A DNA stretch of 62,362 nucleotides, filler included, from Stramenopiles sp. TOSAG23-6 (taxonomy: Eukaryota), in assembly GCA_900128565.1 (NCBI GenBank). It is 12 parts of 12 records of this genome, joined end to end, with 100 filler letters (N's around TTAATTAATTAA, not from the genome) between each part and the next. Parts side by side here need not be neighbours in the genome. Positions count along the whole stretch, not along the records: positions 5,239 to 10,366 come from LT636971.1; positions 10,467 to 15,593 come from LT636972.1; positions 15,694 to 20,820 come from LT636973.1; positions 20,921 to 26,038 come from LT636974.1; positions 26,139 to 31,246 come from LT636975.1; positions 31,347 to 36,451 come from LT636976.1; positions 36,552 to 41,654 come from LT636977.1; positions 41,755 to 46,848 come from LT636978.1; 4 more parts are not named here. One strand, written 5' to 3'. Positions 1 through 62,362 of the stretch are shown here, in pieces. The notes under the pieces were generated by a model, which saw only the letters and a list, made by a program, of their open reading frames with translations, did no database searches and had not been told where the DNA came from. Each line of letters starts with the position of its first letter. The first letter of the stretch is position 1. Position numbers and translations under genes: made by a program.

Positions 1-17
1 AAAAAAAAAACATACAA

Positions 18-1770
18 GGCAGTGTCCAGCTGTACATGTACGGCATTTACTGCTGCAGTATAACCATGTAGGTAGCGTCTACCCTTAAAACGGATAATAT
101 CATTCATATTGGGAAAATATGTCTAAATTGAATTCAGATTAGTAATAAAATTATGTATAAAAAAAAATCCTAATTCAAACTTAGAAACTTACCCCATGTT
201 CATTTAAAACGTTCGCCATGTTTGTAAAAACACCAAAGTACTTGAAAAATGACTTTTTCGAAGTACGGTGTTGGAGAGCCTGTCTCTTCACATCCTTCCG
301 ATCATTTTCCAAGGCACGACGAATATCACTATCTGGATTTGATAGTGCTTGTAACGCTATTTTGCTGTTGTTACAAAACGTACTTCTGAAGTCCTCCAAA
401 CTAATGTATTGTGAAAATTAATTAATTAAAAAAACGAAATTTTCGTTAGGTACGAATTTTACTATAAAAAAATTATTAAAAAAAAAACTTGATTTTTTTT
501 TTAAATTAAAAAAAAAAGTTGAAAAATAAAAAAAAACTTACTGATAAACAAATACGACTTGATCAAAATCTAAGAGTAGGTCACTGCCGTCTGGAGATGG
601 TACATAGAGTATGACTCCTTTAGAGCAGTCCATGATATCATCCATGATGTTCGTATCATACACACTGATTACATGTAGCTTTAAAAAATAGAAAAAAATA
701 TAAAAATTAGAATTAGGTATAAAAAATAAAAAAAAAAGTTATTTGAAAGTTGTGATAAAACTTACTTCATTAGGTGTTACACCCGTATCAGCTAGTATTC
801 TATCACCAGACAATTCGGGGCAACTACTGAAAGCTATCGTCTTTTTCCCGCGTGACGTTTCCTGGTCTCCGTCCCTCTCCACTAGCACTCTTTTATACTT
901 GGCGCTTTTTATCAAAAAATTTTTTTTTTCCTTGGACATCCTATCGAGATTTTTTTTTTGGTCAAAAGCGGGGAGTTCGTTATACTCTATCGTCTGTTCA
1001 GGTATATTTTTAACCCTAACCCTAACCCTGAAATGTGAGTTTTTTAAAATTATTTCTGTATTTAGTTAGGAAAAGAGTCACTATAACCAAAAGAAANAAA
1101 AATCAAAAAAAAAATCAAAAAAAAAAAAAAGTTAAACATTTTTTTTTGGTTAGGTACAAATTTTACTATAAAAAAATAAAAAAAAAATGAAACGTACTTT
1201 TTTTCTAACGTAGTTTTTGCAGTACTATTTTCGAATATAGAGTTGGTGTTGGACACCAATTTCTCTAATTCTACTTTGGATATTTCTCCGTTTAGTACTT
1301 TTTTGACGTGTTGATCTTCTCCACCTTTTTTGGTTTTTTTGGCGCGAGCCCGTTGTCGCGTTCTTTTTCTGTTTACTTCCTTCCTATTCTCTTTTTTTTC
1401 TTTTTTTCTTTTCCTTTTTCTTTTTCTTTTAATTGGCCACTTTTTTTTTTCAATTGAGCTGCGCCAATTTTCCGCAACCGAGACAGCCTCTGTGGCTGCT
1501 GTTTTGGCTTTTCCTAGAGCTATAGAATAGTCAGGATGACTTGAGTGTAAAGTCGAGCATGTGAGGCACATGCTTGACTCTACCCTCAAGTCATCTAGAC
1601 AATCTATTATCCAGGATTCATTTTCGCCCACAGCTTGGACTCTAACCGCGTCGGTTTTTAACACTTTTGTGCAATTCTGCAACTGAAAAAAATCGTTGCA
1701 GAATACACCATATTTTGCGGATCCAGCTGCATTCCAACAGCATGGACATGGAAGCGAGGAGACATTCATT
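18..1770 (-). CDS. Multi-exon hypothetical protein, 3' end missing; Cys/His-rich N-terminus and Lys/Arg-rich segment
   Basis: ORF pieces 1062-1859, 739-939 and 181-399 are separated by AT-rich introns with GT donors and CCTAAC branch motifs; exon limits are approximate. Confidence 0.4.
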
Positions 1771-1955
1771 TTATAATTATTAATAAGTGGTAGAGTTGTT
1801 GGAGAGAGAAAGAGAGAGAGAGAGAGAGGAGCATACCCATCAAACTTCGCGTTTGCCAATTTTGAAATTAACGGTCCAATTTANTNAAATAACTGCCATC
1901 GAATTTATCGAATAATTTTTGTTAGAGCTGCTCCTCCTCCTCACAAACAACAAAA

Positions 1956-2170
1956 TCACGCACACACCTAGTCGAGTAATGGACCACCTCGGTGGCATTC
2001 CATGAGCTCGCCGCAGAATTTCTGTGGGACTCTTCGGAGTCCGTGCTGTGCGTGATTCGCTGTGTGGTCACACACACACCTAGTCGAGTAATGGACCACC
2101 TCGGTGGCATTCCATGAGCTCGCCACAGAATTTCTGTGGGACTCTTCGGAGTCCGTGCTGTGTGTGACTC
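1956..2170. repeat. Two-copy ~112-bp tandem repeat; each unit folds into a multi-stem structure (candidate structured ncRNA or MITE interior)
   Basis: Copies are offset by 112 nt. Hairpins CCAC-CTCG-GTGG, CCRCAGAA-T-TTCTGTGG and GGACTC-TTCG-GAGTCC; closing stems covary. An 11-bp inverted repeat (AGCTGCTCCTC 1926-1936 / GAGGAGCAGCT 2185-2195) flanks the array. Confidence 0.85.
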
Positions 2171-2289
2171 ACAGTGCGTTTTTTGAGGAGCAGCTTCTTC
2201 CAAGGGTGCTATTTCCCTAGAACATCGAACGTAAACATGAAAACACAATTGTCAAATGTTCCTATTTTAATTGCACATCCGATAATTTA

Positions 2290-3924
2290 TTGTGTTTATA
2301 CAATGTGAAACGAAAACAAGGTGGAAAACATGTAGAGCTTCAAGGACATCGTGCTGGCGTTCGAGCTATTGCTCTTAGTCGAGACAACAGTATGGTTATG
2401 ATGCCTTCGAAACAAACGACAAAAATTTGGCGCATTCGCTATGGTGGAACAGGAGAAGACTTGAATCTTCAATGTATTTGTACATTCGATTCAGGTTATG
2501 GCATTTGTCGTTCCTTTGTACAGGGTGATCAACATGCGGTTGTAGGTACAAAGGAGGGAGAATTGAAGTTGTTTTCTTTGGGATCTGGGGACTGTATTTT
2601 CTCAACTGATGCTCATGAAGGATCAATTTGGTCGTTAGCGATGAGACCTGATAAAACTGGGTTTGCTACTGGAAGTGCTGATAAGACTGTTAAATTTTGG
2701 GAATTTGACGTTGATGATGATGAAAATTTAACAATTGTTCATACTCGAACATTAAAAATGACAGATGAAGTCATGTGCTTAAAATATTCGCATGCAAAAG
2801 AGGCGGAAAAATTATTGATAGCAATTGCTCTTTTAGATTGTACTGTCAAAGTTTTCTATGAAGATACTCTAAAATTCTCTCTTTCTCTGTATGGTCATAA
2901 ACTTCCCGTTATGTCTCTTGATATCTCATCTGATGATACAGTTATTGCCACTGCATCTGCAGACAAAAATGTAAAACTTTGGGGATTAGATTTTGGTGAT
3001 TGTCACAAATCTATTTTTGCTCATTCCGATTCCGTAATGTCGGTTTCTTTTGTTAGAGGTACACATTTCTTCTTCACTACTGGCAAGGATGGGATTGTAA
3101 AGTATTGGGATGGGGATACATACAATCTTATACTCGAAATGAAAGGACATACAGAGTCGGCTTGGTGTAGTGTTGTCAGTCAAGATGGAGATTTTTGTTT
3201 AACAGGGTCAGAAGATAAGTCAATTCGTTGTTGGGAACGATCAAAAGATCAAGTTTTCTTAGAAGAAGAGGAAGAACTTCGCATGGAAGAAGTTTTTGAA
3301 GCTGAAATGGATGACAATACGCGTAATCCAGAAGAACTTGCAGGTGTTGCAGGTACTGCTGAAGCCAGTGAGAGTGCAGCGGCGGGTGTCAAAAGCAAAG
3401 AATCACTCAAGGCTACCGAGAGAATTATGGAAGCTCTTGAATTAGCAGACGCAGAAAAGCTGCGACTGAAAGACTCTCCTCAAAGTTCTGCGAATCCTCT
3501 TATGCTTGGTATGTCTCCTGAAGTGTATGTTATGCGTTCATTGAGAGAAGTTAAATCACAGGATTTGGAACAAGCTCTATTAGTTATGCCAGTGTTTACA
3601 GTACAAAATCTCTTTCTTTACCTTGCAGAGTTTGCACGTCTGGGGCTACATCCCGAACTGACGACTCGTTGTATATGTTTTTTACTAACAGTTCATCATA
3701 ATTCAATCGTTGCAAATCGATCAATGTTAAATGTATTGCGCGATATGAATATTTACTTGAAAACATCTTTGCAGTCTCATAAAGATTCTATTGGTTTTAA
3801 TATTGCTGGATTGAAATTATTGAGACGTAGATTACAAGATAGTGGACGATGTATTCCTGATAAGAAGAGGGCACTAGAAGAAAATTGTCATGGGAAGTCT
3901 CAGATAAAGAGACAGAAATCTTGA
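2290..3924 (+). CDS. WDR3: WD40-repeat U3 snoRNP protein WDR3/Utp12 (Dip2), C-terminal portion only
   Basis: WD40 repeats with the WDR3-typical motifs LSLYGHKLPV and WGLDFGDCHKS, then a Utp12-type C-terminal domain; no N-terminal half upstream. Confidence 0.88.
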   Translation: MCLYNVKRKQGGKHVELQGHRAGVRAIALSRDNSMVMMPSKQTTKIWRIRYGGTGEDLNLQCICTFDSGYGICRSFVQGDQHAVVGTKEGELKLFSLGSGDCIFSTDAHEGSIWSLAMRPDKTGFATGSADKTVKFWEFDVDDDENLTIVHTRTLKMTDEVMCLKYSHAKEAEKLLIAIALLDCTVKVFYEDTLKFSLSLYGHKLPVMSLDISSDDTVIATASADKNVKLWGLDFGDCHKSIFAHSDSVMSVSFVRGTHFFFTTGKDGIVKYWDGDTYNLILEMKGHTESAWCSVVSQDGDFCLTGSEDKSIRCWERSKDQVFLEEEEELRMEEVFEAEMDDNTRNPEELAGVAGTAEASESAAAGVKSKESLKATERIMEALELADAEKLRLKDSPQSSANPLMLGMSPEVYVMRSLREVKSQDLEQALLVMPVFTVQNLFLYLAEFARLGLHPELTTRCICFLLTVHHNSIVANRSMLNVLRDMNIYLKTSLQSHKDSIGFNIAGLKLLRRRLQDSGRCIPDKKRALEENCHGKSQIKRQKS

Positions 3925-4024
3925 TTGATTGAGTCGTGTCACGTGTGGATTATTATTATAGTATACATATATAGAATTATAGAATTTGTTTGAAATATAA
4001 ATAGCATAGACTATATGAATCTGT

Positions 4025-4657
4025 TTAATTGTAGTGTTTCAAACCTTTGTTTTTTATATTCCCTGATTTCTTGTTTTTCTTGTTTTTCATCTTGTTTTGA
4101 GAATGAGGCGGGGCACAAATATCCGAAGATTTGTTTGTAGCAGAGTTTTCTGAATCTGTGCTCTCATTTGTGTAATGTCTGCCGCTAATATTTATTCCAT
4201 GAGAAGACGACCTAGTGACGCGTAATCCATGTTTCCCCTCTTTCTGTTGTTTGTCCATTAGATGATGGAGTGAAGTCTTTTCATTTAGTCTAGGCATAAG
4301 AACAGAGTCCGGTTTATGATTTGCTTCTGGGACTTCTGAGCTGTAACTCCCAACTGAAGTTTCATTTGCCGATTCGCCAACATATGTTTTTTGTTCATCT
4401 GTTTGCTTTTTTCTATTTTTAATTCTTTTAGATGAAGAATCTACATCACTATCAGCTGATTTTACATTGCTATAACCATCAGCAAAAGTATTTTTGTGTT
4501 CTTTTTCATGCACATATTTAGTTTTGTCTTTCAAATCTACCATCTCTTTCCCTTCAAGTGCTTTTTTCTTATCTTTCTTAACATCATCATCTTCATCATC
4601 ACAAATGTATCCCCCGCATTCGTAACTGCCGCATGGATCAGGGAAGATATTTCCCAT
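4025..4657 (-). CDS. Hypothetical hydrophilic protein with possible N-myristoylation/palmitoylation start (MGNIFPDPC)
   Basis: Single ORF, first ATG at 4657; no recognisable domain. Confidence 0.55.
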   Translation of the reverse strand: MGNIFPDPCGSYECGGYICDDEDDDVKKDKKKALEGKEMVDLKDKTKYVHEKEHKNTFADGYSNVKSADSDVDSSSKRIKNRKKQTDEQKTYVGESANETSVGSYSSEVPEANHKPDSVLMPRLNEKTSLHHLMDKQQKEGKHGLRVTRSSSHGINISGRHYTNESTDSENSATNKSSDICAPPHSQNKMKNKKNKKSGNIKNKGLKHYN

Positions 4658-5138
4658 TGTACTTTGAAAGTACGCAGGAGTGAATAAAATGGATTTTTTA
4701 GATTCGGAGTGAAAAGTTTTACACATTCCCAAAATTTTTGTAACGGATAGTAAAACACGGCGCAAACCTGTCTTGTAGTTTTAAAATCAACCGCGATATC
4801 GATCATCGGATGACACGGATGACATCGATGATTCAATGATTGTTGTTCATACTGTTTAATTGTTTCTTTTCAACAAACTTATTTTTCCAGTATATATAGG
4901 CTGGTTATACCTCATTCACTTCTCTTGGTTAGAAACGGTTAAAAGTGTTACAGCCAAACTCAAACACGCCCAAACACTCAACAATGGTGACAGACACATT
5001 ATCATCGAGCGGCTCCCAAACTGAACATGCGATAGTTTCACACGACGTAGCTTCTGTGGTTCTAGACTCATGGAATCAACGTGCTGGCTGTGACACTGGA
5101 GAAGATGATTGTCAAGCCTCTGGGAAGAAAATCTTCAC

Positions 5139-5238
5139 NNNNNNNNNNNNNNNNNNNNNNNNNNNNNNNNNNNNNNNNNNNNTTAATTAATTAANNNNNN
5201 NNNNNNNNNNNNNNNNNNNNNNNNNNNNNNNNNNNNNN
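5139..5238. other. Artificial contig linker, first of 11 (others 10367-10466, 15594-15693, 20821-20920, 26039-26138, 31247-31346, 36452-36551, 41655-41754, 46849-46948, 52041-52140, 57207-57306)
   Basis: Identical 100-nt N44-TTAATTAATTAA-N44 blocks (stops in all six frames) separate contigs of decreasing length. Confidence 0.98.
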
Positions 5239-5297
5239 CGAAATTTTGTACCTAACAATTTTTTTAGATTTTTTTGAAATATTTTTCCAAAATACAT

Positions 5298-5673
5298 TCA
5301 ACATTAAATCGTGGAAACCAAATGAATCTGAAGTTAGAGAAAGTACGTTTTCATCATTTAAAAAAAAAAAAAAAATATTTCGTACGAAATTTTGTACCTA
5401 ACAATTTTTTTTTTTTTAAATATTTTTCACTATACTTCTCTTGAACAACGATTACACCAACATGAAGACAAAGGTGTAGTGTCTGGCGATGAAAATGTTG
5501 AAATTGAGCAAATTGAAAAAGTTGTGCAAGAAAGTATTACTAAAAGTTTTGGTTCCAATGGTCAATATTGGAAAGATTTAGGTATAGAAGAAGAGAAAAC
5601 ACGAAATCAAGTTGCTGATTCGATTTTTGCTTCTCTTATAGACGATGTGGTGAAAAATCTTCAATTGAAATAA
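5298..5673 (+). CDS. C-terminal exons of a hypothetical protein (DUF4378-like end ..QVADSIFASLIDDVV); intron 5343-5437
   Basis: Frame is restored (EVRE-T-LEQRLHQ) by removing GT..TATACTT; the contig starts inside an intron-family copy. Confidence 0.5.
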
Positions 5674-5793
5674 AAAAAAAAGTATCGAAATTTCAACTTT
5701 ATTTTTCTATATAAGCGTCTTTATCTTGTTTTTATAGCCATTTCACGACTACTAGCATTTGCGAAATCGAATAGTGGCAAAACAAGTGGGAAA

Positions 5794-7785
5794 ATGCCAT
5801 TGCTTTTGTTACCTGCACTTGCATGTAAAAACAAAGAAGTTTTTTTGAGTGTTTTAAAAACGCATTTATACTTTTGCAGTAATGCGCGCTTGTATTTTTC
5901 GCCGTGCTTCTTTGACGACGTTCGAACAGCGACTATAACAGCAATCACAGATAAGTTTATGGTCTGGGGCGAAATTCAAGAGATATTTTTTGCCGCTGTA
6001 CAGGTCTGTGTAAACGATGTAAATGAAAAGAGAATAAACAGTTTGCATTCATTCATCGAAGCATTGCCGTCAGACTACAAGTACATTGGAGTGGAGCTGG
6101 CGACAACATTCTTTCGGCAGAGTTCAAAGATGTCTTTTGATAGAATATCTTTAGAGAAGATCATTTCCCTTTCACTTTTGGCGTTAAACAGTGTCCCCAG
6201 TCTTATTTCGATAGCAAAAAGGACGAGAAGACATGGCCATGTAGCAATGATTTTGGCTCATTTGCAAGATGTATGTGACAAAGAGAATGCGATCGGTAAA
6301 GAACTTTTAGATCTTGCTCAAAATTATATTAGGTCATCTTTGCTTGACCCGAAGAACTATTCCACAAAAGCTTCGAATAAGAACTTGTTGAAAATTTTCT
6401 CTCTTGCTGTTGGTGTAGATGATTGCTCTTCTATCTCTGGTAGCTTTGATAACAATGGCTTCCTTTCTCATTGCTGTCATTTATTACAGAGCTTAAAACA
6501 ATCAGAAAGCGTGACAAAGATTGCAAAATATTTGGTGAATCTCGTTCTCTCCTTCGATAATTCGCAATTTTGCAAGATTCTAGAGAATCGAATGGTTGCT
6601 GCCTCAAGTTTCGCCACGCTTTTATTTTGTACACAGTTTAGTAAGACTGAGTTTGAAGACTTTCACGAGCGTTTCATTGTGAAGAGTGCATCGCTAAAAC
6701 AGACTTCAAGGTGGAATATGATCTCAATTATTTTTGACCCGAAAAAGAAATCTGGTGGCCCGAGTAGAGGAGCTGCACCAGACTGTATTCCCGGCTTAAA
6801 AGATTACATGATATGCAACGAAGGCGCTAACGTGGCTCCAACACCGAAACTTGTACAAGGTACAGTGAATGATGATGGTAGTGTTATGTTTATTTGGGAA
6901 GCAGTTGGATCGAGAGTCTATCGCGTCAAAGCATGTGGTGGAATAAAAACATCCGATTTTACTATTGAGTGTTCTTGCCCAACACCTACTTCGGGAACTT
7001 TTGGAGACAGTATTGGTACTTGTAAGCACGGTGCTAGTGCCCTGAGGTCAGTTGTTGATAAAGGTACGACAAAGCGTAAGCGAGATCGTAACCTTTCGCA
7101 GTATGCTGGAAATGAACATTTGTTTCATAAAATGAAAAAGCTTGGAAGCGCATTTATTTCAAAGGCAATACTCAGCAACGGCCTAAGTGATAGCATCATA
7201 TCTCAAATAACAACTTTTCTGAGAGCTGCAATGATACACGGGGCATTAAATATCATAAATGCTTTAGATAAGGTGCTGCCTCCGTCTAAACTCAATTTTG
7301 AAGACATGCGAAAGCGTAATCTAATAGCCTCTCTACTGAACAAGGATATAGTAAGAGCAAAAATTCATAGTTTTCCACCAGTTCGTCGTCTTGCTGAAGA
7401 GAGACTTAATTACATGCTAGCATTTAAGGATGAACCGATATTTTCATGGCGTCAAGCGCTTGGAAAAGGCGTGTCTGTACCATATCGCTTTGCAGTAGAT
7501 TTTCTTCGCTCAAATCAGGAAACAATGGATTTTCTCTTAGGCCAAGGCATTGCACATGCTAGAGAAATTGCTCGAGAATTTAATAAGAATTCCAAGCATT
7601 TTTCTGTACAGGCAACAAGTTTTGGCACTGGAAAACGTGCTAGTGTGCGTTTAACTAAGACTCGCCAGTACTTTAACAATGTATTGCAGGAGCACTCAGA
7701 GAGACTGTCGGAGATGGTGCAAATCAAAAAATTGCTACGCCAAAACAACTCCCAAAAGAAGGCACGTAGTATTATTATTAATTAA
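5794..7785 (+). CDS. Hypothetical protein with SWIM-type zinc finger
   Basis: 663-aa intronless ORF with CSCP-x14-CKH preceded by a beta-rich segment (V.GSRVYRV), typical of SWIM fingers. Confidence 0.7.
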   Translation: MPLLLLPALACKNKEVFLSVLKTHLYFCSNARLYFSPCFFDDVRTATITAITDKFMVWGEIQEIFFAAVQVCVNDVNEKRINSLHSFIEALPSDYKYIGVELATTFFRQSSKMSFDRISLEKIISLSLLALNSVPSLISIAKRTRRHGHVAMILAHLQDVCDKENAIGKELLDLAQNYIRSSLLDPKNYSTKASNKNLLKIFSLAVGVDDCSSISGSFDNNGFLSHCCHLLQSLKQSESVTKIAKYLVNLVLSFDNSQFCKILENRMVAASSFATLLFCTQFSKTEFEDFHERFIVKSASLKQTSRWNMISIIFDPKKKSGGPSRGAAPDCIPGLKDYMICNEGANVAPTPKLVQGTVNDDGSVMFIWEAVGSRVYRVKACGGIKTSDFTIECSCPTPTSGTFGDSIGTCKHGASALRSVVDKGTTKRKRDRNLSQYAGNEHLFHKMKKLGSAFISKAILSNGLSDSIISQITTFLRAAMIHGALNIINALDKVLPPSKLNFEDMRKRNLIASLLNKDIVRAKIHSFPPVRRLAEERLNYMLAFKDEPIFSWRQALGKGVSVPYRFAVDFLRSNQETMDFLLGQGIAHAREIAREFNKNSKHFSVQATSFGTGKRASVRLTKTRQYFNNVLQEHSERLSEMVQIKKLLRQNNSQKKARSIIIN

Positions 7786-7882
7786 TACAATAATCTAGCC
7801 TACAGTATAATATATTTTCATTTTTCAAGTTATTGTAGCATCTTGATTTTTTGAATTCATTTATTAAAGAACAATTAATTTT

Positions 7883-9283
7883 TTAAAACAAACTACCAAA
7901 TCCCAACTGAAACCGTTGTTCGACATCACCTTGGCATTTATTTAGAACTTTACTCCAAGAAAGTGAAAGTTTACCTAACGGGGAGGGAACTAAAATTCCT
8001 ACACCACAAGACACTCTGGTAGTATCTATCAAAGTTGTACAATTTTGGGTGGATATAGCATTCAAACTGGTGAGTTGTCCTGCACTAACATGAAGAAGAC
8101 CTCGAACTCCTGCCTTTTGAGTAGCTTCAAAAGGAAATGGGAAGGTAAGAGATAGCCGCGCACATGCTAAAAAATCTCCACCTAAAGAATCTCTATGAGG
8201 TGATTTCACACCACTTTCACCACGTTCACCACCAGCTCCGCGTAAAGCAAAACCTTTTAATGAATTTGGACCGCCCATAAAAAAACGATCCGATAGCGTT
8301 GAACCCAAAATATTATCACGTCGCCAATAATCACTACCAAATGGCATCAGTACTCCTACCTCTGCACTACCGGAAAATACTATACCAGCACCACCTAAAT
8401 AAGGACCAGTTAAAGGTTGTAGTAATTCGCATTCGCCCCATCCCTTGGCAAACATTGTATCTCCGCCAAATCCGGCAAGTTCAGAACGTATTTTCAACAT
8501 ATGCCCTCTGGTGGGTACAGATGGATGATTTCGTGTATCCCAGGAAGCAGTATGGGATATACTTGACTTAACGGATTGATCAGCAACAGCAGCCAACACA
8601 CGAGTAGATGGAGCGAGTATTCCCCCTCTCTCAAGTGCAGTTTGTGCAAGAGTATGAAGAGCAGAGGAACTATGAATAGTAAGAGACGGTAAAATTTCAC
8701 GCCATTGTAGATCATAATTAAACGTGTGACGACCATCAAGAGTACGAAGAAAGACTCCGGTACCTTTCTGTTGCTCACGATATGAACTGGCATCCGTAAA
8801 ATTAATGGTATCTCGATAGCCACGAACGCCCAATGTAGCAGGCAATAACCATGGTCTTGATTTTGTCACTGAAATATGAGACGAATTACTATACTTTGAA
8901 CCAAGTCCTGCGCTTACTTCCACCGTCTGGGCATAGCCAATAGGGTTATGAAAAGTTGCCCCTACTTCAGCCGTAGATTCACCCCCTTGCATGTACGCAC
9001 CAGCCTTCACATTTGCGATACCTTTCTCTTCAACAGTAACAATTAGATCGACATCTCCACTAGACTGACTACCTGAAGCAGCTTTTGTCAAAATGTCCAC
9101 TTTTGTGAATATTCCAAGTGCGCGTAAACGTTGCAAACTTCCGACCAAACTTTCACTCACATCTTTCAAGGTCGATGACTGATAAGCATCTTGAAGCTCT
9201 CTTTCAATGATATGCGGACGAGTTCTTGACGCACCAACAATACGAATACTCTTAACATATATACGAGGATTTTCAGAATCCAT
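7883..9283 (-). CDS. SAMM50: Mitochondrial outer-membrane SAM complex beta-barrel Sam50 (Omp85 family)
   Basis: N-terminal POTRA (GASRTRPHIIEREL), DRFFMGGPNSLKGF, SLGGD and a C-terminal RFQLGFG beta-signal. Confidence 0.92.
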   Translation of the reverse strand: MDSENPRIYVKSIRIVGASRTRPHIIERELQDAYQSSTLKDVSESLVGSLQRLRALGIFTKVDILTKAASGSQSSGDVDLIVTVEEKGIANVKAGAYMQGGESTAEVGATFHNPIGYAQTVEVSAGLGSKYSNSSHISVTKSRPWLLPATLGVRGYRDTINFTDASSYREQQKGTGVFLRTLDGRHTFNYDLQWREILPSLTIHSSSALHTLAQTALERGGILAPSTRVLAAVADQSVKSSISHTASWDTRNHPSVPTRGHMLKIRSELAGFGGDTMFAKGWGECELLQPLTGPYLGGAGIVFSGSAEVGVLMPFGSDYWRRDNILGSTLSDRFFMGGPNSLKGFALRGAGGERGESGVKSPHRDSLGGDFLACARLSLTFPFPFEATQKAGVRGLLHVSAGQLTSLNAISTQNCTTLIDTTRVSCGVGILVPSPLGKLSLSWSKVLNKCQGDVEQRFQLGFGSLF

Positions 9284-9620
9284 TCTAAAGCTTGCTAATT
9301 TACTACCACCTAGTATAGGTTGATCAATATATTATTATCTGGTACTTTAAAATGAAAGAGTCTTCGAAGAAGTCTAAAAGTTTGCATTTTGATGATCTGA
9401 TGGCCACACGAGTCAGAAAAAATTTAAATGTCGAAAAAAAATCGAAATGACGTCATCCTGTCATTCGCCAATTATTGTGTCACCACTGTACTCAAAAAAT
9501 TTGATAGTATTCTTGTTACCTTACATTATATAATAAAAAAATACGTAGCAGAAGAAGAAGATCATTGTCACATTATTATTCTATTTAAAGAAAGAGTAAA
9601 GTATAAACTATAATCATTAT

Positions 9621-10322
9621 ATGACAGAAGATATATTCGTTCCCCTCAATAGTGATTGCGAAAGTACTGTAAGGTATGAAAGACAACCTAGTAAACATCG
9701 TTCATCAGAAGAAATACTTGAAGTGCTAGACTTGGTGGGCGAAGCGTTCCCTGACGTCGTTGACGGCGAAATGGAATTCGAAGAGGACGATTCAAGTATT
9801 TTGCCAGGTGTACTAAATCTAACAAACACAATTCTTGGCTCAGGGGTAATCACAATGCCATATGCAGTACGCTTAGGTGGTATTGGAAGTTTTGTAGCTA
9901 CTCTTTCCTTCATTGCTTGGCTTAGTGATTATGCTGTGAAATTGATATTCATCGCTGTCGAGCGTTCCCGATTAATTGCTGCATACGACGAAAGCGCTGA
10001 ACGTTTACATCGCCCATCATTAACGATTCGAAGCGAAACTTTGATTCAAAATAAAGCAGAGTTTCTTGTAAGTTACGGTACGCTAGGAAGACAACTATTG
10101 TACGTTTTCTATGAATTTCTAATTTAATTTTTTTTCATACGAAATTTCGTACCTAACGATTTTTATGTTTGAAATATTTTTTCATAGTCCATGGCTATAG
10201 GAACATTACAGAAAGTGAATGTAATCCGAGCGAAAATGGTTCCTTTGTTGAGCCTTGTGATCCGAACCTATATGGCCCAAACGCTTCAATCAGCAGTTTG
10301 TGGATGGAAAGAAGATGGCGAT
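9621..10322 (+). CDS. Amino-acid transporter, AAAP/SLC38 family, N-terminal part
   Basis: NLTNTILGSGVITMPYA matches SLC38 TM1. An intron-family copy starts at 10100; the downstream exon join is unresolved. Confidence 0.75.
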
Positions 10323-10519
10323 GTATGTTTTATTTTTTTTTTTAAACAAAAAAATCGAATTTTTTTNNNNNNNNNNNNNNNNNNNNNNNNNNNNNNNNNN
10401 NNNNNNNNNNTTAATTAATTAANNNNNNNNNNNNNNNNNNNNNNNNNNNNNNNNNNNNNNNNNNNNTGTACCTAACAATTTTTTTTAGATTTTTTTTGAA
10501 ATATTTTTCCAAAATACAT

Positions 10520-11011
10520 GTGTAGTACTTCTGTATCCTTGGGTTGGCAATTATTCAGTCAAAAATGTACGTTTTCAGCATACATTTCAAAAAAAACAAA
10601 AGTTATTATTAAAACATTGTACCTAACAATTTTTGTACTCAAAAACAAAATATTTTTTCACAATACATATTTGGTTTTATTATTACAGGAGCAATTGAAA
10701 AGAAAATCTCTATTCAATCCACCACCATCTTCAGATAACTTCCATAATTCTAACGAGGAGAATGATTTTTTACTCTTTTTACTTCAATGTATCAATCAAT
10801 TTGTATTAGGTAATGAAGAATTGTGTCAGAATATTGTACCGTATTTGATTTTGGAATCACCAAAAATGAAAAGTTATTCAAAACATGAAATTATTCTTCC
10901 TCAATTAAAATCCGCTATTGAATCTTTATTACGATTGTGTATAGAAAAGCGAGCAGGTTTGCTACCAGCAGTCCGAAATATTGTAATGAATTGTCCAAAT
11001 CATTTGGAAAT
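10520..11011 (+). CDS. Internal exons of a hypothetical protein; GT-AT intron 10567-10668
   Basis: Frame is continuous (..FSQK-Y-LVLLLQ..) after removing the 102-nt copy. Confidence 0.55.
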
Positions 11012-11103
11012 GTATGTTTTATTTTTTTTCAAATTCGAATGTTTTTTTCGTACGAAATTTTGTACCTAACAAATTTTTTTTCAAATATTTTTCTAAAATA
11101 CAT

Positions 11104-11722
11104 GCTCTGTCGACATAGATGTGTTCCGCGATCGGGTGGCTTTAAAAGAAGTTCAAGCTCGTCTTACAGCGATGCGAAGATTCTTGAAGCCAATATTTAA
11201 TGAATATGCTGCTGATGACGACAGTGATGCTGCTATTAATTCACTTGGCACTGTCAATGTAAATGAATTAACTACATTTGCAAAAGAATGTAATTTATTT
11301 GGTCCTTTGTTTGGATATCGATCACTGCGAACAATATTTTGCTACTGCCAACAGGAAGAGGAAGCATTAGAGGAAAACGAAGAAGATGGAGAAGAGTCAG
11401 AAATGGTATATTCGGAATTTAAGGAGGTGGTCGTTGCAATAAGTTGTTTTATGCGACCTAATCCATATGTAACTAGTATGTATTATTTATTACACTTTTG
11501 TATTCATATATCCAACGTATTACCCATTTTTCTTGTTTACTACACAGCAGTTTTAACACTTGTATAAATATTCATCATATATATACTTTTCTTTTCAATA
11601 TCAACAACACTACAGTGGAAATCAATGCTTATAATTTTGTAAATGAAATGGTGATGCCTGCTTTAGTAAGTTTACCACGATTTGGTGGTAAAAAAAAACT
11701 TAAATGGAAGAAACCAAAGTAA
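11104..11722 (+). CDS. C-terminal exons of an EF-hand-like hypothetical protein
   Basis: ORF 11121-11567 (IFNEYAA..VNVNELTTF..EMVYSEFKE) plus a last exon after a GT-AG intron at about 11477-11615. Confidence 0.55.
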
Positions 11723-11830
11723 TTTTATATAAATGTCAATGTAACTATTTTAACGAATATTGCTATTTATTTTTGTAGTAAAGATATATCTCGTAACTAT
11801 ATCCAACTACTACATTCGTATATCACAAAT

Positions 11831-14800
11831 CTACCGTTTACCTCGATATCTTAACCCAGAAGAAGTAGAAGACGCAGAAGAAACATTCTTACTTCCCGTC
11901 GAAGTAGACTTTGTTACATTTTCGGATGTACTACTTAATAATTCCGCTGCGGCAGCTTTCCGTCTACGCCAGTACATAAAGGCGCATCCTCCCCACACAA
12001 AAATATTTCCAGAACAGAAGATCAGTAAACCACCAAACACTTTAATAAATGTCATAAATACTGGCATTAAATCAGAAAGAGTGGTTGCCTTCGCACTTTC
12101 CATCATTGCTGAAAATATATCTGGAGAAAATACCCACGTACAGAACCTATCCCATACAAACGTACCAACTAATGCTAGAGAGACGAGATACATTACATGA
12201 AAACGAAATGCATCATCAGGAAATGGTTCCAAATGAATTAAACCATTTACATATGGGCTTACAGCCCACGCGCATGCACCCACGCCAGCAAAACATAAAA
12301 ATAACGACAAAAATAAAGCGTGATTTTCAATTGTACCTTTCATCCATGGTCTACCTTTGTAGTTTACAAATAAAACAGCAACGATTGATGATGTTTCTAC
12401 CAAAAATACGACTGTATTCATCAAATTTGGCATAAATGGACGTGACCACATAAACATAATATCTGCAAAAGGGTCGGCAGTTACATCTGTAATGTCAGAT
12501 TCTGAGGAATCCGATATTGCTTGGAGTGCATCATAATCATCATCATATGTCTTTGCAGCATTGCGATTGAAAGCAACCACAGCTTTTAATGCTTTTGGGC
12601 CCATTGCTTCTGTTGCTAGATGTACTGCTGAAACCATACAATACAAATGTATGCAGGCCTGGCCAATCATTGAAATAAATATTGTCGGGTGAAATAGTGA
12701 ATGCAATGGCCGTGTACGATGCATTTTATCTACAGGAGTTGCGTATGAAAAGGCTAAAGATGCAATCATAATAAGCCAAGACGAAGCCATCAACTGCCGT
12801 TCCGAACTTCGTGCACCTTCAAGTGATAAAGCTGAGAGAGTGTACGCTGAAATTATACATTCAAGCATCATATATAGTAAAAAAATATGTTTGAAGTTTG
12901 AATTTTGTTAGGCGCGTGACAAAATTGGACAACAAAAACAAATTAAAATTGGAATGAATGATGAAAACATACATGATCTGTTGCTGTTGAAGGGCACTAA
13001 GTAAAGTACAACGCCCTTGGCGAATAATATCAACAACCGTGCGAATCGTTGGCGTCCTTGAGGTAAAAGGAGCAGCCACTGATGCATCACCTGGGCGCAC
13101 AACAGGAAGCATACCTCCCATATCTTCCATATCACCTAAAGCATCCATTGGATTTCCAGAATCTGCTTTGTACACATTATTCTTCGAACCAAGTCTTCTT
13201 GATTCCATTTGCATTTCATTTTTGACTCGCAAAGTTACATTCTTTAAAGCAGTCAAATTTGCCATGAAACCTGTTTGCCCTTCTGCCGCAAGTCTTGCAA
13301 GTTCTTCTTCCAGCATTTCTTTTTGTTTTCCTGCCAATTCCTTTTGTTTTGTAGCGAGAATAGCTTTAGATTTTGCCTGCATCACCGCCTGGGAACGTTT
13401 TAAATCTTCGGCCTGTTTATTCAACTCATCTTCAGTACTTCCAGCACTATTTTCAATTTTGGATAATGATGTTTTATCATCTTTAGCTGTCGTTGTGTTG
13501 GCATTGCCGTACCCTGAAAGCAATGCTAGGCCAACATCAGCTTGTTTTAATGCACCAACGTCATTACCACCATCACCACACATAAGAACATGGTGACCTT
13601 TACGCCGCTGCATCTCACGAATAAGTATTGTGAAAAAATATTTCAGAAATTTGAAATTCGTTAGGTATGATATTTTAACTAAAAATAAATGAATTCATTA
13701 AAATAATCAAAACGTACAATCTTGGCTTTTCCTTGAGGAGACATTCGAGCAAATACTTGAATAGCATCAACATGATCCCACAACGTTCCACCACTTTTCT
13801 CTGCTGCCGCTAAGAGAACTTTTTCTGTTACAACCAAATTATTATGTTTTGCAAGTTCAGGAATTCCTAAAGCATTAAAGGGAACAGAAATACGTTCTGA
13901 TACATCACCCGTTGCAGAATTCCATGTAAATTGTTCACCAGTACTATCAACAGTCAATACCAATGACGAATAGCTATCCGTACCGATTTTAGATAAGACA
14001 TTCTTCTTAGAGTCACTTCCATTTTGTACAACATTGTCACGGCATATACCCACCTCTTTAGCAACATGAAGCGCTGTCAAAGGCGCATCACCTGTAATCA
14101 TTGCAACGGAATGGTCAGATTCACGCAAGGATCCTATTACTATACGCGAGTCTTTGCGAATCATACAAGTGAATGCAATAAAACCAGCGAAATGTAAATT
14201 GCTTTCTACCCACTCACGAGATGGACCATCACCACCTTCTGTACCGCATTCTCCCTTTGCACATTGTTTATAAGCGAGCGCAAGCACACGCATTCCATGT
14301 TCGGCAAGATGTCGATAACTCTCATCATACCAAGATGGAGCAGCGCCTTCAGCAAGTAATGATCGTAAAGCTTCAGGGGATCCTTTGACAAGACAATATT
14401 TACCACTGGAAAGGCCATTTTGGCGCCCCTCAACTTTACACACAACACTCATTCTCTGAAGCTTCGACGAGAAATGATACCGATGAAGTATCTTTGAAGA
14501 TGAAACAGCAGAATTTCGAGCTTTTTTTTCAACACTACAAATTTTATTACGAATATTATCTATATCCTTTTGTAAATCGGAAATTTGCATATTTTGTTCA
14601 GGAGTTGCAGGTGCATTACCCGATTTGATTAAATCATGTAAAGCCTTCAATTTTTCAGATACCATTTTTTCACGCTTTTTGAGATTAATTGTAGTACCAG
14701 GAGTAGCAGTGTTAGTATCTGCATTAAATTGCCATTGAACGCCTTTTAGAGCCGCGAGTTCTATAGGATCACCTACCATACCAACATCTTTAACCTTTAC

Positions 14801-15538
14801 CAAAGAGTGACACGATGCAAGAACTAATGCAGCCTCGGCGGATGATTCAGGTACTGGGCTAGTTTTACGAGGACATTTAGACACATCAAACTCTCCTGAC
14901 TTTTGTTTTGCTTTTCCTACCTTAAGATCAGGTTCTGAATTAACAGTAACTACACCAACAGGCGATAACGTATCCGTTGTAATTGTCCCAGTCTTATCAA
15001 ACAAACAATGTGAAACCTTTCCAGCATACGGAACTCGAAATGGCTCGGTGCAAAAAAGACCCGCTTTCGTGAGAGACATGAGGGCAGTATTTACAGCTAA
15101 TGCCATTTGCAGAGGAAGTCCTCGAGGAACGACAGATGTGATTATGTAATGAAGAAAAATATTTTGAGTTCGAAATTCGTTAGGTACAAAAACTTTGTTT
15201 TTTTTTTAATTGTTTTGGATTGTTTTTAATTGTTTTGGATTGTTTTGGATTGTTTTGAATTGTTTTGGATTGTTTTGGATTATTTTGGATTATTTTGGAT
15301 TAGGTGCAAAAAAAGTTTAGGTAAAAAAACATACATAATGACACATTTCAATAATAATTCATGTGTCGTTCGATCACCCTTTTCAAGTCCTTTCTTCAAG
15401 ACATATCCAGATGCAACTAAAGCAAAGAATAATAACAATAATAATGCTAAACCAATCTCTTTGGAATCTCCAGAGACTTTTTGAGTCGATGCAAACTCAA
15501 TCATCTGCATTAACTCACCTTGCGATGAACTGAACCCG
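11831..15538 (-). CDS. ATP13A1: P5A-type cation-transporting ATPase (ATP13A1/Spf1 family), 5' part missing; exons 15538-15335, 15143-13718, 13622-12973, 12869-11831
   Basis: DKTGT phosphorylation motif, TSVVPRGLP, KGSPE, MITGD, ARMSPQGK, MCGDGGNDVGALKQA, GDASVAAPFTS, IIRQGRCTL. Intact only when three non-AG introns are removed. Confidence 0.93.
12870..12972 (-). mobile_element. Intron-family copy, GT-AT (upstream exon ends AT)
   Basis: Removal restores ALQQQQI-M-MLECIISAY; body is diverged but keeps CCTAAC. Confidence 0.85.
13623..13717 (-). mobile_element. Intron-family copy, GT-TT (upstream exon ends TT)
   Basis: Removal of GTACGT..CACAATACTT restores ARMSPQGKAKI-IREMQ. Confidence 0.85.
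15144..15334 (-). mobile_element. Intron-family copy, GT-AT, expanded by a 10-bp tandem repeat (about 15210-15301)
   Basis: Removal restores LLKCVI-I-ITSVVP; internal (TTGTTTTGGA)n on the + strand. Confidence 0.88.
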
Positions 15539-15766
15539 GTGTATTTTGGAAAAATATTTCAAAAAAAAATTCGTTAGGTACAAAATTTCGTACNNNNNNN
15601 NNNNNNNNNNNNNNNNNNNNNNNNNNNNNNNNNNNNNTTAATTAATTAANNNNNNNNNNNNNNNNNNNNNNNNNNNNNNNNNNNNNNNNNNNNTTTCAAA
15701 AAAAAATCGTTAGGTACAAAATTTCGTATGAAAAATAAATTCGAAATTGAAAAAAAATAAAACATA

Positions 15767-17763
15767 CATCCGACTTGATCATGAGATAACAGCATTAAAT
15801 TACCACGCAGATCATCTAAACATACATTTGGACAATCTTCAGATTCCATCTTTGCACGCAAGGCAAGGACTACCAATTGTTCCTTATTCGGAACAGCATC
15901 AATACGAGATCTGCCAATCTTCATACCATTGTTTTGTTGTTGATGAAATAATCCACTTCCACCTCGTCCTCTGGACATTGGCATCATCTTATCATTACCA
16001 CCATTTCTATACCCACCTCGTACACCACCTCCGTCTCCTCCAATATGACTCCCTTTTTGACGACCATTCATATTTCGATTTGTGTGATAATTAATTCGTT
16101 GATTTTGAATACCAAAGCCCTGCAATGTAAAACATTCAAAAAAATAAATCGTTAGATACAAATGATTTTTTTACACTTTGTATGAAAAAAAATAGGTACA
16201 AAAATTAGGTACAAATTCATGGTGCAAACATACATACACAGGTTTTCTACTTCCTACGTGTTGTGAGCCCATACGCATTTCCATTTCACATTGGTTTTCG
16301 TATTGCACTTCAGATATATCCAACATTGAACCAAGAGAGTTCCAATGAGGTGAAATTTGTTGTGATTGTTGTGATGGAAAGTGCATTCGAGAATTATTAG
16401 GTTGAAGGTATTGTATTGGCATGCTTTGCATTGGCAAGTTTTGCATCGGAACATGTGTGTTCATCATTGAGTTACCATTTAACATCCTATTTCCATTAAA
16501 ATAATCTGAAACTGGTGGTGGCGTACTAGACAAAGGAGAATTCATCGAATGATAATGAGACATCACATGGGGGTGAGGTACAAATGATGTTGGCGTTGGA
16601 GAGCTGGGTGTTCCCATATATTGAAAGATAGGCGAAGAAGGGTTAAATTCTGATTTCCATGGAGGACAAAATTTGTGTGAAACATTTTTATCGGTTTGCG
16701 TTTTCAGGGGAGGAAGTATCTCCCCAACCTCGCCTTTCTCTGCAGGTTTCGTGTTTATCTCCCCAACCTCGCCTTCCTCTGCAGGTTTCGTGTTTTTTGT
16801 ATTACTTTCACCAGGTTGGTCACTAGTGTGCTGCCATTGATCTTTATTGACATTACCTTCGGATTGTGGATTTGTTTGATTATTTACTACTACTTTACAT
16901 TGATCTTTACTTTGGTCGTGGTCGTCCAATGATTCTGGAAAATTAACCGAATCCGAATCTTGACAAGTCAAATCCTGTAAATCATCTGGTACCCCCAGAG
17001 CTGCTTCGTTTTGCTCAGTTAAACTCCGAGTCCTTGGAGGTAGAAACATTGCAGTTTCTTCAGTCATTTTTCGTGGACGAGAAACCACAGTTGACGTGGT
17101 TTCGCTTGACTTCTCTTCATCGACGTGGACAGGGATTTCAGTTTTTCCTGTTAAACTTCTAGATCTTGAAGGGAGAAATGACTTCTTGGGTGGAATAGTG
17201 TTAGTATGCGATTGCCTTCTAACATGAACATTTCGAATGCTGGGTCTAACCTTAGATTTAGTGGCATCTTGATGCAGGCTTCGAGACCTTCGTACTGTTT
17301 GCTGAGACTTCTGCTCTTTGAAACGTTGCTGGTTTCTATTTGTTCGAGCATCAAACATTGCAGTCTTCCTATTCAAATGAGCCTGGTTAACAGCCTTCTT
17401 CAATGGAGATGTATTGCTGTCTCTTCGTTTTTTTGTGAAATTCCGTTGTACTTTTTGCCACACTCGTGAACCAACAGTCGGAGAAGACTCTAGGCCATCA
17501 GACCCTTCGGGATTTTGTTTTTCAGTTCCTTCGCGTTTCTGTTTTTCAGTCATAGGAGCACTTTCACGAACCATCTTTTGGGGATGCACACTTGTCACTC
17601 GTTTTGTACCAAAAGCAATACTTTGACAATTGTTCTGAAAGGGCGTAAAATTTTCTCGAGAGTTGACGTTTCTCTTTGTTGGCTTTTCCTGCATTTCTTT
17701 GCAGACAGTATTATTTTCTGATAACGAAGGCAAACTAGTCACCGTTTCCCTGCAAGTCGCCAT
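15767..17763 (-). CDS. Pumilio/PUF RNA-binding protein, long low-complexity N-terminus; truncated at contig end
   Basis: Second exon ends LRGNLMLLSHDQVG(C), the start of a first Pumilio repeat; GT-AG intron at about 16120-16233. Confidence 0.7.
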
Positions 17764-18203
17764 TACGATTAGAGATCACCAATTACCAATAGATTGCTTC
17801 TTCTGGATCAATGTCTATAACATTCGTTTTTTTTGCTTTTAATCCAATATAAATTTCTTTTTGTTGTGAAAGAAACTTCAGTGATAGTAGCAGAATCCAA
17901 TACCTCTTCAGATGAATATGACACGATTGTGTGACCACCACTCAAAGTGATTGGCTTTCTGATTCTGAAACGAATACCACGTGTATACGTGTCATCATCG
18001 AACACGAAATGAGGAAAAAAATAGCCCTAACCCTAACTACTATATAGGCCAAACTTCTTTGCTATTGTGGCCGATATTTTTGCAATTTCGAAATTGTTTT
18101 TGGTTATATACAGTTTATCAGCTTTTGAAAAACAGTAAGAAACTGCTGATATTTATACATTTCCCATTTATATTTATTTTTGTGTTTTATTATTGTCCCC
18201 AAA

Positions 18204-19061
18204 ATGTCAAGCGAATATAATCTTTTGATCGTGGGCGCTGGTGTTTTAGGAAAAATAGTTGGTACACGTTGGCTTGAGAGACATCGAAGTGCCGAGGTTT
18301 GTGCGGTGACTACAACAGATAAAACACATCCTGAGTTATCACGACTTGGTTTTAAGCCTTTCACTTCAGCAGAACTATATGGTGTACAACCCGTAGAAAA
18401 ATATCCATATATCGTGTTCTGTGCGCCTCCTGGAGGCTCAACTGGTAATTCATATGTTAATTCAGTACGTTTGTGTAGTGAGTTATGGAGTGGCAGTGGT
18501 GCATTTGTTTTTACGTCATCTATTGGGGTATATGGAGAAAATAATGGTGCTACTGTACATGAAAATAGTGATTTCAAGTCTACAGTAAGAGCTAAGCAAT
18601 TATTAGAATGTGAACGTTTGGTGCAGTCCGTTGGAGGCACAGCCATTCGATTAGCAGGTTTGTACTCAGTTTCACGTGGTCCTCACGCGTATTATTTTCG
18701 CCATGGGAAAGTGAATGGTTCAAAGATGGATATATTGAATATGATTCACTATGATGACGCAGCTGCCGCTGTGGTATCAGTATTTGAATCTTCTTCGAAA
18801 GCGAGTTTGAAGTCAGAAGTGTTTCATATATCAGATGGTCATCCACTATCAAAATTTGATATTTGTAAGAGTGCTTCGCATTTATTTGGCGGGGAAAAAA
18901 TGTTCCCAACTTTTATTCAAAGAGAAAACGAATCGAGTAGTAGTAGTGAAGTGTCTCCATCAGGGAAAATATTGGATTTGAGAAAGAGCTCTGAACTTCT
19001 ACCTGCATTTCGCTTACAACATCGAAGTTTTGTCAGTTCAATGGAAAAAGTGAAGCAATAA
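18204..19061 (+). CDS. NAD(P)-binding Rossmann protein, atypical SDR/epimerase family
   Basis: LLIVGAGVLG, FVFTSSIGVYG, RLAGLY and IHYDDAA motifs. Confidence 0.85.
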   Translation: MSSEYNLLIVGAGVLGKIVGTRWLERHRSAEVCAVTTTDKTHPELSRLGFKPFTSAELYGVQPVEKYPYIVFCAPPGGSTGNSYVNSVRLCSELWSGSGAFVFTSSIGVYGENNGATVHENSDFKSTVRAKQLLECERLVQSVGGTAIRLAGLYSVSRGPHAYYFRHGKVNGSKMDILNMIHYDDAAAAVVSVFESSSKASLKSEVFHISDGHPLSKFDICKSASHLFGGEKMFPTFIQRENESSSSSEVSPSGKILDLRKSSELLPAFRLQHRSFVSSMEKVKQ

Positions 19062-19303
19062 ATCTATAAGTGTGGAACTCTTTCAATATTATTTCAATAT
19101 AAAATAAGAATGAATAATTTGTTTCATATCTATCATTGCTTGTAGTTGATCATCTTCATTTGAAATTTGACTTCTCTTTTTGAAAATACATTAAGTTTTC
19201 TAGGGCTAGTGCAAAAAAAATTAGCTCTTTGACAAAACACGATAAAAAAAAAANGTNACAANTGCAAAGCTATACTTTATATACAATGCTACATACTGTA
19301 TTT

Positions 19304-19696
19304 TTAATAATTCAGATCGTTGCAAGGTGGTCGTATCCATATTTTCTTGTTGTGATAAACACTTGCCCCCGCTTTCCAACCAGGTACTTCCTTCATAATT
19401 TCAGTCTCAAGCTCTTTAGCTTTTTGACTCGCCTGTATAAATCTGACATCTTCTTCGGCTTGTAAATATGGAGCTAACGATAATCTTAGCTCCCTTCTTT
19501 CATGAGCAATACTTCTCCGATCCATGTTTGAATGGTGTACTCTATACATGCCAGTAGTAATCGCTAAAGCGCACCCAGCCCAAATTACAGCGCCAGGGAC
19601 ACGTTTTGGTACCTTCCGAGCGAAATTAAGCTGAGGATAACCACCTTTGGGAGGTCCATCTTGAATGGGCCTCCCGAATTCCTGAGGGGATGCCAT
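19304..19696 (-). CDS. NDUFA13: Complex I subunit NDUFA13/GRIM-19
   Basis: QDGPPKGGY, one TM helix, LAPYLQAEED, MKEVPGWKAGASVY. Confidence 0.93.
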   Translation of the reverse strand: MASPQEFGRPIQDGPPKGGYPQLNFARKVPKRVPGAVIWAGCALAITTGMYRVHHSNMDRRSIAHERRELRLSLAPYLQAEEDVRFIQASQKAKELETEIMKEVPGWKAGASVYHNKKIWIRPPCNDLNY

Positions 19697-20028
19697 TCTA
19701 AGGCTATATGAAATAAATAGGTCTTTCTGCTGACGAGGTGTGTGCTTCTGTAAACAATACACGTCGTACTACACACTAGTAGAGGATAATAAAATCACTT
19801 CGAGTCTTCGACTTTGACCTTCGAGAANGTCGCGAAAAAAAAAANCACGAAAANTCGAATCTACAGATTCTACACGTTATAATAGGCTAGGGTTGGGGGT
19901 TATTAAATTTGAAATTCAAATTTCAAATTGAAATTATCGGATCGATCTCCACTAGTCACATTTTTTGCTTCGATTCGAAATTGATTGACAGAAGAAGGCC
20001 ACACATTAAAAATATACAAATTCGCACG

Positions 20029-20761
20029 ATGTCGTTAGATGGCATTTCTTTGGAGCCTAGCTTAGATATTCGGAATGCTTGCAATGAAACTCCAATAATA
20101 CGAGAACTTGAGCATGAAATAGAAACAGCGCTTCATTGTAAAGACCTATTGTCACGAGATTTTTTGCTTGAATTTTCTTCAGAGAACCTCGCAGCTTTTA
20201 GAGAACATTCTTCTTCTTATCTTCATCGTGAACCAACTGAAGAATTTGAAAACCTTGTGAATATATTCACCGATTCTGGAGGTCAGATCGTTTTTGGTCC
20301 TTCAGAAGAAGAGTTTGAAGAAAATCCTAGTTGCTTCCGGTGTGATATCAAAGCAACAGATCTGGTTTTTCCAATTTGTCACGAGGGAGTCAATCGTTCA
20401 CAGATAATGTATCTAGTTCTTTGTTGTATAAAGCGCATATTAATTCACAATGCAGAAGAAAATTCAAATGTGGACAGTGACGATAAAATTGAGTCTAAGT
20501 CAGCTTCCCTCGGTGTCGTACTTCCTCATGGCGCTGGTATTTTCTTTCTTCTATCCTAGGTTTTATAATATTTTATAATGTCACTGTTTATTTTATATTT
20601 GTTTTATAATTGACACATTTTACACATTTCTAAAAGTGGTTTTGACCCATATGTTGGTTATGAGAATTTGACAGAGGATAATTTTTTTGCCTACACTCAT
20701 GGAATTTCGAGACCTATCACTGATTCAGGCGAGTGGCTTCATAGATGCTTTCGTAACACAT
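20029..20761 (+). CDS. Hypothetical protein, multi-exon, 3' end missing
   Basis: ORF with FPICHEGVNRSQ; a second exon runs from about 20636 to 20761, then an intron-family donor. Confidence 0.6.
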
Positions 20762-20920
20762 GTACGTTTTATTTTTTTTCAATTTCGAATTTATTTTTCG
20801 TACGAAATTTTGTACCTAACNNNNNNNNNNNNNNNNNNNNNNNNNNNNNNNNNNNNNNNNNNNNTTAATTAATTAANNNNNNNNNNNNNNNNNNNNNNNN
20901 NNNNNNNNNNNNNNNNNNNN

Positions 20921-21653
20921 ATCCCTGTCTTACATGTATTTCGGAAAAATATTTCAAAAAAAAAATCGTTAGGTACAAATTTTCGTACGAAAAAAAAATT
21001 CGAAATTGAAAAAAAATAAAACGTACATGTATTGGTGCTTTTTGTTTCACTTTGCAAATAACACCTTGGGTTGAGCATGCTCGACCTTGAATTTGTGTAC
21101 ACATGAAAGCACCTAAATTATAATGAACACAAAAATCCCAAATTGCTTTGACGTGTGCTTCACCAGCATAGAGATGAAGTGTTCCCATATTCCCCCCCTG
21201 GTTTTGATCTTTTATTGGTAGTTTAAGCAATAGTTTACAATCTACATGTTGACACATATGGTGTAAAATTTGCTCACACAAATTCAAAGCTAATTGGTGT
21301 CCAGCACAGAATGACTGTACAACTCCAGGCGTTTCGTCTCCTGTCCAAACACGAACACTTGCGTTTAGATCTTTAATTGGTATAGTTCTTTCAGCACGGC
21401 AACGCAAGTTGGTATTTTCCGTACACATTTTATGTAATATCATATCACAATACTCATAGGATAGTTCATTTTTCGAACAAAAGTTACGTACAGTTTTAAC
21501 TGGTGGTTGGCCTTTAAACACTTGCACAGTTCCAATCACGACATTATCTTCACCCCTGATGGGTATATGCACTAATAAATTCGGATCATTAAGAATAGCG
21601 GTAGCGTGGCGAATAGCTATGAGAAAAAATACCCCATAAAAGTGAGGAAACAT
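20921..21653 (-). CDS. Secreted protein with repeated ~55-aa Cys-containing modules; GT-AT intron 20934-21026; truncated
   Basis: Signal-like N-terminus and three FC..(x8)C..I...(M)C modules. Confidence 0.65.
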
Positions 21654-22032
21654 TCTAGATTTGAGGGAAGTTGATCAAGCTAAGAAGTTTCTTGAAATAA
21701 AAAAGATCTTAATACTACTGTCTACAGTCTACGCGGACACAACAGAAGAAAAGATCTCGACCAACTCACAAAAATAACGCTCAGAAATAATTTTTTTTTT
21801 CAAATTTTTATTCGAGAATGATTCAATTATTATTTCTTTCTATTCAGTATATATTAGGTACGAAATTTGTATACGGCTCGCAAAAGTCTTGATTTACCTG
21901 CGCTGTCTTCGCAACGAACACTAAAGATAATTCTACCTACAGTACTCCTCCTCTGGCGATACTCCTTCACGGCTCCCTATTGCTTTAATCTCCAACTGCT
22001 GCATTGTAATTACTTTTTAATTATCATACATT

Positions 22033-23838
22033 ATGGGGGAACCATCTTTAAGCACTAAACGTGGTGCAGACGATTCTCATGATGTTCCTCCTTCAAAGCG
22101 AACGAGAATAAATGAAACTTCTGATTTTGACGCGAACCCTCTAGGTGGTTCCAGCGGCATTGATGACGCTGTGAAAAATGCTCTCGCAATGGCTATGAAG
22201 ATCAATTCTAGTCAGAAAAAACGAGGAATAACCCAAAAGATTTTCGTACCAACTGATGGAAAAAGAAACTATCGTGGTCTTCTAATTGGTCCGAAAGGCG
22301 CAACTCTGAGGGGCATGGAAGAAACTTCTGGTTGTCGTATTATGATTCGCGGCAAAGGGTCTAGTAAAACTGAGACCGATTCTGATGAACCCATGAATGT
22401 CGTCATAGATGGTGATACACAGGAAAAAGTTGATCACGCGGCAATGCTTGTGAATAACTTGATTAACAATGTCGGTGGAACAGCAGACTCTTTGAAGGTT
22501 GCTCAACTTCATTCCGTTAAAGAAAGTTTCAATAAAGAATTCCAGCAAACTGGCTTTTCTCATAATGGTGATATTTCCGTAGATGTATTGATCCCTGAAA
22601 GGATGGTGGGATATATTATTGGTCGTGGTGGTGAAAATATCCGTAGTCTTCAGGCAAGATCTCTCGCACATGTCCAGGTTAAAAAACCTGAAGAAAATGG
22701 TTGTGTAGGAGACAAACGAAAAGTCGTCTGTACGGGAACTCAAGACTCTGTTAATATTGCTCGCAACTTGATTGAAGCATTGCTAGCTGAACGTGGGGAT
22801 AATGGTGCACCTAGTCGTGGTGGTGAGTGCCGTCGAGATTATTTGCTCCCTAACAACCATGTAGGAATAATCATTGGTAAGCGTGGTGAGACGATCAAAG
22901 GGATTCAAGCTCGAACCAGAACAAACGTCAAAATTCCGTCTGACTGTATCCCAGGAATGCAAAATGAAAATGGGCAAATGTTACGCAGGGTTCACATTAC
23001 TGGACCAACTGAAGAAATGATTGATGCTGCTTTTGAGGAAATGGACGCTCTCTGTGCATCTGATATGGGATCTGGGACAAATGGCAGTCAAACGCAAATT
23101 TATAATCGGCCTGCCAATGCTCCCCCTGATGATACAGTAACTATACCCGACAACAAAGTGGGTATTATTATAGGAAGACAAGGTGCAATGATTAAATGTC
23201 TTCAACAGGTTACTCGAACGGATATTCAAATACCAAATGAAAAAGACACGGGATCTTATCCTCCAACGAGAACTTTGGAAATTTGGGGAACAAACCCAGA
23301 ATCAGTAAAAGAAGTGAAACAAATCATGTTGGATTTAGCATCAGAAGATAGAGTACATCGTCAGCGTGCACAGGAAGCTCTTGGTGTAGGCCGAAACAAT
23401 CTTGGTACACCTGGTGAATATTCCAGACGCGGTGAGGGAGCTAATTTCTATGCAGGATTTGCGCAAGGGCAGGAACGACAGGCTGACGAGCCATATCGTT
23501 ATAATGGTGGTCCTGCTGCTGGTGGCGGTTATGGCCAACAACAATACGGAGGTGGACAGCAGTATGGAAACCAATACGAGCAGCAACCGGTTAGTTCTGA
23601 GCAACATAAAGCTGCTTGGGCTGCATATTACGCACAACAGTCCGCACAACAGGCTGGCGCAGGATCGTATGGAAATCAACAACAGCAGCAACACTCCCCA
23701 CAAGCATCTAATCAACAACAATACGGCCAAGCACCTGCTGCAAACCAAACTCCAGACGAAGCTGCTGCTGCTCATAAAGCTGCTTGGGATGCATATTATG
23801 CTCAGCAAGCTCAGTTGAACGGAAATGCTCAGCAATAA
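22033..23838 (+). CDS. Multi-KH RNA-binding protein: SF1/BBP-like first KH plus three FUBP/KSRP-type KH domains and AWxxYY repeats
   Basis: GLLIGPKG..IMIRGKGS, GYIIGRGGE, GIIIGKRGE, GIIIGRQG; C-terminal AAWAAYY and AAWDAYY. Confidence 0.88.
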   Translation: MGEPSLSTKRGADDSHDVPPSKRTRINETSDFDANPLGGSSGIDDAVKNALAMAMKINSSQKKRGITQKIFVPTDGKRNYRGLLIGPKGATLRGMEETSGCRIMIRGKGSSKTETDSDEPMNVVIDGDTQEKVDHAAMLVNNLINNVGGTADSLKVAQLHSVKESFNKEFQQTGFSHNGDISVDVLIPERMVGYIIGRGGENIRSLQARSLAHVQVKKPEENGCVGDKRKVVCTGTQDSVNIARNLIEALLAERGDNGAPSRGGECRRDYLLPNNHVGIIIGKRGETIKGIQARTRTNVKIPSDCIPGMQNENGQMLRRVHITGPTEEMIDAAFEEMDALCASDMGSGTNGSQTQIYNRPANAPPDDTVTIPDNKVGIIIGRQGAMIKCLQQVTRTDIQIPNEKDTGSYPPTRTLEIWGTNPESVKEVKQIMLDLASEDRVHRQRAQEALGVGRNNLGTPGEYSRRGEGANFYAGFAQGQERQADEPYRYNGGPAAGGGYGQQQYGGGQQYGNQYEQQPVSSEQHKAAWAAYYAQQSAQQAGAGSYGNQQQQQHSPQASNQQQYGQAPAANQTPDEAAAAHKAAWDAYYAQQAQLNGNAQQ

Positions 23839-24070
23839 TTATTGTTTAAGTCGTGTGTGGTTGAACAAGTTGGTTTAAAGGTATTACCAAGTTTTGAAAA
23901 TAAAAAAATTTATCTCATTATTATTTTTAAAAATGAATATATCATTTTTATTTTCAAAAAATTTTGAAACATTACCCAAAAAAATGGTAAAACACTCATC
24001 TTTTTATTATCATTAGCTGCTTAAAAAAGTATGGCGAAACACTTCATTATCATCAAGCTGCATTCAGAAT

Positions 24071-26038
24071 CTACAGTTCTTCTTTGTCGTTTTCAGATAC
24101 AACAGGTGTTTCTGCATCTTCTTCCTCGTCTTCTTCTTCTTCAAGATCAAGATCAATTTCTTCATCAGTAATATCTTCTTCTTCTGGTTCATCAGGAACT
24201 TCGATTTCTGGGTGGAGCTCCAACGACTCTAAGTCTAGACCATCTTTCATGAGAGCAAACATTCTGCCAGCGAACGCTGTTGTGTCTTCCATTGTAAAAC
24301 CAGAATGTAAAACAGCTGTATCATAAAGAAGCCAAGCAATATTCTTTGCATTTTCACTTTCCTTATCGTCATCAATCATCTTCTGTAACTTTGTGACAAT
24401 TGGATGACGAGGGTTGACTTCCATCGTCTTCTTGGAGACAAGAAATTTAGATCGAGATGGATCCGCAAATGCTTGATTCTTCATGATACGTTCCATATTC
24501 GCAGAATAACCATATTGACTTGTTACAAGCACAACCGGGGAGGATTCAATTCTGTTCGATACAACAACTTTCGAAATTTTATCTCCATATGTATCTTGAA
24601 GGTAAGTTGTCAAAGATGTGAGATTTTCCTTGTGAATATCAAGACGCTTGACAGCATTTGTTTCATCTTCATCTCCAAACTGTAAACCTTCTTTCGTCAA
24701 TGACTGGAGTCTCTTACCATCGAATTCAGTTAAGTTTTGAACAGCATATTCATCAATAGGATCCACAAGAAAGAGAACATCGAGACCTTTTTTGCGAACG
24801 ACTTCAAGCATTGGTGATTTTTCAACCTGTTCTACAGATTCACCAGCAATATAGTAAATGTGTTTTTGCCAATCTTTCATATTATCAACGTATTGCTCCA
24901 ATGAAATGACTTCACCGTTAGAGTTAGCAGATTTGTAACGCAATAATTTTGACAATTTAGTACGGTTAGCAGAATCTTCAATAAGACCAAGTTTGATATT
25001 TTTACCAAAAGTATTCCAGAACTCAAGATATGGATCAACTTTTTCTTCTTCCTCCTTCTTTTCTTTTGGTTCTTCTGATTCATCAGCATCAAGATCTTCA
25101 GCTTCTTCTTCCGCATTTTCATGTTCTTTATCTTTTTTCTGTGCAAGCTTTCGCAACATTTCCAATACTTTACGAGTGAGTTTCTTACCCATTACTTTGA
25201 GGACTTTGTGTTGCTGTAAAGTTTCACGTGATACATTCAGAGGAAGATCATCAGAATCAACGACACCCTTCACAAAGTTAAGATATCTTGGAAGGAGTTC
25301 TTCAAATTCATCAGTAATGAGAACCTTACGGACATATAAGCGAAGATTAGCACTCTGTGCATAGTAGTTGTCGTACAAATCGTTTGCAGCAGTTTTTGGG
25401 ATGTACATGATGGAACGAAATTCAATTTCACCTTCTGCTTTGAAATGAATCCAACTCATAGGGTCATCTTGGGATTTTGTCATGGACTTGAAAAATTGTT
25501 TGTATTCGTCATCTTCAATTTCAGATTTATCACGGCTCCAAATTGCTTTTTGATCGTTGACAAGTTCCCAATCCCAAACTTTATGAGTTTCTGTACGAGT
25601 CTTTGGTTTTTCTTCTTCATCTTCTGCCTCGTCGTCTTCCTCGTCCTCATCAGCGTCTTCCTCGTCCTCATCAGCGTCTTCCTCGTCCTCATCAGCGTCT
25701 TCATTTTCATCTTCATCAGCAGGAGTTTCATCATCATCTTCTTCTTCAATTGGGACTTCAATTGTTTCATTAGACCACTTGTTGAGGTAGATTGGAAAAG
25801 TTACAAATTCTGAATAACGTTTTACTAAACCTTCTAAACGAGACTGATCGAGAAATTCAGAAGAATCTTCCTTCAAAAACAGAGTAATTTCAGTACCACG
25901 ACCAAGAGTATTTCCTCGAGGATCTTCTACAATAGAAAAATTGTTATCAGCTGTAGATGTCCAGATGTGCTGTAATTCGTCATCGTTATGCTTTGAAGCA
26001 ACACGGACACGATCAGCCACAAGATAAACGGAGTAAAA
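24071..26038 (-). CDS. HSP90B1: ER Hsp90 (endoplasmin/GRP94), 5' end missing
   Basis: [41 protein letters not shown] and a C-terminal KEEL ER-retention signal. Confidence 0.95.
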
Positions 26039-26138
26039 NNNNNNNNNNNNNNNNNNNNNNNNNNNNNNNNNNNNNNNNNNNNTTAATTAATTAANNNNNN
26101 NNNNNNNNNNNNNNNNNNNNNNNNNNNNNNNNNNNNNN

Positions 26139-29100
26139 CATGTATTTTGGAAAAATATTTGAAAAAAACGTTAGGTACAACATTTTTATAAAAAAAAAAC
26201 ATCATAGTAAAAAAAAAAAAAAAACATACATGCAACATTGCATAGTCGTGTCACGAATTCCCGAAATACTTGAAATACTAGGTCTGGGAGAGAAAAATAA
26301 TTGAGGCGTCCGAAGCATGGCAGTAAGTAATTGTACTACTTTTCCTTTCTTTTGTTGACTGTGTGACCGTAAATAGTACACTAGTATATCAAATAGACTT
26401 GAATTATATATTCCACGGGTCCCACTTTTTATGAGCAAATTAAGCAACCAAATTCCCCATAGTGTACTTGGTCCTTGCACGACATGTCGTTCGTTCTTCC
26501 ATGTACTGTGAAATATATTTTGTTTTTTTGTTAGGTACGAAATTTCGTACGAAAAAATAAATTCGAAATTGAAAAAAATAAAATATACATGTCGTAAGTG
26601 ATGCCGCATGTGATACACCTTTCAGATGATATCTTTTAGGCATTGCATATTGATTGTGCACTGACGTTGTATCACTTCCAACAATACTTCGAGCAAAAAA
26701 ACCTTGGGCTTTGTTGCCCATAGAATGCACATCAATACCTACAATCGAATGCTTGTCTGACCAAATAACATTGCTGCTATTTTCTTTGTTAGTAGATTCT
26801 TCAACGCAACTTTTAAGTACACAGTACACTATACCGGGTAGAGGTTTATTCCTTCCATTATGGACAACGTCGCCTAGAGATACATAACCTTCTATTGGAA
26901 TTGGCCGCCAAATTGTAAAACATCGATCTTTGCGATGCATATTAGCTGAAGTATGACTCTTTTTACTTGTATATAAAAGTTCAAAGTCTTGGGGAGTTTT
27001 TACTAAACCACTTCCATCATCAACACTCACAAGTGTGGTGCTTGGCGGATCATGACCCAAAACACAGACATCAGCCATTGATACGCAACCAGAAGGAGGT
27101 ACAGGTCTCCACCATGTATTGTGAAATTTTTAATTTTTTTTTAGTAAAAAAAATCGTTAGGTACAAAATTTGGTACGAAAAAAAAATCGATTTTTTTGTT
27201 TAAAAAAAAAATAAAACATACATGAAACANTTTCCGAATTTAAAGTAGCGTCTTGTTTCCGCAACAATCGGAAATTTTCTACTAACCTTGTAGGTATACC
27301 AGATAAGGGCATTACTGTAAATCGATAACCCCAGCGAGAACGCGAATTTATATCATGATACGATGCGGATGTATTGTGAAAAAATATTTTTTTGTTTTTG
27401 TTAGGTACAAAATTTCGTACGAAAAAAACTTTGACAAAAAAATAATGGTAACGTACACGATACTGATTTATAACCTGATGGTAAAGAATGCGTAAAGCCA
27501 GAGCATCCGAAATTCCATCGATACTTCACTGGCCTGTTACATGTCACTGCTGGGCATACTGCACCAGTTACATTAATATTAGTAAATGCTGTTCCCATTG
27601 GGGCACTAAAAGACCCATTCAAAGAAAATCGCACAATTCTATTATCAAGATCAATAGCACAACCAATTACAGTTCCATTAATCCATTCCTCTCCCCAGCT
27701 TTCACTTCCATTATGCCAACGTTGTTGACGGTGTCCATCAAAAGCCCATGAGTGTGCATCATCGCCTACTCCGTTACCATTGCTACTATTTCCTTCAAAA
27801 GCACGATCTATCCATCCAATTTGCGCTAATCCGCAACGCAACATATTGATCTCGTAATACCATTTTCCAGAATGAAGCCAAATGTCGCCAGCCGATATAG
27901 TTGGGAAATGAGCTTCTGTTGTTACGGTATTTGTTTCATCAATGATTGCTGCGCCAACTCCGGTTACAAACGCTGCTTCTACATTAGGTCTATTAGACAT
28001 CAGAGAAATTCTTGTTGGCATTGGTGCAACAAAACGATAATAAATATGATTGCAATTCAACAAATGAAAAGATTTAAAAATGTCACCCGTAAATCTTTTG
28101 AGTGGAACATCTGGTCTTTGTTTATATGCATCTTCATTAACGTAGAAAGATAATTGTGTCAACTTGCGATCGATATTCCTCTTTAAATTACACTTGCTAG
28201 AAAATTTCACCTGCAAAGACTGTGCGCCTTTTAAATATATTGTTTCCCCATAGTCAGAACCAATAAAATAAGGATGCAATGACTCTCGCATTTCAACACA
28301 ATTACTAACCGAACCATGTATAGTAGTTTGACTTGTTGATAGAACACCCTCGAAATTAGAAATACAATCTTTAATAAGAATGGTTGATATAGACGAGTTT
28401 GTTGCCTCGGAAGTAGAATCTTCCTTCATCAGTCGAAATATTATATTGCCTAGAGATTCCGCTAATTCAGGCATCAAATAATTACTTTCTCCCATACAAT
28501 CGTGAAGTATACCACACGCAGCTGGGACATGAGCACTGCTTATTAACTTATATAACTTTAATAACTTCAATGAACCACCAATGTGATCCAGGGTACGTCG
28601 AACAGTATGTTGAGGCCAATTTTTGATCATTGAAACTATTGCTTTTCTTGCGTTTTGAATAGCAAAAATTTCACATGTATCTGAAAACAAGTGTCGCAAT
28701 ATATTATATGAATCAATGTATTGTCCTAGAGGCTTGCCATAGTAGTGCGTAACGCGCCGAGCCATATATTTTGGAGAAATATTTTTTTTAGTAAAACAAA
28801 TCGTTAGATACGGATTTTTTGAAAAAAAAAAGTCAGGTAAAAATTCAATTTTGAAAACGCACATGTCTGCCGGAATAATACGATGCATACAAATTCCAGA
28901 TTCTGGATCCAGAGTACGAACTGTGAGCATTGCTGACATTTCTATAGAGCCATCATCATCGGATGAAATACTATCACCATCAATGGTTCGGCGCCTTGGA
29001 GATTTCCGCCAATTAACAGCAGTTACAATACCAACTTCACCTAATAAACAAAATTGAGGTCCGACTTTGTCAGTGAGTACTACAGTCAACCCTAAAAGAG

Positions 29101-31148
29101 AAGTTGCTAGACAGTCGTTTCCATTATCTAATAATGTAAGAGTTTTGTTCAATTCCAAGTTTGCTAGTTTTTCTAGCTCCGCATATGTTGTTGTTATAGC
29201 AATTGGTTCAGGTGTGCCATTTTTATAAGAGGCAGATTGACTACATGTATTTTGAAAAAATATTTCAAAAAAAAAAAATAAAATTTGTTAGGTACACATT
29301 TTTTATAAAAAACAAATTGATTTTTTGTTAAAAAAAAAAAAAAAAACACACATGGCATAACATGAGAAAAATTTGGATTCCAGACATTCGCCTTCACGTT
29401 TTTACCATCTGTGTCAATAAACGGCCGACCGAAATTACGGCTACATATGACATCTTTGAATCCAGGGAATCCAATCGCACGACACTCCGGACAACGCAAA
29501 AGAGACATTTGATAAGGAATGTTTGGATTTTCCTTGTGAGTTATCGGGAAATGATCTATTCCATATTTTGCTTCAGCTGGTGTTAAAGCACATAGTATTG
29601 GTTGTCGTAATTTTGTATTAGGAGTTGAACTTTCTAGCTTGTTCAATGATTTAGGAATCAATAAAGTAGCTGTGCGAGGTCGAGGGAATGAAAACGAATT
29701 GCTTCCAGAAGAAACTGAAGATCCTTGAGATGAATTAAGTCCTCGAGATCCAATGTGTAAATCTTTGTTTGATTTCAAGCCCTTTGTACCTACTTCCGTA
29801 TGTAAAGTTGATTTCCCTTTTGTATCAAATGGTAACATACCCCAAGATTTCTTTTCCAGTATTGGATCAGTGCTTCCTTGTTCTCTACAAATATTTTCTA
29901 TCTCTACAGCATCTAACACAATTTTGATTTCACAACTCGATTCTGTATTTCGTACAAAATGATCTACTTCCTTGTATAGCGTTCCATGTATTTTGGAAAA
30001 ATATTTCAATAAAAAAAATCGTTAGGTACGAAATTTCGTACGAAAAAAAACTTTGAATTAAAAAAAAAATAAAACATACATGGGGAACGAAACGAACCGC
30101 TACTAATCTGTGTATAGCTTGCGGAGGTTCAGGGAGTAATAAAGGAGCCAATACAACTTCCGGGGGGCCATTTCTGTTTATCTGATTAGTGCTAACAAAT
30201 CGACGCTCGGCATCAGCTACAGCTTGCGATCGTCCAAGTGGATGTGTTCTTTTTTTCTTATCATTACTTGCGGATGTACTTTCTTTTGCGGAAGATAAAT
30301 TATCAGTTATATATGCATGGCCTACAGATGTCTCTAAACATCTCACAGCAATGTCATTCACTTTTACACCTGACAAAACTGCTGTATCATCAGCATCTTC
30401 AAAATCACATTTTTCACGATTCATGACTTGGCCAACTTCGTTTACGTCATTTATATAATCTTTGGCGTATGTAGATCCATTTCGACTAGCCCATGCAATA
30501 GCATCTTCAAAATTTCCGTTGCAGAGTTCGATTGCTCGCTCACACAATTGAAAAGGTAAATCTGTCATAAGCATTATCTGTCGAATGTTTTTAAAGTTTC
30601 TACGTCTTGCAACCACATCGAAAATGTAGCCGTTTTTTTCCTCCAACTCAATAGAAACTTTTGTATCAATTTCAGTACTGGCTACTGGTAAAACAGATGC
30701 TTTCTCTGCAATTGCTTCTTCATATGGACGTTGTAGAAGCTCAGCTTGTTCTTCTACATATTCGCTGACTACTACTGATTCAGATGTACCATTATGTGTA
30801 ACTGGATGCGTTCGAAGAACTTCAATGTCTTCGGCAATATTACTTGTTTTAGCATCAACTGAGGAAGAGAGAAATTTTCGAGATGTGCCATATACATTTG
30901 TAGATACAGCACCACATTCTAATTTAGTCGCAATTTTATTTCTGTGCAATTGAGAAGATAACTCGAGTAAACTGGCATCATAATCATCTTCTGTTTCGAT
31001 AAAAGTATCATTTGGGAGAATTTGGGATAATTTCCTCTTTTTTGCTTCAGTAGTACGAGACAACTTTTTCCCTGAATCCCTATGTAATATTTGACCACAC
31101 AGAGGAGATGACTGTGAAGATTCTAATAATCGCTCTCTTAGGTTCATA
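26139..31148 (-). CDS. Internal part of a very large multi-exon protein with UBA-like, SPRY and Vps62-like (WRPxPPxG) regions, possibly a giant E3 ligase; GT-AT introns 26141-26229, 26501-26588, 27114-27221, 27369-27456, 28764-28862, 29245-29351, 29986-30079
   Basis: SPRY motifs (GKWYYEI, QIGW, GVGDDAHSWAFDG, VIGCAIDLD) and a UBA-like CERAIELCNGNFEDAIAW. One continuous frame results when each copy is removed at GT..TAY-AT. Confidence 0.8.
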
Positions 31149-31346
31149 CATTTTGTAAAAATATTTCAAAAAAATCAAAAACAATTTGTTAGGTACAAAA
31201 TTTCGTACGAAAAAAAATTCATAGTAAAAAAAAATAAAACATACACNNNNNNNNNNNNNNNNNNNNNNNNNNNNNNNNNNNNNNNNNNNNTTAATTAATT
31301 AANNNNNNNNNNNNNNNNNNNNNNNNNNNNNNNNNNNNNNNNNNNN

Positions 31347-34300
31347 CAGAGAGAGCATTGAGTTTGAAGAGTGTCTCTCCCACTAAGCTTTTCAAGTGGA
31401 ACATACGCGAGTGATGTGGCATCATAACTACTCAGGGGGATATTCGTTGTAAACTCTTTTTTACCCAAAACTTCATCTTTTAAGAGTATTAAATGTCCAA
31501 AGTATGATGAAGGGCAATCACATCGACTCTGTGTGTTATCACCAAGTATGAGTGTGTCTCCAGGACATTCAGTAGCAACATAAGAACCTTCTGCACAAAA
31601 TTCGCTCCCCTTACAAGCAACTTTTACTGCAGAATTAGCACATCTATGATTTGCTGGGCATATACTTATTGAAGATACACCTTCTGCACAATATACAGCT
31701 AATGTATTTGTCACTCCCGCGGCTGGTTCACAACTTTGTTTTACTCTCGAGTCAATACAATATGATCCAGCTGAACACTTTTGTGGATTATGAGATCCGG
31801 CGGGGCAGAAATAGGCCACTTCCTTTGCATCTGTGATGGGATTTTCAGAATCTTTTGGTTCATCAATTTCAGGAAAATCACAATTATATTTGTTTTTGCC
31901 GTTCTTGCAGTAATACCCAGGAGGACATTTTTCAGGCTTGGTTGACTTAGGTGGACAAAACCATGCAATATCAGCAGATTTCAACTTTGGATCTGGGTTT
32001 TGAGAATCCCATAAACAAGAAAGTTTTGTGGATGTAGTTGGACAATAATACCCCGCTCCACAACCTGAATTAGTCTCTACAGTGGTAGTGACTACTGCAT
32101 CGTCATCTGTAGTAACTTCTTCTACTGGGAAATTGGTAGCTTTGAACACAGCGTTAAGCACCGTAGTTATACCATCTGCACCATCTGTACTACCACCACC
32201 ATCTGCACCATCCCCATCGTTGCCTGTGCTGTCTCCATTATTAGCATCCCCACTGCCTTCGTCTACAACAACCTTGACTATTACTTTAAATTCGTGTATT
32301 CCTTCTACACAGGAATCCCATACACAATCATATATAACTGCAGGACTTTCACATAAGTTAATGAAATCATAAATCCATTGGGTAACCTCAGGGGCATCAC
32401 ATGATGATGTTTCAAGTCTACGCATTCGTCTCCCTTTAGGCATTGAAGCTGTTGTTTTCCATTCCGTTGTTTGAACCGTCTTAGCAGCCAACGTTCTCGT
32501 TCCTAATGGGCAATAATCATCGTCAGCACATTTTTCTTGTACTGCAGCGTTGCTACACTTATGCCCATTTGCACATAATTCTAATTTATCCTTAATCGTT
32601 CCTTCCTTACAATATGTTTGTGCGTCTGGAGAGGAATCGTTGTTGTCTGAATTATAGATTTTTGTTTCGGGTCGAGTGGGATCGGCATCTGTGGTTTCAC
32701 AAGGTTCTTCAAGAGGAGTGGGTCCATCACCAGAATCACAANGATATTCATAGTAACCTCCTTCACAATAACACCCTTTGCGACATTTTCTCATAGAACT
32801 CTTCCCATTTTTCATTTTACAAACCCACCCCGTAGAACTGTNCGTAAGAAAGTCTTCCTGCTCTTGTGCATTTCCGACGCCGTCTGCCCAAACACAACTT
32901 TTTGCTTCTGATGGTGTTGGGCAATAATAACCATTCGGGCACTCCTGGGGTGTTTTTGATCCTTCAGGGCAATACTCCTCTAAATCAACACAGTCTACAG
33001 GTTGCTCAGATATATTCTGGCAGTATTTTCCAGCCGGGCACTTTACTGCTTGCCTTGATTTTGCTGGGCAATAATAGCCATTTTTCTGATCGTCGTCATT
33101 GTGATAAGCGCAAGCTGTTTTAACCCTCGTTGTTGCACACATGTAACCCATAGGACAATCTTCTTGAGTCGCCTGTCCAGCTGGGCAATATTTACCTGTT
33201 TCACATGCTTTCGCTTCATGTGTACCTTCTGGACAATAATAGCTAATAGGACACTCTTCCTTTTGAGCTGCGGTTGTACATAAATACCCTGCTGGACACG
33301 GTACGCTTTGTTTTGATCCCATCTCGCATAATTTTCCCTTTTCACAAGGTATTGGTTGATCATTTATGTTAGGGCATTTGCTTCCGGCAGGACACTCCAC
33401 TGCCTTCGTTGATCTTGTTTTACAGTAATAGCCTTTGGATCCAGCATCGCTAGGATAAGCACAATCATATTTTTCACTTGGTGTCGGACACATAAAATTT
33501 GCTGGACAATTGCTTTCAGTTGCACATCCTCCTACTCTCCAATTACATCCATTAGTATCAGTACACTCAGTTGAAGTCGTTTTATTTCTGCAAGAGTTAC
33601 TTCCAAAACAATAACCTTCATTCTCACAATTACAATAGCTACCATCAACACATTTTATTTGTTCAAATTTACCTGTAGGGCAATAGTATCCAATTTCACA
33701 CTTCACAGCTGCCGTTGGGTTTTCACAGTAAAATCCTTTTGGGCACGGCGTTCTTGATAATGTTCCTGGTGGGCAGTAATACGAGACAACGGGTTCAGCA
33801 TCTACGCAATTTATTTTTTTCCGTGTACTGGGACAATAAAAAGATTCTTCACAAATAGCAGCTTCATTAGTAAGGTGTGTATTCCCTAGTTTACAATAGG
33901 TCGCTAGCTGACCATGTAAATGACATTTTTCAATTTTTTTTCCATAGAAAGTTACATCACCATCAACAGTTTCAGGACAATAATATCCTTCAGGACAACC
34001 TCCTGCAGATGAACTTCCTTCGGGACAATATTGACCTCTCACACACTTTTCTTTTTCTGCACTTGTTACACAATAGTGGCCACTTTCACATAGANCGCAA
34101 NTTTCATTTTTNTCATTAGGAGCATGGGTTCCTGGGCCGCATNTTTCACAATAACCNCAATCTTTCAGTGAGGCATGATTATCTATATCGCCACCGCAGC
34201 TTTCTTTCACGCCGTCAGATTTTGGCATACATCCTACAGCAACTTTCCAGTTACATCCANTAGTATCAGTACACTCAGTTAAAGTCGTTTTATTTCCGCA

Positions 34301-36451
34301 AGAGTTACCTCCAAAACAATAACCTTCATTCAATTTTTTATCAGCTTCTTCATTNTTACAATCTGCGTCTTCAAGGGTCTCCTTGCATAAGTTAGTTTTC
34401 CAATCGCAATTGTTATTTTCAGAACAATTACTTGTGCTAGTTTTCGCGTTAAAACAACTTGAAGAATAACCTGTTTCAGCATCCNTACAACCCCACCATT
34501 CACATTGTGCAGGGCANTCGGTCTTGGTTTTAAAAGATGAACACNTCACAAGTTTNTTTNCTACACCACATTTNTCNTCATTCTTCGTCTCACATNGTGT
34601 ACCTANATATCCCAAATCACACTGACACCGCGCCTTGATTTGTTCCCCCGTATCTAAAACCTTGCAAANTCCATGTTNACAATAATTAGATTCTTCCTCA
34701 CATTTCGTACAAGAGTCAGTTAAACTNTCGCNTGCAGTACAGTCAAGTGATCTGTTTTCTGAAAATTGACAAGCAGTACCTTCATTAANAGCTTGAACAG
34801 ATATGNTATAGTTTTTTTTGCATTGACNATTACAGGTTTCATGGGATTCAACACAATCTCTGTTACATATTGCAACATAAGGTTTATTGTCTGTTCTGCG
34901 ACAATAAATTCCATCTTCTGCAGGACAGTGATTGAGGTTTGTTGCGCATTTAGTACAATGATCCGTCGTAATTGAATCTCGCAACGCATCACTACACATT
35001 TGTTCAGGACAACTCTTTCCGTCTCCTACTTTATCAAATATAATATCTTTACCCCGCAAGCAATCCCGGTAATCATGATGCTGTTTTTCCGGGTCAGCAT
35101 CCTTGGTTCCTTCGAGAATATCACCACACGAATCAAGCCATTTAACTTTGCAGTCTCGATTACCACAATTTTCACCCCACCATGTTACAGTCACATAATT
35201 CTTATCAACTAGCTTTGTCTCGCTCTCACAAATACACGTTGCAATACCTTCTGGAGATTTGCCACATTGGGCATTATTTCCACAATCTAAATCTTCACAA
35301 TTAATACAGTCATCATACAAAGAGTCTAGAGCTTTACATGTTCCCGTGTCCCCATCATTGGCCTCACAATTCTTGCCATTTCCACTTTTTGCTTTAGTAA
35401 CAATAAATGTTTTACCACAATCACCATCACAGGGACTCCAATGACCTACACAATCATTCTCTTGTGTACAATTTGGACCCATGTACCCTTCTTCACATTT
35501 ACAATATGACAATCCATCTTCAAGGACACATTCGCCTTTCTCACTGCAGTTATTCATTTTGCTACAATCAGCTTCGGCAATAGCTTCCTTCACCTTGCTA
35601 CAAATTACATTATTTTGAAGTAAAACACATTTTTCGTTTGCCTTATTGCATTTGTCGCAAGTCCAACTAGGTATTTTTTCACATAAGTACTTATCGGTTA
35701 CTTCATAGGCCCCACAATCCATTTCAGTAATACCACCCCTTGCCAGTGCATTTATTGCTCTTTTATAAATGCGGTGATTGTCTAGACTCGTTGGATTACA
35801 TCTAGTTTCACGTTTAAAGCAGTCGCATTCTCCATCCGAATTAATGGTAAAAAAATGTGACATGTCGCATGATGTACGACAGTATTCATCACATTTTACG
35901 CTCAGATTTTTCCAGAACAAATCATCTGGGTTGGAGCTACTCTCAAAGGTCATTTTTTGATCACTTTCTACATTGCCACAATTTTTATCATCATGTAGAA
36001 ACAGAGGCTCCAATGTTGTAGTTCCTGGCTTGTTCAATTTGAGACATTTTTTCGTATCGGTATCATTATGTTCGATAATGCGTTTAGGTTGCCATAAAGA
36101 AGTTGATAATTTCGTCGCGTCTAACATTTTAAAGTTTCCAGGCGATGAACAACTAGAGCTACATTTCCCTCCTATCCAAGTTCCAAAGCTGGTTAAAGAT
36201 GATTTTGTAACTGCAGTCATTTCAGAAATATCGTTTTTGTTGCGTGGAACTGCTAATTGCATTCCCCTCAGTTCACATTGTTCTTTCGCCGATTCCCAAG
36301 ACACCAGTGGTCGATTTTTAAAACCTTGACTTCCTCCCAAGGATTCATAGAATTCAATTTCATCAATGTAACCAGTTGAACTATTAATTTCATAAGAAAC
36401 TTTAGTTATCCTAATCGGAGGAGTAAACCTTTTGGACCACTGCCGAGCTGG
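31347..36451 (-). CDS. Large intronless cysteine-rich surface/secreted protein fragment: C-type lectin-like, EGF-like and many CPxGxYCPxG (GCC2/GCC3-type) repeats
   Basis: The ORF spans most of the contig; SWESAKEQC..MQLA..WIGG, CKCEEGYMGPNC and repeated CPAGYYCP motifs. Confidence 0.85.
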
Positions 36452-36608
36452 NNNNNNNNNNNNNNNNNNNNNNNNNNNNNNNNNNNNNNNNNNNNTTAAT
36501 TAATTAANNNNNNNNNNNNNNNNNNNNNNNNNNNNNNNNNNNNNNNNNNNNATTTTGTACCTAACAAATTTTAGTTTTTTTTTTTGAAATATTTTTCCAA
36601 AATATAGG

Positions 36609-39600
36609 ATCGGCATGAAAGAACATTACATCTAATTGAAACAGAAGTTGAAAAACCAATAGCTACAATTAAGAATTGCGTCAGTTGTCGTCAAAAAATC
36701 AAGAATGATAATACTCAGAGATTTGTATGTTTTCTGGATTAATTTTAAATTAATTTATTTTTTTTTTTCGTATGAACTTTTGTATGAATTTTTGTAGCTA
36801 ACAATTTTTTTTTGAAATATTTTCCCAAAATACAGGAGTGTGTTCTTAAAGATAATTCTACAATAAGTCCTAATGAGTACGAAACAATAGCAAATGATGG
36901 TATTTGCACTTTATATGATTTGCACGATTTATTAGGATCGGATGTATGTTTTATTTTTTTTTTCAACAAAAAAATCGAATTTTTATTTCGTACGAAATTT
37001 TGTACCTAACAATTTTCTTTTGAAATATTTTTCCAAAATATATGATCAAACAATTTTTAAACCTTTGTGGTTGGTTGATCCAAAATTATTTAAAATTAAG
37101 AAATGCGTCAGTTGTAGTCAAAAAATCAACAATGATAATACTCAGAGATATGTATGTTTTCTGGATTAATTTTAAATTTATTTATTTTGTTTTTTCGTAT
37201 GAACTTTTGTATGAATTTTTGTAGCTAACAATTTTTTTTTGAAATATTTTCCCAAAATACAGAAGTGTGTTCTTCAAGATAAATCTACACCAAGTTCTAA
37301 TGGGTACGAAAAAATAGAAAACCTCGACTGTAGAAACAAAAGAGAGAATGTTGAATGTAAATGCGTAAAGTCCAAAAAAAAACCAGTCAGCGAACCGGGA
37401 TGTTTTTGTGGTGGACATTTTTGTGAATCTCATAACTATTGTTATAATAATAATAAAAACGAAGCAACATGCAGCCCAACAATAGCTAGAGCTCATTTAC
37501 TATCAAAAAGAGATAAACCACGAATTGCTTTTGAAAAGGGATGCACATTGTATGACTTGTTCAACACTCATAAAATATTGAAACGAATTCCAGACTGTGC
37601 AAAGTGTATGTTTTTTTATATTTTACTGTTTTTAGTAGGAAATTTTGTACCTAACAACTTTTTTTTTCTACACGGTTTCATTAAAGTTACAAAATATAAC
37701 TTTTTATTTTATCTCTAACAAAACCAAATATAAAATTGTATGCCTAACAAAAATCAATACAAGACAAAAAAACAAAAAAAATATTTCTTCACTACACATG
37801 TAAACAATTTAAACTNAATAATGATAAATCACAANGCTATCAGTGTGAAACAATTTCGCAACCTGTGCGATTTGATTTTACCGATTGTATTCAGTCATTT
37901 ATAGATAAAGTACCGTCAAATTGTATGTATGTTTTATTTTTTTTTATACTATGAATTTCGAATTGTTTTTTATAGTACATTTTGTACCTAAACCTAAAAG
38001 ATTTTTTTTTTTTTGAAACTAAAAAAAAAATTTTGAAATATTTTTCCAAAATAAATGTGCGATACCCGTTTTTGTCGAAAAGGTAGCTATTGTTATGCCA
38101 AAGAAAAAGGAGGCAAACCGTCATGTACTCTTCAGGAACGCGAAATTACTGAAGGTTGTCCGGAAGTGAATCAATCATCATTTAATTTAAATAATTTAAC
38201 TGATGATGAGAAAGCACAAATGTATGTTTTATTTTTTTTTAACAAAAAAATCGAATTTATTTTCGTACGAAATTTCGTACCTAACAATTTTTTTAAGATT
38301 TTTTTTCGAAATATTTTTCCAAAATACATGGAAGAAAAAATTAAGGAAAAAAAGCTTTCTTTCGAGTGTTTATGTGATGAAAAGGTGTGCAAAGTGAACC
38401 AACAAAATTGTTTTCATAGAAAAGTCTTAGGGTTAGGGTCAAAAAGAGCCTGTAGTTGCCCATATTCCAAAGTTTCAAAAGTACCATCGAACTGCTTCTG
38501 TGGTAAAGAGTACTGTGAAACAGAAAATTTTTGTTATATCGACGAAGAAGGAAATAATTCACCTACATGTATGTTTTTTTTCAAAATTGTTTTTTTTTTT
38601 CAATATCAAAATTGTTTTTTTTTTCAATTTCAAAACAAAATTTTTTTTTTGAAAATTTCGTACCTAACAATTTTTTTTAGATTTTTCTTGAAATATTTTT
38701 CCAAAATACATGCACACCCATGGCTCCAACAAAACAAATATGTGAAGCATCTGAAACAAACAAGATTTTATCCGATTGTATGTGTAATAATTCATTATGT
38801 AAGACAAATTTTTATTGTTATAAAGGCGAAAATGAAATAGAAAAATGTTTTCAAATAGAAAAAGAAGCTGAAAAATTGACACAAAAAGGAGAAATTCATT
38901 ATAGTGCAAAATTTGAGAGAGCGGATGAGCTTGACAATTTGTTAGATACATTGAAAACCAACGTAACAGAAGACACGTATGTTTTTTTTTGTTTTTTGTT
39001 TTTTTTCAAATTTGATTTTTTTTTTCGTACGAAATGTTGTACCTAACATTTTTTTTTTTTTTTTGAAATATTTTTCCAAAATACATAATTTACAAACATC
39101 TACTCAGCAAAGTGTTCAATGCCAATAAAGGTAGTGTTCCCCAAGGTAGTGTTCCCCAAGAAGCATCACTCATAAACTGGTTTGCAATAAATGAAAGTGG
39201 TACGAATGTAATCAATTTGGATCAAATGAGACGAGAATTAAAATGGTTAGATCAAAATGAAAAAAACGATGTTGACAATTTTGAAGCTCTTGAGGAAGAC
39301 TATGCAATAAGTCAAATTGATCAATATTTAGTTGATCGACTTCGTTTTAAAAAAAATGCTCCAATTAAAAAAAAGTCGAAACAAGTTGCTCCAATTAAAA
39401 AAAAGTCGAAACAAGTTGCTCCAATTAAAAAAAATTCGAATCAAGTTGCTCCAATTATGTTACAATATTTAGATAATTATGATAATGAAAAAGATACTAG
39501 GATTGCGGAAACTAATAAACAATTTGAAAAAGTAAAAAATGATGTCACACAAGAACTTTTAGAGTCAGATGAAAATGTGAAACATTTAGAAAAACAATTC

Positions 39601-41550
39601 CTACAAGAATTAAAATCTGAAGAGAAAAAAGTTGAAAAAGAATTTTTATCAAAAGAAGAAGAAATTACGAATTTATGTTCTAATCTTCCCACATTAGTTG
39701 ACAAAAAGAAAAATTTCTTAGAAGATATAATTCGTTCAATGGCTCAACAATTTGAATTCATAAAGGAAATAATTTTAATTAATCAGGAAATAATTTTAAT
39801 TAATCAGAAAGAATTAAAATTGTTGGAATCAATTGAAAAAATTGAAAACGATTTACATATGAATCCTGAGGTCACAGAAAATAGTAAACGAAGTTTTGCT
39901 ATCAAACATAAAAAACATTCTGAAAAGATCAAACAATATCGTGAAAAAGAAAAAAAACTCGCTACATCACTTTTGAATTGTACCAATCTGTATGTTAGAT
40001 ATGATGATTCGAATATTGAATTGAAAGAAATTGAATTGAAAAAAAGTACTTACCCAACACCTACAAAACCTAAAAAACCTTCAGATGACGACGGCGATGG
40101 CGACGCCAAAGCAACATCTGCAAATGACGACGGCGATGGCGACGCCAAAGCAACATCTGCAAATGACGACGGCGACGACAACTCCAAACCAACATCAGAA
40201 GTGCTGAAGAAGCTGAAGACGTTGTTGCTGAAGTTGGAGCTGGACAAAAAGACGTTGTTGCTGGACAAAAAGTTGGAGCTGGACAAAAAGTTGGATTCCG
40301 TTAAACAAAACACCTCAGTTGACATAGCGACAATCAACTTGACAATCGAATTTTGTAAATCAATTTTAAAGAAATTAAATCTTGAAGATAATTTTCATAA
40401 TCATGCAAAGGCTCATATTAATCAACAACATTTTCAAGCAATGTTAAATTTAGAGGAGAAAATTGAGCAGGCAAAAAAAAATGTCAAAATTGTTCGTAAA
40501 AAAAAAGAAAATATAAAAGAAATTCCCAAACTATTTCTCAAATTCATACAAGGAAGATTCACTAATAAAGAGGATAACGATATTACTCATAATTTACAGC
40601 ATTTATACGGTTTGGCTCAAACCAATGATAGCGTTGTACGTTGTCATCATGAATTTCATTGTTTTGGTAAGAAATTTTGTACCAAACAAAAATTATTATC
40701 TGTTTTTTTGAATGTTTTTTTATTGACTACATTTTCATTATGAATTTCAAATGTATTAGTATTGTTTCAAATAAAGTATTATTTATTTGTTTTACATTAT
40801 TTTGTACCTAACAACAAAATCAAATTTTTGAAATATTTCTTCATACAACAGCGAAAAGGAGAACTAGAAAACGGTATAAACCTCTCACAGCAATTATACA
40901 AGTTGGCTCAAACCAATGATAGGGTTGTACGTTGTCATCATGAATTTCATTGTTTTGGTACGAAATTTTGTACCAAACAAAAATTATTATCTGTTTTTTT
41001 GAATGTTTTTTTATTGACTACATTTTCATTATGAATTTCAAATGTATTAGTATTGTTTCAAATAAAGTATTATTTATTTGTTTTACAATATTTTGTACCT
41101 AACAAAAAAATCAAATTTTTGAAATATTTCTTCATACAACAGCAAAAAGGAGAACTAGAAACAAGCATAAAAGGAATTCTAAACAAAAGTGAACCCCTCT
41201 TAGAGCAATTAAATAGGTTGGCGTTGGCTCAAAACAAAGATAGCGTTGTACGTTGTCATCATGAATTTCATTGTTTTTGTACGAAATTTTGTACCCAACA
41301 AAAATTATTATCTGTTTTTTTGAATGTTTTTTTATTGACTACATTTTCATCATGAATTTCAAATGTATTCGTATTATTTCAAATAAAGTATTATTTATTT
41401 GTTTTACAATATTTTGGACCTAACAAAAAAATCAAATTTTTGAAATATTTCTTCATACAACAGCGAAAATTTGAACTAATAAAAGGTATAAATCTCTTAC
41501 AAGAACACATATCGCAATTAAAAAACTTGGCTGAAAAGAAAGATAGGGTT
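36609..41550 (+). CDS. Multi-exon protein fragment: Cys-rich modules followed by coiled-coil; about 12 intron-family copies (mixed AT and AG acceptors)
   Basis: Frame is continuous across 36725-36835, 36944-37043, 37152-37262, 37927-38056, 38222-38329, 38569-38711, 38977-39086 and 40636-40851. Confidence 0.65.
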
Positions 41551-41654
41551 GTACGTTGTCATCATGAATTTCATTGTTTTGGTACGAAATTTTGTACCAA
41601 ACAAAAATTATTATCTGTTTTTTTGAATGTTTTTTTATTGACTACATTTTCATT
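40597..41654 (+). repeat. Tandem array of at least four ~290-310-bp exon+intron units
   Basis: Near-identical introns GTACGTTGTCATCATGAATTTC..CATACAACAG alternate with diverging short exons (RKGELE..LAQTNDRV). Confidence 0.92.
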
Positions 41655-41833
41655 NNNNNNNNNNNNNNNNNNNNNNNNNNNNNNNNNNNNNNNNNNNNTT
41701 AATTAATTAANNNNNNNNNNNNNNNNNNNNNNNNNNNNNNNNNNNNNNNNNNNNGAATTTTTTTTTCGTACGAAATTTTGTACCTAACAAATTTTTTTAG
41801 ATTTTTTTTTCAAATATTTTTCCAAAATACATT

Positions 41834-42279
41834 CTTTATGTCAAATGACCCTTGAACAAATTTTTAATAACTTTGCAGCCAAACAAAAAGACCAAAATAC
41901 TCTTGCAGCAGGAATGTATGTTTGTATTGTATCATGAAGTTTTTATAGAATTGTTTTTTTCATACGAAAATTTGTACCTAAGAAAAAAAGAATTTTTTTA
42001 TACTTTATTTTATTGTTGTTTTTCATTAACCATTTTGTACCTATTTTTTTTTGTTATACAATACTTTATATATTATATTTTAATAAAAAACAAAAAACAA
42101 AAAACAAAAATATTTTTTCACAATATATTATTTATGATGATACTTTGACTGAAAATATTGTAATGGATGATGCTGATGAATCTCAGAATATGATGAAACA
42201 AAATGGAAAAAAAAGAAAATCAATTTTTTCTTTCCTAAAAAATGGAGGAGAAAAAGGTACAGTTGTTGTTCCTGTGTAA
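41834..42279 (+). CDS. C-terminal exons of a hypothetical protein; GT-AT intron 41916-42128
   Basis: The join NTLAAG-I-IYDDTL keeps the frame to the stop at 42279. Confidence 0.5.
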
Positions 42280-42536
42280 AGTCTAAAATAAATATGTATA
42301 ATGTACTTTAATGTTTTGTCTTTTTTCTCTATTTTTGTTGTATCAAAAACAAAATTAAATCAAACAAGAGATTTTATATTATGCAGCAGAACAGGTTTGT
42401 TTGAGCATTCGATCACAAACCTGCTTGCTGTGCACAAAGTTAAAAAAAAATTGAAATTATCGACACTGAACTGACTTATTTTTTCTTTGACAAAGCTACA
42501 ACTACACACACACCACCGCAGACTTCAAACTCAAGC

Positions 42537-43673
42537 ATGTGCATGTCACACACTGTACTATTTTTCTTTCTGTTTTTGTGTAGCATTTTGAACCAAATTC
42601 ATGCTCCTGCTGCTGCAAAACTTAGAAAATGTACAAAACCTATATGTACTCCTCGGGACATTATCGATGATTGGTTAGACTCTGATTTTTCTAGATATTG
42701 GACCACGTGGAGACCTCTAAAGTCATTGCAGTACTATACCACGAAAGACCAAGCTAATAAAGACTTTGTGTTTCGATGTGTCTATTACAACGGAATGGAT
42801 CTTCAATATGCAAGTGAAGAGTTAAAAGATGATGTTTTTTTAGTTTTGAATGCAGTGTACTCAAATGGTATGAGTTTGCAATTCGCGAGTGAACGGCTGC
42901 GAGCTGATGCCAACGTTGTTAAATTTGCAATTGAATCGAATCCTTTTGCAATTCAATTTGCTAGTAAGTACTTGAGAAATCATCGAGAGCTTGGAGGTGC
43001 CGCAGTTAGGTATAACCCAATGGCACTACAATTTTATAGTAGAAAAGATTCAGAGACCGTAAAAAAGGCTGTTGAAGAAAATCTTCTTTCCATCCAGTTT
43101 TCAGAAAAAGCAACATATATACTTCGTACACGTGTATACCTACAATTATTGAGACCAGCGCTTCGTACTGAACATTTGTTGAAATTGTTTGGGCAGATAA
43201 AACAACGCTTAAGGAGTCGCATAGAGTACAGAGTGGATCAACTAAAAAAACTAAAAAAACTAAAAAAACTAAAAAAAATGAAAAAAATGGAAATTGGCTT
43301 CTTTTACTTTTGGACCTTTTGGACATTTTGGGATATTCTCTGGACTATTAAAAAATCAAGTCTTGAGCTACTCCGCACAAGAGACACACGCATTAGATCA
43401 CTTTCTCAAAGAAATGTGTTTCAATTAATCAATTCTTTTGTAGAAGATCCTATTGAAATTTTCCATAATATTAACAATTTATTCCAAATTTTAGGTTTGG
43501 AAGATCCTAGAAAAAAAACGGAAAAAGGAAATCTTCAATATATTAAAAAATGGTTAGGGTTAGGGTTTAGCTCAGAAAATCATTATTATGGAAAAGCTAC
43601 TACAGTACACAATCAAAATGAGATGAGAATAACTCGTGTAGGGGATATTTTTGAAGATTTTTCTACATATTAG
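42537..43673 (+). CDS. DUF4116-repeat protein with signal-like N-terminus
   Basis: Repeats NGMDLQYASEELKDD, NGMSLQFASERLRAD, NPFAIQFASKYLRN. Confidence 0.8.
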   Translation: MCMSHTVLFFFLFLCSILNQIHAPAAAKLRKCTKPICTPRDIIDDWLDSDFSRYWTTWRPLKSLQYYTTKDQANKDFVFRCVYYNGMDLQYASEELKDDVFLVLNAVYSNGMSLQFASERLRADANVVKFAIESNPFAIQFASKYLRNHRELGGAAVRYNPMALQFYSRKDSETVKKAVEENLLSIQFSEKATYILRTRVYLQLLRPALRTEHLLKLFGQIKQRLRSRIEYRVDQLKKLKKLKKLKKMKKMEIGFFYFWTFWTFWDILWTIKKSSLELLRTRDTRIRSLSQRNVFQLINSFVEDPIEIFHNINNLFQILGLEDPRKKTEKGNLQYIKKWLGLGFSSENHYYGKATTVHNQNEMRITRVGDIFEDFSTY

Positions 43674-44006
43674 GGTTATTATTTCTGCATAATAGGCGTC
43701 ACTACATAGTATATATTTGAATTTAAAAAAAAATGCATATTTTTTTTTTTGGTGTAAGAATATTTGTGAAGTACAACATTTTCTATAAAAAATAATCTTT
43801 TTTTCATGATATTTTTCTCAATGAAAAAGAATAAAAGACTCATTAGGGTTAGGATGAAAACGAATAACAAACTCATAACAGTTCTGTTCCATTGTTTTTT
43901 TATAAGAAATAATAATACTAACTTATAATGTTAAAGAGGGCTTCACCCATTTCAACCGATAGACTAATAATTCTAAAAACTGTGAGAACGAATTCGACGT
44001 ATCATT

Positions 44007-44066
44007 GGATTCCGTACCATTTTTTTGTACCTAAAAAAATAAGTACAAAAAAATAGTACGGAATCC
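44007..44066. repeat. 24-bp inverted repeat with a 12-nt spacer
   Basis: GGATTCCGTACCATTTTTTTGTAC / GTACAAAAAAATAGTACGGAATCC, one mismatch. Confidence 0.9.
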
Positions 44067-44125
44067 GAATCTCACAATGAACATTCATTACTGATATTTT
44101 CACGGGTAGCGCGCACAAAGCTGTG

Positions 44126-44626
44126 TTAGCCGCTCAGTCGCCCACTTTGGTCCTTTGAATTTCTCCGGGGCTTTATGCAGTTACACCCTATACCGGCCGA
44201 TCTCTCTCTCCAACGGTAGCTTTCATGCCAATTATCCACAACCAAGTCTGAAGGACAATTACGGTGCTCATAGGTACCCATCGTTTTATTGATACAGGTT
44301 TTACATCCGCCCCAGGGTTCACAAAGCTTTTTTAGGTAGTCCTTCCACATTTGTGATATATCTGGTTCCCATGGTTTTTGTGCTGGTGCTGGTGCTGGTG
44401 CTGGTTTTTGTGCTGGTGCTGGTGCTGGTGCTGGTGCTGGTGCTGGTGCTGGTTTCTTTTTGTTCCTGACAACCTTGTTCCCGAACATAAACTTACCCAC
44501 CTTATGCACCCACTGTGGTAATCCGCTTCTGCTTTTTTTCTCAGAACCTCCCTTCAATAAAATTGCATTCACGTGTGTGACAACAAAGATTGCAAGTAAG
44601 AGTAGAAAAACCGATTTTGAGCGCAT
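44126..44626 (-). CDS. Small secreted protein with (PA)n linker and Cys-containing C-terminus
   Basis: Signal peptide MRSKSVFLLLLAIFVVTHVNA, PAPAPA repeats and 6 Cys. Confidence 0.7.
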   Translation of the reverse strand: MRSKSVFLLLLAIFVVTHVNAILLKGGSEKKSRSGLPQWVHKVGKFMFGNKVVRNKKKPAPAPAPAPAPAPAQKPAPAPAPAQKPWEPDISQMWKDYLKKLCEPWGGCKTCINKTMGTYEHRNCPSDLVVDNWHESYRWRERSAGIGCNCIKPRRNSKDQSGRLSG

Positions 44627-45280
44627 TGTAATGGATTGCAATTGACAAAAGTGGTGCTCGTATTGTAGACTACACGACGTCCGATATTGCAAGCCAAGCA
44701 AACCGGCAAGCAAGCGCAAGCATTTTTTTAACGGTCCAAAAAAAATAACGGTAAAATTGAAGCTGATGCTGACTGGAGGCAAAAGTAGTTACCGGAACCG
44801 ACCGGAACCCGGAACCCTTTTATTTTCATCACCCACACAAAATATATTAAAAAATGGTTATCAAATAGCTCAGAAAATCATCATTATGGAAAAGCTACTA
44901 CAGTACACAATCAAAATGAGATGAGAATAATTCTTGTAGGGTGTATTTTTGAAGATTTTTCTACATATTAGGGTTATTATTTCTGCATAATAGGCGTCAC
45001 TACATAGTATATATTTGAATTTAAAAAAAAATGCATAATTTTTTTTTTGTCATACAATTTTCGATACTTCCTATGGAGAATATTTTTGAACATTTGTTTT
45101 AAAATGTCTGCTTTTATATATATTCTTATATAATATGGATAGATAATATATATTAAATTGAAATGGGAATTTGGACGACTTTGGAAGTCAAGTGATGATT
45201 AGAACATTTTATGTTTCAAAATATCACGAAATAAAGTTGATGATAAATTGTAGTTTATTTATGAGATTTCGTGTTGAAAT

Positions 45281-46848
45281 TTAATTAAATTGTGATGACG
45301 GTCTTTTTTCATTCTTATGTTCACTTATCAATAAGCCTTTACCATCAATTTTGTGTTCAATTTATTTTTTTTGTTAATTTAGTTACATTTTTTTTCAAAT
45401 TTGTTAGGTACGAAATTTTCTATAAAAAAAATCGGAAAAAAAATTCGGAAAAAAAATTCGGAAAAAAAAAAAACATACATGTTCATCTTCTGTCCAGCTT
45501 TCATCTCCACTACTAATTTCTTCTTCCTCAAGTATTTCTTTCATTTCTGTAGTCGCAGATCTTGCAGCAATCTGTGATTCTACTACGTCTAGTGCAGTAC
45601 TTTGAACATCAATAGTTAGTCTCTGTAAAACACATGGATCTAGAGCATGTATTTTGGAAAAATATTTCAAAAAAAATCGTTAGGTACAAAATTTCGTAAC
45701 TTAAATTTCTTAGGTACAAAATTTCGTACGAAAAAAAAATCGATTTTTTGTTAAAAAAAAAAATAAAACATACATCTCTATCCAAAGCTGAGATTTCATC
45801 ACGTAATACTGCAGCAGCTTCAAAGTCACTCGATCGAATGGCGTCACGGAGTTCAGAAAGTTTTTCATCAACAAGTACTGTGAAAAAATATTTTTTTTTT
45901 GATAAAATATTGGTTAGGTACAAAATTTCGTATGGAAAAAAAATGAAATGAAACAAAGAAAGACAACCGTACAATTTCACGCAGAGCTTCAATCCACTCT
46001 TGTTTTTCAACATTCTCAGATAAAACACGGCTTGCTTCCTCAAGTTCGCTATCATCTATATATATTGTACAAAAATATTTCAAAAATTTGGTTTTTTGTT
46101 AGGTACAAAATCTCTGGATTTTCAATGAAAAAACAAATAAATTTGAAATTCATAATTATTTTCAATGAAAAAACAAATAAATTCGAAATTCATAATGAAA
46201 TCGTACACCTTCTGAAAGCCTAACCATTCTTTCCCGTCGAGATCTTTTACGTTCCTCCTCGGAATCATAGGACACATCCGAATCAAAATTATTATCATTC
46301 GTTTTACTATTTTCCATATTTACATTCAAAGTTGGTGATTCATTATTTCGCACATTTTTGACATTCTTCATTTTTTGATCGTTTGTAGTATTTTCTTTAT
46401 GTTGCATGGATTCCTTAGAAGAAATAGCATCATCATTGTCATTTACACGAGTTTCACTATTCACTACCAGAGAAAGATTACTCTCGAGGTAATTTCGTGT
46501 TCCTCCATGTTCTTCACCCCAATCAATTAACCACCTTTTTTTGGCAATATTATACGAAATAACTAAACCTGAAATTCCTTTTTTAGAGCCTCGTTTTGCT
46601 ATAACAGTTTTTCCAGGAGCAATAGTTTTGTCATCAGAAGTATTAGAATGTTTTATATCTCGATAAATTGTCTTTTTTATATCTGGGGTAGCTTCATCAT
46701 TAGGGTTACAGTTATTCAATTTGGCTTCTGATTTGGCTTCTGGGGTAATGGATTTGTCACGTGTTTCATTTGAAACCATATTCATACGTAATTTCATTGA
46801 TTTTCTTGATGATGTATTAAATAATACTCCAGGTGTAGATTTTGAAGA
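45281..46848 (-). CDS. Multi-exon hypothetical protein with UVR (UvrB/C) coiled motif; introns include 45647-45773 (GT-AT) and 45873-45972 (GT-TT)
   Basis: LRDAIRSSDFEAAAVLRDEI motif; joins REI-VDEK and LDRD-ALDP are in frame. The last junction is uncertain. Confidence 0.6.
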
Positions 46849-47112
46849 NNNNNNNNNNNNNNNNNNNNNNNNNNNNNNNNNNNNNNNNNNNNTTAATTAA
46901 TTAANNNNNNNNNNNNNNNNNNNNNNNNNNNNNNNNNNNNNNNNNNNNTTGGAAAAAAAAAAAAAAAAAAAATCGTTAGGTACGGAATTTCGTACGAAAA
47001 AAAAAAAAAAAATTTGAAATGTATTTAAAAAAAAATCATTAGGTACGGAATTTCGTACGAAAAAAAAAAAAAAAAAAAAAAATTTGAAATGTATTTAAAA
47101 AAAAAGACGTAC

Positions 47113-47442
47113 ATCAATGGGTAATTCAACAAACACAGGTCCAGGTACTCCACTTTTTGCTACTTGGAAGGCCAGTTTAAGTGTGGGTACAATATCACGA
47201 ACCCGGTTCACAGTGTAGGATTTTTTGCAGACGCCTTGAAACATTGTCAATTGATCGATGTATTTTGGAAAAATATTTCAAAAAAAAATCTAAATTTTTT
47301 TGTTAGGTACAAAATTTCGTACGAAAAAAAAAATCGATTTTTTTTTTACCGGAAAAAAAAAATTAAACGTACATATCCTGGAGGGCTCCACGTCCTTTGA
47401 GAAGTGTCGCAGCCGCTCCACCGAGTAATACCAAAGGTGATT
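47113..47442 (-). CDS. ILVBL: Two exons (47442-47373, 47257-47113) of acetolactate-synthase-like protein / 2-hydroxyacyl-CoA lyase 2
   Basis: Hand translation gives [72 protein letters not shown]; not in the ORF track. Confidence 0.88.
47258..47372 (-). mobile_element. Intron-family copy, GT-AT, close to consensus
   Basis: Removal restores the TPP-enzyme motif GALQD-I-DQ; no AG at a usable position. Confidence 0.9.
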
Positions 47443-47589
47443 GTGTATTTTGGAAAAATATTTCAAAAAAAATATATAAAAAAATTTGTTAGGTACAAAA
47501 TTTTTTTACCAAAAAAAAAAAAAAATTGTTAGGTACAAAATTTCGTACGAAAAAAAAATTTAATTTTCGAAAAAAAAATTAAAACATAC

Positions 47590-49176
47590 ATGTCATCACT
47601 TAACTTAAAACTTGAAAAATCAATGTGATTTCCAGTGGTACAGAGTATTTCAAGGACTGCATCATTTGCGGGAGTGTTTAACGCTGTGCATACAGTATTG
47701 TATACCATTTTTATTGCCGCTTTGTTTGGATTTATTTTTATATCTGGTTTATCAATGTTTGAAAAAGATTCAGTTGATTTTATCGAGAGATTTGAACTTT
47801 TCTTTTTCCCTGCTAAAACTGGAAGTACTGACAATTTGTCTAGACTACTTACTCTACTATTGGATACATCATTGCTACTATTATTAGATGCATCATTTTT
47901 CGTTTTACTAGTAATATTTTTGGTTTTACTATTGGCAATGTTTTTGGTTTTACTAATATTTTTAGTTTTACTATTCGTTTTATTACTTTTGGTAATATTC
48001 ATTGATGTTGTATTACCCCCGACATGTATTTTGGAAAAATATTTCCCAAAAAAAATCGTTAGGTACAAAATTTCCTATAAAAAACAAATTCAATTTCAAA
48101 TTTAAAAAAAAAAAAAATGAAACATACATCAATCGGAACAATCCCCAAATTCGGGGGATTCTTGGCTTTTATACCTATTTCTGTACCAAACGAATTTTGT
48201 GTCGCTATTGGGTCCCTCTGCTGCTTTGAAGAAAATAATTGTAATGATTTATTTTCTCTTGTTTGTCGCTGAATTCTTCTTCTTCCTTCGTTGTTCATAT
48301 GCGTTGTATGTATTTTGGAAAAATATTTCAAAAAAAATTTTAGAAAAAATTGTTAGGTACAAAATTTCGTACGAAAAAAAATTTAGACTAAAAATTGAAA
48401 AAAAATAAAATATACATGCGTTGTATCAGGCGACATTCCAACAGTGCTCTTTTTAAAACTTTTTGTTGAATTTGCTGAAATGGTCACAGGCTTAGTAGAC
48501 ATCTTGTTTGTAGTATCCTTTTCTCGTGAATTTCGAATATTTTGAATCCCACCAATCTTTAAACTTTCTGAAGCCCAAGATTCATGTATTTTGGAAAAAT
48601 ATTTCAAAAAAAATCTAAAAAAATTTGTTACGTACAAAATTTCGTACGAAAAAAAAATCGATTTTTTTTTTTCGAAAAAAAAAAAAAAATAAAACATACA
48701 TACAATGTCGAAGGAGATGTTTGACTACTATTGAGGTTATTGAGGTGTTTTTCTACTATTTTTTCCCCTGATTTTGATTCACTATTTGTGTTTACACTAC
48801 ATTTAGACAGAGCATGTCTAAATCCATGTATTCTAGTGAGTTTTTCAATGAGTTTTGCTGTTCTATGTTTTGTGAAAATAGCTAGCAGGTGTTTTTCCAA
48901 TGGCTTTCCATCTTTTTGACAAAATAGACTATATAACTGACTAATACTAGAGACGTCGAGTAATTTATACAAGCATCTACTTTCATACAAATCTACATTG
49001 AGTACCATTCTTGCATTGATAGGCTTTATTGTTTCAATACCAAGTAATTCTGATCGAGAAGCGCGTACTAAAAAGCTTGAGTCCCAGAATTTCAGGATGG
49101 CATTTTTAAAGTCCTCATCTTTTCTTTTTTGTTTGTCTTCTGAGGAAGAAAAACCAATCCTCAAAGATTTCATCAT
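47590..49176 (-). CDS. Multi-exon hypothetical protein, 3' end missing; GT-AT introns 48024-48127, 48308-48415, 48584-48699
   Basis: Four exons join in frame. Confidence 0.65.
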
Positions 49177-49401
49177 CTTTTTTGGAATATCTACTTTATT
49201 ACTTGAATCATTTTATTTCAATTGAAGTATCCATGAAATCATACTGACCTAAATCTATATACTACACGTAGATTTATTCACTACTATAGTAATTAGCTAT
49301 CGTAGTAGGACGTAGTACTTTGAAAATGAAACTGTAATTTTTTTTAGTATTCGTATTAAATTTAACTGCCCCGGACGAAGACTTGATGATTATTTCGTGT
49401 G

Positions 49402-50184
49402 CACAGCGGGGCACAGACCCTGTTTTTTATGCCAAATTCAGAATTTTCACTTTTTTGGTACGAATTTTCGTAGTTAATTTTTTTGGTACGAAATTTCGTA
49501 GTTAATTTTTTTTTTTTATGGAAAAGTGCTCCTTCCTCAAAAAATGACAATGTCTAATTAAACAATGTTAGGCGTAGAGTTTCTTCATGTAACTTTGTAG
49601 ATGTTCTGGGGTTAGCATTTGCAGCATACGATTTCAATCTCTACAAAAAACTCTGCCTACTTTAGAAATTAGAGCATTTTTACGATTTTTCACTTTTGGC
49701 ATAAATAGCTTGTCTTTCGACGTTGAACACCCCCCTCCCCCTTTTTTTGGTATATAGTAGCATATTCAAAGTAAATGAAGAAAAATGAAAGAATCATCAT
49801 AACCCATAATTGTTCATTACTATATTTTGATTAATTTTATTGATTATGAAATATTATTTTTTTTTAGAAAAATATACTCATCATTACCAGTTATTCTACG
49901 ATCTGCATCATATAACAATGCAACTGGTTCTCGTTCACCAGCCACTGGTTCTTCAGCCTTAAACATGTCAATTTGGTCCATTTTTTAGATTTGTGAAATG
50001 AAGAAAGTATACAAGTGAGGAATAAAAAAGTAAAAGGATTTAACTGTGTACAGGTAGCAGATGGTGAAAAAGTCAGTTCATTACTTCAAGGTACCGGGTA
50101 TCAAGCGTCTGATTATTCGCCGCAATAAATATGATTGTAACACCCCACTGGGGGGTGTGAAAACAGGGTCTGTGCCCCGCTGTG
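49402..50184. mobile_element. Non-autonomous DNA transposon (783 bp), perfect 25-bp TIRs, 3-bp TSD GTG
   Basis: CACAGCGGGGCACAGACCCTGTTTT at 49402-49426 and its exact reverse complement at 50160-50184; GTG at 49399-49401 and 50185-50187; no transposase ORF. Confidence 0.9.
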
Positions 50185-50321
50185 GTGGCCGGTGATTTTT
50201 ACTGATTTTTACTAAAAAATCACCAACTGACTCCAACTGACTTTGGCTTGAATTTGATTTAGATTGAGACGTATATGTTATTATTTGCTACTGTATTAAT
50301 AGTAAGACAACATATACAAAA

Positions 50322-51424
50322 ATGAATAATGTGTTTCAGTACAATATTGGTTCTGTGGCTCTTAAAGGGCGGCGTCCATATATGGAGGATGCAACTCTTT
50401 CAGTGAGCAGTACATGGTTGTGGAATGGATGTCAACTTCATTTATTTGGAGTACTAGATGGTCATAAAGGTACACGCGCTGTAGAGTATGTCTGCGAACA
50501 TTTCCCAACTACACTCTTCGAAACAATCAAGTTTGCTGTGAACAAGAATACTACTGATGGCACAATCTCTAGTGAAGAATCTATCATCAGAACAGCATTT
50601 ACACAAACTTCACATGAAATAGACCGAAATTTTAACATCATGGCAAAGAAATGCAACTGGAAAGATGGCGCTGTCGCTGTATTTAGTCTTTTTATTGGAT
50701 CAACGGTCTATATAGCAAACATAGGTGATTGTCGAGCTATACTGTGCCAATCAAGTAGTGATGGTCGCGATGGCGAAAATCATTCAGTCTTACCATTTTT
50801 AAAATTAGCTTGGTGTAGTACTGATCAAGTGCGTTTCCATCTTTTTCTTTTTTTTTTTTTTTTTAAATCTAAATATTTTTTTCATACGAAAATTTGTACC
50901 TAACGATTAAAAAAAATTTCACGATTTCATACTATAGACGCCAAGTTCTTCGAGTGAAGTGACACGTATCAAAAAAGCAGGCGGAATAATTAAATTCTCA
51001 AAAAAAACACGTGAAGCACGAATAAGAGGTTGTTCTTTTTCTCGATCATTTGGCGACTTTCATTTAAAGGACAATAATGTATGTTTTATTTTTTTTTTTT
51101 TACGGTAAAAAAAAAATCGAATTTATTTTTTTTTTTTGGTGAAAAAATTTTGTACCTAACAAATTTTTTTTTTTGAAAAATTTTGAAATATTTTTCTAAA
51201 ATACATGAAATAATATCAAAACCTGAAGTTACGAAAATTTGCTTACAAAACGTACAAAAATTTGTACCTAACCAAAAAAAAGAAAAAAATGATAAAAATG
51301 ATAAAAATGATAAAAATGATGATAGATGTTATTACTTTTTATTACTGGTATCAGACGGTGTTACATCAGTGTTATCAAATCAGCAATGTATCAATAATAT
51401 TCGAAAAAGTATTTTATCACTCGG
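50322..51424 (+). CDS. Protein phosphatase 2C (PPM family); introns 50829-50937 (GT-AG) and 51079-51206 (GT-AT); 3' end lost
   Basis: GRRPYMED, FGVLDGHKG, ANIGDCRAIL, STDQ-TP..EVTRIKKAGG, SRSFGDFHLK, LLLVSDGV. Confidence 0.92.
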
Positions 51425-51479
51425 TACATTTTTTTTTATTTTTTTTTTAAATATTTTTCGTAGGTAATTTTGTACCTAA

Positions 51480-51517
<38 letters not shown>

Positions 51518-51629
51518 TTTTTTAAAAAAAATTTTTTACCTAAAAAAAATTTAAAATTTTTTAAATTTTTTTTAAAAAAAATTTAAAAAATTTTAAATTT
51601 TTTTTAGGTAAAAAATTTTTTTTAAAAAA

Positions 51630-51667
<38 letters not shown>

Positions 51668-52040
51668 TTAGGTACAAAATTACCTACGAAAAATATTTAA
51701 AAAAAAAATAAAAAAAAATGTACCGAGTGATAAAATACTTTTTCGAATATTATTGATACATTGCTGATTTGATAACACTGATGTAACACCGTCTGATACC
51801 AGTAATAAAAAGTAATAACATCTATCATCATTTTTATCATTTTTATCATTTTTATCATTTTTTTCTTTTTTTTGGTTAGGTACAAATTTTTGTACGTTTT
51901 GTAAGCAAATTTTCGTAACTTCAGGTTTTGATATTATTTCATGTATTTTAGAAAAATATTTCAAAATTTTTCAAAAAAAAAAATTTGTTAGGTACAAAAT
52001 TTTTTCACCAAAAAAAAAAAATAAATTCGATTTTTTTTTT
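51107..52040. repeat. Near-perfect foldback palindrome centred at 51573/51574, running to the contig end
   Basis: ORFs 51183-51467(+) and 51680-51964(-) are identical mirror images. Confidence 0.95.
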
Positions 52041-52196
52041 NNNNNNNNNNNNNNNNNNNNNNNNNNNNNNNNNNNNNNNNNNNNTTAATTAATTAANNNN
52101 NNNNNNNNNNNNNNNNNNNNNNNNNNNNNNNNNNNNNNNNATTTTGTACCTAACAAATTTAAGTTTTTTTTTTTGAAATATTTTTCCAAAATACAT

Positions 52197-52559
52197 ATAC
52201 TTGGACTAGAGTTAGAGAAAAGCCCCGATGAAAATGTGAAACAAAAGGGTGGAGTGAGGGAAGACATAACAAGTCAAGGCAATGTAGATACCAAAGAAAG
52301 CGTAGAACTTCCTTTACCAAGTGAAAAAATGGGCCAATTAGACCAGTTGTTTGAAGATGTGCGTTTTTCGAAAAGAAATATCCGAGTTCAAACAAGTAAA
52401 AGACGGGGGGAAAAGATTAATGGGGAAGTTTCACCCGAAGGCAGTGATGATAATCCGACCCCCCGGGGCGAGGCAAAATTTGCTTCAGAAGAGATCGTTC
52501 GAAGGGAAGAAACAGATGACTGTTCGTCCAGAGATGGAAATAATATCAATTCAGAATAA
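52197..52559 (+). CDS. Last exon of a hypothetical protein
   Basis: Open frame after the intron-family end AATAC-AT at 52196. Confidence 0.5.
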   Translation: MLGLELEKSPDENVKQKGGVREDITSQGNVDTKESVELPLPSEKMGQLDQLFEDVRFSKRNIRVQTSKRRGEKINGEVSPEGSDDNPTPRGEAKFASEEIVRREETDDCSSRDGNNINSE

Positions 52560-52736
52560 GAATTGCTCAACCCCAAGTCAATCAAGTTTACCAAGTAGTG
52601 AACTGAATCATTGAAATAATCAATAAAAAGCGAATAATCAAGCGAAAATGACGTTTTGATATTGTATATTTTTAAAAGTTTTCAAGCTCTTCTAAGAGCC
52701 AAGTGAAAAATTAACACTAGGACGATTTTGCCTCGT

Positions 52737-52988
52737 TTAATACAAAGAACGAGGAGGTACCACAACTGCTGGTCGCGGAGGTCTATGTAACTGACGATGT
52801 TTCTCATCCAAAGCTTCCTTATTGTCAATTTCAAACTGTTCATATTTAACTCCACCATATACGCCCGCTCCGACCCACATAACGTGTAACCAAGGTTGGT
52901 ACATCATGGGCATATTTCGCACCCCGTTAGCGTAAAGTTGTAACATCAAACCCGACAGTCCACCCATTGCACCATATAATAATCCCAT
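52737..52988 (-). CDS. NDUFC2: Complex I accessory subunit B14.5b/NDUFC2-like
   Basis: GL..QLYANGVRNMPMMYQPWLHV resembles the plant/fungal-type B14.5b motif (QMYSNALRKLPYMRHPWEHV); 83 aa, two TM segments. Confidence 0.75.
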   Translation of the reverse strand: MGLLYGAMGGLSGLMLQLYANGVRNMPMMYQPWLHVMWVGAGVYGGVKYEQFEIDNKEALDEKHRQLHRPPRPAVVVPPRSLY

Positions 52989-53359
52989 TTATATATGAAT
53001 TCTCCTGAAGTGAAAAGAAACTAAAAAATAGTGCTATTGTAAATCTCAAGATATACCTCGACGCACAATGAGTCAATTCTAACTATGTACGAGTACGAGT
53101 CCAAGCTCAGAGGAAGTCTTCTTTTGGCCGAGCTCGAGGACTTGCTTGCTTGGCCAATAAAAACAAGGGATAAAAATCGCCAATCGCAATGATGGAACCG
53201 TTTTTATACGATACCGGGTAACCTTATATAATCGAAGGTTTTAGTACCAAGTTTGATAATTTATTGAATAAAAACAAACATGACTACACCAAATACACTC
53301 ACTTAAACTCACTTAAACTCAATTTGAACCAAGATGGACATCGGAACATTATCGCTGTT

Positions 53360-54280
53360 TTACCAGTCACATCCTGGGCAAAATTGATTTCGCAAGGTAG
53401 AATCTTTAACAAAGTCGATAACGCTTAGTCTCTTCTTGTTTTGCGTTTTAAAAAACTGCCTCAATTGCAAAGCATTTTTCTTAAGCTTTTTATCTGTACC
53501 CAACCCGGATTTGCCCAATGCTTGAGCTTCTTGATTTTGAGCCGTGGCAATCAACACAATTACCTTGTTCCTACGCAACTCATCTGAGGCAAATTGAAGC
53601 GCAGATCCATTTTGATGCACCGCTTTGAGCACAACTTCTCGATTAGCTTGAATTTCTTCGGATCCATAGAATAACGCAGTGCCTTCGTGTGAAACAGCAG
53701 CACCCATTATCATCGGGTTATTTCTTAAACTTGAGGCGGCATAAGCAACAGCAAGTCCATTTTTTTTCACTGCAGCCAGCACAACTTCTGGATCTTCTGT
53801 CAATAGTGAAAACAGTAGTGCCTCTCCATCTTGATTAACTGCCAGGGTAACAACTTCATTGTCTTTCCGCATTTCCTTTGAAGCAAATTCAAGTGACATA
53901 CCATTTTGTTTTACCGCAGCCAATACAACACCTTTGTCACCCTGGAATTGTTTAGCAAATTCGAGCGTTAACCCATTCTTTGAAACAGCAGTCATTGCGA
54001 TATGTCGTTTACTCTGCATCGCAGGGGAAGCAAACTCCAAAGCTTCTGGGGAGTTGGAAACTGCAATACGAACAAATTCAGGATCATCTCTATACTCAGC
54101 CGGGGCCGAGCTTAGATTTTTCCCTGAACGTGAAACAAACGATAACCAGTTTGATCTCAAACTTCCTAGTTTCGGTTTTTTTTTCGGAATGGGCAGTTGG
54201 TCGATTTTCAGATCAGCTAATGCTGCATTTGTACACAATGCCAAATGAAGTAAAGCTATTTGTCGAATTATTGTGATCAT
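53360..54280 (-). CDS. DUF4116-repeat protein with signal-like N-terminus
   Basis: Multiple VVLAAVKQNG.SLEFAS.E.R.D repeats. Confidence 0.85.
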   Translation of the reverse strand: MITIIRQIALLHLALCTNAALADLKIDQLPIPKKKPKLGSLRSNWLSFVSRSGKNLSSAPAEYRDDPEFVRIAVSNSPEALEFASPAMQSKRHIAMTAVSKNGLTLEFAKQFQGDKGVVLAAVKQNGMSLEFASKEMRKDNEVVTLAVNQDGEALLFSLLTEDPEVVLAAVKKNGLAVAYAASSLRNNPMIMGAAVSHEGTALFYGSEEIQANREVVLKAVHQNGSALQFASDELRRNKVIVLIATAQNQEAQALGKSGLGTDKKLKKNALQLRQFFKTQNKKRLSVIDFVKDSTLRNQFCPGCDW

Positions 54281-54591
54281 TCCAGTAAATTCTTCAAATA
54301 TAGCAAAGAGACAATTTCAAATTGAATTTGAATACTACCCTAGCTAGTAGAGTAAAAACACTACTACTATACTAGTATTCAAAATGACATCAAAAAAGAT
54401 AAACACTGTTTCCCGCGCGGTCAAAAATTTGCCATCAAGTTTGCCACCTTTCAAATTTAAATTTGAAAAAAAAAACGTTTCATCATCATCAGTTATTCTT
54501 TCGTATAGGTATAGGTAGTACTATATAGGTAGTATTAAATTTTTTAAATCTTGTGACAAGGGTACTACTAATATACTTTTCACCTGGACCA

Positions 54592-56392
54592 ATGTTGTCC
54601 AGGGCCAATGAGAGTACCACATCTGATTCATCCTCTGAGTTGCCAATTGCTTCAATAGAGACGTTGGTGCAACAATTATCTGAAAAAGCAACAATTGAAC
54701 AGGAGCTCTATACTACAATAGACAAGTTGAAGAATGTAAAGATGGTTGGCGTCGATTCGTGGTCAAGTAAGCTCAGTGAAGTAAAAGTCATGGCGCAGAG
54801 ATTAAATTTCATGCGCACATCACTCCAAGAAAAGGATTTAGTTATAGAAGAACATCGGCAGAATTATTTAACGTTAGAAAGACAAAATGCACTGCTGAAG
54901 CAGAAGGCTTTTGTGTCACATGATGACGAATTGAATATCAAAAGTTCTTTAGAGTCACGGGTAGTTGAACTAGAAACAAAACTATCGAAAAAAATGGAAG
55001 AATGCAACGAATTCGAACAACTATTTATGAAAATACAGTTTGAACTTGAGGCTGCTCAGCGGACTATGGAGAGTTTAAATCAACAAATCACTGATCAAAA
55101 AGTTCAAATTTCAAATATGGAGCGCGAAAAACTTAGCTCTCAAGAACTCACAGAGTCAACTCGTCACACCTTATTAGAAAAAGTGCAGTGTTTGGAATCT
55201 GAAGTAAGAAAATTAAAGGACGAAAATGCAACCATTTTAAGGCGAACAGAGGATATAAAAACTGAATTAGAAATTGAAACTGAATCCAAGGATAGGTACG
55301 TTTTCGTCATGAATTTCAAATTTTGTTTTTCATACGAAATTTTGTACCTAAGATTTTTTATTTTTTATTTTTTCACAATACAGGTTACGACGTAGAAATA
55401 TTTCATTGACTACAGAAATGGAAAACTATGAAAAAGAGACCCTGGAACTTCGGAATGAGGTTGGTAATTTAGAACTTCGTCTATCTCAAGTAACACGACT
55501 GAAATCAATAGCTGAAGAAGAAACCCGGGAGGTTGAAGTTGAAGCTATGCAATGGAGGGATGAGGCTCGATCAGCGACTGATGCAGCATACGGAATAGAG
55601 CTAAAGCAAGCTCGTGATAATGATTCTCTTCGTAAAAAGGTTGATGGAGCTGAAGAGGCTAGACAAAAATTAGAAAAGCAAGTGAGTGAAATGCAAGCTC
55701 AGATAGATTCTTCAATGCCACGCGTTGAAAAAGCTGAGTCAGCAGCGAGAGAAGCACAGGCTAGTGCGGATGCTGAGGTCATTAGACTTCAAAGTGATAT
55801 GAAAAAACTTATGCTTCAGCTGGAAGATCAAACGGGAAAAATAGGTAATATTCAAACTCAGTCACAATGGAGAATGGATAGTTCAACTGTATCAAAAGGT
55901 AAAGGAAATAAAGATGGAGCAAAATTCAATTCTTTATCAAAACATGCAGCAAGTATTCGCGAGGAAATGAAGAATTTCCAAAATAATAGAAATGTGGATA
56001 GTAAAAATGATAGTTTTCCTTCAACAGTTCAATCAGAATATTTCGGTCCTTTGCTGGTGAAGGATGATAAAATAGAAGGTACAATTAATCCTTTACCAAT
56101 ATTAACCCCAGTGCCAATAAAAAAGGGTGATAAGCCATTATATGTACCAAATTTACCTGTAAATGACGATGAAGTGTCCAAAGCAATGGCTTTAGATATT
56201 AACGTTGCAATGGAAGATGCTCTTAAGGAAGCGAAAGAAATTGAGCGTCGACTACGACGCAAAACTAAAGGGAGTAAAACGAACAGCAAAACAAAGAATA
56301 AAACAAATAGTCGACAAAGTACTTCAAAAGGACTTCGGAGAAATCGTCAACATCGAAGTAAGCCTTCTTCGCCATATCTAAACAATAAATAA
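54592..56392 (+). CDS. Coiled-coil protein; intron 55296-55383 (GT-AG, exon also ends AG)
   Basis: Two ORFs join as SKD-R-LRRRN; heptad-rich. Confidence 0.75.
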
Positions 56393-56440
56393 ATGTGAAA
56401 TAAAAGTATTTTTAAAAGTATTTTTCAGTCGTTTTAAGTC

Positions 56441-57154
56441 TTATACATTTATAGAATTTCTAAATGATTTACCAATTCCAAGTAAACTTTTAGCATATCG
56501 TACCAATTCATCAGTAATACTCTCATCTTCCGAATCGTTCCTTGCAGCATCTAGAAGATTTTTCATATGAACATTAATTTCATTGTCTTTTCTTCTCCTG
56601 TTTGATAATTTTGATAATTTTGATAATTTTTGAAAGCTTTGCGTTGAAGAATTTTCTACAATATTCGCGATGACTTGTTTTGAATCTATCATTAATGTAT
56701 TTTGGAAAAATATTTCAAAAAAAAATCGTTAAGTACAACATTTCCTACGAAAACAATAAATTCGAAATTAAAAAAAATAAAACTTACATTGTTTCGAAGA
56801 TGGATTTAAGATTTGAAATGTCGAAGAATTATGTTTGACATCATCCCGGTGCATTCGTTCTACTAATGCATACACATCATTGCCTCGCCGATACACCATA
56901 AGAAGTGTTAATATTCTATTATATATTTCAATATTTGGTGTTATTCCACTTTTTTCAATTTCATGCAATAAACGCAAAGCCTCGTTAGGATCCGTGCATT
57001 TTTGTAAAACTACATTGCAATGTATAGTATTAGCAACACCATTAAGCATCAAAATACTAAGAAAGTCTCGACGTTGTTGATATCGTTTCATTTTTTCGAG
57101 TTTTGATCGTCGAAGTCTTGATAAATCTTCTGAAGAATTCTTGATAGTGAGAGC
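56441..57154 (-). CDS. Pentatricopeptide-repeat (PPR) protein, C-terminal exons; GT-AT intron 56695-56787
   Basis: ALRLLHEIEKSGITPNIEIYNRIL and VYALVERMHRDDVKHNSSTFQIL. Confidence 0.75.
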
Positions 57155-57352
57155 ATGTATTTTGGAAAAATATTTCAAAAAAAAATCGTTAGGTACAAAA
57201 TTTCGTNNNNNNNNNNNNNNNNNNNNNNNNNNNNNNNNNNNNNNNNNNNNTTAATTAATTAANNNNNNNNNNNNNNNNNNNNNNNNNNNNNNNNNNNNNN
57301 NNNNNNGAAAAAAAAATCGATTTTTTTGTAAAAAAAAAAATAAAACATACTT

Positions 57353-58782
57353 CCTGCTGCAACTACGCCTTCGGACACCAACCTCAACAAAAGTAATTCA
57401 ATGTAAACAATCTTCTACGTACCTTGAATTGTTGGAAATTGTGCATAAAGAGCTCTGTTACGCAAGTGCTGATACAGGATCATTGTTATTACTAGCGGGG
57501 TTTCCACCTCGACCAATAGAAAAGCTTCTTTCAAATGTTTCTGCATCTATTTCAGATGCTTTGCGTAACAACGAGGTGATTACAGTGAAGCTTCCTGCAT
57601 CAGATGCGAAGCTTTCGCAAGCACAAAAATCTGGTTCTCAGACAACATTCAGATATAACACACGGCAAAAGAGTGCTGGAAAAAAAGCAACTCCTGCCAA
57701 AGTAACTCAGACCAATAGTACTAAACCTTCTGCACGTGAAGTATCAAGTTATTCCAAAGGTATTCAAACAATGGCATCTCTCAAGAGTAATAGTAATAAT
57801 AATAATAAAGACTCTGATTTTATAAAAAAATCGTCTCGGAGAATTTCACACACAACAAAGAATAATTCTAGTGGCAAGGTTACAACAAAGAAACCTACTA
57901 GGGAAAAGTCGTCAAGTCTAGGAAAACGTGGACGTAATTCGAAAACATTTTCTTTAGCACCTAAAAAAATGAAAGGACCAAATGACGGAATGCAGCAATC
58001 AGATCATACTGTTCATTTACTCCGTAAACTTGCCCAAAGTAGTATGGTGACTCATAAGGAAATTGTACTTGGAAATGCAAGGTTTGCCGCCGCACTTGGA
58101 GGTCACTGGGATGTGTCACCGTACAATGAAGGTGGCCAGACATTGATGCAACAAAGTGCAATGCCTAAATTAATCGTTAGATATCGAAAAGAACAACGAA
58201 AAAGCAGCTTATGGGAACATGACATTGTGGAAAGTTTAAGTAGAGAAGAATTAAGAATGACCATCAGTTATCTCCTACATGGATTAACTACGCAACAAAG
58301 AGAAAATCTTAGACTTTTTAATATGGCTCAAGCATCACCACATATGTTTTCATCATTTTCAAATTTAATTTTGTTTTTGTAGTGAATTTTGTACCTAACA
58401 AATTTAAGTTTTTTTTTTTTGAAATATTTTTTTACTTCAAACGTGTATTTTGGGCGATTGTGATACTAGAAAAAAACGAAAAACGTCCAAGTAGCGAATT
58501 AGAGACGGCTTTACCTAGGCTTTTACCTCAAGAAGATTGGTCATTTCTAACTACAAGGATTCGAAAGTTATCAAAAAAAGCATTAGCTAATTTAAAAAAA
58601 AATACACACACTTCTAAAAATGAGGATAAAAAAGGCATTGTTGCAAGTGATGGTCGATGGGTATCACATAATGAAATGTTGAAATTTGGCCGATTTGTCG
58701 TTTCGGAGATGATGAATAATAAAAAGTATAATGAAAATTTAATGGACAAAAAGAAAGCTTTTATTTGGAAAGAAACTGGAAT
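57353..58782 (+). CDS. Hypothetical protein with N-terminal ubiquitin-like/UBX (OTU1-type) domain; probable AT-AC intron 58342-58442
   Basis: The frame extends upstream as LQLRLRTPTSTKVIQC..LLLLAGFPPRPI; the join ASP-R-VFWAI is in frame. Confidence 0.6.
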
Positions 58783-58893
58783 GTATATGTATTTTTTATT
58801 TTTTTTTTTTACAAAAAAATCGATTTTTTTTTCGTACGAAATTTCGTACCTAAGATTTTTTTTTTTTTTTTTTAATATTGTACCAAAATACAT

Positions 58894-61117
58894 GTCTTCA
58901 ATTTGTGGTTGAACAAAATATTTCAACATTTGATACGGTAACACAGTCACAAAAAAAAGTAACTGTAAAATCAAAGCTAAATTTAATTGATTTAGCTGGA
59001 AGTGAAAAATGGAATATAATGCATGTATGTTTTTATTTTTTTTCAATTTTTTTTTTCTACATTTTTTTTTCATACGAAATTTTTTTACCTAACAATTTTT
59101 TTTTTTACTAACCAAAAAAAAAAAAAAAACTTTTGAAATATTTTTCCAAAATACATGATATGTCAGTAGCTCATCAACAGGAGTTACAAAATATCAATTT
59201 ATCATTACATACTTTAGGGCGATGTATAGAGAAATTATCCTCACATTCTCTACAACACATTCAAAACCCTAACCCTAGAAAAACAAAAAACCCTAACCCT
59301 AGAAAAACAAAAAGACATATCCCATTTCGTGATTCTGTCTTAACTCGATTATTACAAGATTCTCTAGGTGGAAACACAAAAACATTTATTCTTGCAATGA
59401 TTACTCCATCACAATTAAATATAAATGAAACAATATCAACACTAAAATTTGCAGACCGGGCGAAACGAATTCAGATGAAAGTGAAAATAAATCAAATTCG
59501 TAAATTAGATTTGGCGTCATTTGAAAAACTTGAAAATGAAAACAAAAATTTACGTTTTATTTTACAAAAACTTTCAAAAAATATAAATGTAGAACATTTG
59601 GACAACAATTTGGAATCTAGTACAAAAAACAATACAACAAAACAATCGAAATCATCAAATATTTTACAAAAAAATATTATAGACTTAACAAATGACGTTT
59701 TGAGATTAAAAGAAGAAAACAAAAAATTGCATAAAATGTTAGACAATCAATCTTTACAGTATTCAAACCCTACTAACCCTAGTAATACACTACATTGTAC
59801 CTCAGATCAAAATCAACAAAATCAACAAAATGATCGTGTATGTTTTATTTTTTTTTTTTCGGTAAAAAAAAAAAAAAAAATCGATTTTTTTTTTTGGTTT
59901 TCGTACGAAATTTTGTACCTAACAAATTTTTCAAATTTTTTTCTCAAATATTTTTCTACAATACATGAAGAAATCCAAATACTGAGGAGTGCTTTAGATG
60001 TAATGATATCAGGTTGTTCAAGATTTTTTAAATTAGAAATTGAGGAGGATGATTTACAACAAGTATTTACTCGTGTTGTTCAACAAGTACACGAAATAAA
60101 GGAAAAGAAAAAAAAACCCAACCCTACTAAAAACCCTAACCCTAATGAAAAAGCATGGATTTCGTCCAGTAGACGAACATCGTTTATAGCTGCTTTACGG
60201 AACCCTAACCCTAACAATACATATTCAACAAAAAATGTCCAACGATCATCAACGGCACCACTACCGAGTACATTTGCTCAAAACAGACGTTCTAATATGG
60301 TATGTTATTATTATTATTATTATTGTACAATGTAAAAATATGTTTTTTTTTTTTTTTTGAAATTTTTTACATTTTTAAAATTTTTTCATTTTTTTNAAAA
60401 AAAAAAAAAAAATTTTAAAATTCTAAAATTCTAAAATTCTAATATTTTTCATTTGTTTGACATATCAATACAATACATGTACATTTAAATACAAAATATC
60501 GCATCACAGGAAGAAATACAGATGAATCATCAGTGTTTATTGATCCTGTTGAAGTCGAAGAACGAAAACAAAAACAAAAAATAAAAAACTCACGAAAAAA
60601 AATCGAAAAACAAAGAAAATTGATGTTATATATGCAAAAAAAAGCAAAACGAGACTTGGAAATTTTACAACAACACGAAAAACAAAGAGATTGGGAAGTC
60701 GAACAGTTACGTAAGAGTAATGCGAAACGGCTACGACGTGCTCAAATGAATAAGTTAAAAGTATTAAAATATAGAGAGAAACAAATGCAACAAATTGAGA
60801 AAATGAGAAAAAATAAAACATCTACAATTAATAAAATTGATGATAACGACGAAGATAATAACATACTTGATGAGTATACTAATCAAGATATAGCTAATAT
60901 AGATAATATGGATAATATAGATGATATGGATGATATGGATAATATGGATGATATAGATAATTTGGATAATATAGATAATATAGATAATAATATAGATGAT
61001 GCTTATAATTATAAAGATGAATCAACTGACACTGAATGTCCAAAAAATGAGACGATTAATGATGAAAATGATGCTGATAGTATCAATAGTGATAATGAAG
61101 GCGATATTGTTGTATAA
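58894..61117 (+). CDS. Kinesin, C-terminal half of motor domain plus coiled-coil tail; introns 59025-59156 (GT-AT), 59838-59966 (GT-AT), 60300-60509 (GT-AG)
   Basis: [57 protein letters not shown]. Confidence 0.92.
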
Positions 61118-61497
61118 TGGTATACACGATTGTTTGTATACAATTGATTTTCTGCATTCCGTGAAAATAAAAAAAATAAAATTATCAAATACCAAGTATA
61201 TACGCTACTAGCTAGGGTTAGGGTTTAGGGTGTTGAATTCCCGGTACCAGACTAGTCAGCATGATTTTTCTCTTCTTCTTCTTCTTCTTCTTCGAACAAC
61301 AAACAACAACAAGCAAACAACACACACGCACTCTCTCGAAGAAGAAGACATAACAACAATAACAACATTGTTTCGTGATCCTACTACGGACAAACTACAT
61401 ATCTCATTATCGCGATTTGTTCATTCTAATTTCCCAAAGAGTATAGTGTAGTGTTATCCATCTATATATTTTGTATATATTGCATAGTCTAAAGAAT

Positions 61498-62305
61498 ATG
61501 TCTTCCGAAACAAAAGAAGCACAAAAGGAATCCAGAGATGAATGGCCAACTTCTCCAGAGGATTATGAACTCACACGTAAGATTGGTGAAGGAGCATTTG
61601 CAAAGGTCTATGTCGCAAAGTGTCCAACAAAGAACATAGATGTGGCTATTAAAGTCATGGATTTGGAAAAAGTTACGTCAAACTTGGATCATCTTAGACA
61701 AGAAGTTACTACAATGAAATTATGTAGACACAAAAACGTTCTCCCTCTCTATACAAGCTTCAATGTCAAGCGTGAATTATGGTTAGTGATGCCTTATATG
61801 GATAAAGGTTCTCTTCTGGAAGCTATGCGACAATTAAAGAAACTTGGTCGGACTAGCGAGCTCGACGAAGATTGGATTGCTTTTATTCTGAGAGAAGTTT
61901 GTCATGGTCTAGACTATCTCCACTCATCAGGTTGGGTTCATCGAGATATCAAAGCAGGAAATATTTTGTTAAATTCCAGTGGTGATGTAGTCCTAAGTGA
62001 TTTTGGTGTAGCTGGTATTTTGACAAATCCTGACCCAATCAATCATGATAATAATCGAAACACTTTTGTTGGTACCCCATGTTTGTTTTATTAACCCTAA
62101 CCCTACTATCAAATGTATTTTTTTTTTTTTGGTTTTCGTACGAAATTTTGTACCTAACTTTTTTGATGATACAATTTCGTGTTTTTTCACAATATATGCT
62201 GGATGGCTCCGGAAGTAATGAAGCAAAGCGCGGGCTATACAGAAAAAGCAGATATTTGGTCCCTTGGCATTACTGCCTTGGAGTTGGCTAAATCATATGC
62301 ACCAT
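61498..62305 (+). CDS. STE20-family Ser/Thr kinase, OXSR1/SPAK (Fray)-like; GT-AT intron 62081-62197; 3' end missing
   Basis: [61 protein letters not shown]. Confidence 0.92.
62081..62197 (+). mobile_element. Intron-family copy, GT-AT, in the kinase activation segment
   Basis: Only removal of these 117 nt gives GTPCWMAPE; the first AG after the branch motif lies beyond APE. Confidence 0.92.
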
Positions 62306-62362
62306 GTATGTTTTATTTTTTTTTATTTTTTTTTTGTATGAATTTTTTTTTTTTTTTTTTTT

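Follow-up and report, generated by a model that had tools for sequence, protein, structure and literature searches.

Vault, Y and adenovirus VA RNAs are small polymerase III RNAs with paired ends, and the hammerhead ribozyme core consists of CUGANGA and GAAA arranged around three helices. Catalogues contain little on structured RNAs from uncultured marine protists. According to the accessible parts of the respective reports, small-RNA-headed retrocopies are represented by the WEIRD RNA / MGL chimeras of Magnaporthe, in which the function of the RNA is unknown (PMC2104539), and by the U6 / LINE-1 chimeras (PMC11838501), while the non-LTR retrozymes, as far as the available text describes them, are tandem repeats carrying a ribozyme (PMC7229834). 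Here we describe a tandem element that represents a real, previously undescribed structured-RNA-like family of few copies in an uncultured protist, whose host is probably a MAST-3 stramenopile.

The window, i.e., the whole 62,362-nt stretch of DNA that was analyzed, is composed of ~5-kb contigs joined by N spacers, contig 1 occupying positions 1-5138. Its gene content is eukaryotic and includes WDR3/Utp12, Hsp90, kinesin and DUF4116; repeated DUF4116 domains are found in two open frames (42537-43673 and 53360-54280). The initial annotation had described two GC-rich units of ~100 nt in contig 1, and these were recovered as a direct repeat of 109 nt (1956-2064 / 2068-2176) with 94% identity and a spacing of 112, the element having a GC content of 55% against 34-39% in the surrounding DNA. 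The repeats differ at 9 positions per 112 nt, six of which fall inside the 104-nt units. On the plus strand, the dimer consists of two 104-nt units with a period of 112, and its features are as follows.

1926-1936 (+): left arm of the 11-bp inverted repeat, forming the outer stem (pair probabilities 0.72-1.0)
1937-1953 (+): C/A-rich linker, unpaired in the predicted fold
1954-2057 (+): unit 1, a four-way junction in the predicted fold (z -6.65)
1954-1967 / 2043-2057 (+): P1, closing stem of unit 1, 14 pairs with a bulged C2046
1968-1972 (+): five-base single strand of the junction, predicted fold
1969-1982, also 2081-2094 (+): A-box-like word, by pattern match
1973-2010 (+): P2, long arm with two internal loops, predicted fold
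1988-1991, copy 2 at 2100-2103 (+): CUCG tetraloop closed by C-G, cYNMGg type
2012-2026 (+): P3 hairpin, predicted fold
2017-2024, copy 2 at 2129-2136 (+): Sm-site-like word within P3, by loose pattern
2027-2042 (+): P4 hairpin, predicted fold
2033-2036, copy 2 at 2145-2148 (+): UUCG tetraloop closed by C-G
2058-2065 (+): trailer of unit 1, of which 2058-2064 pairs with the unit 2 trailer at 2170-2176 (pair probabilities 0.82-0.89)
2066-2169 (+): unit 2, folding as unit 1 with six differences (z -6.07)
2170-2184 (+): trailer of unit 2 with a six-T run (2179-2184)
2185-2195 (+): right arm of the bracketing inverted repeat, a perfect 11-bp complement of 1926-1936
2243-2562 (+): decayed, 5'-truncated WDR3/Utp12 fragment, by metagenome comparison; context, not part of the unit

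In the predicted fold, all 270 nt are enclosed by the bracketing repeat, and the unit trailers pair with one another. The inverted repeat around the array was reported correctly as 11 bp, and it is perfect; when the two 40-nt flanks, stretches chosen post hoc, were shuffled 5000 times, a bracketing repeat of 11 bp or longer arose 6 times. The unpaired, purine-rich junction and internal loops are identical between both units. The Sm-like word AATTTCTG, which the initial annotation had placed ahead of the C(UUCG)G hairpin, does exist at 2017-2024, although it lies inside the third hairpin and is mostly paired in the predicted fold; the UUCG hairpin itself was confirmed in both copies.

The element folds more stably than shuffled sequence. 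For 1926-2195 the folding z-score is -10.6 on the plus and -7.4 on the minus strand, and for single units -6.7 and -6.1 on the plus strand and -4.8 on the minus strand; none of 200 shuffles was as stable as the native sequence, for the dimer and the units alike. All six differences between the units fall at paired positions, and pairing is kept in every case, two pairs having changed on both sides and two on one side only. The closing stems (1954-1964 / 2047-2057 in unit 1, 2067-2076 / 2159-2168 in unit 2) were indeed altered on both strands, as originally claimed, with two double-changed pairs, and the G-U of one copy against A-U of the other was located at 2013 / 2125. We simulated this outcome, i.e., zero broken pairs together with two double changes, 100,000 times under each of 10 null settings (two ancestors combined with five mutation spectra, CpG-biased ones included), which gave P values from 3e-5 to 5e-3, under nulls that leave out hairpin-templated repair, another possible source of paired changes. 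The decay of CpG sites was rejected as the cause: one of the two double changes is hosted by CpG sites, yet the CpG-biased nulls still gave P <=0.005, and CpG is not depleted in the window (observed/expected 0.93). When the pairings were slid out of register, 20-49% were paired, compared with 100% at the true register. The standard covariation shuffle, which is powerless with two sequences, reached the observed value in 115 of 500 cases.

The apical loops point to the type of molecule involved. Both cCUCGg and cUUCGg match the YNMG tetraloop definition, as given in the accessible part of its source (PMC2346598). Among comparable loops of shuffled sequences, 224 of 16,888 (1.3%) were of the cYNMGg type, and the chance of both loops being so is ~0.003 after allowing for GNRA loops and either strand. 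Since both tetraloops are of the cYNMGg type, RNA is favoured over DNA.

To find related copies, 23 public sequencing runs were listed, of which 20 contain some part of 1400-4000 and 17 a small share or none. Four were compared over 1887-4300: X1, a small DNA data set that is possibly the source data of the window; X2, a seawater metagenome from another study; X3; and X6, a metatranscriptome from a third study and one of the 17 small-share runs. Unit-like sequence was present in three of the four (X1, X2 and X6) and was not found in X3, which has a depth of 2. X2, X3 and X6 do not span the window's own element flanks, and a hole there is no proof of an empty site. In X2, three contigs are unit-like. 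Record 8 spans 1992-2046 with 6 differences and continues into a 3' flank unlike the window, and record 17 of X6 covers 1965-2046 with 8 differences and 1 gap, sharing with it the 3' flank and the changes at 2014-2015; the two represent one locus with the core 1965-2046 and flanks unlike the window. At this locus, the changes at 2014-2015 convert the C-G and A-U pairs of P3 to U-G and G-U, which pair on the plus strand only, and from its loose ends P1 can be reassembled (12 pairs with a mismatch and a bulge), judged by eye and assuming unchanged letters at the core ends. The X6 contig comes from an RNA library that may contain DNA and measures 151 nt at a depth of 2.3. The remaining X2 contigs are degraded: record 9 is a 5'-truncated copy that begins at 1997 after unrelated DNA, and record 7 repeats in tandem every ~96 nt, lacks P3 and carries one change that breaks a P1 pair. 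Both share an end point and probably represent a single decayed array.

Judged from these sequences, the family occupies at least three loci, perhaps in different strains, and the X2/X6 and other loci may derive from another strain or species. The initial annotation had proposed a count of genomic copies: within the 62-kb window the unit's own model and a repeat comparison revealed none beyond the dimer, while relatives do occur in other seawater runs. The same window contains dispersed AT-rich repeats of ~100 nt with 78-96% identity (e.g., 38220-38330, 48583-48701 and 20930-21029), a degenerate tandem array at a contig end (40596-41654, period ~300 nt, 87-95% identity), and short telomere-like TAACCC runs at 1011-1028 and 62092-62103. 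As the latter run lies inside an intron-like repeat, these runs probably do not mark chromosome ends.

The recurrence of the unit bears directly on the possibility of a single-cell amplification or assembly artefact. The window is a chain of ~5-kb contigs with a perfect 934-nt fold-back, and contig 1 is probably mis-joined within WDR3, both of which speak for such an origin. However, the X1 contigs overlap in order from the left flank through the unit junction and core to the right flank, and the depth at the junction (68.8) is about half that of the shared core (135.7); relatives are found in a seawater metagenome and a metatranscriptome from two other studies; and fold-back errors yield no paired substitutions. 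The artefact reading is thus largely refuted for the unit, and we regard it as extremely improbable. Because two other loci occur in an independent seawater metagenome, the element is a small family and not an amplification artefact. The 934-nt self-inverted stretch itself, located at a contig end (51107-52040), is probably a fold-back chimera of genome amplification.

The X2/X6 locus also bears on whether the unit is a structured cis-element of a longer transcript, such as the UTR of a gene or retroelement, copied piecemeal. A parent transcript longer than the unit is possible, since the contig reaches past the core by 52 letters on the upstream and 18 on the downstream side in X6, and by 1.4 kb downstream in X2. 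Against this, the closing stem is apparently kept at every intact locus, which argues for a self-contained unit, and SECIS and the other cis-elements of Rfam gave no match. We consider a cis-element highly unlikely.

Behind the element, X1 carries two sense-strand pieces of WDR3, 2243-2562 and 2887-2999; this run skips 2562-2887 and departs from the window after 2999. The first piece begins 58 bases beyond the T-run. Relative to the window, the WDR3 sequences of X2 and X3 carry one extra base near 2277-2281 and 33 extra bases near 2327-2333, and in X2, X3 and X6 the gene extends upstream of 2243 into DNA unlike the window. The closest protein to the WDR3 frame is 93% identical and carries a gene-model label that we read as MAST-3, a marine stramenopile, and full-length relatives have ~900 residues; the public gene model P0001 of the WDR3 region (2243-3924) starts inside the decayed fragment. 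The WDR3 sequence adjoining the element is not the working gene, and contig 1 of the window probably mis-joins a decayed fragment to the true gene. We considered the element as an insertion or intron in WDR3 and rejected this, because in X2, X3 and X6 different DNA carries the true gene on beyond 2243 in the upstream direction; excising the element restores no WDR3 frame either. On the other side, a minus-strand open frame (1062-1880) lies just left of the element, and none of the seven frames scanned in contig 1 reached the Pfam cut-off. Inside that frame, 1520-1610 forms a near-perfect 37-bp hairpin with 84% complementarity and z-scores of -9 on one strand and -10 on the other. This hairpin is MITE-like and has no second copy in the window.

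The data allow the hairpins to be weighed as single-stranded DNA signals of a non-autonomous MITE- or Helitron-like DNA element, with arm-to-arm template repair producing the paired changes and with WDR3 pieces captured. In support of it, an 11-bp inverted repeat brackets the dimer, the DNA folding energies of the two strands are near-equal (-27 to -28 kcal/mol), the short arms are almost entirely Watson-Crick paired, gene fragments follow the element in X1, and both double changes sit in the single long stem, where hairpin repair would act. Each unit also contains the word CTAGT, which we take to resemble a Helitron 3' end. On the opposing side, the cYNMGg loops and G-U wobbles are marks of a plus-strand RNA, the X2/X6 homology crosses both sides of CTAGT without the bracketing repeat, and no other copy is present in the window. 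A target-site duplication was absent for both 1926-2195 and 1954-2184; an AGCT duplication flanks 1930-2191 only, and AGCT itself belongs to the inverted repeat. The suggestion of a hairpin MITE is accordingly weakened, as the other loci did not show the 11-bp repeat and 1926-2195 has no target-site duplication, and we judge a DNA element unlikely. The initial annotation had also inferred selection on an RNA or single-stranded DNA multi-way junction; such selection is supported, and RNA on the plus strand is favoured over single-stranded DNA, given the better folding of that strand, the wobbles restricted to it, the cYNMGg loops and the pairing flanks at the further locus.

None of the known RNA families examined accounts for the unit. 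The initial annotation had named an unknown ncRNA as one candidate, and no family was matched in any membership test run. A search of the whole window against Rfam 15 gave zero matches at the gathering score, and at E up to 10 only weak partial hits far below the cut-off. ARAGORN predicted no tRNA genes, and no B box was found in the element. Its A-box-like word exceeds by one base the tRNA consensus as we take it to be, and the pattern built on that consensus matches 13 times per 122,712 bases over both strands, two of the matches being in the element. BLAST gave no match to phages and only two 30-nt hits at E 1, i.e., at chance level, to plasmids. The element was not found by pattern scans of viral and metagenome contigs, where exact patterns miss diverged relatives and protist contigs are few; a looser viral pattern gave 12 loci, none of which was accepted by the unit model (best 4.6 bits). 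The motif is undescribed in the literature searched, supplements and most subscription papers being outside its scope, and a search for MAST-3 transposable elements, stramenopile U1 and protist four-way-junction ribozymes returned only two MAST-4 population studies. By-eye likenesses to U2, U4, 5S, 18S rRNA, xrRNA, the enterovirus cloverleaf, SECIS and twister-sister, compared as we know these structures, were rejected in the absence of Rfam support. As many families can be resembled in this way with no support from Rfam, by-eye RNA likenesses come cheaply.

In principle, the element could belong to an undescribed class of self-cleaving ribozymes, processing tandem transcripts to monomers within a retrozyme-like mobile element. 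Our analysis leaves this reading rather unlikely, and slightly less weight still is given to the more specific candidate, a four-way junction without a pseudoknot that would be the first of a new, retrozyme-like class in an uncultured MAST-3 organism. Consistent with a ribozyme, the units are tandem both in the window and in X2, a constant core is combined with a variable closing stem, and the purine-rich unpaired loops are held between units, an organization that recalls the retrozyme repeats described above. However, no Rfam ribozyme family was matched at the gathering score or at E up to 10. The hammerhead core was correctly reported as missing, CUGANGA occurring on neither strand of 1900-2250, and the core words of HDV, twister-sister and hairpin ribozymes, as we know these motifs, are absent or out of context; a twister-like word, from the motif as we know it, lies on the minus strand without its surrounding context. 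Pistol and hatchet ribozymes were sought by Rfam only and gave no match, permuted forms being able to escape Rfam. A search for loop-loop pairing returned nothing except the self-complementary CUAG and one 3-base match, and P3 is lost in the X2 tandem. The 112-nt period is also shorter than the 150-450 bp given for non-LTR retrozyme repeats in the accessible part of their description (PMC7229834).

A derivative or lineage-specific variant of an Sm-class snRNA, with the long stem-loop, Sm site and UUCG stem-loop that the U1 3' half possesses, was also weighed. In its 3' half, a natural U1 runs collinear with the element through stem-loop, Sm-like word and UUCG hairpin; the additional G-U pairs that weaken P3 at the X2/X6 locus would free the Sm-like word, and the upstream loose end of that locus contains, by eye, two short U1 words in U1 order. 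The comparison U1 (locus L013, 143.8 bits) was the one found among 13 scanned of 48 pattern loci; it lies at positions 1-158 on the minus strand in a genome labelled Gammaproteobacteria, so that a eukaryotic U1 snRNA there represents assembly contamination. Alignment of the element with this U1 did not exceed shuffle level (P 0.13-0.31 on the plus strand), and the U1 3'-half candidate was rejected despite its collinearity. Likewise, when the 3' half of one natural U1 was made into a model, its 10 hits in the window were weak and all lay off the element, and the Rfam models of U1, U2, U4, U5, U11 and U12 were unmatched at E up to 10. The closing stem draws on sequence past the UUCG hairpin, where U1 stops, and the Sm-like word is paired in the predicted fold, its loose pattern matching 67 times in the window. 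Compared with the Rfam consensus, 1926-2195 lacks both the splice-site-pairing 5' end of U1, as was first noted, and the U1-70K and U1A loops, while the X2/X6 contigs show only some of the 5' part of their locus. We therefore hold an snRNA origin to be improbable.

Together, these results lead us to favour, tentatively and at somewhat less than even confidence, a small structured RNA, so far undescribed, that spread its copies through RNA in a SINE-like manner. The unit would be a copy of a small non-coding RNA encoded on the plus strand of a MAST-3 stramenopile. The ends of this RNA would pair as a long closing stem, the sequence of which is free to drift as long as pairing holds, while the four-way junction, where three arms join, would keep its sequence, as might be expected of a core that binds a protein or adopts a tertiary fold. 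The X2/X6 locus is the likeliest working gene and putative parent, the window dimer and the decayed X2 tandem being secondary copies. The dispersed copies, some of them 5'-truncated (X2 records 7, 8 and 9, X6 record 17), are a trait of SINEs and other retrocopies, here in few copies and possibly from other strains. We infer that a host reverse transcriptase copied the RNA in the SINE style and that, at the window locus, pieces of the WDR3 message were copied together with it; none of the 30 frames scanned contained a reverse transcriptase domain, no poly(A) tail was found at the element, and the far end of the possible chimera falls outside the window. The transcript would probably be of the polymerase III type and end in U's. 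The A-box-like word and the T-runs are weak sequence marks of this kind, and the run at 2179-2184 is a possible polymerase III stop; a run of at least four T follows three of the four unit ends seen, against a background of 31-34% of 33-nt windows (binomial P ~0.12, computed by hand).

A 104-nt motif with a defined fold is suited to quick in vitro testing, within days. If self-cleavage proves true, the unit would represent a new ribozyme class, and if it loads Sm proteins, it would bear on intron splicing in TOSAG23-6; a merely retrocopied small RNA would still constitute an undescribed ncRNA family, of modest interest.

Compared with known systems, the element resembles MITEs and non-autonomous Helitrons, as we know them, in its short inverted repeat, its hairpins and the gene fragments nearby, but the loci seen share no termini or target duplication, the copy number as seen is low and the loops are of the RNA type. 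With vault, Y and VA RNAs, again as we know them, it shares a length of ~100 nt, a terminal stem, an A-box-like word near the 5' end and a trailing T-run, and differs in lacking a B box and an Rfam match and in its inner fold. In the 3' domain of U1 (RF00003), stem-loop, Sm-like word and UUCG hairpin follow one another as they do here, and U1 also has a four-way junction, whereas the window copies lack the splice-site-pairing 5' end and the U1-70K/U1A loops, their Sm-like word is paired, their junction differs and no model matches. The crocodilian U1/U2-headed SINEs (SINEU), in the accessible part of their description, provide a precedent for an snRNA-derived mobile repeat (PMC4494074), although the unit shows no measurable U1 or U2 homology. 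As the available text on the non-LTR retrozymes of animals describes them, these are likewise short structured repeats, found from dimers upward, both tandem and dispersed, but they carry a type I hammerhead, measure 150-450 bp and have <45% GC, in contrast with the 112 bp, 55% GC and missing hammerhead core of the unit (PMC7229834). With respect to the WEIRD/MGL and U6/LINE-1 chimeras, as presented in the accessible parts of their reports, the element differs in that neither a LINE part nor a poly(A) tail nor long direct repeats were detected and in that its RNA copy is dimeric and enclosed by an inverted repeat; the likeness lies in the arrangement, a copy of a small ncRNA placed 5' of transcript pieces on the same strand, as at the present locus (PMC2104539, PMC11838501).

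Follow-up and report, generated by a model that had tools for sequence, protein, structure and literature searches.

The introns described here, judged by their sequences, are copies of a single introner-like mobile-element family, and we consider it probable that this element created spliceosomal introns whose acceptor is set by position after a conserved tail and not by AG. They were found in a stretch of 62,362 nt (hereafter the window) made of 12 contigs of ~5.1 kb each with 100-nt N/TTAATTAATTAA spacers between them; it is not a single locus, and its source genome is that of an AT-rich marine stramenopile, which the name of one public protein suggests to be MAST-3. The window establishes the anatomy of the element, the family of copies, their strand-specific placement in genes and the junctions required by reading frames and homologues. 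An earlier note on this DNA had reported precisely removable inserts that do not end in AG. That observation is confirmed and real, whereas the interpretation given with it is partly supported, and membership in one mobile family had been overlooked.

Curation of the 12 contigs gave 39 complete copies, 88–191 nt long (typically ~110 nt), with a common layout of GTAYGTTTT..., then CGTACGAAATTTTGTACCTAAC, then AAATATTTTTYCAMAATAC plus 2 nt. A consensus and end logos built from 37 copies support a single family. The 20-mer GAAATATTTTTCCAAAATAC has 35 matches in the window at up to three mismatches, versus 0.02 expected, and the box TACCTAAC has 55, versus 0.9 expected. Orientation shows a splicing-like strand bias, as 33 of 36 copies read in the same sense as the longer ORFs beside them. 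Old diverged copies, such as that at 12870–12972, retain the donor, CCTAAC and the ATATTTTT..A.TAY+2 tail, which argues for constraint on these parts. Of the 4887 contigs from an independent seawater DNA run that match one window contig, 2939 have two fitting positions in the stretch. About 17 of the 24 contig ends, counted by eye, fall within an element; the assembly is broken up at the repeat, and at least one inverted duplication is present.

The element has the termini GTAT...ATAC, with 27 of 37 tails ending in ATAC, and its inverted repeat is 4 nt long, or up to 7 nt with one mismatch. Both flanks carry the identical dinucleotide in 25 of 37 copies, AT in 23 of them, mostly in a C-AT-G context. 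The pair looks like a 2-bp target-site duplication, and since the flanks are so often identical, sequence alone does not fix the exact boundary.

All 39 elements have a GT donor, followed in 37 by A/G/T-N-G/A-T. The removed segment closes with AT in 31, AG in 4, TT in 3 and AC in 1 (37 computed elements plus two introns of contig 9 read by eye), in agreement with the previously described dominance of GT-AT, with GT-TT and GT-AC beside it. A branch-like box was located in 37 elements, as exact TACCTAAC in 28 and as one- or two-mismatch variants in 9. Its distance from the inferred 3' end is 30–47 nt in 35 elements and 64–65 nt in 2, so that the 35–45 nt given in the earlier note were roughly right. 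That note also had the acceptor defined by the branch point plus a motif, or by distance, and not by AG. The non-AG end holds for 35/39 elements, and the cut is at a fixed 2 nt past a conserved ~19-nt 3' motif; however, with so variable a distance, it is unlikely that the cut is simply measured off from the branch point.

The frame test was applied to 35 curated complete elements, the frame of each flanking ORF being picked independently. Removal from GT to 2 nt past the motif (+2) was required in 29, +1 in 3 and +0 in 3; for the 25 elements with unambiguous flanking ORFs, +2 was required in 23 and +0 in 2 (binomial p = 1.5e-9 against 1/3). The position of this cut points to an acceptor set by position after the tail motif, and not by AG. 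The claim that only this cut restores the frame thus holds for most elements and fails for three, 11012–11103, 58783–58893 and 47443–47589, which need +0. The last two are probably chimeric contig joins through the repeat, an argument that provides no explanation for 11012–11103.

A rule of splicing at the first AG downstream does not work for this family. Leaving aside the four AG-ended copies, the first AG is in frame in only about one third, the chance level (our own reading of the AG lists), and by our own count from these lists 12 of the 29 "+2" introns lack any in-frame AG from −30 to +45 nt. In 8/37 elements the interval from branch box to cut contains an unused AG, which in 4 of them lies 13 nt past the branch A. 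Downstream AGs, if used, would delete IRE from the P5A-ATPase and WMAPE from the kinase, both conserved in homologues. Stops occur in all three frames in 15/39 elements, which makes read-through impossible there.

Homologous proteins locate the junctions independently of the ORFs. The spliced P5A-ATPase model is an open frame of 1107 aa with no stop. Against 41 aligned homologues, the statements on junctions being made among the 22 matches listed, its three junctions sit gapless in strongly conserved blocks. The public P5A gene model P0124 mishandles all three introns and, at intron 2, splices to an AG further downstream, so that IRE is missing. With the STE20-kinase, whose exon 1 runs up to residue 190 of 2vwi_A and whose exon 2 takes over at residue 192 (OSR1; Pfam Pkinase 161/163), four introns have their exact junction placed gap-free by homologues. 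Pfam profile coordinates are contiguous across the kinesin junction (exon 1 residues 13–39 correspond to 214–238 and exon 2 residues 6–105 to 248–327) and across the PP2C junction. The kinase, kinesin and three P5A-ATPase junctions had all been correctly placed from the start. Exons flanking the elements are intact and conserved. The features are listed in Table 1.

Table 1. Elements and introns in the window (slash within a peptide, junction; +0 and +2, frame-test classes)
Positions	Strand	Feature	Details
404–541	-	element/intron	GTAAGT...ATAC+AT; flanks CA/AT; clear +2; in-frame AG 3 nt downstream
673–765	-	element/intron	GTAAGT...CTAC+AT; flanks AA/AT; clear +2; in-frame AG 6 nt upstream
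5239–5297	+	element 3' part, truncated by contig start	...ATAC+AT
5343–5437	+	element/intron	GTACGT...TATAC+TT; flanks AA/TT; +2 best, ambiguous
10100–10192	+	diverged element/intron	GTACGT...GTCC+AT; +2 best, ambiguous; internal AG out of frame
10467–10519	+	element 3' part, truncated by contig start	repeat match
10567–10668	+	element/intron, 102 nt	in frame and open, so frame test undecidable; canonical-looking ...ttacag 18 nt downstream
11012–11103	+	element, exception	flanking frames want +0, not +2
12870–12972	-	P5A-ATPase intron 3, old diverged copy	CGCCTAAC; ...CTATAT+AT; clear +2; QQQQIM/MLECIISAY gapless in covering homologues (among matches listed)
13623–13717	-	P5A-ATPase intron 2	GTACGT...ATAC+TT; flanks TT/TT; clear +2; GKAKI/IREMQR gap-free in 21/22 homologues (among matches listed), exception P0124, without IRE
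15144–15334	-	P5A-ATPase intron 1, 191 nt	...CATTAC+AT; tblastn pieces abut; LLLKCVI/IITSVVPR without gap against homologues except P0124 (among matches listed)
15539–15593	-	element 3' part, upstream of P5A exon	...ATAC+AC
20934–21026	-	complete element	contig end truncates downstream exon after 13 nt
26140–26229	-	element	downstream exon truncated by contig end
26501–26588	-	element/intron	GTATAT...AGTAC+AT; clear +2
27114–27221	-	element/intron	...ATAC+AT; left out of frame scoring because of N in upstream exon
27369–27456	-	element/intron	GTACGT...ATAC+AT; flanks GT/AT; clear +2; no AG −30 to +45
28764–28862	-	element/intron	GTGCGT...ATAT+AT; clear +2
29245–29351	-	element/intron	GTGTGT...ATAC+AT; clear +2; flanking ORFs 223 + 614 codons
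29986–30079	-	element/intron	GTATGT...ATAC+AT; clear +2; flanking ORFs 362 + 263 codons
31146–31244	-	element	...ATGT+AT; upstream exon missing at contig end
36552–36607	+	element 3' part at contig start	...ATAT+AG
36725–36835	+	family copy, canonical GT-AG	ATAC+AG end; shifted reading gives in-frame TAG; GT..AG open
36944–37043	+	element/intron	...ATAT+AT; ambiguous, +0 and +2 both open
37152–37262	+	family copy, paralogue of 36725	ATAC+AG end; shifted reading gives in-frame TAG
37927–38056	+	element/intron	...ATAA+AT; +2 best; short upstream exon
38222–38329	+	element/intron, consensus copy	clear +2; nearby in-frame AG absent
38569–38711	+	element/intron	clear +2; unused AG 13 nt past branch box
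38977–39086	+	element/intron	clear +2; flanks AC/AT, informative on boundary
41755–41832	+	element 3' part at contig start	repeat match
45647–45773	-	element/intron	clear +2
45873–45972	-	diverged element/intron	GTACGG...AGTAC+TT; flanks TT/TT; by eye, outside frame-test counts
46060–46208	-	diverged element/intron, (AT)n-run end	ends ±2 nt, GT...AT either way; outside frame-test counts
47258–47372	-	thiamine-pyrophosphate enzyme (ILVBL/HACL-like) intron	+2 gives GALQD-I-DQLTMF; ORF rule alone ambiguous; downstream exon aligns with oxalyl-CoA decarboxylase 2c31_A from residue 124
47443–47589	-	element, two branch boxes	flanks want +0; probably chimeric contig join
48024–48127	-	element/intron	clear +2; in-frame AG absent
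48308–48415	-	element/intron	GTATAT...; clear +2
48584–48699	-	element/intron	clear +2
50829–50937	+	PP2C intron, family branch box	canonical, CTAT+AG end
51079–51206	+	PP2C intron	LKDNN/EIISKPEV; clear +2; Pfam PP2C coordinates compatible
52141–52196	+	element 3' part at contig start	repeat match
55296–55383	+	family-B copy	ATAC+AG end; flanks AG/AG; clear +2
56695–56787	-	element/intron	GTAAGT...; clear +2
57155–57206	-	element 3' part at contig end	repeat match
58783–58893	+	element	flanks want +0; non-kinesin ORF joined to mid kinesin motor, hence probably chimeric contig join
59025–59156	+	kinesin intron	clear +2; KIF1A alignment
59838–59966	+	kinesin-tail element/intron	flanks GT/AT; clear +2; in-frame AG absent
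62081–62197	+	STE20/OSR1-like kinase intron	splits GTP-C-WMAPE; GTTTGT...ATAT+AT
62305–62362	+	further element, 5' part at window end	read from sequence

In the mechanism that we favour, a short, non-autonomous element would generate an intron at its landing site. It would supply a strong donor, GTAYGT, at its first bases, a branch-point box TACCTAAC with a small hairpin-forming repeat GTACGAAATTTTGTAC ahead of it, a T-rich tract and then the conserved ~19-nt tail AAATATTTTTYCAMAATAC. Insertion would leave the same dinucleotide on each side, in the manner of a 2-bp target-site duplication, and the frame would be repaired by loss of the element together with one dinucleotide copy; with the removed segment starting at the G of GT and stopping 2 nt beyond the tail, the intron would end in AT (or TT, AC, and AG in four). 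Terminal AG is near-universal for introns, and a GU...AU intron is a poor fit to the known second catalytic step. The major spliceosome would nevertheless perform the removal, with TACCTAAC as putative branch site and some factor presumably reading the tail motif; by analogy with Fritillaria, our guess is a divergent U2AF-like or step-2 factor. In three poly(A) RNA runs, no exon-exon joint was found, the contigs covering only element pieces and one 209-nt PP2C exon piece, and for this reason removal in RNA is what we infer.

The same elements could also be removed from RNA with both ends shifted by 2 nt, from the upstream flank dinucleotide to the C of ATAC, which would make them AT-AC introns; we hold this to be unlikely. 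Since AT stands on both sides in most copies, the two readings usually yield the same mRNA, and the ATAC ending of most tails suits the shift. AT-AC termini are chemically compatible, and A(+1)/C(−1) is the sole non-GT-AG terminal pair known to function in both spliceosomes. However, at two copies ending in ATAC+AG the shifted reading is excluded because it creates an in-frame TAG, whereas GT...AG is open; the case made by this stop comes from two paralogous copies in one gene of unknown function. The shift would moreover replace an invariant GT by a variable 5' dinucleotide (AT 25, TT 4, AA 3, GT 2, then AC, AG and CA; n=37) and put the GTAYGT block 2 nt off the usual U1/U6 register, and the U12-type donor RTATCC and branch box TCCTTRAY were each found in 0/39 elements.

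Decidedly improbable is a non-spliceosomal removal from RNA, for example by a structure-guided endonuclease and a ligase acting on paired intron ends, as has been proposed for euglenid nonconventional introns and Amoebophrya introner hairpins. The GUAU/AUAC termini can pair, leaving the removed 2-nt overhang, and when 8 copies were folded, this helix formed part of the minimum-energy structure in 4; but the folds are no better than those of shuffles (z −0.4 to −2.1), the helix is missing from all three diverged copies folded, and 8 GTACGT copies retain A at the partner position, so that the fourth pair is not maintained. Boundary inverted and direct repeats are described for Amoebophrya elements in the available part of PMC7789003, which fits such a route, whereas a yeast-like donor and branch box, kept here even in old copies, would be needless on it.

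We regard as very improbable that nothing is precisely removed, the genes being disrupted, spliced at cryptic AGs or artefacts of a repeat-rich single-cell assembly. The fragmentation at the repeat, the inverted duplication, the two probably chimeric joins and the downstream AG taken by the public P5A gene model at intron 2 all go in this direction. Chance joins, however, predict 1/3 per frame class, not 23/25; four junctions are gap-free against homologues, and downstream AGs would delete IRE and WMAPE; stops in all three frames and intact, conserved exons on either side also argue against it. Precise excision from DNA, as for ciliate internal eliminated sequences, with the sequenced DNA as a germline-like form, is hardly credible: transposase-derived excision does precisely drop an element and one flank repeat, and the element does have inverted repeats at its termini and a 2-bp repeat in its flanks, but independent seawater DNA contigs match the element at 95–100% in thousands of records, so that bulk DNA carries it, RNA-library contigs hold fragments of it fused to other sequence, so that such libraries at the least contain it, the sense bias is expected from RNA processing and not from DNA excision, and we know of no nuclear dualism in stramenopiles.

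Several known systems resemble the spliceosomal introns proposed here. U12-type introns tolerate non-AG ends and have their acceptor placed by position, not by AG, as in the window family; unlike them, the family has neither U12 box, and its branch-like box lies 30–47 nt from the end, not ~10–20. The introns of intron-poor yeasts (GTATGT...TACTAAC...YAG) share an extended, near-invariant donor GTATGT, and the branch box of the family is the yeast TACTAAC with one inserted C. Yeast uses the first suitable AG past the branch point, whereas the window family skips AGs 13 nt past the branch box in 4 copies and ends in AT. No published description of the GT...ATAC-NN intron type was found in the literature; introners with non-AG acceptors are an already known kind, of which the GT...ATAC+AT family is a new variant.

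Introners of Micromonas, Aureococcus, dinoflagellates and fungi, as presented in the available part of Gozashti et al. 2022 (PMC9860276), are likewise many near-identical short introns across unrelated genes, with inverted repeats at the termini and direct repeats in the flanks in DNA-transposon style, splice signals carried by the element itself and aquatic protist hosts; compared with them, the flank repeat of the window family is only 2 bp. Aureococcus elements have canonical splice motifs in the accessible part of PMC7789003, whereas the window family ends without AG in 35/39 copies. Surveys starting from annotated GT-AG introns would probably miss it.

Amoebophrya, in the same part of that source (Farhat et al. 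2021, PMC7789003), is also a marine protist and likewise carries introns that form a repeat family. Its elements, likened to MITEs, have direct repeats (3–5 nt) overlapping the exon/intron borders and inverted repeats (8–20 nt) at the ends. Border direct repeats, terminal inverted repeats and the resulting ambiguity of boundaries are common to both. In contrast to the Amoebophrya elements, for which that text gives no clear terminal dinucleotide signature, the window family has a uniform GTAYGT donor, a conserved branch box, an inverted repeat of 4 nt (at most 7 with a mismatch) and a dominant 3' end, ATAC+AT. According to the part available of Soo et al. 2026 (PMC13326754), introns without terminal AG in Fritillaria borealis are, by inference, processed by the major spliceosome, divergent U2AF paralogues recognising the non-canonical 3' ends, a mechanism that could by analogy apply to the window family. 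There the donor is non-canonical too, 95% of introns escaping GT/AG, and the introns form no single repeat family, whereas here there is one family and only the acceptor departs.

Printing the neighbourhoods of the recurrent motifs revealed that the introns described in the earlier note, a supposedly genome-wide class of GT-AT introns with some GT-TT and GT-AC members, are copies of a single element, a point which that note had missed. A 20-mer motif of this element was found 35 times in the window when up to three mismatches were allowed (0.02 expected), and TACCTAAC 55 times (0.9 expected). From 5' to 3', the element reads GTAYGTTTTATTTTTT..., often AAAAATCGAATTTTTTT, then CGTACGAAATTTTGTACCTAAC, a T-rich stretch, and (G)AAATATTTTTYCAMAATAC followed by two more bases. 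Two subfamilies were distinguished, GTATGT with ...TTCCAAAATAC and GTACGT with ...TTCACAATAC, and diverged copies such as 12870-12972 retain only the donor, CCTAAC and the ATATTTTT..A.TAY tail. The 39 complete copies curated were 88 to 191 nt long (median 108 nt), with 18.8% GC, and all 39 had GT as their first two bases. Donor hexamers, scored in 37 copies, were GTATGT (19), GTACGT (8), GTATAT (3), GTAAGT (3), GTGCGT (2), GTGTGT (1) and GTTTGT (1), an extended consensus of the type able to pair with U1/U6. The branch-like box, TACCTAAC or a variant with one or two mismatches, was present in 37/37 elements, followed by T-rich sequence, and presumably serves for branching. It lay 30–47 nt from the 3' cut in 35 copies and 64–65 nt from it in two.

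Copies were located in unrelated genes (P5A-ATPase, kinase, kinesin, PP2C, TPP-enzyme, SPRY-protein and others), and 33 out of 36 lay on the sense strand of the longer flanking open reading frames (ORFs). Stops in all three frames were found in 15 of the 39. Some 17 of the 24 contig ends, counted by eye, are located within a copy, so that the assembly evidently breaks at the element. An inverted repeat, GTACGA-AATTTT-GTAC, stands immediately 5' of the branch box (for instance at 38262-38285); in most folds it forms a small hairpin that reaches into the start of the box. At 58340-58440 (+), the end of an OTU1-like ORF contains an element-like segment with a degenerate tail and no GT (…CACAT|ATGTTTTCAT…), which may be a dead copy or a piece of 3' UTR.

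The position of the 3' cut was determined from reading frames in 35 curated complete copies. The 5' cut was fixed at GT, upstream and downstream ORF frames were picked independently, and the cut joining them was expressed as the number of nucleotides after the tail motif (+2, +1 or +0). The offset required was +2 in 29 copies, +1 in three and +0 in three. For the 25 clear copies, in which both ORFs had at least 40 codons and were at least twice as long as the next frame, it was +2 in 23 and +0 in two (p = 1.5e-9 relative to one third).

Homologous proteins place the cut at the same position. The P5A-ATPase was aligned by MAFFT with 41 homologues, of which 22 were displayed, and a tblastn search was also run. 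Its junctions LLLKCVI|IITSVVPR, GKAKI|IREMQR and QQQQIM|MLECIISAY were gapless in the displayed rows covering them, except for P0124, a public protein model of this gene. For the kinase junction, GTP-C-WMAPE, exon 1 matched OSR1 (2vwi_A) up to residue 190 and exon 2 from residue 192. The same one-residue step recurred in other chains common to both searches (for example 3dak_A, 7b30_A, 4u8z_A and 2xik_A) and in the Pfam Pkinase profile (positions 161 and 163); the residue skipped is the Cys of GTP-C-WMAPE, whose codon is split by the intron. In the kinesin, residues 13–39 of exon 1 correspond to positions 214–238 of the Pfam Kinesin profile and residues 6–105 of exon 2 to positions 248–327, which are contiguous when extrapolated; an in-frame AG located 24 nt beyond the cut would cost eight residues of the loop after DLAGSE. 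The PP2C junction has compatible Pfam coordinates; searched against the PDB, its exons matched no PP2C structure. The P5A-ATPase, kinase and kinesin junctions, proposed in the earlier note from conserved motifs, were upheld. For the TPP enzyme, GALQD-I-DQ does follow from the +2 cut, while the contiguity of the exons is a reading of the motif, since only the downstream exon had a significant structural match; the structural match of exon B reached only E = 1.

Exons of the P5A-ATPase gene, and element copies for which the frames call for a cut at +0
Feature	Position	Strand	Remarks
P5A-ATPase exons	15543-15335, 15143-13718, 13622-12973, 12869-11834	(-)	1107-aa frame, no stop
+0 copy	58783-58893		ORF without kinesin similarity joined to mid kinesin motor
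+0 copy	47443-47589		Two branch boxes; non-TPP ORF joined to residue ~94 of the TPP-enzyme fold
+0 copy	11012-11103		Exception to the +2 offset

Two of the +0 copies, those entering the kinesin motor and the TPP-enzyme fold, have the look of chimeras that arose when the assembler joined sequences across the repeat; an inverted duplication at 51.1-52.0 kb is also present in this set of contigs. Two other places near junctions deserve mention. The PP2C exon contains a 72-nt stretch, in frame and free of stops (51252-51323 (+)), that starts with GTAC, contains TTTGTACCTAAC and ends with GATGAT. The PP2C profile coordinates fit better without it; it is possibly another GT...AT intron, or else a copy that was exonised. 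At 10669-10686 (+), a canonical-looking acceptor (ttattattacag|G) lies in frame 18 nt past the element at 10567-10668, and is a possible alternative 3' site.

With junctions set by frames and homologues, the two bases that follow the tail were AT in 31 of the 39 copies, AG in four, TT in three and AC in one. Hence 35/39 lack the terminal AG of major (U2-type) introns, and the non-AG 3' ends of the earlier note are confirmed. By our own count from the lists of AGs, 12 of the 29 introns cut at +2 have no in-frame AG between -30 and +45 nt, and where such AGs are present, their use would usually remove at least three codons. Use of the first AG does not account for the data either, as in our reading of the same lists it was in frame in about one third of cases outside the AG-ended copies, which is the chance level. 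Eight of 37 copies have an AG between branch box and cut that is unable to be the acceptor, four of them 13 nt past the branch A. A ruler starting from the branch point was likewise rejected, because the distance from box to cut spans 30–47 nt; it is thus the tail, and not the branch box, with which the cut stays in register. Of the two ways of defining the acceptor put forward in the earlier note, placement by the tail motif instead of AG is supported, and a fixed distance from the branch box is unlikely.

The termini of the element are GTAT and ATAC. Identical dinucleotides flanked 25 of 37 copies (AT/AT 23, TT/TT 1, AG/AG 1) and unequal ones the other 12; AT is in any case frequent in this DNA, and no empty site was observed. 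One additional TT/TT copy, outside the 37, was read by eye. A G followed the downstream dinucleotide in 24/37 copies and a C preceded the upstream one in 15/37, which gives a typical site of C-AT-[element]-AT-G. The flank repeat resembles a target-site duplication of 2 bp, as left by a small DNA transposon, here an introner. The strongest alternative to GT...AT boundaries is an AT-AC intron, with both ends moved by 2 nt, from the upstream flank dinucleotide to the C of ATAC. Owing to the identical flanks, both describe the same mRNA in most copies. However, in the paralogous AG-ended copies 36725-36835 and 37152-37262, the shifted boundaries give an in-frame TAG, whereas GT...AG leaves the frame open, and the upstream dinucleotide takes seven forms whereas GT is invariant. 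These two copies and the invariant GT favour GT...NN boundaries, although the evidence is thin.

If the element is spliced from GT to two bases past its tail, the first step would be ordinary chemistry at GTAYGT and TACCTAAC, and the tail motif would set the acceptor. If the two ends paired, GUAU with AUAC, just the 2-nt overhang would remain. Guidance by such a terminal helix was nevertheless rejected: a 4-bp helix formed in four of eight folds, z values were -0.4 to -2.1 versus shuffled sequences, and there was no covariation, the eight GTACGT copies having no compensation at the fourth pair. Nonconventional introns of the euglenid type have borders that are not conserved and a stable helix that joins their ends. 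The conserved donor of the element argues against this type, as does its helix of only 4 bp, found in half of the eight folds, none of which clearly beats its shuffles. Internal eliminated sequences of the ciliate type are missing from bulk (somatic) DNA, whereas contigs from independent seawater DNA carry the element abundantly, although contigs could miss minor element-free DNA. U12-type splicing is excluded by its defining motifs, as donor RTATCC(TT) was found in 0/39 copies and branch box TCCTTRAY in 0/39 within the last 45 nt. For a major-type intron with a tail-positioned acceptor, a protein reader of the tail would be the natural alternative to end pairing, by analogy only with Fritillaria, in which non-canonical 3' ends are described as bound by divergent U2AF paralogues (PMC13326754).

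Splicing was also sought in public reads and collections. The seawater DNA run yielded 4887 contigs matching the contig region 46949-51570, with the element abundant. In three poly(A) RNA runs, the exons of this region were uncovered save for one 209-nt piece, and no contig crossed an exon-exon joint, which is uninformative either way; the RNA-library contigs there contain pieces of the element, and one continues into another locus. In the protein collection no same-species fragment spanned any junction, the best matches being 52% identical for P5A exon 3 and 74% identical for the HSP90. A scan of the metagenome contig collection with the 20-mer returned 15 loci, none of them a family member: each was a chance match to other AT-rich DNA. 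Removal of major (U2-type) introns from pre-mRNA proceeds as a lariat. Retention of the yeast-like donor and of the branch box in old copies, T-richness, three-frame stops, sense bias and presence in seawater DNA argue indirectly that the element is spliced.

The nearest precedents are introners in general, transposon-derived intron families (PMC9860276), and the non-canonical introner elements of Amoebophrya. Like introners, the element is one sequence copied into many unrelated genes. The Amoebophrya elements are reported to have direct repeats over their borders and inverted repeats at their ends (PMC7789003); the element differs from these systems by an orthodox donor and branch box with one dominant non-AG end. 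No paper pairing MAST-3 with introners or with non-canonical introns was found in full-text searches, and apparently none on such introns in Incisomonas. For single-cell stramenopile genomes, a prediction pipeline oriented to GT-AG introns is described, with few genes predicted in the MAST-3 assemblies, in passages that do not mention unusual introns (PMC5778133). The interpretation offered in the earlier note is thus partly supported, and sharpened: the introns form an introner family with an acceptor that is mostly AT and is positioned by a motif, and we infer that they are removed at the RNA level.

The host organism appears to be a MAST-3-like marine stramenopile, a label taken from the source name of a public protein, GSMAST32.ASY1.ANO1.386.1, which is letter-identical to the P5A-ATPase exons in all aligned blocks (840 identities, the remainder being gaps or mis-modelled stretches). 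The gene content is eukaryotic, with an ER-type HSP90, WDR3, a Sam50-like Omp85 protein, a P5A-type ATPase, a KH-domain protein, a kinesin, a STE20/OSR1-like kinase, a PP2C and DUF4116 proteins. The HSP90 is 74% identical to its best match, a EukProt protein, and 57% to that of Cafeteria roenbergensis; a search of the ESM Atlas with it returned bacterial HtpG clusters only, which do not help to place the organism.

Few signals in eukaryotic gene expression are as conserved as the terminal AG. It is disregarded at scale in few lineages (euglenids, Amoebophrya, Fritillaria), each of which is informative on how the spliceosome chooses its sites. We give even chances to the proposal that abundant MAST-3-like marine stramenopiles were colonised by an introner, in thousands of copies, which the major spliceosome cuts at a non-AG acceptor, 2 nt after a ~19-nt tail whatever the bases. 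If so, 3' splice-site choice would be independent of AG and reliant on an altered acceptor-recognition or step-2 factor, and a transposon would here make introns without supplying or borrowing an AG. The case would be unusually clean, with a short element, an orthodox donor and branch box, and as sole departure an acceptor at a constant position behind a defined motif, so that the bases setting the second-step cut would be directly testable in minigenes.

For these organisms, public gene catalogues built on GT-AG rules would then be systematically wrong, and their low gene counts and apparent pseudogenes could be among the errors. The P0124 model, which is letter-identical to the exons here, illustrates such errors. 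Its first junction contains 16 residues translated from intron tail, at the second it loses IRE through a downstream AG, and at the third it reads into the intron; relative to 11834-15543 (-), at least ten stretches of genuine P5A-ATPase coding sequence are removed from it as false introns. Given these mis-modelled introns, it may be necessary to redo the gene sets of such genomes and their pseudogene calls.

The 12 contigs of the window are size-sorted, 5,056–5,138 nt each, with a GC content of 27% to 40%. Between them stand 100-nt spacers (5139-5238, 10367-10466, etc.), each made up of N44 + TTAATTAATTAA + N44, so that adjacency of contigs is meaningless and features crossing a spacer are artefacts. 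An Rfam scan of the window gave no RNA-family match. The right end of contig 10 (~51100-52040) is an inverted self-duplicate centred near 51573, with the PP2C exon and the element on both strands, and looks like a chimera from whole-genome amplification or assembly. Telomere-like (AACCCT)2-3 repeats were seen at eight places (1012-1029, 43556-43567, 59265-59300, 60132-60143, 60201-60212, 61214-61225, 62093-62104). They are partly coding: two copies encode 16 residues of a kinesin loop, and another sits within the kinase intron. Finally, the element is absent from long genes at 20921-26038 and 31347-36451 (HSP90, 655 codons; KH protein, 605 codons; and a 1701-codon open frame spanning an entire contig), so that intron density is very uneven.

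Follow-up and report, generated by a model that had tools for sequence, protein, structure and literature searches.

The window, meaning the whole stretch of 62,362 nucleotides that was analysed, is made of 12 contigs of about 5 kb each joined by spacers, and its genes are interrupted by copies of one element family (Table 1). About 55 copies of 88-191 nt lie within coding sequence; 39 complete copies and about 12 cut by contig ends are found in at least 15 genes. The core box, at one mismatch or fewer, is matched 84 times against 5.39 expected, a number reached by 0 of 100 shuffles, and a profile built from 14 copies yields 58 merged loci at E<1e-3. These figures bear out the initial annotation, which had described an introner-like repeat family. 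Of the 37 copies that could be scored, 20 match the consensus at an identity of 0.85 or more; the median pairwise identity is 0.76. Judged against clear flanking frames, 21 copies are in sense orientation, none is antisense and 17 are undecided. The best homologues reach identities of only 42-49% and 74%, and the host is a marine, low-GC protist, probably a heterotrophic stramenopile. The sequence collections scanned yielded no element copies, and no snRNA gene was found in the window.

The element opens with a 5' splice site GTAYGT (G in 37/38, T in 38/38; longer consensus GTAYGTTTT), and this GT at positions 1-2 is its best-kept feature. The body is T-rich with a 12-nt palindrome in its middle, the sole palindrome. 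A branch-site-like box, TTGTACCTAAC, lies 30-47 nt from the 3' end (median 40), and the terminus reads ..AATAC, the final base being C in 31 of 38 copies. The inverted ends noticed in the initial annotation are real but weak, being only 4 + 4 bases long and shifted by one base. In 19 of 38 copies the predicted pairing of the ends amounts to 3 or more expected pairs, a count that has no control; as read from the end sequences, 5' position 4 and the 3' base that it would pair with form about seven C-A mismatches against one compensated pair. Between 40596 and 41654 (+) lie tandem 291-bp units, each an exon plus a copy that is doubled and diverged and has AG at its end; these units were spread by segmental duplication and are counted as zero independent insertions. 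A further intron, at 765-679, is not reported by the element profile; it has the family 5' motif, a similar box and an AG end.

Contig ends fall mostly inside element copies, and a perfect 467-nt hairpin in the assembly covers the distal part of the copy at 51079..51206. The assembly is chimera-prone, given this hairpin and the two or three places where unrelated genes meet within a copy, so some of the end pairs are possibly artefacts, in either direction. Two of the frame exceptions or end mismatches, the joins at 47443..47589 and 58783..58893, are probably chimeric. The AC end at 47443, which had been thought to fit the expected codons, lies in a composite copy; because the join in this copy is a probable assembly chimera, its AT/AC pair is not to be counted either way.

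Table 1. Copies of the element in the window, with the last two bases of the upstream exon and of the intron
Coordinates	Strand	Copy	Exon/intron end	Remarks
404..541	-	complete	CA/AT	mismatch; older subtype; flanking frames need element + 2 nt
5239..5297	+	3' part, contig-end cut	/AT	
5343..5437	+	complete	AA/TT	mismatch
10100..10192	+	complete	TT/AT	mismatch at -2; AG at 10187 unusable in frame
10467-10519		3' part, contig-end cut	/AT	
10567..10668	+	complete	AT/AT	
11012..11103	+	complete	AT/AT	exception; frames need k=0 or 3 (multiple of 3)
12870..12972	-	complete	AT/AT	P5A-type ATPase gene
13623..13717	-	complete	TT/TT	P5A-type ATPase gene; homologue-colinear junction
15144..15334	-	complete	AT/AT	with microsatellite; homologue-colinear junction
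15539..15593	-	3' part, contig-end cut	/AC	AC + next base = conserved Thr codon
15694..15767	-	5' part, contig-end cut	AT/	
20762-20820	+	5' part, contig-end cut	AT/	
20934..21026	-	complete	AT/AT	
26140..26229	-	complete	AT/AT	gene G1
26501..26588	-	complete	AT/AT	gene G1; AG unused 5 nt before end
27114..27221	-	complete	AT/AT	gene G1
27369..27456	-	complete	GT/AT	gene G1; exon G = synonymous third position (codon reading)
28764..28862	-	complete	AT/AT	gene G1; 99 nt, in-frame open
29245..29351	-	complete	AT/AT	gene G1
29986..30079	-	complete	AT/AT	gene G1
31146..31244	-	complete	GT/AT	at contig end
36552-36607		3' part, contig-end cut	/AG	
36725..36835	+	complete	TT/AG	canonical end; paralogue of 37152 copy
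36944..37043	+	complete	AT/AT	
37152..37262	+	complete	AT/AG	
37927..38056	+	complete	AT/AT	
38222..38329	+	complete	AT/AT	internal AG unused
38569..38711	+	complete	AT/AT	internal AG unused
38977..39086	+	complete	AC/AT	mismatch
41755-41832		3' part, contig-end cut	/AT	
45647..45773	-	complete	AT/AT	box duplicated internally
45873..45972	-	complete	TT/TT	UVR motif begins in frame directly after TT
46949-47112	-	5' part, contig-end cut	AT/	
47258..47372	-	complete	AT/AT	thiamine-pyrophosphate (TPP) enzyme gene
47443..47589	-	composite	AT/AC	two boxes; unrelated exon joined to TPP enzyme
48024..48127	-	complete	AT/AT	
48308..48415	-	complete	AT/AT	
48584..48699	-	complete	AT/AT	
50829..50937	+	diverged relative	/AG	AG end 5 nt beyond element end; PP2C frame kept
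51079..51206	+	complete	AT/AT	distal part in artefactual hairpin
52141-52196		3' part, contig-end cut	/AT	
55296..55383	+	complete	AG/AG	looks like ordinary GT-AG intron
56695..56787	-	complete	AT/AT	
57155-57206	-	3' part, contig-end cut	/AT	
58342..58442	+	degenerate	AC/AC	first base A, last C, hence AT..AC in family register
58783..58893	+	complete	AT/AT	frames need k=0; UBX-like gene joined to C-terminal half of kinesin motor
59025..59156	+	complete	AT/AT	kinesin profile continues through
59838..59966	+	complete	GT/AT	junction codon Arg or His depending on cut register (codon reading)
62081..62197	+	complete	AT/AT	OSR1-like kinase to residue 190 before, from 192 after, one split codon
62306-62362	+	5' part, contig-end cut	AT/	

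Removed length and matching of the intron ends

Removing the element plus 2 nt restores the frame in 22 of the 24 copies with clear flanking frames, the other two (11012..11103 and 58783..58893) requiring another removed length. A single open reading frame of 1478 aa in the standard code, free of stops, spans seven junctions. Homologue alignments run colinear over 15334-15144, 13717-13623, 62081-62197 and 59025-59156, and together with 45873 these make five junctions, both TT/TT cases included, at which the homologues fit. Reading frames and homologues thus indicate that the element and one copy of the repeat must leave the mRNA, as the initial annotation had proposed. It had also placed an AC end at the truncated copy at 15539; there, all 4 homologues that extend this far have the Thr of TGF aligned with the codon formed by AC and the following base. 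The 3' cut does not depend on AG: between box and end, an internal AG is bypassed in 7 of 34 copies, and AG ends just 3 of the 39 complete copies. Wherever the repeat is intact, cutting as GT..AT, TG..CA or AT..AC gives an identical mRNA; we favour 5' cleavage at GT.

The 39 complete copies were fixed by coordinates, with the 3' end placed 2 nt beyond the aligned end of the element, irrespective of which bases stand there. Intron ends are AT in 31, TT in 3, AG in 3 and AC in 2. The last two bases of the exon equal those of the intron in 29 of 39 copies (AT/AT 25, TT/TT 2, AG/AG 1, AC/AC 1); the 10 mismatch pairs are GT/AT in three copies and AC/AT, AT/AC, AT/AG, TT/AG, TT/AT, AA/TT and CA/AT in a single copy each, both positions differing in AA/TT, CA/AT and TT/AG. 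The initial annotation had called for such a tabulation, and its four non-AT cases (TT/TT twice, AC/AC, AG/AG) read as it gave them. Its match counts of 24, 2, 1 and 1 are right as well, but the 10 mismatches were left unlisted, two of them (5343-5437 and 541-404) lying before the coordinate at which it starts. Upon permutation of the intron ends, 21.95 matches are expected against the 29 found (p=8.5e-5), and 0.49 non-AT matches against 4 (p=2.9e-4). When the degenerate copy at 58342 is left out together with three joins under suspicion (n=35), 3 non-AT matches stand against 0.43 expected (p=0.0034). Given this excess, end matching goes beyond the AT bias, the informative copies numbering just 3-4. 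The non-AT matching copies are all of the more diverged subtype, with 0.74-0.82 identity to the consensus. In the target context, -3 is C in 17 of 37 and +1 is G in 26 of 37, against a background of about 17-18%; T occupies exon position -1 in 33 of 37 copies, and A follows ..ATAC in 35 of 38. The interpretation in the initial annotation is supported in part: independence from AG holds (AG 3/39, 7/34 bypassed). The duplicated copy itself may be the acceptor; that it would serve whatever its sequence is drawn from 3-5 non-AT copies, and 10 of the 39 copies do not follow the rule.

Relation to known introns and transposons

Minor introns accept varied 3' dinucleotides, and U12-type introns show RTATCCTT as their 5' site, with the branch box placed about 10-26 nt from the 3' end. 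Read two bases upstream, 25 of the 39 copies are AT..AC and in this resemble them; membership is rejected, the 5' end being GTAYGTTTT and the box lying at a median of 40 nt from the end. Helitrons insert between A and T without duplication, and have 5' TC, 3' CTRR and a hairpin near the 3' end. They too are rejected, the termini here being TGTA..TACA at best and the non-AT ends covarying with the flanks. Neither do the copies belong with the hairpin-dependent non-conventional introns of euglenids, diplonemids and Amoebophrya, which lack a conserved GT 5' site and whose two ends pair stably, given GT in 37 of 38 and weak pairing.

Introners of Aureococcus anophagefferens are grouped with those of Micromonas; this type has canonical GT/GC-AG ends, AG being supplied or co-opted, to which the copies here do not conform, AG ending 3 of the 39 complete ones. 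In the review PMC11282704, Micromonas pusilla introners are short, non-autonomous and present in many unrelated genes, with a short target duplication on either side; the element gives one splice site, and is removed with one copy of the duplication. Their duplication, according to the same review, is of 3 nt with a co-opted AG, whereas here it is of 2 nt, mostly AT. MITE-derived non-canonical introns with terminal inverted repeats and target site duplications are described in Fritillaria borealis (Henriet et al. 2019, as summarised in PMC11282704), an animal in which, by that summary, the duplication is of 3 nt and the introns mostly start with AG (AG-AC, AG-AT), in contrast to the 2 nt and the textbook GTAYGT of this protist. 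Amoebophrya A25 and A120, also marine protists, carry repeated non-canonical introns with direct repeats across the exon/intron boundaries and inverted ends (PMC7789003). There the repeats are of 3-5 nt, the inverted repeats of 8-20 nt form hairpins, a dinucleotide signature is absent and U1 is reported undetected; here we find 2 nt, weak end pairing, one dominant family and a strong GT. That a duplicated target can act as a non-AG acceptor is already on record for Fritillaria and, in outline, for Amoebophrya. The contrast with known introners drawn in the initial annotation was overstated: the Amoebophrya introners, by PMC7789003, have 3-5-nt repeats over non-canonical boundaries. Among transposons, ISL2EU elements (PIF/Harbinger-related, PHIS) are described in PMC4122938 as having a 2-bp duplication, typically AT, their reported hallmark; the same duplication at AT-rich targets is found here, and by this one feature suggests a putative link.

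Mechanism of insertion and position of the cut

We consider it rather probable that the copies form an introner family, derived from a non-autonomous DNA transposon that duplicates 2 bp at a (C)AT(G) target, and that their 3' cut is AG-independent. Short copies, possibly moved by a DDE transposase, would have inserted in sense within coding exons, each supplying its own GTAYGT 5' splice site and branch box. Insertion would duplicate two target bases, mainly AT, in the context (C)AT(G); splicing would take out the element with one copy of the duplication, and thereby bring back the frame that the exon had before. As most duplicated pairs are AT, the intron would generally read GT..AT, or equally AT..AC. 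The 3' cut would be positioned regardless of AG, and older copies would drift toward AG. Against this explanation stand the 10 of 39 copies without an end match. No transposase was found among the 20 ORFs scanned in the window, and no longer element, empty site, intergenic copy or antisense copy was seen in it. More tentatively, the spliceosome may measure off the 3' cut, as with a ruler, from the element terminus or the branch box and take any dinucleotide (AT, TT, AC, AG), one family having built nearly the whole intron complement with old copies drifting to AG; we hold this to be possible and somewhat doubtful. If it were true, any sense insertion of an ISL2EU-like element in an exon would be spliceable immediately, and nearly all introns of a free-living marine stramenopile would come from one family.

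It is unlikely, yet worth weighing, that the same mobile family is cut two bases upstream at both ends, the intron being AT plus the element ending ..ATAC, an AT-AC intron of U2 or derived minor type, with the downstream AT exonic. Apart from GT-AG, the pairing of A first with C last is the only one known to function, and the element ends in C in 31 of 38 copies; in the sole copy where the element begins with A (58342-58442), the last base is C. The mRNA is the same for all 29 matching copies, and a spliced aligner would call these introns AT-AC. However, GT at positions 1-2 is the best conserved feature (37/38, 38/38) within a textbook U2-type GTAYGT, whereas in the upstream register just 31 of 37 introns would begin with A and 31 of 38 would end with C. 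The TT/TT, GT/AT and AG/AG copies would become TT-AC, GT-AC and AG-AC, the 5' end misfits the minor-type ATATCCTT consensus, and the box, at 30-47 nt from the end, lies beyond the range of minor introns.

We regard as improbable an element with TG..CA ends inserting between A and T without duplication, the repeat being only apparent (element T with flank A, element A with flank T). TGTA..TACA would be a perfect 4-5-bp inverted end, and GT/AT (3), AT/AC, AT/AG and TT/AG would be other target flanks, with no need of later mutation. Yet the far flank covaries with the deviant end in the two TT/TT, the AG/AG and the AC/AC copies (4 vs 0.49 expected), which this leaves unexplained, and the Helitron termini are not matched, the sole palindrome lying mid-element. 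The initial annotation had held this alternative to fit the TT and AC cases less well. The mismatch copies, for their part, can be accommodated under it with fewer ad hoc changes.

Spread without a DNA transposon, by reverse splicing or intron duplication, or homogenisation by gene conversion, is very improbable; the AT after ..ATAC would belong to a 3' signal of the intron, and the exon AT would reflect a preference in insertion or splicing. The lack of a transposase among the ORFs scanned, the weak inverted ends and the lack of an intergenic copy in the window agree with it, the two-position mismatches AA/TT and CA/AT fit it better, and since the intron at 765-679 shares motif and box, part of the likeness may be host splicing consensus. 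But reverse splicing inserts a fixed intron, whose last two bases cannot track the target as they do in the TT/TT, AG/AG and AC/AC copies, and the likeness takes in stretches with no known part in splicing, among them the palindrome and the 20 bases at the 3' end.

An artefact of amplification or assembly chimeras, or ciliate-like elimination at the DNA level, is scarcely credible: the perfect hairpin, the unrelated genes joined inside copies and the breaks at copies speak for it, and short dinucleotide-bounded elements recall sequences eliminated in ciliates, but no copy is antisense to a clear flanking frame, the copies carry a 5' site and branch box needless for DNA excision, the 1478 aa are stop-free in the standard code, and the element is abundant in other studies, with a summed depth of 10^3-10^4 at element positions in contigs from seawater DNA and RNA runs. 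One contig from an RNA run apparently terminates at an intron end.

The repeated element and the length to be removed

A profile built from 14 copies of the element recovers 58 merged loci in the window (E<1e-3), and the 10-base core box, a branch-site-like motif within each copy, occurs 84 times at no more than one mismatch, against 5.39 expected. The copies are 88-191 nt long (median 107) and share one layout: GTAYGTTTT at the 5' end, then a run rich in T, a 12-nt palindrome, the box, more T, and a 20-base tail ending in AATAC. Between the box and the 3' end there are 30-47 nt, with a median of 40. The palindrome, placed just 5' of the box, is perfect, and most young copies retain it; no role in splicing is known for it, and it might be a binding site for a transposase or another protein. 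In seawater DNA and RNA contigs of other studies, summed depth reaches 10^3-10^4 at element positions, a sum that is not a copy number, against single digits at exons; the element therefore exists in nature and is no artefact of this assembly. Metagenome contigs scanned with the 3' 20-mer of the element gave 15 loci, none of which reached E<=1e-3 against the profile of the element, and a scan of viral and genome contigs for element copies gave no match.

Clear reading frames flank 24 of the first 38 curated copies, and in 22 of these 24 the frames require that the element be removed together with two further bases; the other two need removal of a multiple of three. Removing seven copies in this way from the gene G1 yields one ORF of 1478 aa over seven junctions. 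Homologous proteins bear out several junctions down to the single residue. In the ATPase, query coordinates are continuous across two copies, one of them a TT/TT copy, and our protein reads ..GKAKI followed by IREMQ.., where homologues have ..GKAKVIRNLQ... In the OSR1-like kinase, OSR1 is matched through residue 190 by the upstream exon and from residue 192 on by the downstream exon, a single split codon lying between, and a kinesin profile carries on from about 242 to 243 across another copy. A UVR motif lies in the reading frame that opens directly after the TT ending another copy. The initial annotation had proposed that a truncated copy ending in AC fits the expected codon, and this holds: AC and the next base encode the Thr of a TGF motif present in four of the four homologues that reach the site. 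Either the unseen upstream exon must therefore supply AC, or AC is itself exon.

Two copies that mimic rule-breaking introns are probably chimeric joins, located within the repeat. In one, a UBX-like gene runs into the C-terminal half of a kinesin motor, which lacks its first 213 profile positions; in the other, a composite element, a low-complexity exon is joined to a thiamine-pyrophosphate enzyme from about residue 94 onward. Such joins would explain odd frames as well as odd end pairs.

Coordinates of element copies and other features (coordinates written high-low are on the minus strand; X/Y, last two bases of upstream exon/last two bases of intron)
Feature	Coordinates	Observation
Complete copy, CA/AT	541-404	Checked separately as 39th copy; frames need removal of element plus two
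Intron not reported by element profile	765-679	Ordinary GT-AG intron; 5' motif and box resemble those of the element
Spacers (examples)	5139-5238, 10367-10466	44 N, 12-base all-frame stop linker, 44 N
Copy, possible chimeric join	11012-11103	May likewise be a chimeric join
ATPase copy, TT/TT	13717-13623	Homologues continuous
ATPase copy	15334-15144	Homologues continuous; copy (15144-15334) enlarged to 191 nt by a 10-11-base microsatellite inside the intron
Truncated copy	ends 15539	Ends AC
More diverged relatives	16233-16120, 36725-36835, 37152-37262, 55296-55383	AG ends
Copies with unused AG	38222, 38569, 26588	Clear frames; AG 32, 31 and 5 nt from end, respectively
G1 gene	31246-26139	
Eighth G1 copy	28764-28862	99 nt, open in frame; retention adds 33 residues, protein unbroken
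Uninterrupted ORF	31349-36451	
Tandem units	40596-41654	
UVR motif copy	45873	
Composite element, probable chimeric join	47589-47443	
Stretch covered by RNA contig	47808-48027	Contig X10 record 4 (270 nt)
12-nt palindrome (example)	48640-48660	
More diverged relative, in PP2C	50829-50937	AG five bases beyond element end; PP2C frame kept
Hairpin at contig end	51107-52040	
Degenerate copy	58342-58442	Starts with A, ends with C
Probable chimeric join	58783-58893	
Kinesin copy	59025-59156	
Intron with telomere-like repeats	62081-62197	Two CCCTAA units at 62090-62105

Splice signals and the register of the cut

Element base 1 is G in 37 of 38 copies and base 2 is T in all 38; as a 5' splice site of the major type, GTAYGT is textbook. 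Where orientation relative to the flanking frames can be told, 21 copies are sense and none antisense (17 undecided); that no copy is antisense to a clear frame favours RNA splicing over DNA excision. The 3' end is a different matter. Among the 39 copies it is AT in 31, TT in three, AG in three and AC in two, and seven of 34 copies carry an unused AG between the box and the end. In three copies with clear frames the distance of this AG from the end is such that its use would shift the frame. AG ends do occur in more diverged relatives, as they would if copies drifted towards AG with age. An ordinary GT-AG intron that the element profile left unreported has similar signals, and we are therefore cautious, as the family likeness may in part be the host's own splicing consensus.

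Where, then, is the intron cut? Wherever the two-base repeat is intact, cuts at GT..AT, TG..CA or AT..AC yield identical mRNA. The interpretation in the initial annotation is partly supported: there is a two-base repeat beyond AT bias, and its duplicated copy may be the acceptor. Introns that begin with A and end with C are a known, workable non-canonical pair, and a cut two bases further upstream at both ends would make these AT..AC introns, as would suit the one copy that both starts with A and ends with C; this register, however, leaves both intron ends variable. As read from the copies, GT..AT is favoured over it, because GT is their best-kept feature. A cut guided by a hairpin is not proposed, the pairing between element ends being weak (at least three expected pairs in 19 of 38 copies, counted without a control) with many C-A mismatches.

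RNA contig X10 record 4 continues, past the part that matches the window, for 50 nt that are unlike the intron, as expected if spliced, although its joint is absent from the joints listed; contig X8 record 28 reaches 20 nt into an intron and is therefore unspliced RNA or DNA. Over 46949-51100, contigs from one DNA run and from three RNA runs of seawater showed no spliced junction; contig cover of exons there is thin, and the joints shown are cross-matches between copies.

The two-base repeat, its target and known introners

For 39 complete copies fixed by coordinates, the 3' end was placed two bases beyond the point where the aligned element stops, irrespective of which bases these are. The end pairs are AT/AT in 25 copies, GT/AT in three, TT/TT in two, AG/AG and AC/AC in one each, and AC/AT, AT/AC, AT/AG, TT/AG, TT/AT, AA/TT and CA/AT in one each. 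The matching of exon and intron end dinucleotides described in the initial annotation is therefore confirmed and its counts of matching pairs are correct, although ten mismatching copies went unmentioned. Nor is the match a mere AT bias at both ends: 29 matches are observed against 21.95 when intron ends are shuffled among copies (p=8.5e-5, n=39), and four non-AT matches against 0.49 (p=2.9e-4). Leaving out the three suspect joins and the degenerate copy, three non-AT matches remain against 0.43 (p=0.0034). The two-base repeat is real, with few informative copies behind it; the informative non-AT copies all belong to a more diverged subtype, whose identity to the consensus is 0.74-0.82.

The empty sites, when reconstructed, have the form (C)AT(G), with C at -3 in 17 of 37, A at -2 in 31, T at -1 in 33 and G at +1 in 26, against a background of about 17-18% for C and for G. 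The target thus reconstructed is palindromic, with duplication of its central 2 bp. The alternative raised in the initial annotation, a TG..CA element inserted into A^T without duplication, needs no later mutation to account for the GT/AT, AT/AC, AT/AG and TT/AG copies, but leaves the four non-AT matches as unexplained coincidences. Duplications of 3 bp (ATG) or 4 bp (CATG) were rejected: C and G are found on the intron side in 31/38 and 37/38 copies, against only 17/37 and 26/37 at exon -3 and +1, and the consensus A and T persist at exon -2 and -1 (31/37, 33/37). A TA parse of Tc1/mariner type was rejected too, as it would oblige splicing to remove host bases. Reverse splicing is an unlikely origin of the introns, since it gives no means by which the bases ending an intron could come to match its target.

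With a 2-bp target duplication preferred, ISL2EU elements, related to PIF/Harbinger, come to mind, as their 2-bp duplication is "typically AT" (Han et al. 2014, PMC4122938). From this one feature, the mostly AT 2-bp duplication, ISL2EU is a lead. No transposase was found among 20 ORFs scanned in the window.

It has long been asked how bursts of intron gain come about in genomes, and introners are the best-supported answer; known cases mostly depend on making or finding an AG. In this 62-kb window almost every intron belongs to one family, with a perfect 5' site and ends in AT, TT or AC, and two requirements come apart, a strict signal on the 5' side and a dinucleotide on the 3' side that is free to vary. 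A review (PMC11282704) describes Micromonas introners with a 3-nt duplication, one copy of which supplies the 3' AG, and MITE-derived introns of Fritillaria borealis that are mostly AG-AC or AG-AT, an exonic TAC having become the 3' site. Likewise, Amoebophrya introners have 3-5-nt direct repeats over non-canonical boundaries and inverted repeats of 8-20 nt (PMC7789003). Given the Fritillaria and Amoebophrya cases, a duplicated target serving as a non-AG acceptor is not new. In contrast to all three systems, the present family pairs a perfect 5' GT with freedom in the 3' dinucleotide, has a 2-bp, mostly AT duplication that points to ISL2EU, makes up nearly all introns seen in 62 kb, and resides in a probable free-living stramenopile. 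In the literature we found no description of such introns in marine stramenopiles or of AT-AC introners; in the main text of a single-cell stramenopile paper (PMC5778133) "splice" and "canonical" are absent and "intron" appears twice, in routine methods. Large introner surveys (2022, 2025), in the portions drawn on here, admitted introns with familiar splice sites, and those with odd sites if RNA supported them.

If the GT..AT register is true, and the 3' end is indeed set at the element end plus two, the relaxed choice of 3' site so far seen in Fritillaria and Amoebophrya would extend to a free-living protist, an introner would have a named candidate transposase group in ISL2EU, and the family would offer a clean system for asking what transposons need to be born as introns. 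In practice, gene callers that accept only GT-AG will fragment most of this organism's genes, and the element introns will be labelled AT-AC by spliced aligners.

Host, assembly and neighbouring sequence

The 62,362 bases (34.1% G+C, 1006 N) comprise 12 pieces of 5056-5138 bases, ordered by descending length and separated by 11 identical spacers; the window thus strings together short contigs that are unrelated, and adjoining pieces are not genomic neighbours. Most contig ends lie inside an element copy, as expected since a high-copy repeat breaks assemblies. One contig ends in a perfect hairpin of two 467-nt arms, 100% complementary with 0 nt between them, most likely an amplification or assembly chimera. 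Taken with the small DNA runs of 2015 in which the sequence occurs, this hairpin suggests an amplified, chimera-prone assembly.

The gene content is that of an ordinary eukaryote, including WDR3-like, Omp85/Sam50, KH, HSP90, SPRY and PP2C proteins, two DUF4116 proteins, a P5A-type ATPase, the OSR1-like kinase, a kinesin fragment and the UVR motif. In protein searches the best relative of HSP90 is 74% identical (Cafeteria roenbergensis 57%, a EukProt entry with the prefix INCI 59%), and the best matches of the ATPase exon are 42-49% identical, none above 49%. From these matches we read the host as a heterotrophic stramenopile of which the protein collection contains next to nothing, and place it no further. 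A diplonemid origin was dropped: diplonemid non-canonical introns have G/C-rich inverted ends according to the literature, and the named protein matches here are stramenopiles and other groups. Rfam and tRNA scans found no RNA genes in the window.

In one region, tandem 291-bp units, 96% alike, each hold a short coiled-coil exon and a diverged element that is doubled and ends in AG; the exon was duplicated along with its intron. In contrast to its intron-dense neighbours, another stretch is a single uninterrupted ORF of 1701 aa with many single N, free of element copies and with only a weak EGF-like match.

Follow-up and report, generated by a model that had tools for sequence, protein, structure and literature searches.

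Short repeated introns ending mostly in AT, a two-nucleotide target-site duplication and a U1 RNA that complements their donor in an uncultured marine stramenopile

Genes of Stramenopiles sp. TOSAG23-6, an uncultured marine protist, carry a highly repeated family of short introns that begin with GT and mostly end with AT. These introns very probably form an Introner system of the U2-type spliceosome, in which the duplicated target serves as acceptor, the cut is made in the GT register and U1 has been recoded. Nearly all introns start with GT and end with AG, and the U1 small RNA marks their starts. The sequence analyzed here, termed the window, is a stretch of 62,362 nt made of 12 separate contigs of about 5.1 kb each joined by linkers; the assembly from which it is drawn is incomplete and comprises 21.1 Mb in 6236 contigs.

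In the model that we favor, a non-autonomous element of approximately 100 nt (GTAYGTTT...CCTAAC...GAAATATTTTTCCAAAATAC) would have inserted thousands of times into the genes of a heterotrophic stramenopile. Each insertion would copy 2 nt at the target site, AT in about 90% of cases. The element would supply the donor and the branch point, and the downstream copy of the duplication would become the acceptor; the resulting introns would be GT..AT and, less often, GT..TT, AC, CT, GT, GG, AA or AG. The major (U2-type) spliceosome would remove them in the GT register, aided by a U1 whose 5' end, as observed, appears recoded to pair with CAT|GTAYGTTT. The 3' cut would most likely be set by a conserved 3' motif that lies 34-49 nt beyond the branch point rather than by scanning for AG, and the match between exon end and intron end would be dispensable after insertion, the intron end staying or becoming AT. 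A more sweeping version of this model stands, in our judgment, an even chance of being correct: that one transposon family re-tuned the major spliceosome, with the recoded U1 as the only U1, a 3' motif that picks the acceptor without any dinucleotide requirement and bypasses good YAGs, and GT-AT as the default for family and non-family introns alike.

The position of the host was examined with Prp8, for which the best named matches are to oomycetes (79-80%). A quick tree of 24 sequences (the query and 23 of 120 hits, animals left out) places it among stramenopiles, outside both oomycetes and ochrophytes, with support of 0.77 for the stramenopile group. Gene families are named from Pfam for genes in the window; the family names given to genes outside it are provisional. 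Family introns are absent from an HSP90-family gene (window 24071-26086), from Prp8 (L035/L036) and from two long translation-factor frames (G000:C288 and C1255), and several are present in divergent HSP70 and PPase paralogues; selection against family introns in highly expressed genes is possible. The window also contains a minus-strand frame of 1734 codons that is rich in ambiguous bases and lacks family copies (31295-36499), a run of tandem exon-intron units (40636-41654) in which CAG closes the longer and seemingly older introns, and DUF4116 repeat proteins at 42444-43670 and 53363-54316. A PP2C gene region (approximately 51000-52040) is present twice, inverted, within contig 10 and resembles an amplification artefact.

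A 24-nt family core matched the 21.1-Mb genome 7236 times, a count inflated by duplicate contigs, compared to 0 matches for the reversed control. Removal of 120 copies at their called ends opened the frame in 91 cases in the sense orientation and in 8 in antisense, and when the cuts in the same copies were offset by 1 or 2 nt the sense frame opened in only 17-21. The core count and the sense frames argue that the copies do not arise by chance. The intron caller, which took GT or GC starts only, called 202 copies, and 185 of these carry a CCTAAC or CCTAAG motif 34-49 nt before the intron end; CCTAAC is the predicted branch point, as it is complementary to the GUAGUA of a standard U2. Genome-wide, the letters following 2046 exact copies of the 3' motif are AT in 1854 cases, AA, AC or AG in 126 and a non-A base in 66, which limits members ending in AG to at most 126 of 2046; the terminal AG of U2-type introns is thus mostly absent from the family. 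AT also ends 90 of 103 untargeted copies whose removal restores a frame. The terminal inverted repeat is 4 nt long (GTAY..RTAC), or 6 only if the palindromic AT is counted, and its ends do not covary. The base following the element is G in 64 of 133 copies and T in 23.

Neither an autonomous parent nor an empty-site allele was found in the genome, in a search that covered one transposase family, and the core and U5-U2 cluster patterns had no match in the metagenome or viral contigs searched, from which close relatives may be missing. An intact-looking Harbinger-like transposon is present at L160 (G000:C2432, with near-identical copies on C2433, C2439 and C2440), with a 508-aa transposase frame, a convergent second frame and a family core between them. 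It was rejected as the parent: its own end differs, and about one core copy per 3 kb is expected by chance.

The initial annotation of this DNA had likened the 2-nt repeat at the intron ends to a target-site duplication, and copies that do not end in AT bear this out. Twenty-four of 35 non-AT intron ends copy their own exon end, spanning seven different dinucleotides, whereas permutation gave a mean of 4.7 matches and a maximum of 13 in 20000. A position-by-position comparison used 85 full copies with an exact 3' motif, a set deliberately enriched in non-AT ends (30 of 66 non-A and 20 of 126 AA/AC/AG loci were fetched). Exon and intron match at position -2 in 83 of the 85, at -1 in 74 and at -3 in 24, and the duplication is therefore of 2 nt. 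Reading the AA/TT pair at 5343 as a reverse complement (hairpin) fits 0 of 35 non-AT ends. The repeat is a true 2-nt target-site duplication, locus-specific in the sense described in the accessible text of PMC9860276.

Four copies in which the two sides of the duplication differ had been singled out previously, and their coordinates and dinucleotide pairs were confirmed. The one at 27369..27456 (minus strand) is 88 nt long (GTACGTTA...ACAT), with exon end GT and intron end AT; its conserved core ending in CCTAAC occupies 27400..27423 (minus strand), with the predicted branch adenosine at 27401, 32 nt from the 3' end. The exonic GT lies at 27457..27458 (minus strand), and its G is the third base of TCG. 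As had been noted, TCG and TCA are silent alternatives that give the same peptide in both registers, so this site is uninformative at the protein level. The others, all on the plus strand, are at 59838..59966 in a kinesin gene (129 nt, GT/AT, R versus H), 38977..39086 (110 nt, AC/AT, T versus I) and 5343..5437 (95 nt, AA/TT, ET versus DS). The kinesin intron is stop-free and in frame if retained, and could be read through; frame alone does not demand its removal.

Further copies in the window extend this range. Asymmetric pairs occur at 10100..10192 (plus strand, TT/AT) in an amino-acid transporter gene and at 46060..46206 (minus strand, GT/AT), while a TT/TT duplication in a P-type ATPase domain at 13623..13717 (minus strand) yields a GT..TT intron and an AG/AG duplication at 55296..55383 (plus strand) yields a canonical GT..AG member of the family. 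The copy at 37152..37262 (plus strand, AT/AG) would acquire a TAG stop in the shifted register; its tandem duplicate at 36725..36835 (plus strand, TT/AG) differs on the exon side and has the same intron end. An AT/AC copy with a doubled core at 47443..47589 (minus strand) is flanked by exons that are out of phase, and is a probable chimeric assembly join, so it is not valid as a reporter of register. Contig breaks often fall inside the family core. Two other loci, L101:1431-1522 and L118:1030-1121, have the element and 3' flank in common and different 5' flanks, probably through a chimeric join.

The 27369..27456 intron belongs to a gene fragment with SPRY and Vps62-like domains (26230..31145, minus strand, on contig 6 of the window), from which removal of six family introns (29986-30079, 29245-29351, 28764-28862, 27369-27456, 27114-27221 and 26501-26588, all minus strand) leaves 1443 aa without a stop. 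Whether this junction was an assembly chimera had been raised at the outset. Its removal joins the SPRY exon to the next exon at the spacing seen in homologues: past the junction 4 of 150 homologues align well, and the best keeps the same 15-residue spacing. Since homologues cross the junction with equal spacing, this site, the only one so tested, is not a chimeric join and its downstream AG is not used.

The sole U1 gene found is on two identical contigs (L043:9-645 of G000:C1146; also C6122), in a head-to-tail cluster of U5, U2, U1 and U4 genes that fits within 640 bp. Its 5' end reads AAACGUACAUG, compared to the Rfam consensus AUACUUACCUG, and is complementary to exonic CAT plus intronic GTACGTTT; the change extends to the exonic -1 position, where C9 has become A and pairs with T. 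Averaged over the 202 copies, Watson-Crick pairs out of a maximum of 11 number 8.83 in the GT register (9.99 including G-U pairs) versus 3.61 in the shifted register, and a consensus U1 would form 6.79. The four mismatched copies each form 9 pairs unshifted and 1-4 shifted. The candidate scores 54.1 bits, below the Rfam cut-off of 69.5, and folds modestly better than its shuffles (z -1.86). Its first two loops likewise diverge from that of Rfam, a hint that the U1-70K/U1A partners have changed. A pattern for canonical U1, ATACTTACCTG, had 7 matches versus 10 for the control; a canonical gene could be missing from the incomplete assembly. One intron of canonical form (AAG|GTAAGT..CAG), in an HSP70 paralogue (L153:634-780), pairs poorly with the recoded U1; it may belong to a residual class or point to a second U1. 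U2, loop 1 of U5 and the ACAGAGA box of U6 are standard, and the family donor pairs with that box as well as with U1. As the initial annotation had stated, the donor is not of the U12 type, RTATCCTT occurring in 0 of 202 copies in either register; U12 and U6atac gave 0 matches in this incomplete genome, in a search that had no positive control.

Coding sequence and RNA also bear on the register. A 2-nt shift creates an in-frame stop at 5 of 36 asymmetric copies, two of which have non-AG ends, and the opposite, a stop confined to the GT register, is seen in one low-scoring call (L083). Four junctions were compared with solved PDB structures, and the alignments of two, in ankyrin (CT/AT) and ADP/ATP-carrier (CA/AT) genes, cover the junction, those of PPase and cathepsin ending short of it; at both covered junctions the unshifted reading gives the alanine of the structures and the shift gives aspartate. 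The RNA junction evidence comes from one GT..AT intron outside the family, in a cathepsin L gene (L147), where polyA RNA contigs skip 94 nt with GT..AT ends that permit no slide. The skip is seen in runs X1 and X2 (one sample) and X7 (another study); X4 covers neither junction. The same contigs also skip a 102-nt GT..AG intron. The GT..AT intron is not recognizable as a family member, with a 3' motif score no better than 387 of 2000 shuffles. The runs were found using window DNA, and the contigs with the junctions differ from the locus at only 2-4 bases; judged by sequence, the organism that supplied the RNA is very likely the same as that of the genome. An intronless allele is an unlikely source of these contigs, as both introns would have to be lost in a 99% identical strain. 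In the best RNA runs, no more than 0.21 of the sequence words of 20921-30920 are present, roughly the fraction that the intronless HSP90-family gene makes up in this interval. From U1 pairing, shift-induced stops, the conserved alanines and the L147 junction, we conclude that the introns are cut as GT..NN and not as AT..AC. The expectation that mismatched copies would report the register is thereby upheld, the site at 27369 being silent.

How the acceptor is chosen is less simply described. A fixed ruler from the branch point was rejected since the distance varies over 34-49 nt, as were use of the first YAT (an earlier one lies upstream in 130 of 136 AT-ending copies) and of the first AG (41 of the 136 contain one after the branch point). 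Some internal YAGs follow the branch point by just 9-13 nt, a distance that might be too short for any spliceosome. In ATPase, hydratase and synthetase genes, conserved motifs are recovered when introns are removed at called ends of TT, GT and CT. The simplest model would be an altered U2AF-like or second-step factor that reads the conserved 3' motif. In yeast, structures described in the accessible parts of bioRxiv 10.1101/212811 and PMC12707134 show the acceptor AG pairing with G(+1) and the branch adenosine; a retained A(-2) with a relaxed -1 position fits the observed bias, and by analogy A(-2) probably still pairs with the branch adenosine. An altered Prp8 alpha-finger was rejected, the sequence being identical to human apart from KW to RF. 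U2AF1 was not among five zf-CCCH loci read of 15 matches, and U2AF2 had no match above the cut-off in the genome.

The main alternatives each place the cut, or the origin of the repeat, elsewhere. Were the register shifted, the introns would be NNGT..AC (mostly AT..AC) and the downstream dinucleotide exonic. The initial annotation was right that the junctions can slide by 2 nt, freely at about three quarters of sites, and the shift also agrees with the scarcity of silent differences on the upstream side (2 of 20) and with the one low-scoring call that is open only so; yet it lowers U1 pairing to 3.6 of 11, introduces stops at 5 of 36 asymmetric copies, turns alanine into aspartate in the ankyrin and carrier motifs, disagrees with the L147 GT..AT junction, which cannot slide, and finds U12 donors in 0 of 202 copies, while non-AT targets would have introns starting with TT, CT, GG, AC or AA. 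We consider it highly improbable. It is barely credible that the true acceptors are ordinary AGs within or downstream of the element, with AT merely the end of a repeat. In its favor, AG ends a minority of copies, 41 of the 136 copies with an AT end have an AG past the branch point, and the next downstream AG at 27369 is in frame, but using the last would delete a motif conserved in homologues. Internal YAGs restore frame in only 8 of 26 non-AG copies, and the first downstream AG in 41 of 111, both at chance level, whereas called ends exactly restore kinase, SDR, HSP70 and AAA motifs; for one intron, that of L147, this alternative is contradicted, as splicing there passes over an AG located 23 nt before the AT end.

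Asymmetric copies might also be chimeric joins between halves of different elements, or the elements might be eliminated as DNA or lie unspliced in dead genes. Contigs breaking inside the core, the out-of-phase exons joined at 47443-47589 and the L101/L118 pair with its shared element and 3' flank all point this way, but the exons joined at 27369 are adjacent in four homologues and asymmetric copies lie within continuous ankyrin, carrier, HSP70, PPase and urocanase sequence. Asymmetry is moreover less frequent among the copies most alike, in which chimeras would be expected most often: among 103 untargeted copies, 33 of 35 in the best-scoring third are symmetric versus 46 of the remaining 68 (p 0.003). 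The sense orientation of the elements also argues against this alternative and rules out DNA elimination, and we regard the whole of it as extremely unlikely. A last alternative concerns origin only: no target would be duplicated, and the element's own terminal AT would be kept after an exonic AT through U1 pairing, by a proto-splice-site or reverse-splicing route. It draws on older copies, many of which end in AT irrespective of the exon end (18 pairs among the 103 untargeted), on an inverted repeat of just 4 nt without covariation, and on the lack of a linked parent transposase, but the 24 of 35 non-AT ends that copy their own exon end, in seven dinucleotides, make it quite unlikely. Target duplication with removal in the GT register remains our preferred reading.

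The exon/intron match had been proposed to decay in the manner of a target-site duplication without being strictly required. The duplication and the dispensability of the match for splicing both hold; simple neutral decay holds only in part, as the mismatch is one-sided. With the element score as an inferred proxy for age, exon-side AT declines through successive thirds of falling score (34/35, 23/34, 20/34), and intron-side AT runs 32/35, 31/34 and 27/34. Comparing the best third with the rest, exon-side AT differs (34/35 versus 43/68, p 0.00008) and intron-side AT does not (32/35 versus 58/68, p 0.53). Differences in copies with a non-AT exon end and an AT intron end are silent in 2 of 20 cases, versus 18% expected at random, which argues that decay of the coding copy is not the main route; considered by itself, it would agree with the shifted register. 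In three cases AT on the exon side would introduce a stop or substitute for a conserved alanine; at these sites it is therefore the intron end that has moved to AT. The tandem pair at 36725 and 37152 shows an exon-side change. Duplication at insertion followed by change on both sides, with a pull toward intronic A(-2)T(-1), plus some chimeras, is the likely history.

The family shows the marks of Introners: many near-identical copies, a locus-specific target-site duplication, sense orientation and removal that exactly restores protein. As far as the accessible text of the cited papers goes, it most resembles the Chrysochromulina type of Introners with target-site duplications (Gozashti et al. 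2022, PMC9860276; reviewed in PMC11282704), which share a high-copy short element, a locus-specific duplication, a marine protist host, a donor from the element with an acceptor from the duplication, and an unchanged mRNA length. The Chrysochromulina duplication is of 4 nt, whereas here it is of 2 nt and mostly AT, and the acceptor is thus not AG; in the accessible part of PMC9860276, GC/GA donors are given as the only rare sites. Non-canonical U2 introns of Fritillaria borealis and F. pellucida, in the portions of PMC13326754 available, are likewise transposon-derived and U2-type, with AT the commonest 3' end and the exon end repeated 3'. Their main donors are AG with a YAY triplet repeat, whereas ours are GTAYGT with a 2-nt repeat (our caller being limited to GT/GC starts). 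Fritillaria, a fritillariid tunicate, has a duplicated U2AF and two U1 versions whose identical 5' ends lack strong complementarity to the non-canonical donors, in contrast to the recoded, matching U1 of this host, a stramenopile by Prp8.

For U1, the available text of bioRxiv 10.1101/2022.06.08.495308 describes recoding that pairs fully with an atypical genome-wide donor in Entamoeba and Mastigamoeba, with nothing comparable in 69 yeasts, Thecamonas or Mamiellales; unlike those cases, the change here covers exonic -1, matches a transposon end plus its target and accompanies loss of the AG acceptor. U12-type AT-AC and rare GT-AT introns are also known, the latter from only a handful of cases in the part of PMC1557818 consulted, whereas GT-AT is here the majority class and the RTATCCTT donor is absent. 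PHIS transposons of the ISL2EU group duplicate a 2-nt AT within A|AT|T and have inverted repeats starting with GG, in animals only according to the accessible text of PMC4482050; the present element starts with GT, ends with AC, is mostly followed by G and tolerates other dinucleotides. The element is thus not ISL2EU, and the introns are not U12-type but U2-type except for their AG. Precedents exist in fritillariids for the AT acceptor and in Entamoeba for the recoded U1; for the combination we found no report in the open-access literature searched, the supplements of PMC9860276 and PMC13326754 aside.

Gene finders built on GT-AG will mis-model genes that carry such introns. The stramenopile is a second lineage, besides fritillariid tunicates, in which a duplicated target became an AT acceptor. 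In the accessible parts of bioRxiv 10.1101/212811 and PMC12707134, the terminal AG is explained structurally by the pairs it forms with the branch adenosine and the first base of the intron; thousands of GT-AT introns alongside a standard U2, U6 and Prp8 alpha-finger are a natural test of acceptor choice free of AG. The recoded U1 is a rare match of an snRNA to a transposon-derived donor, and makes the order in which introns and their machinery coevolved testable.
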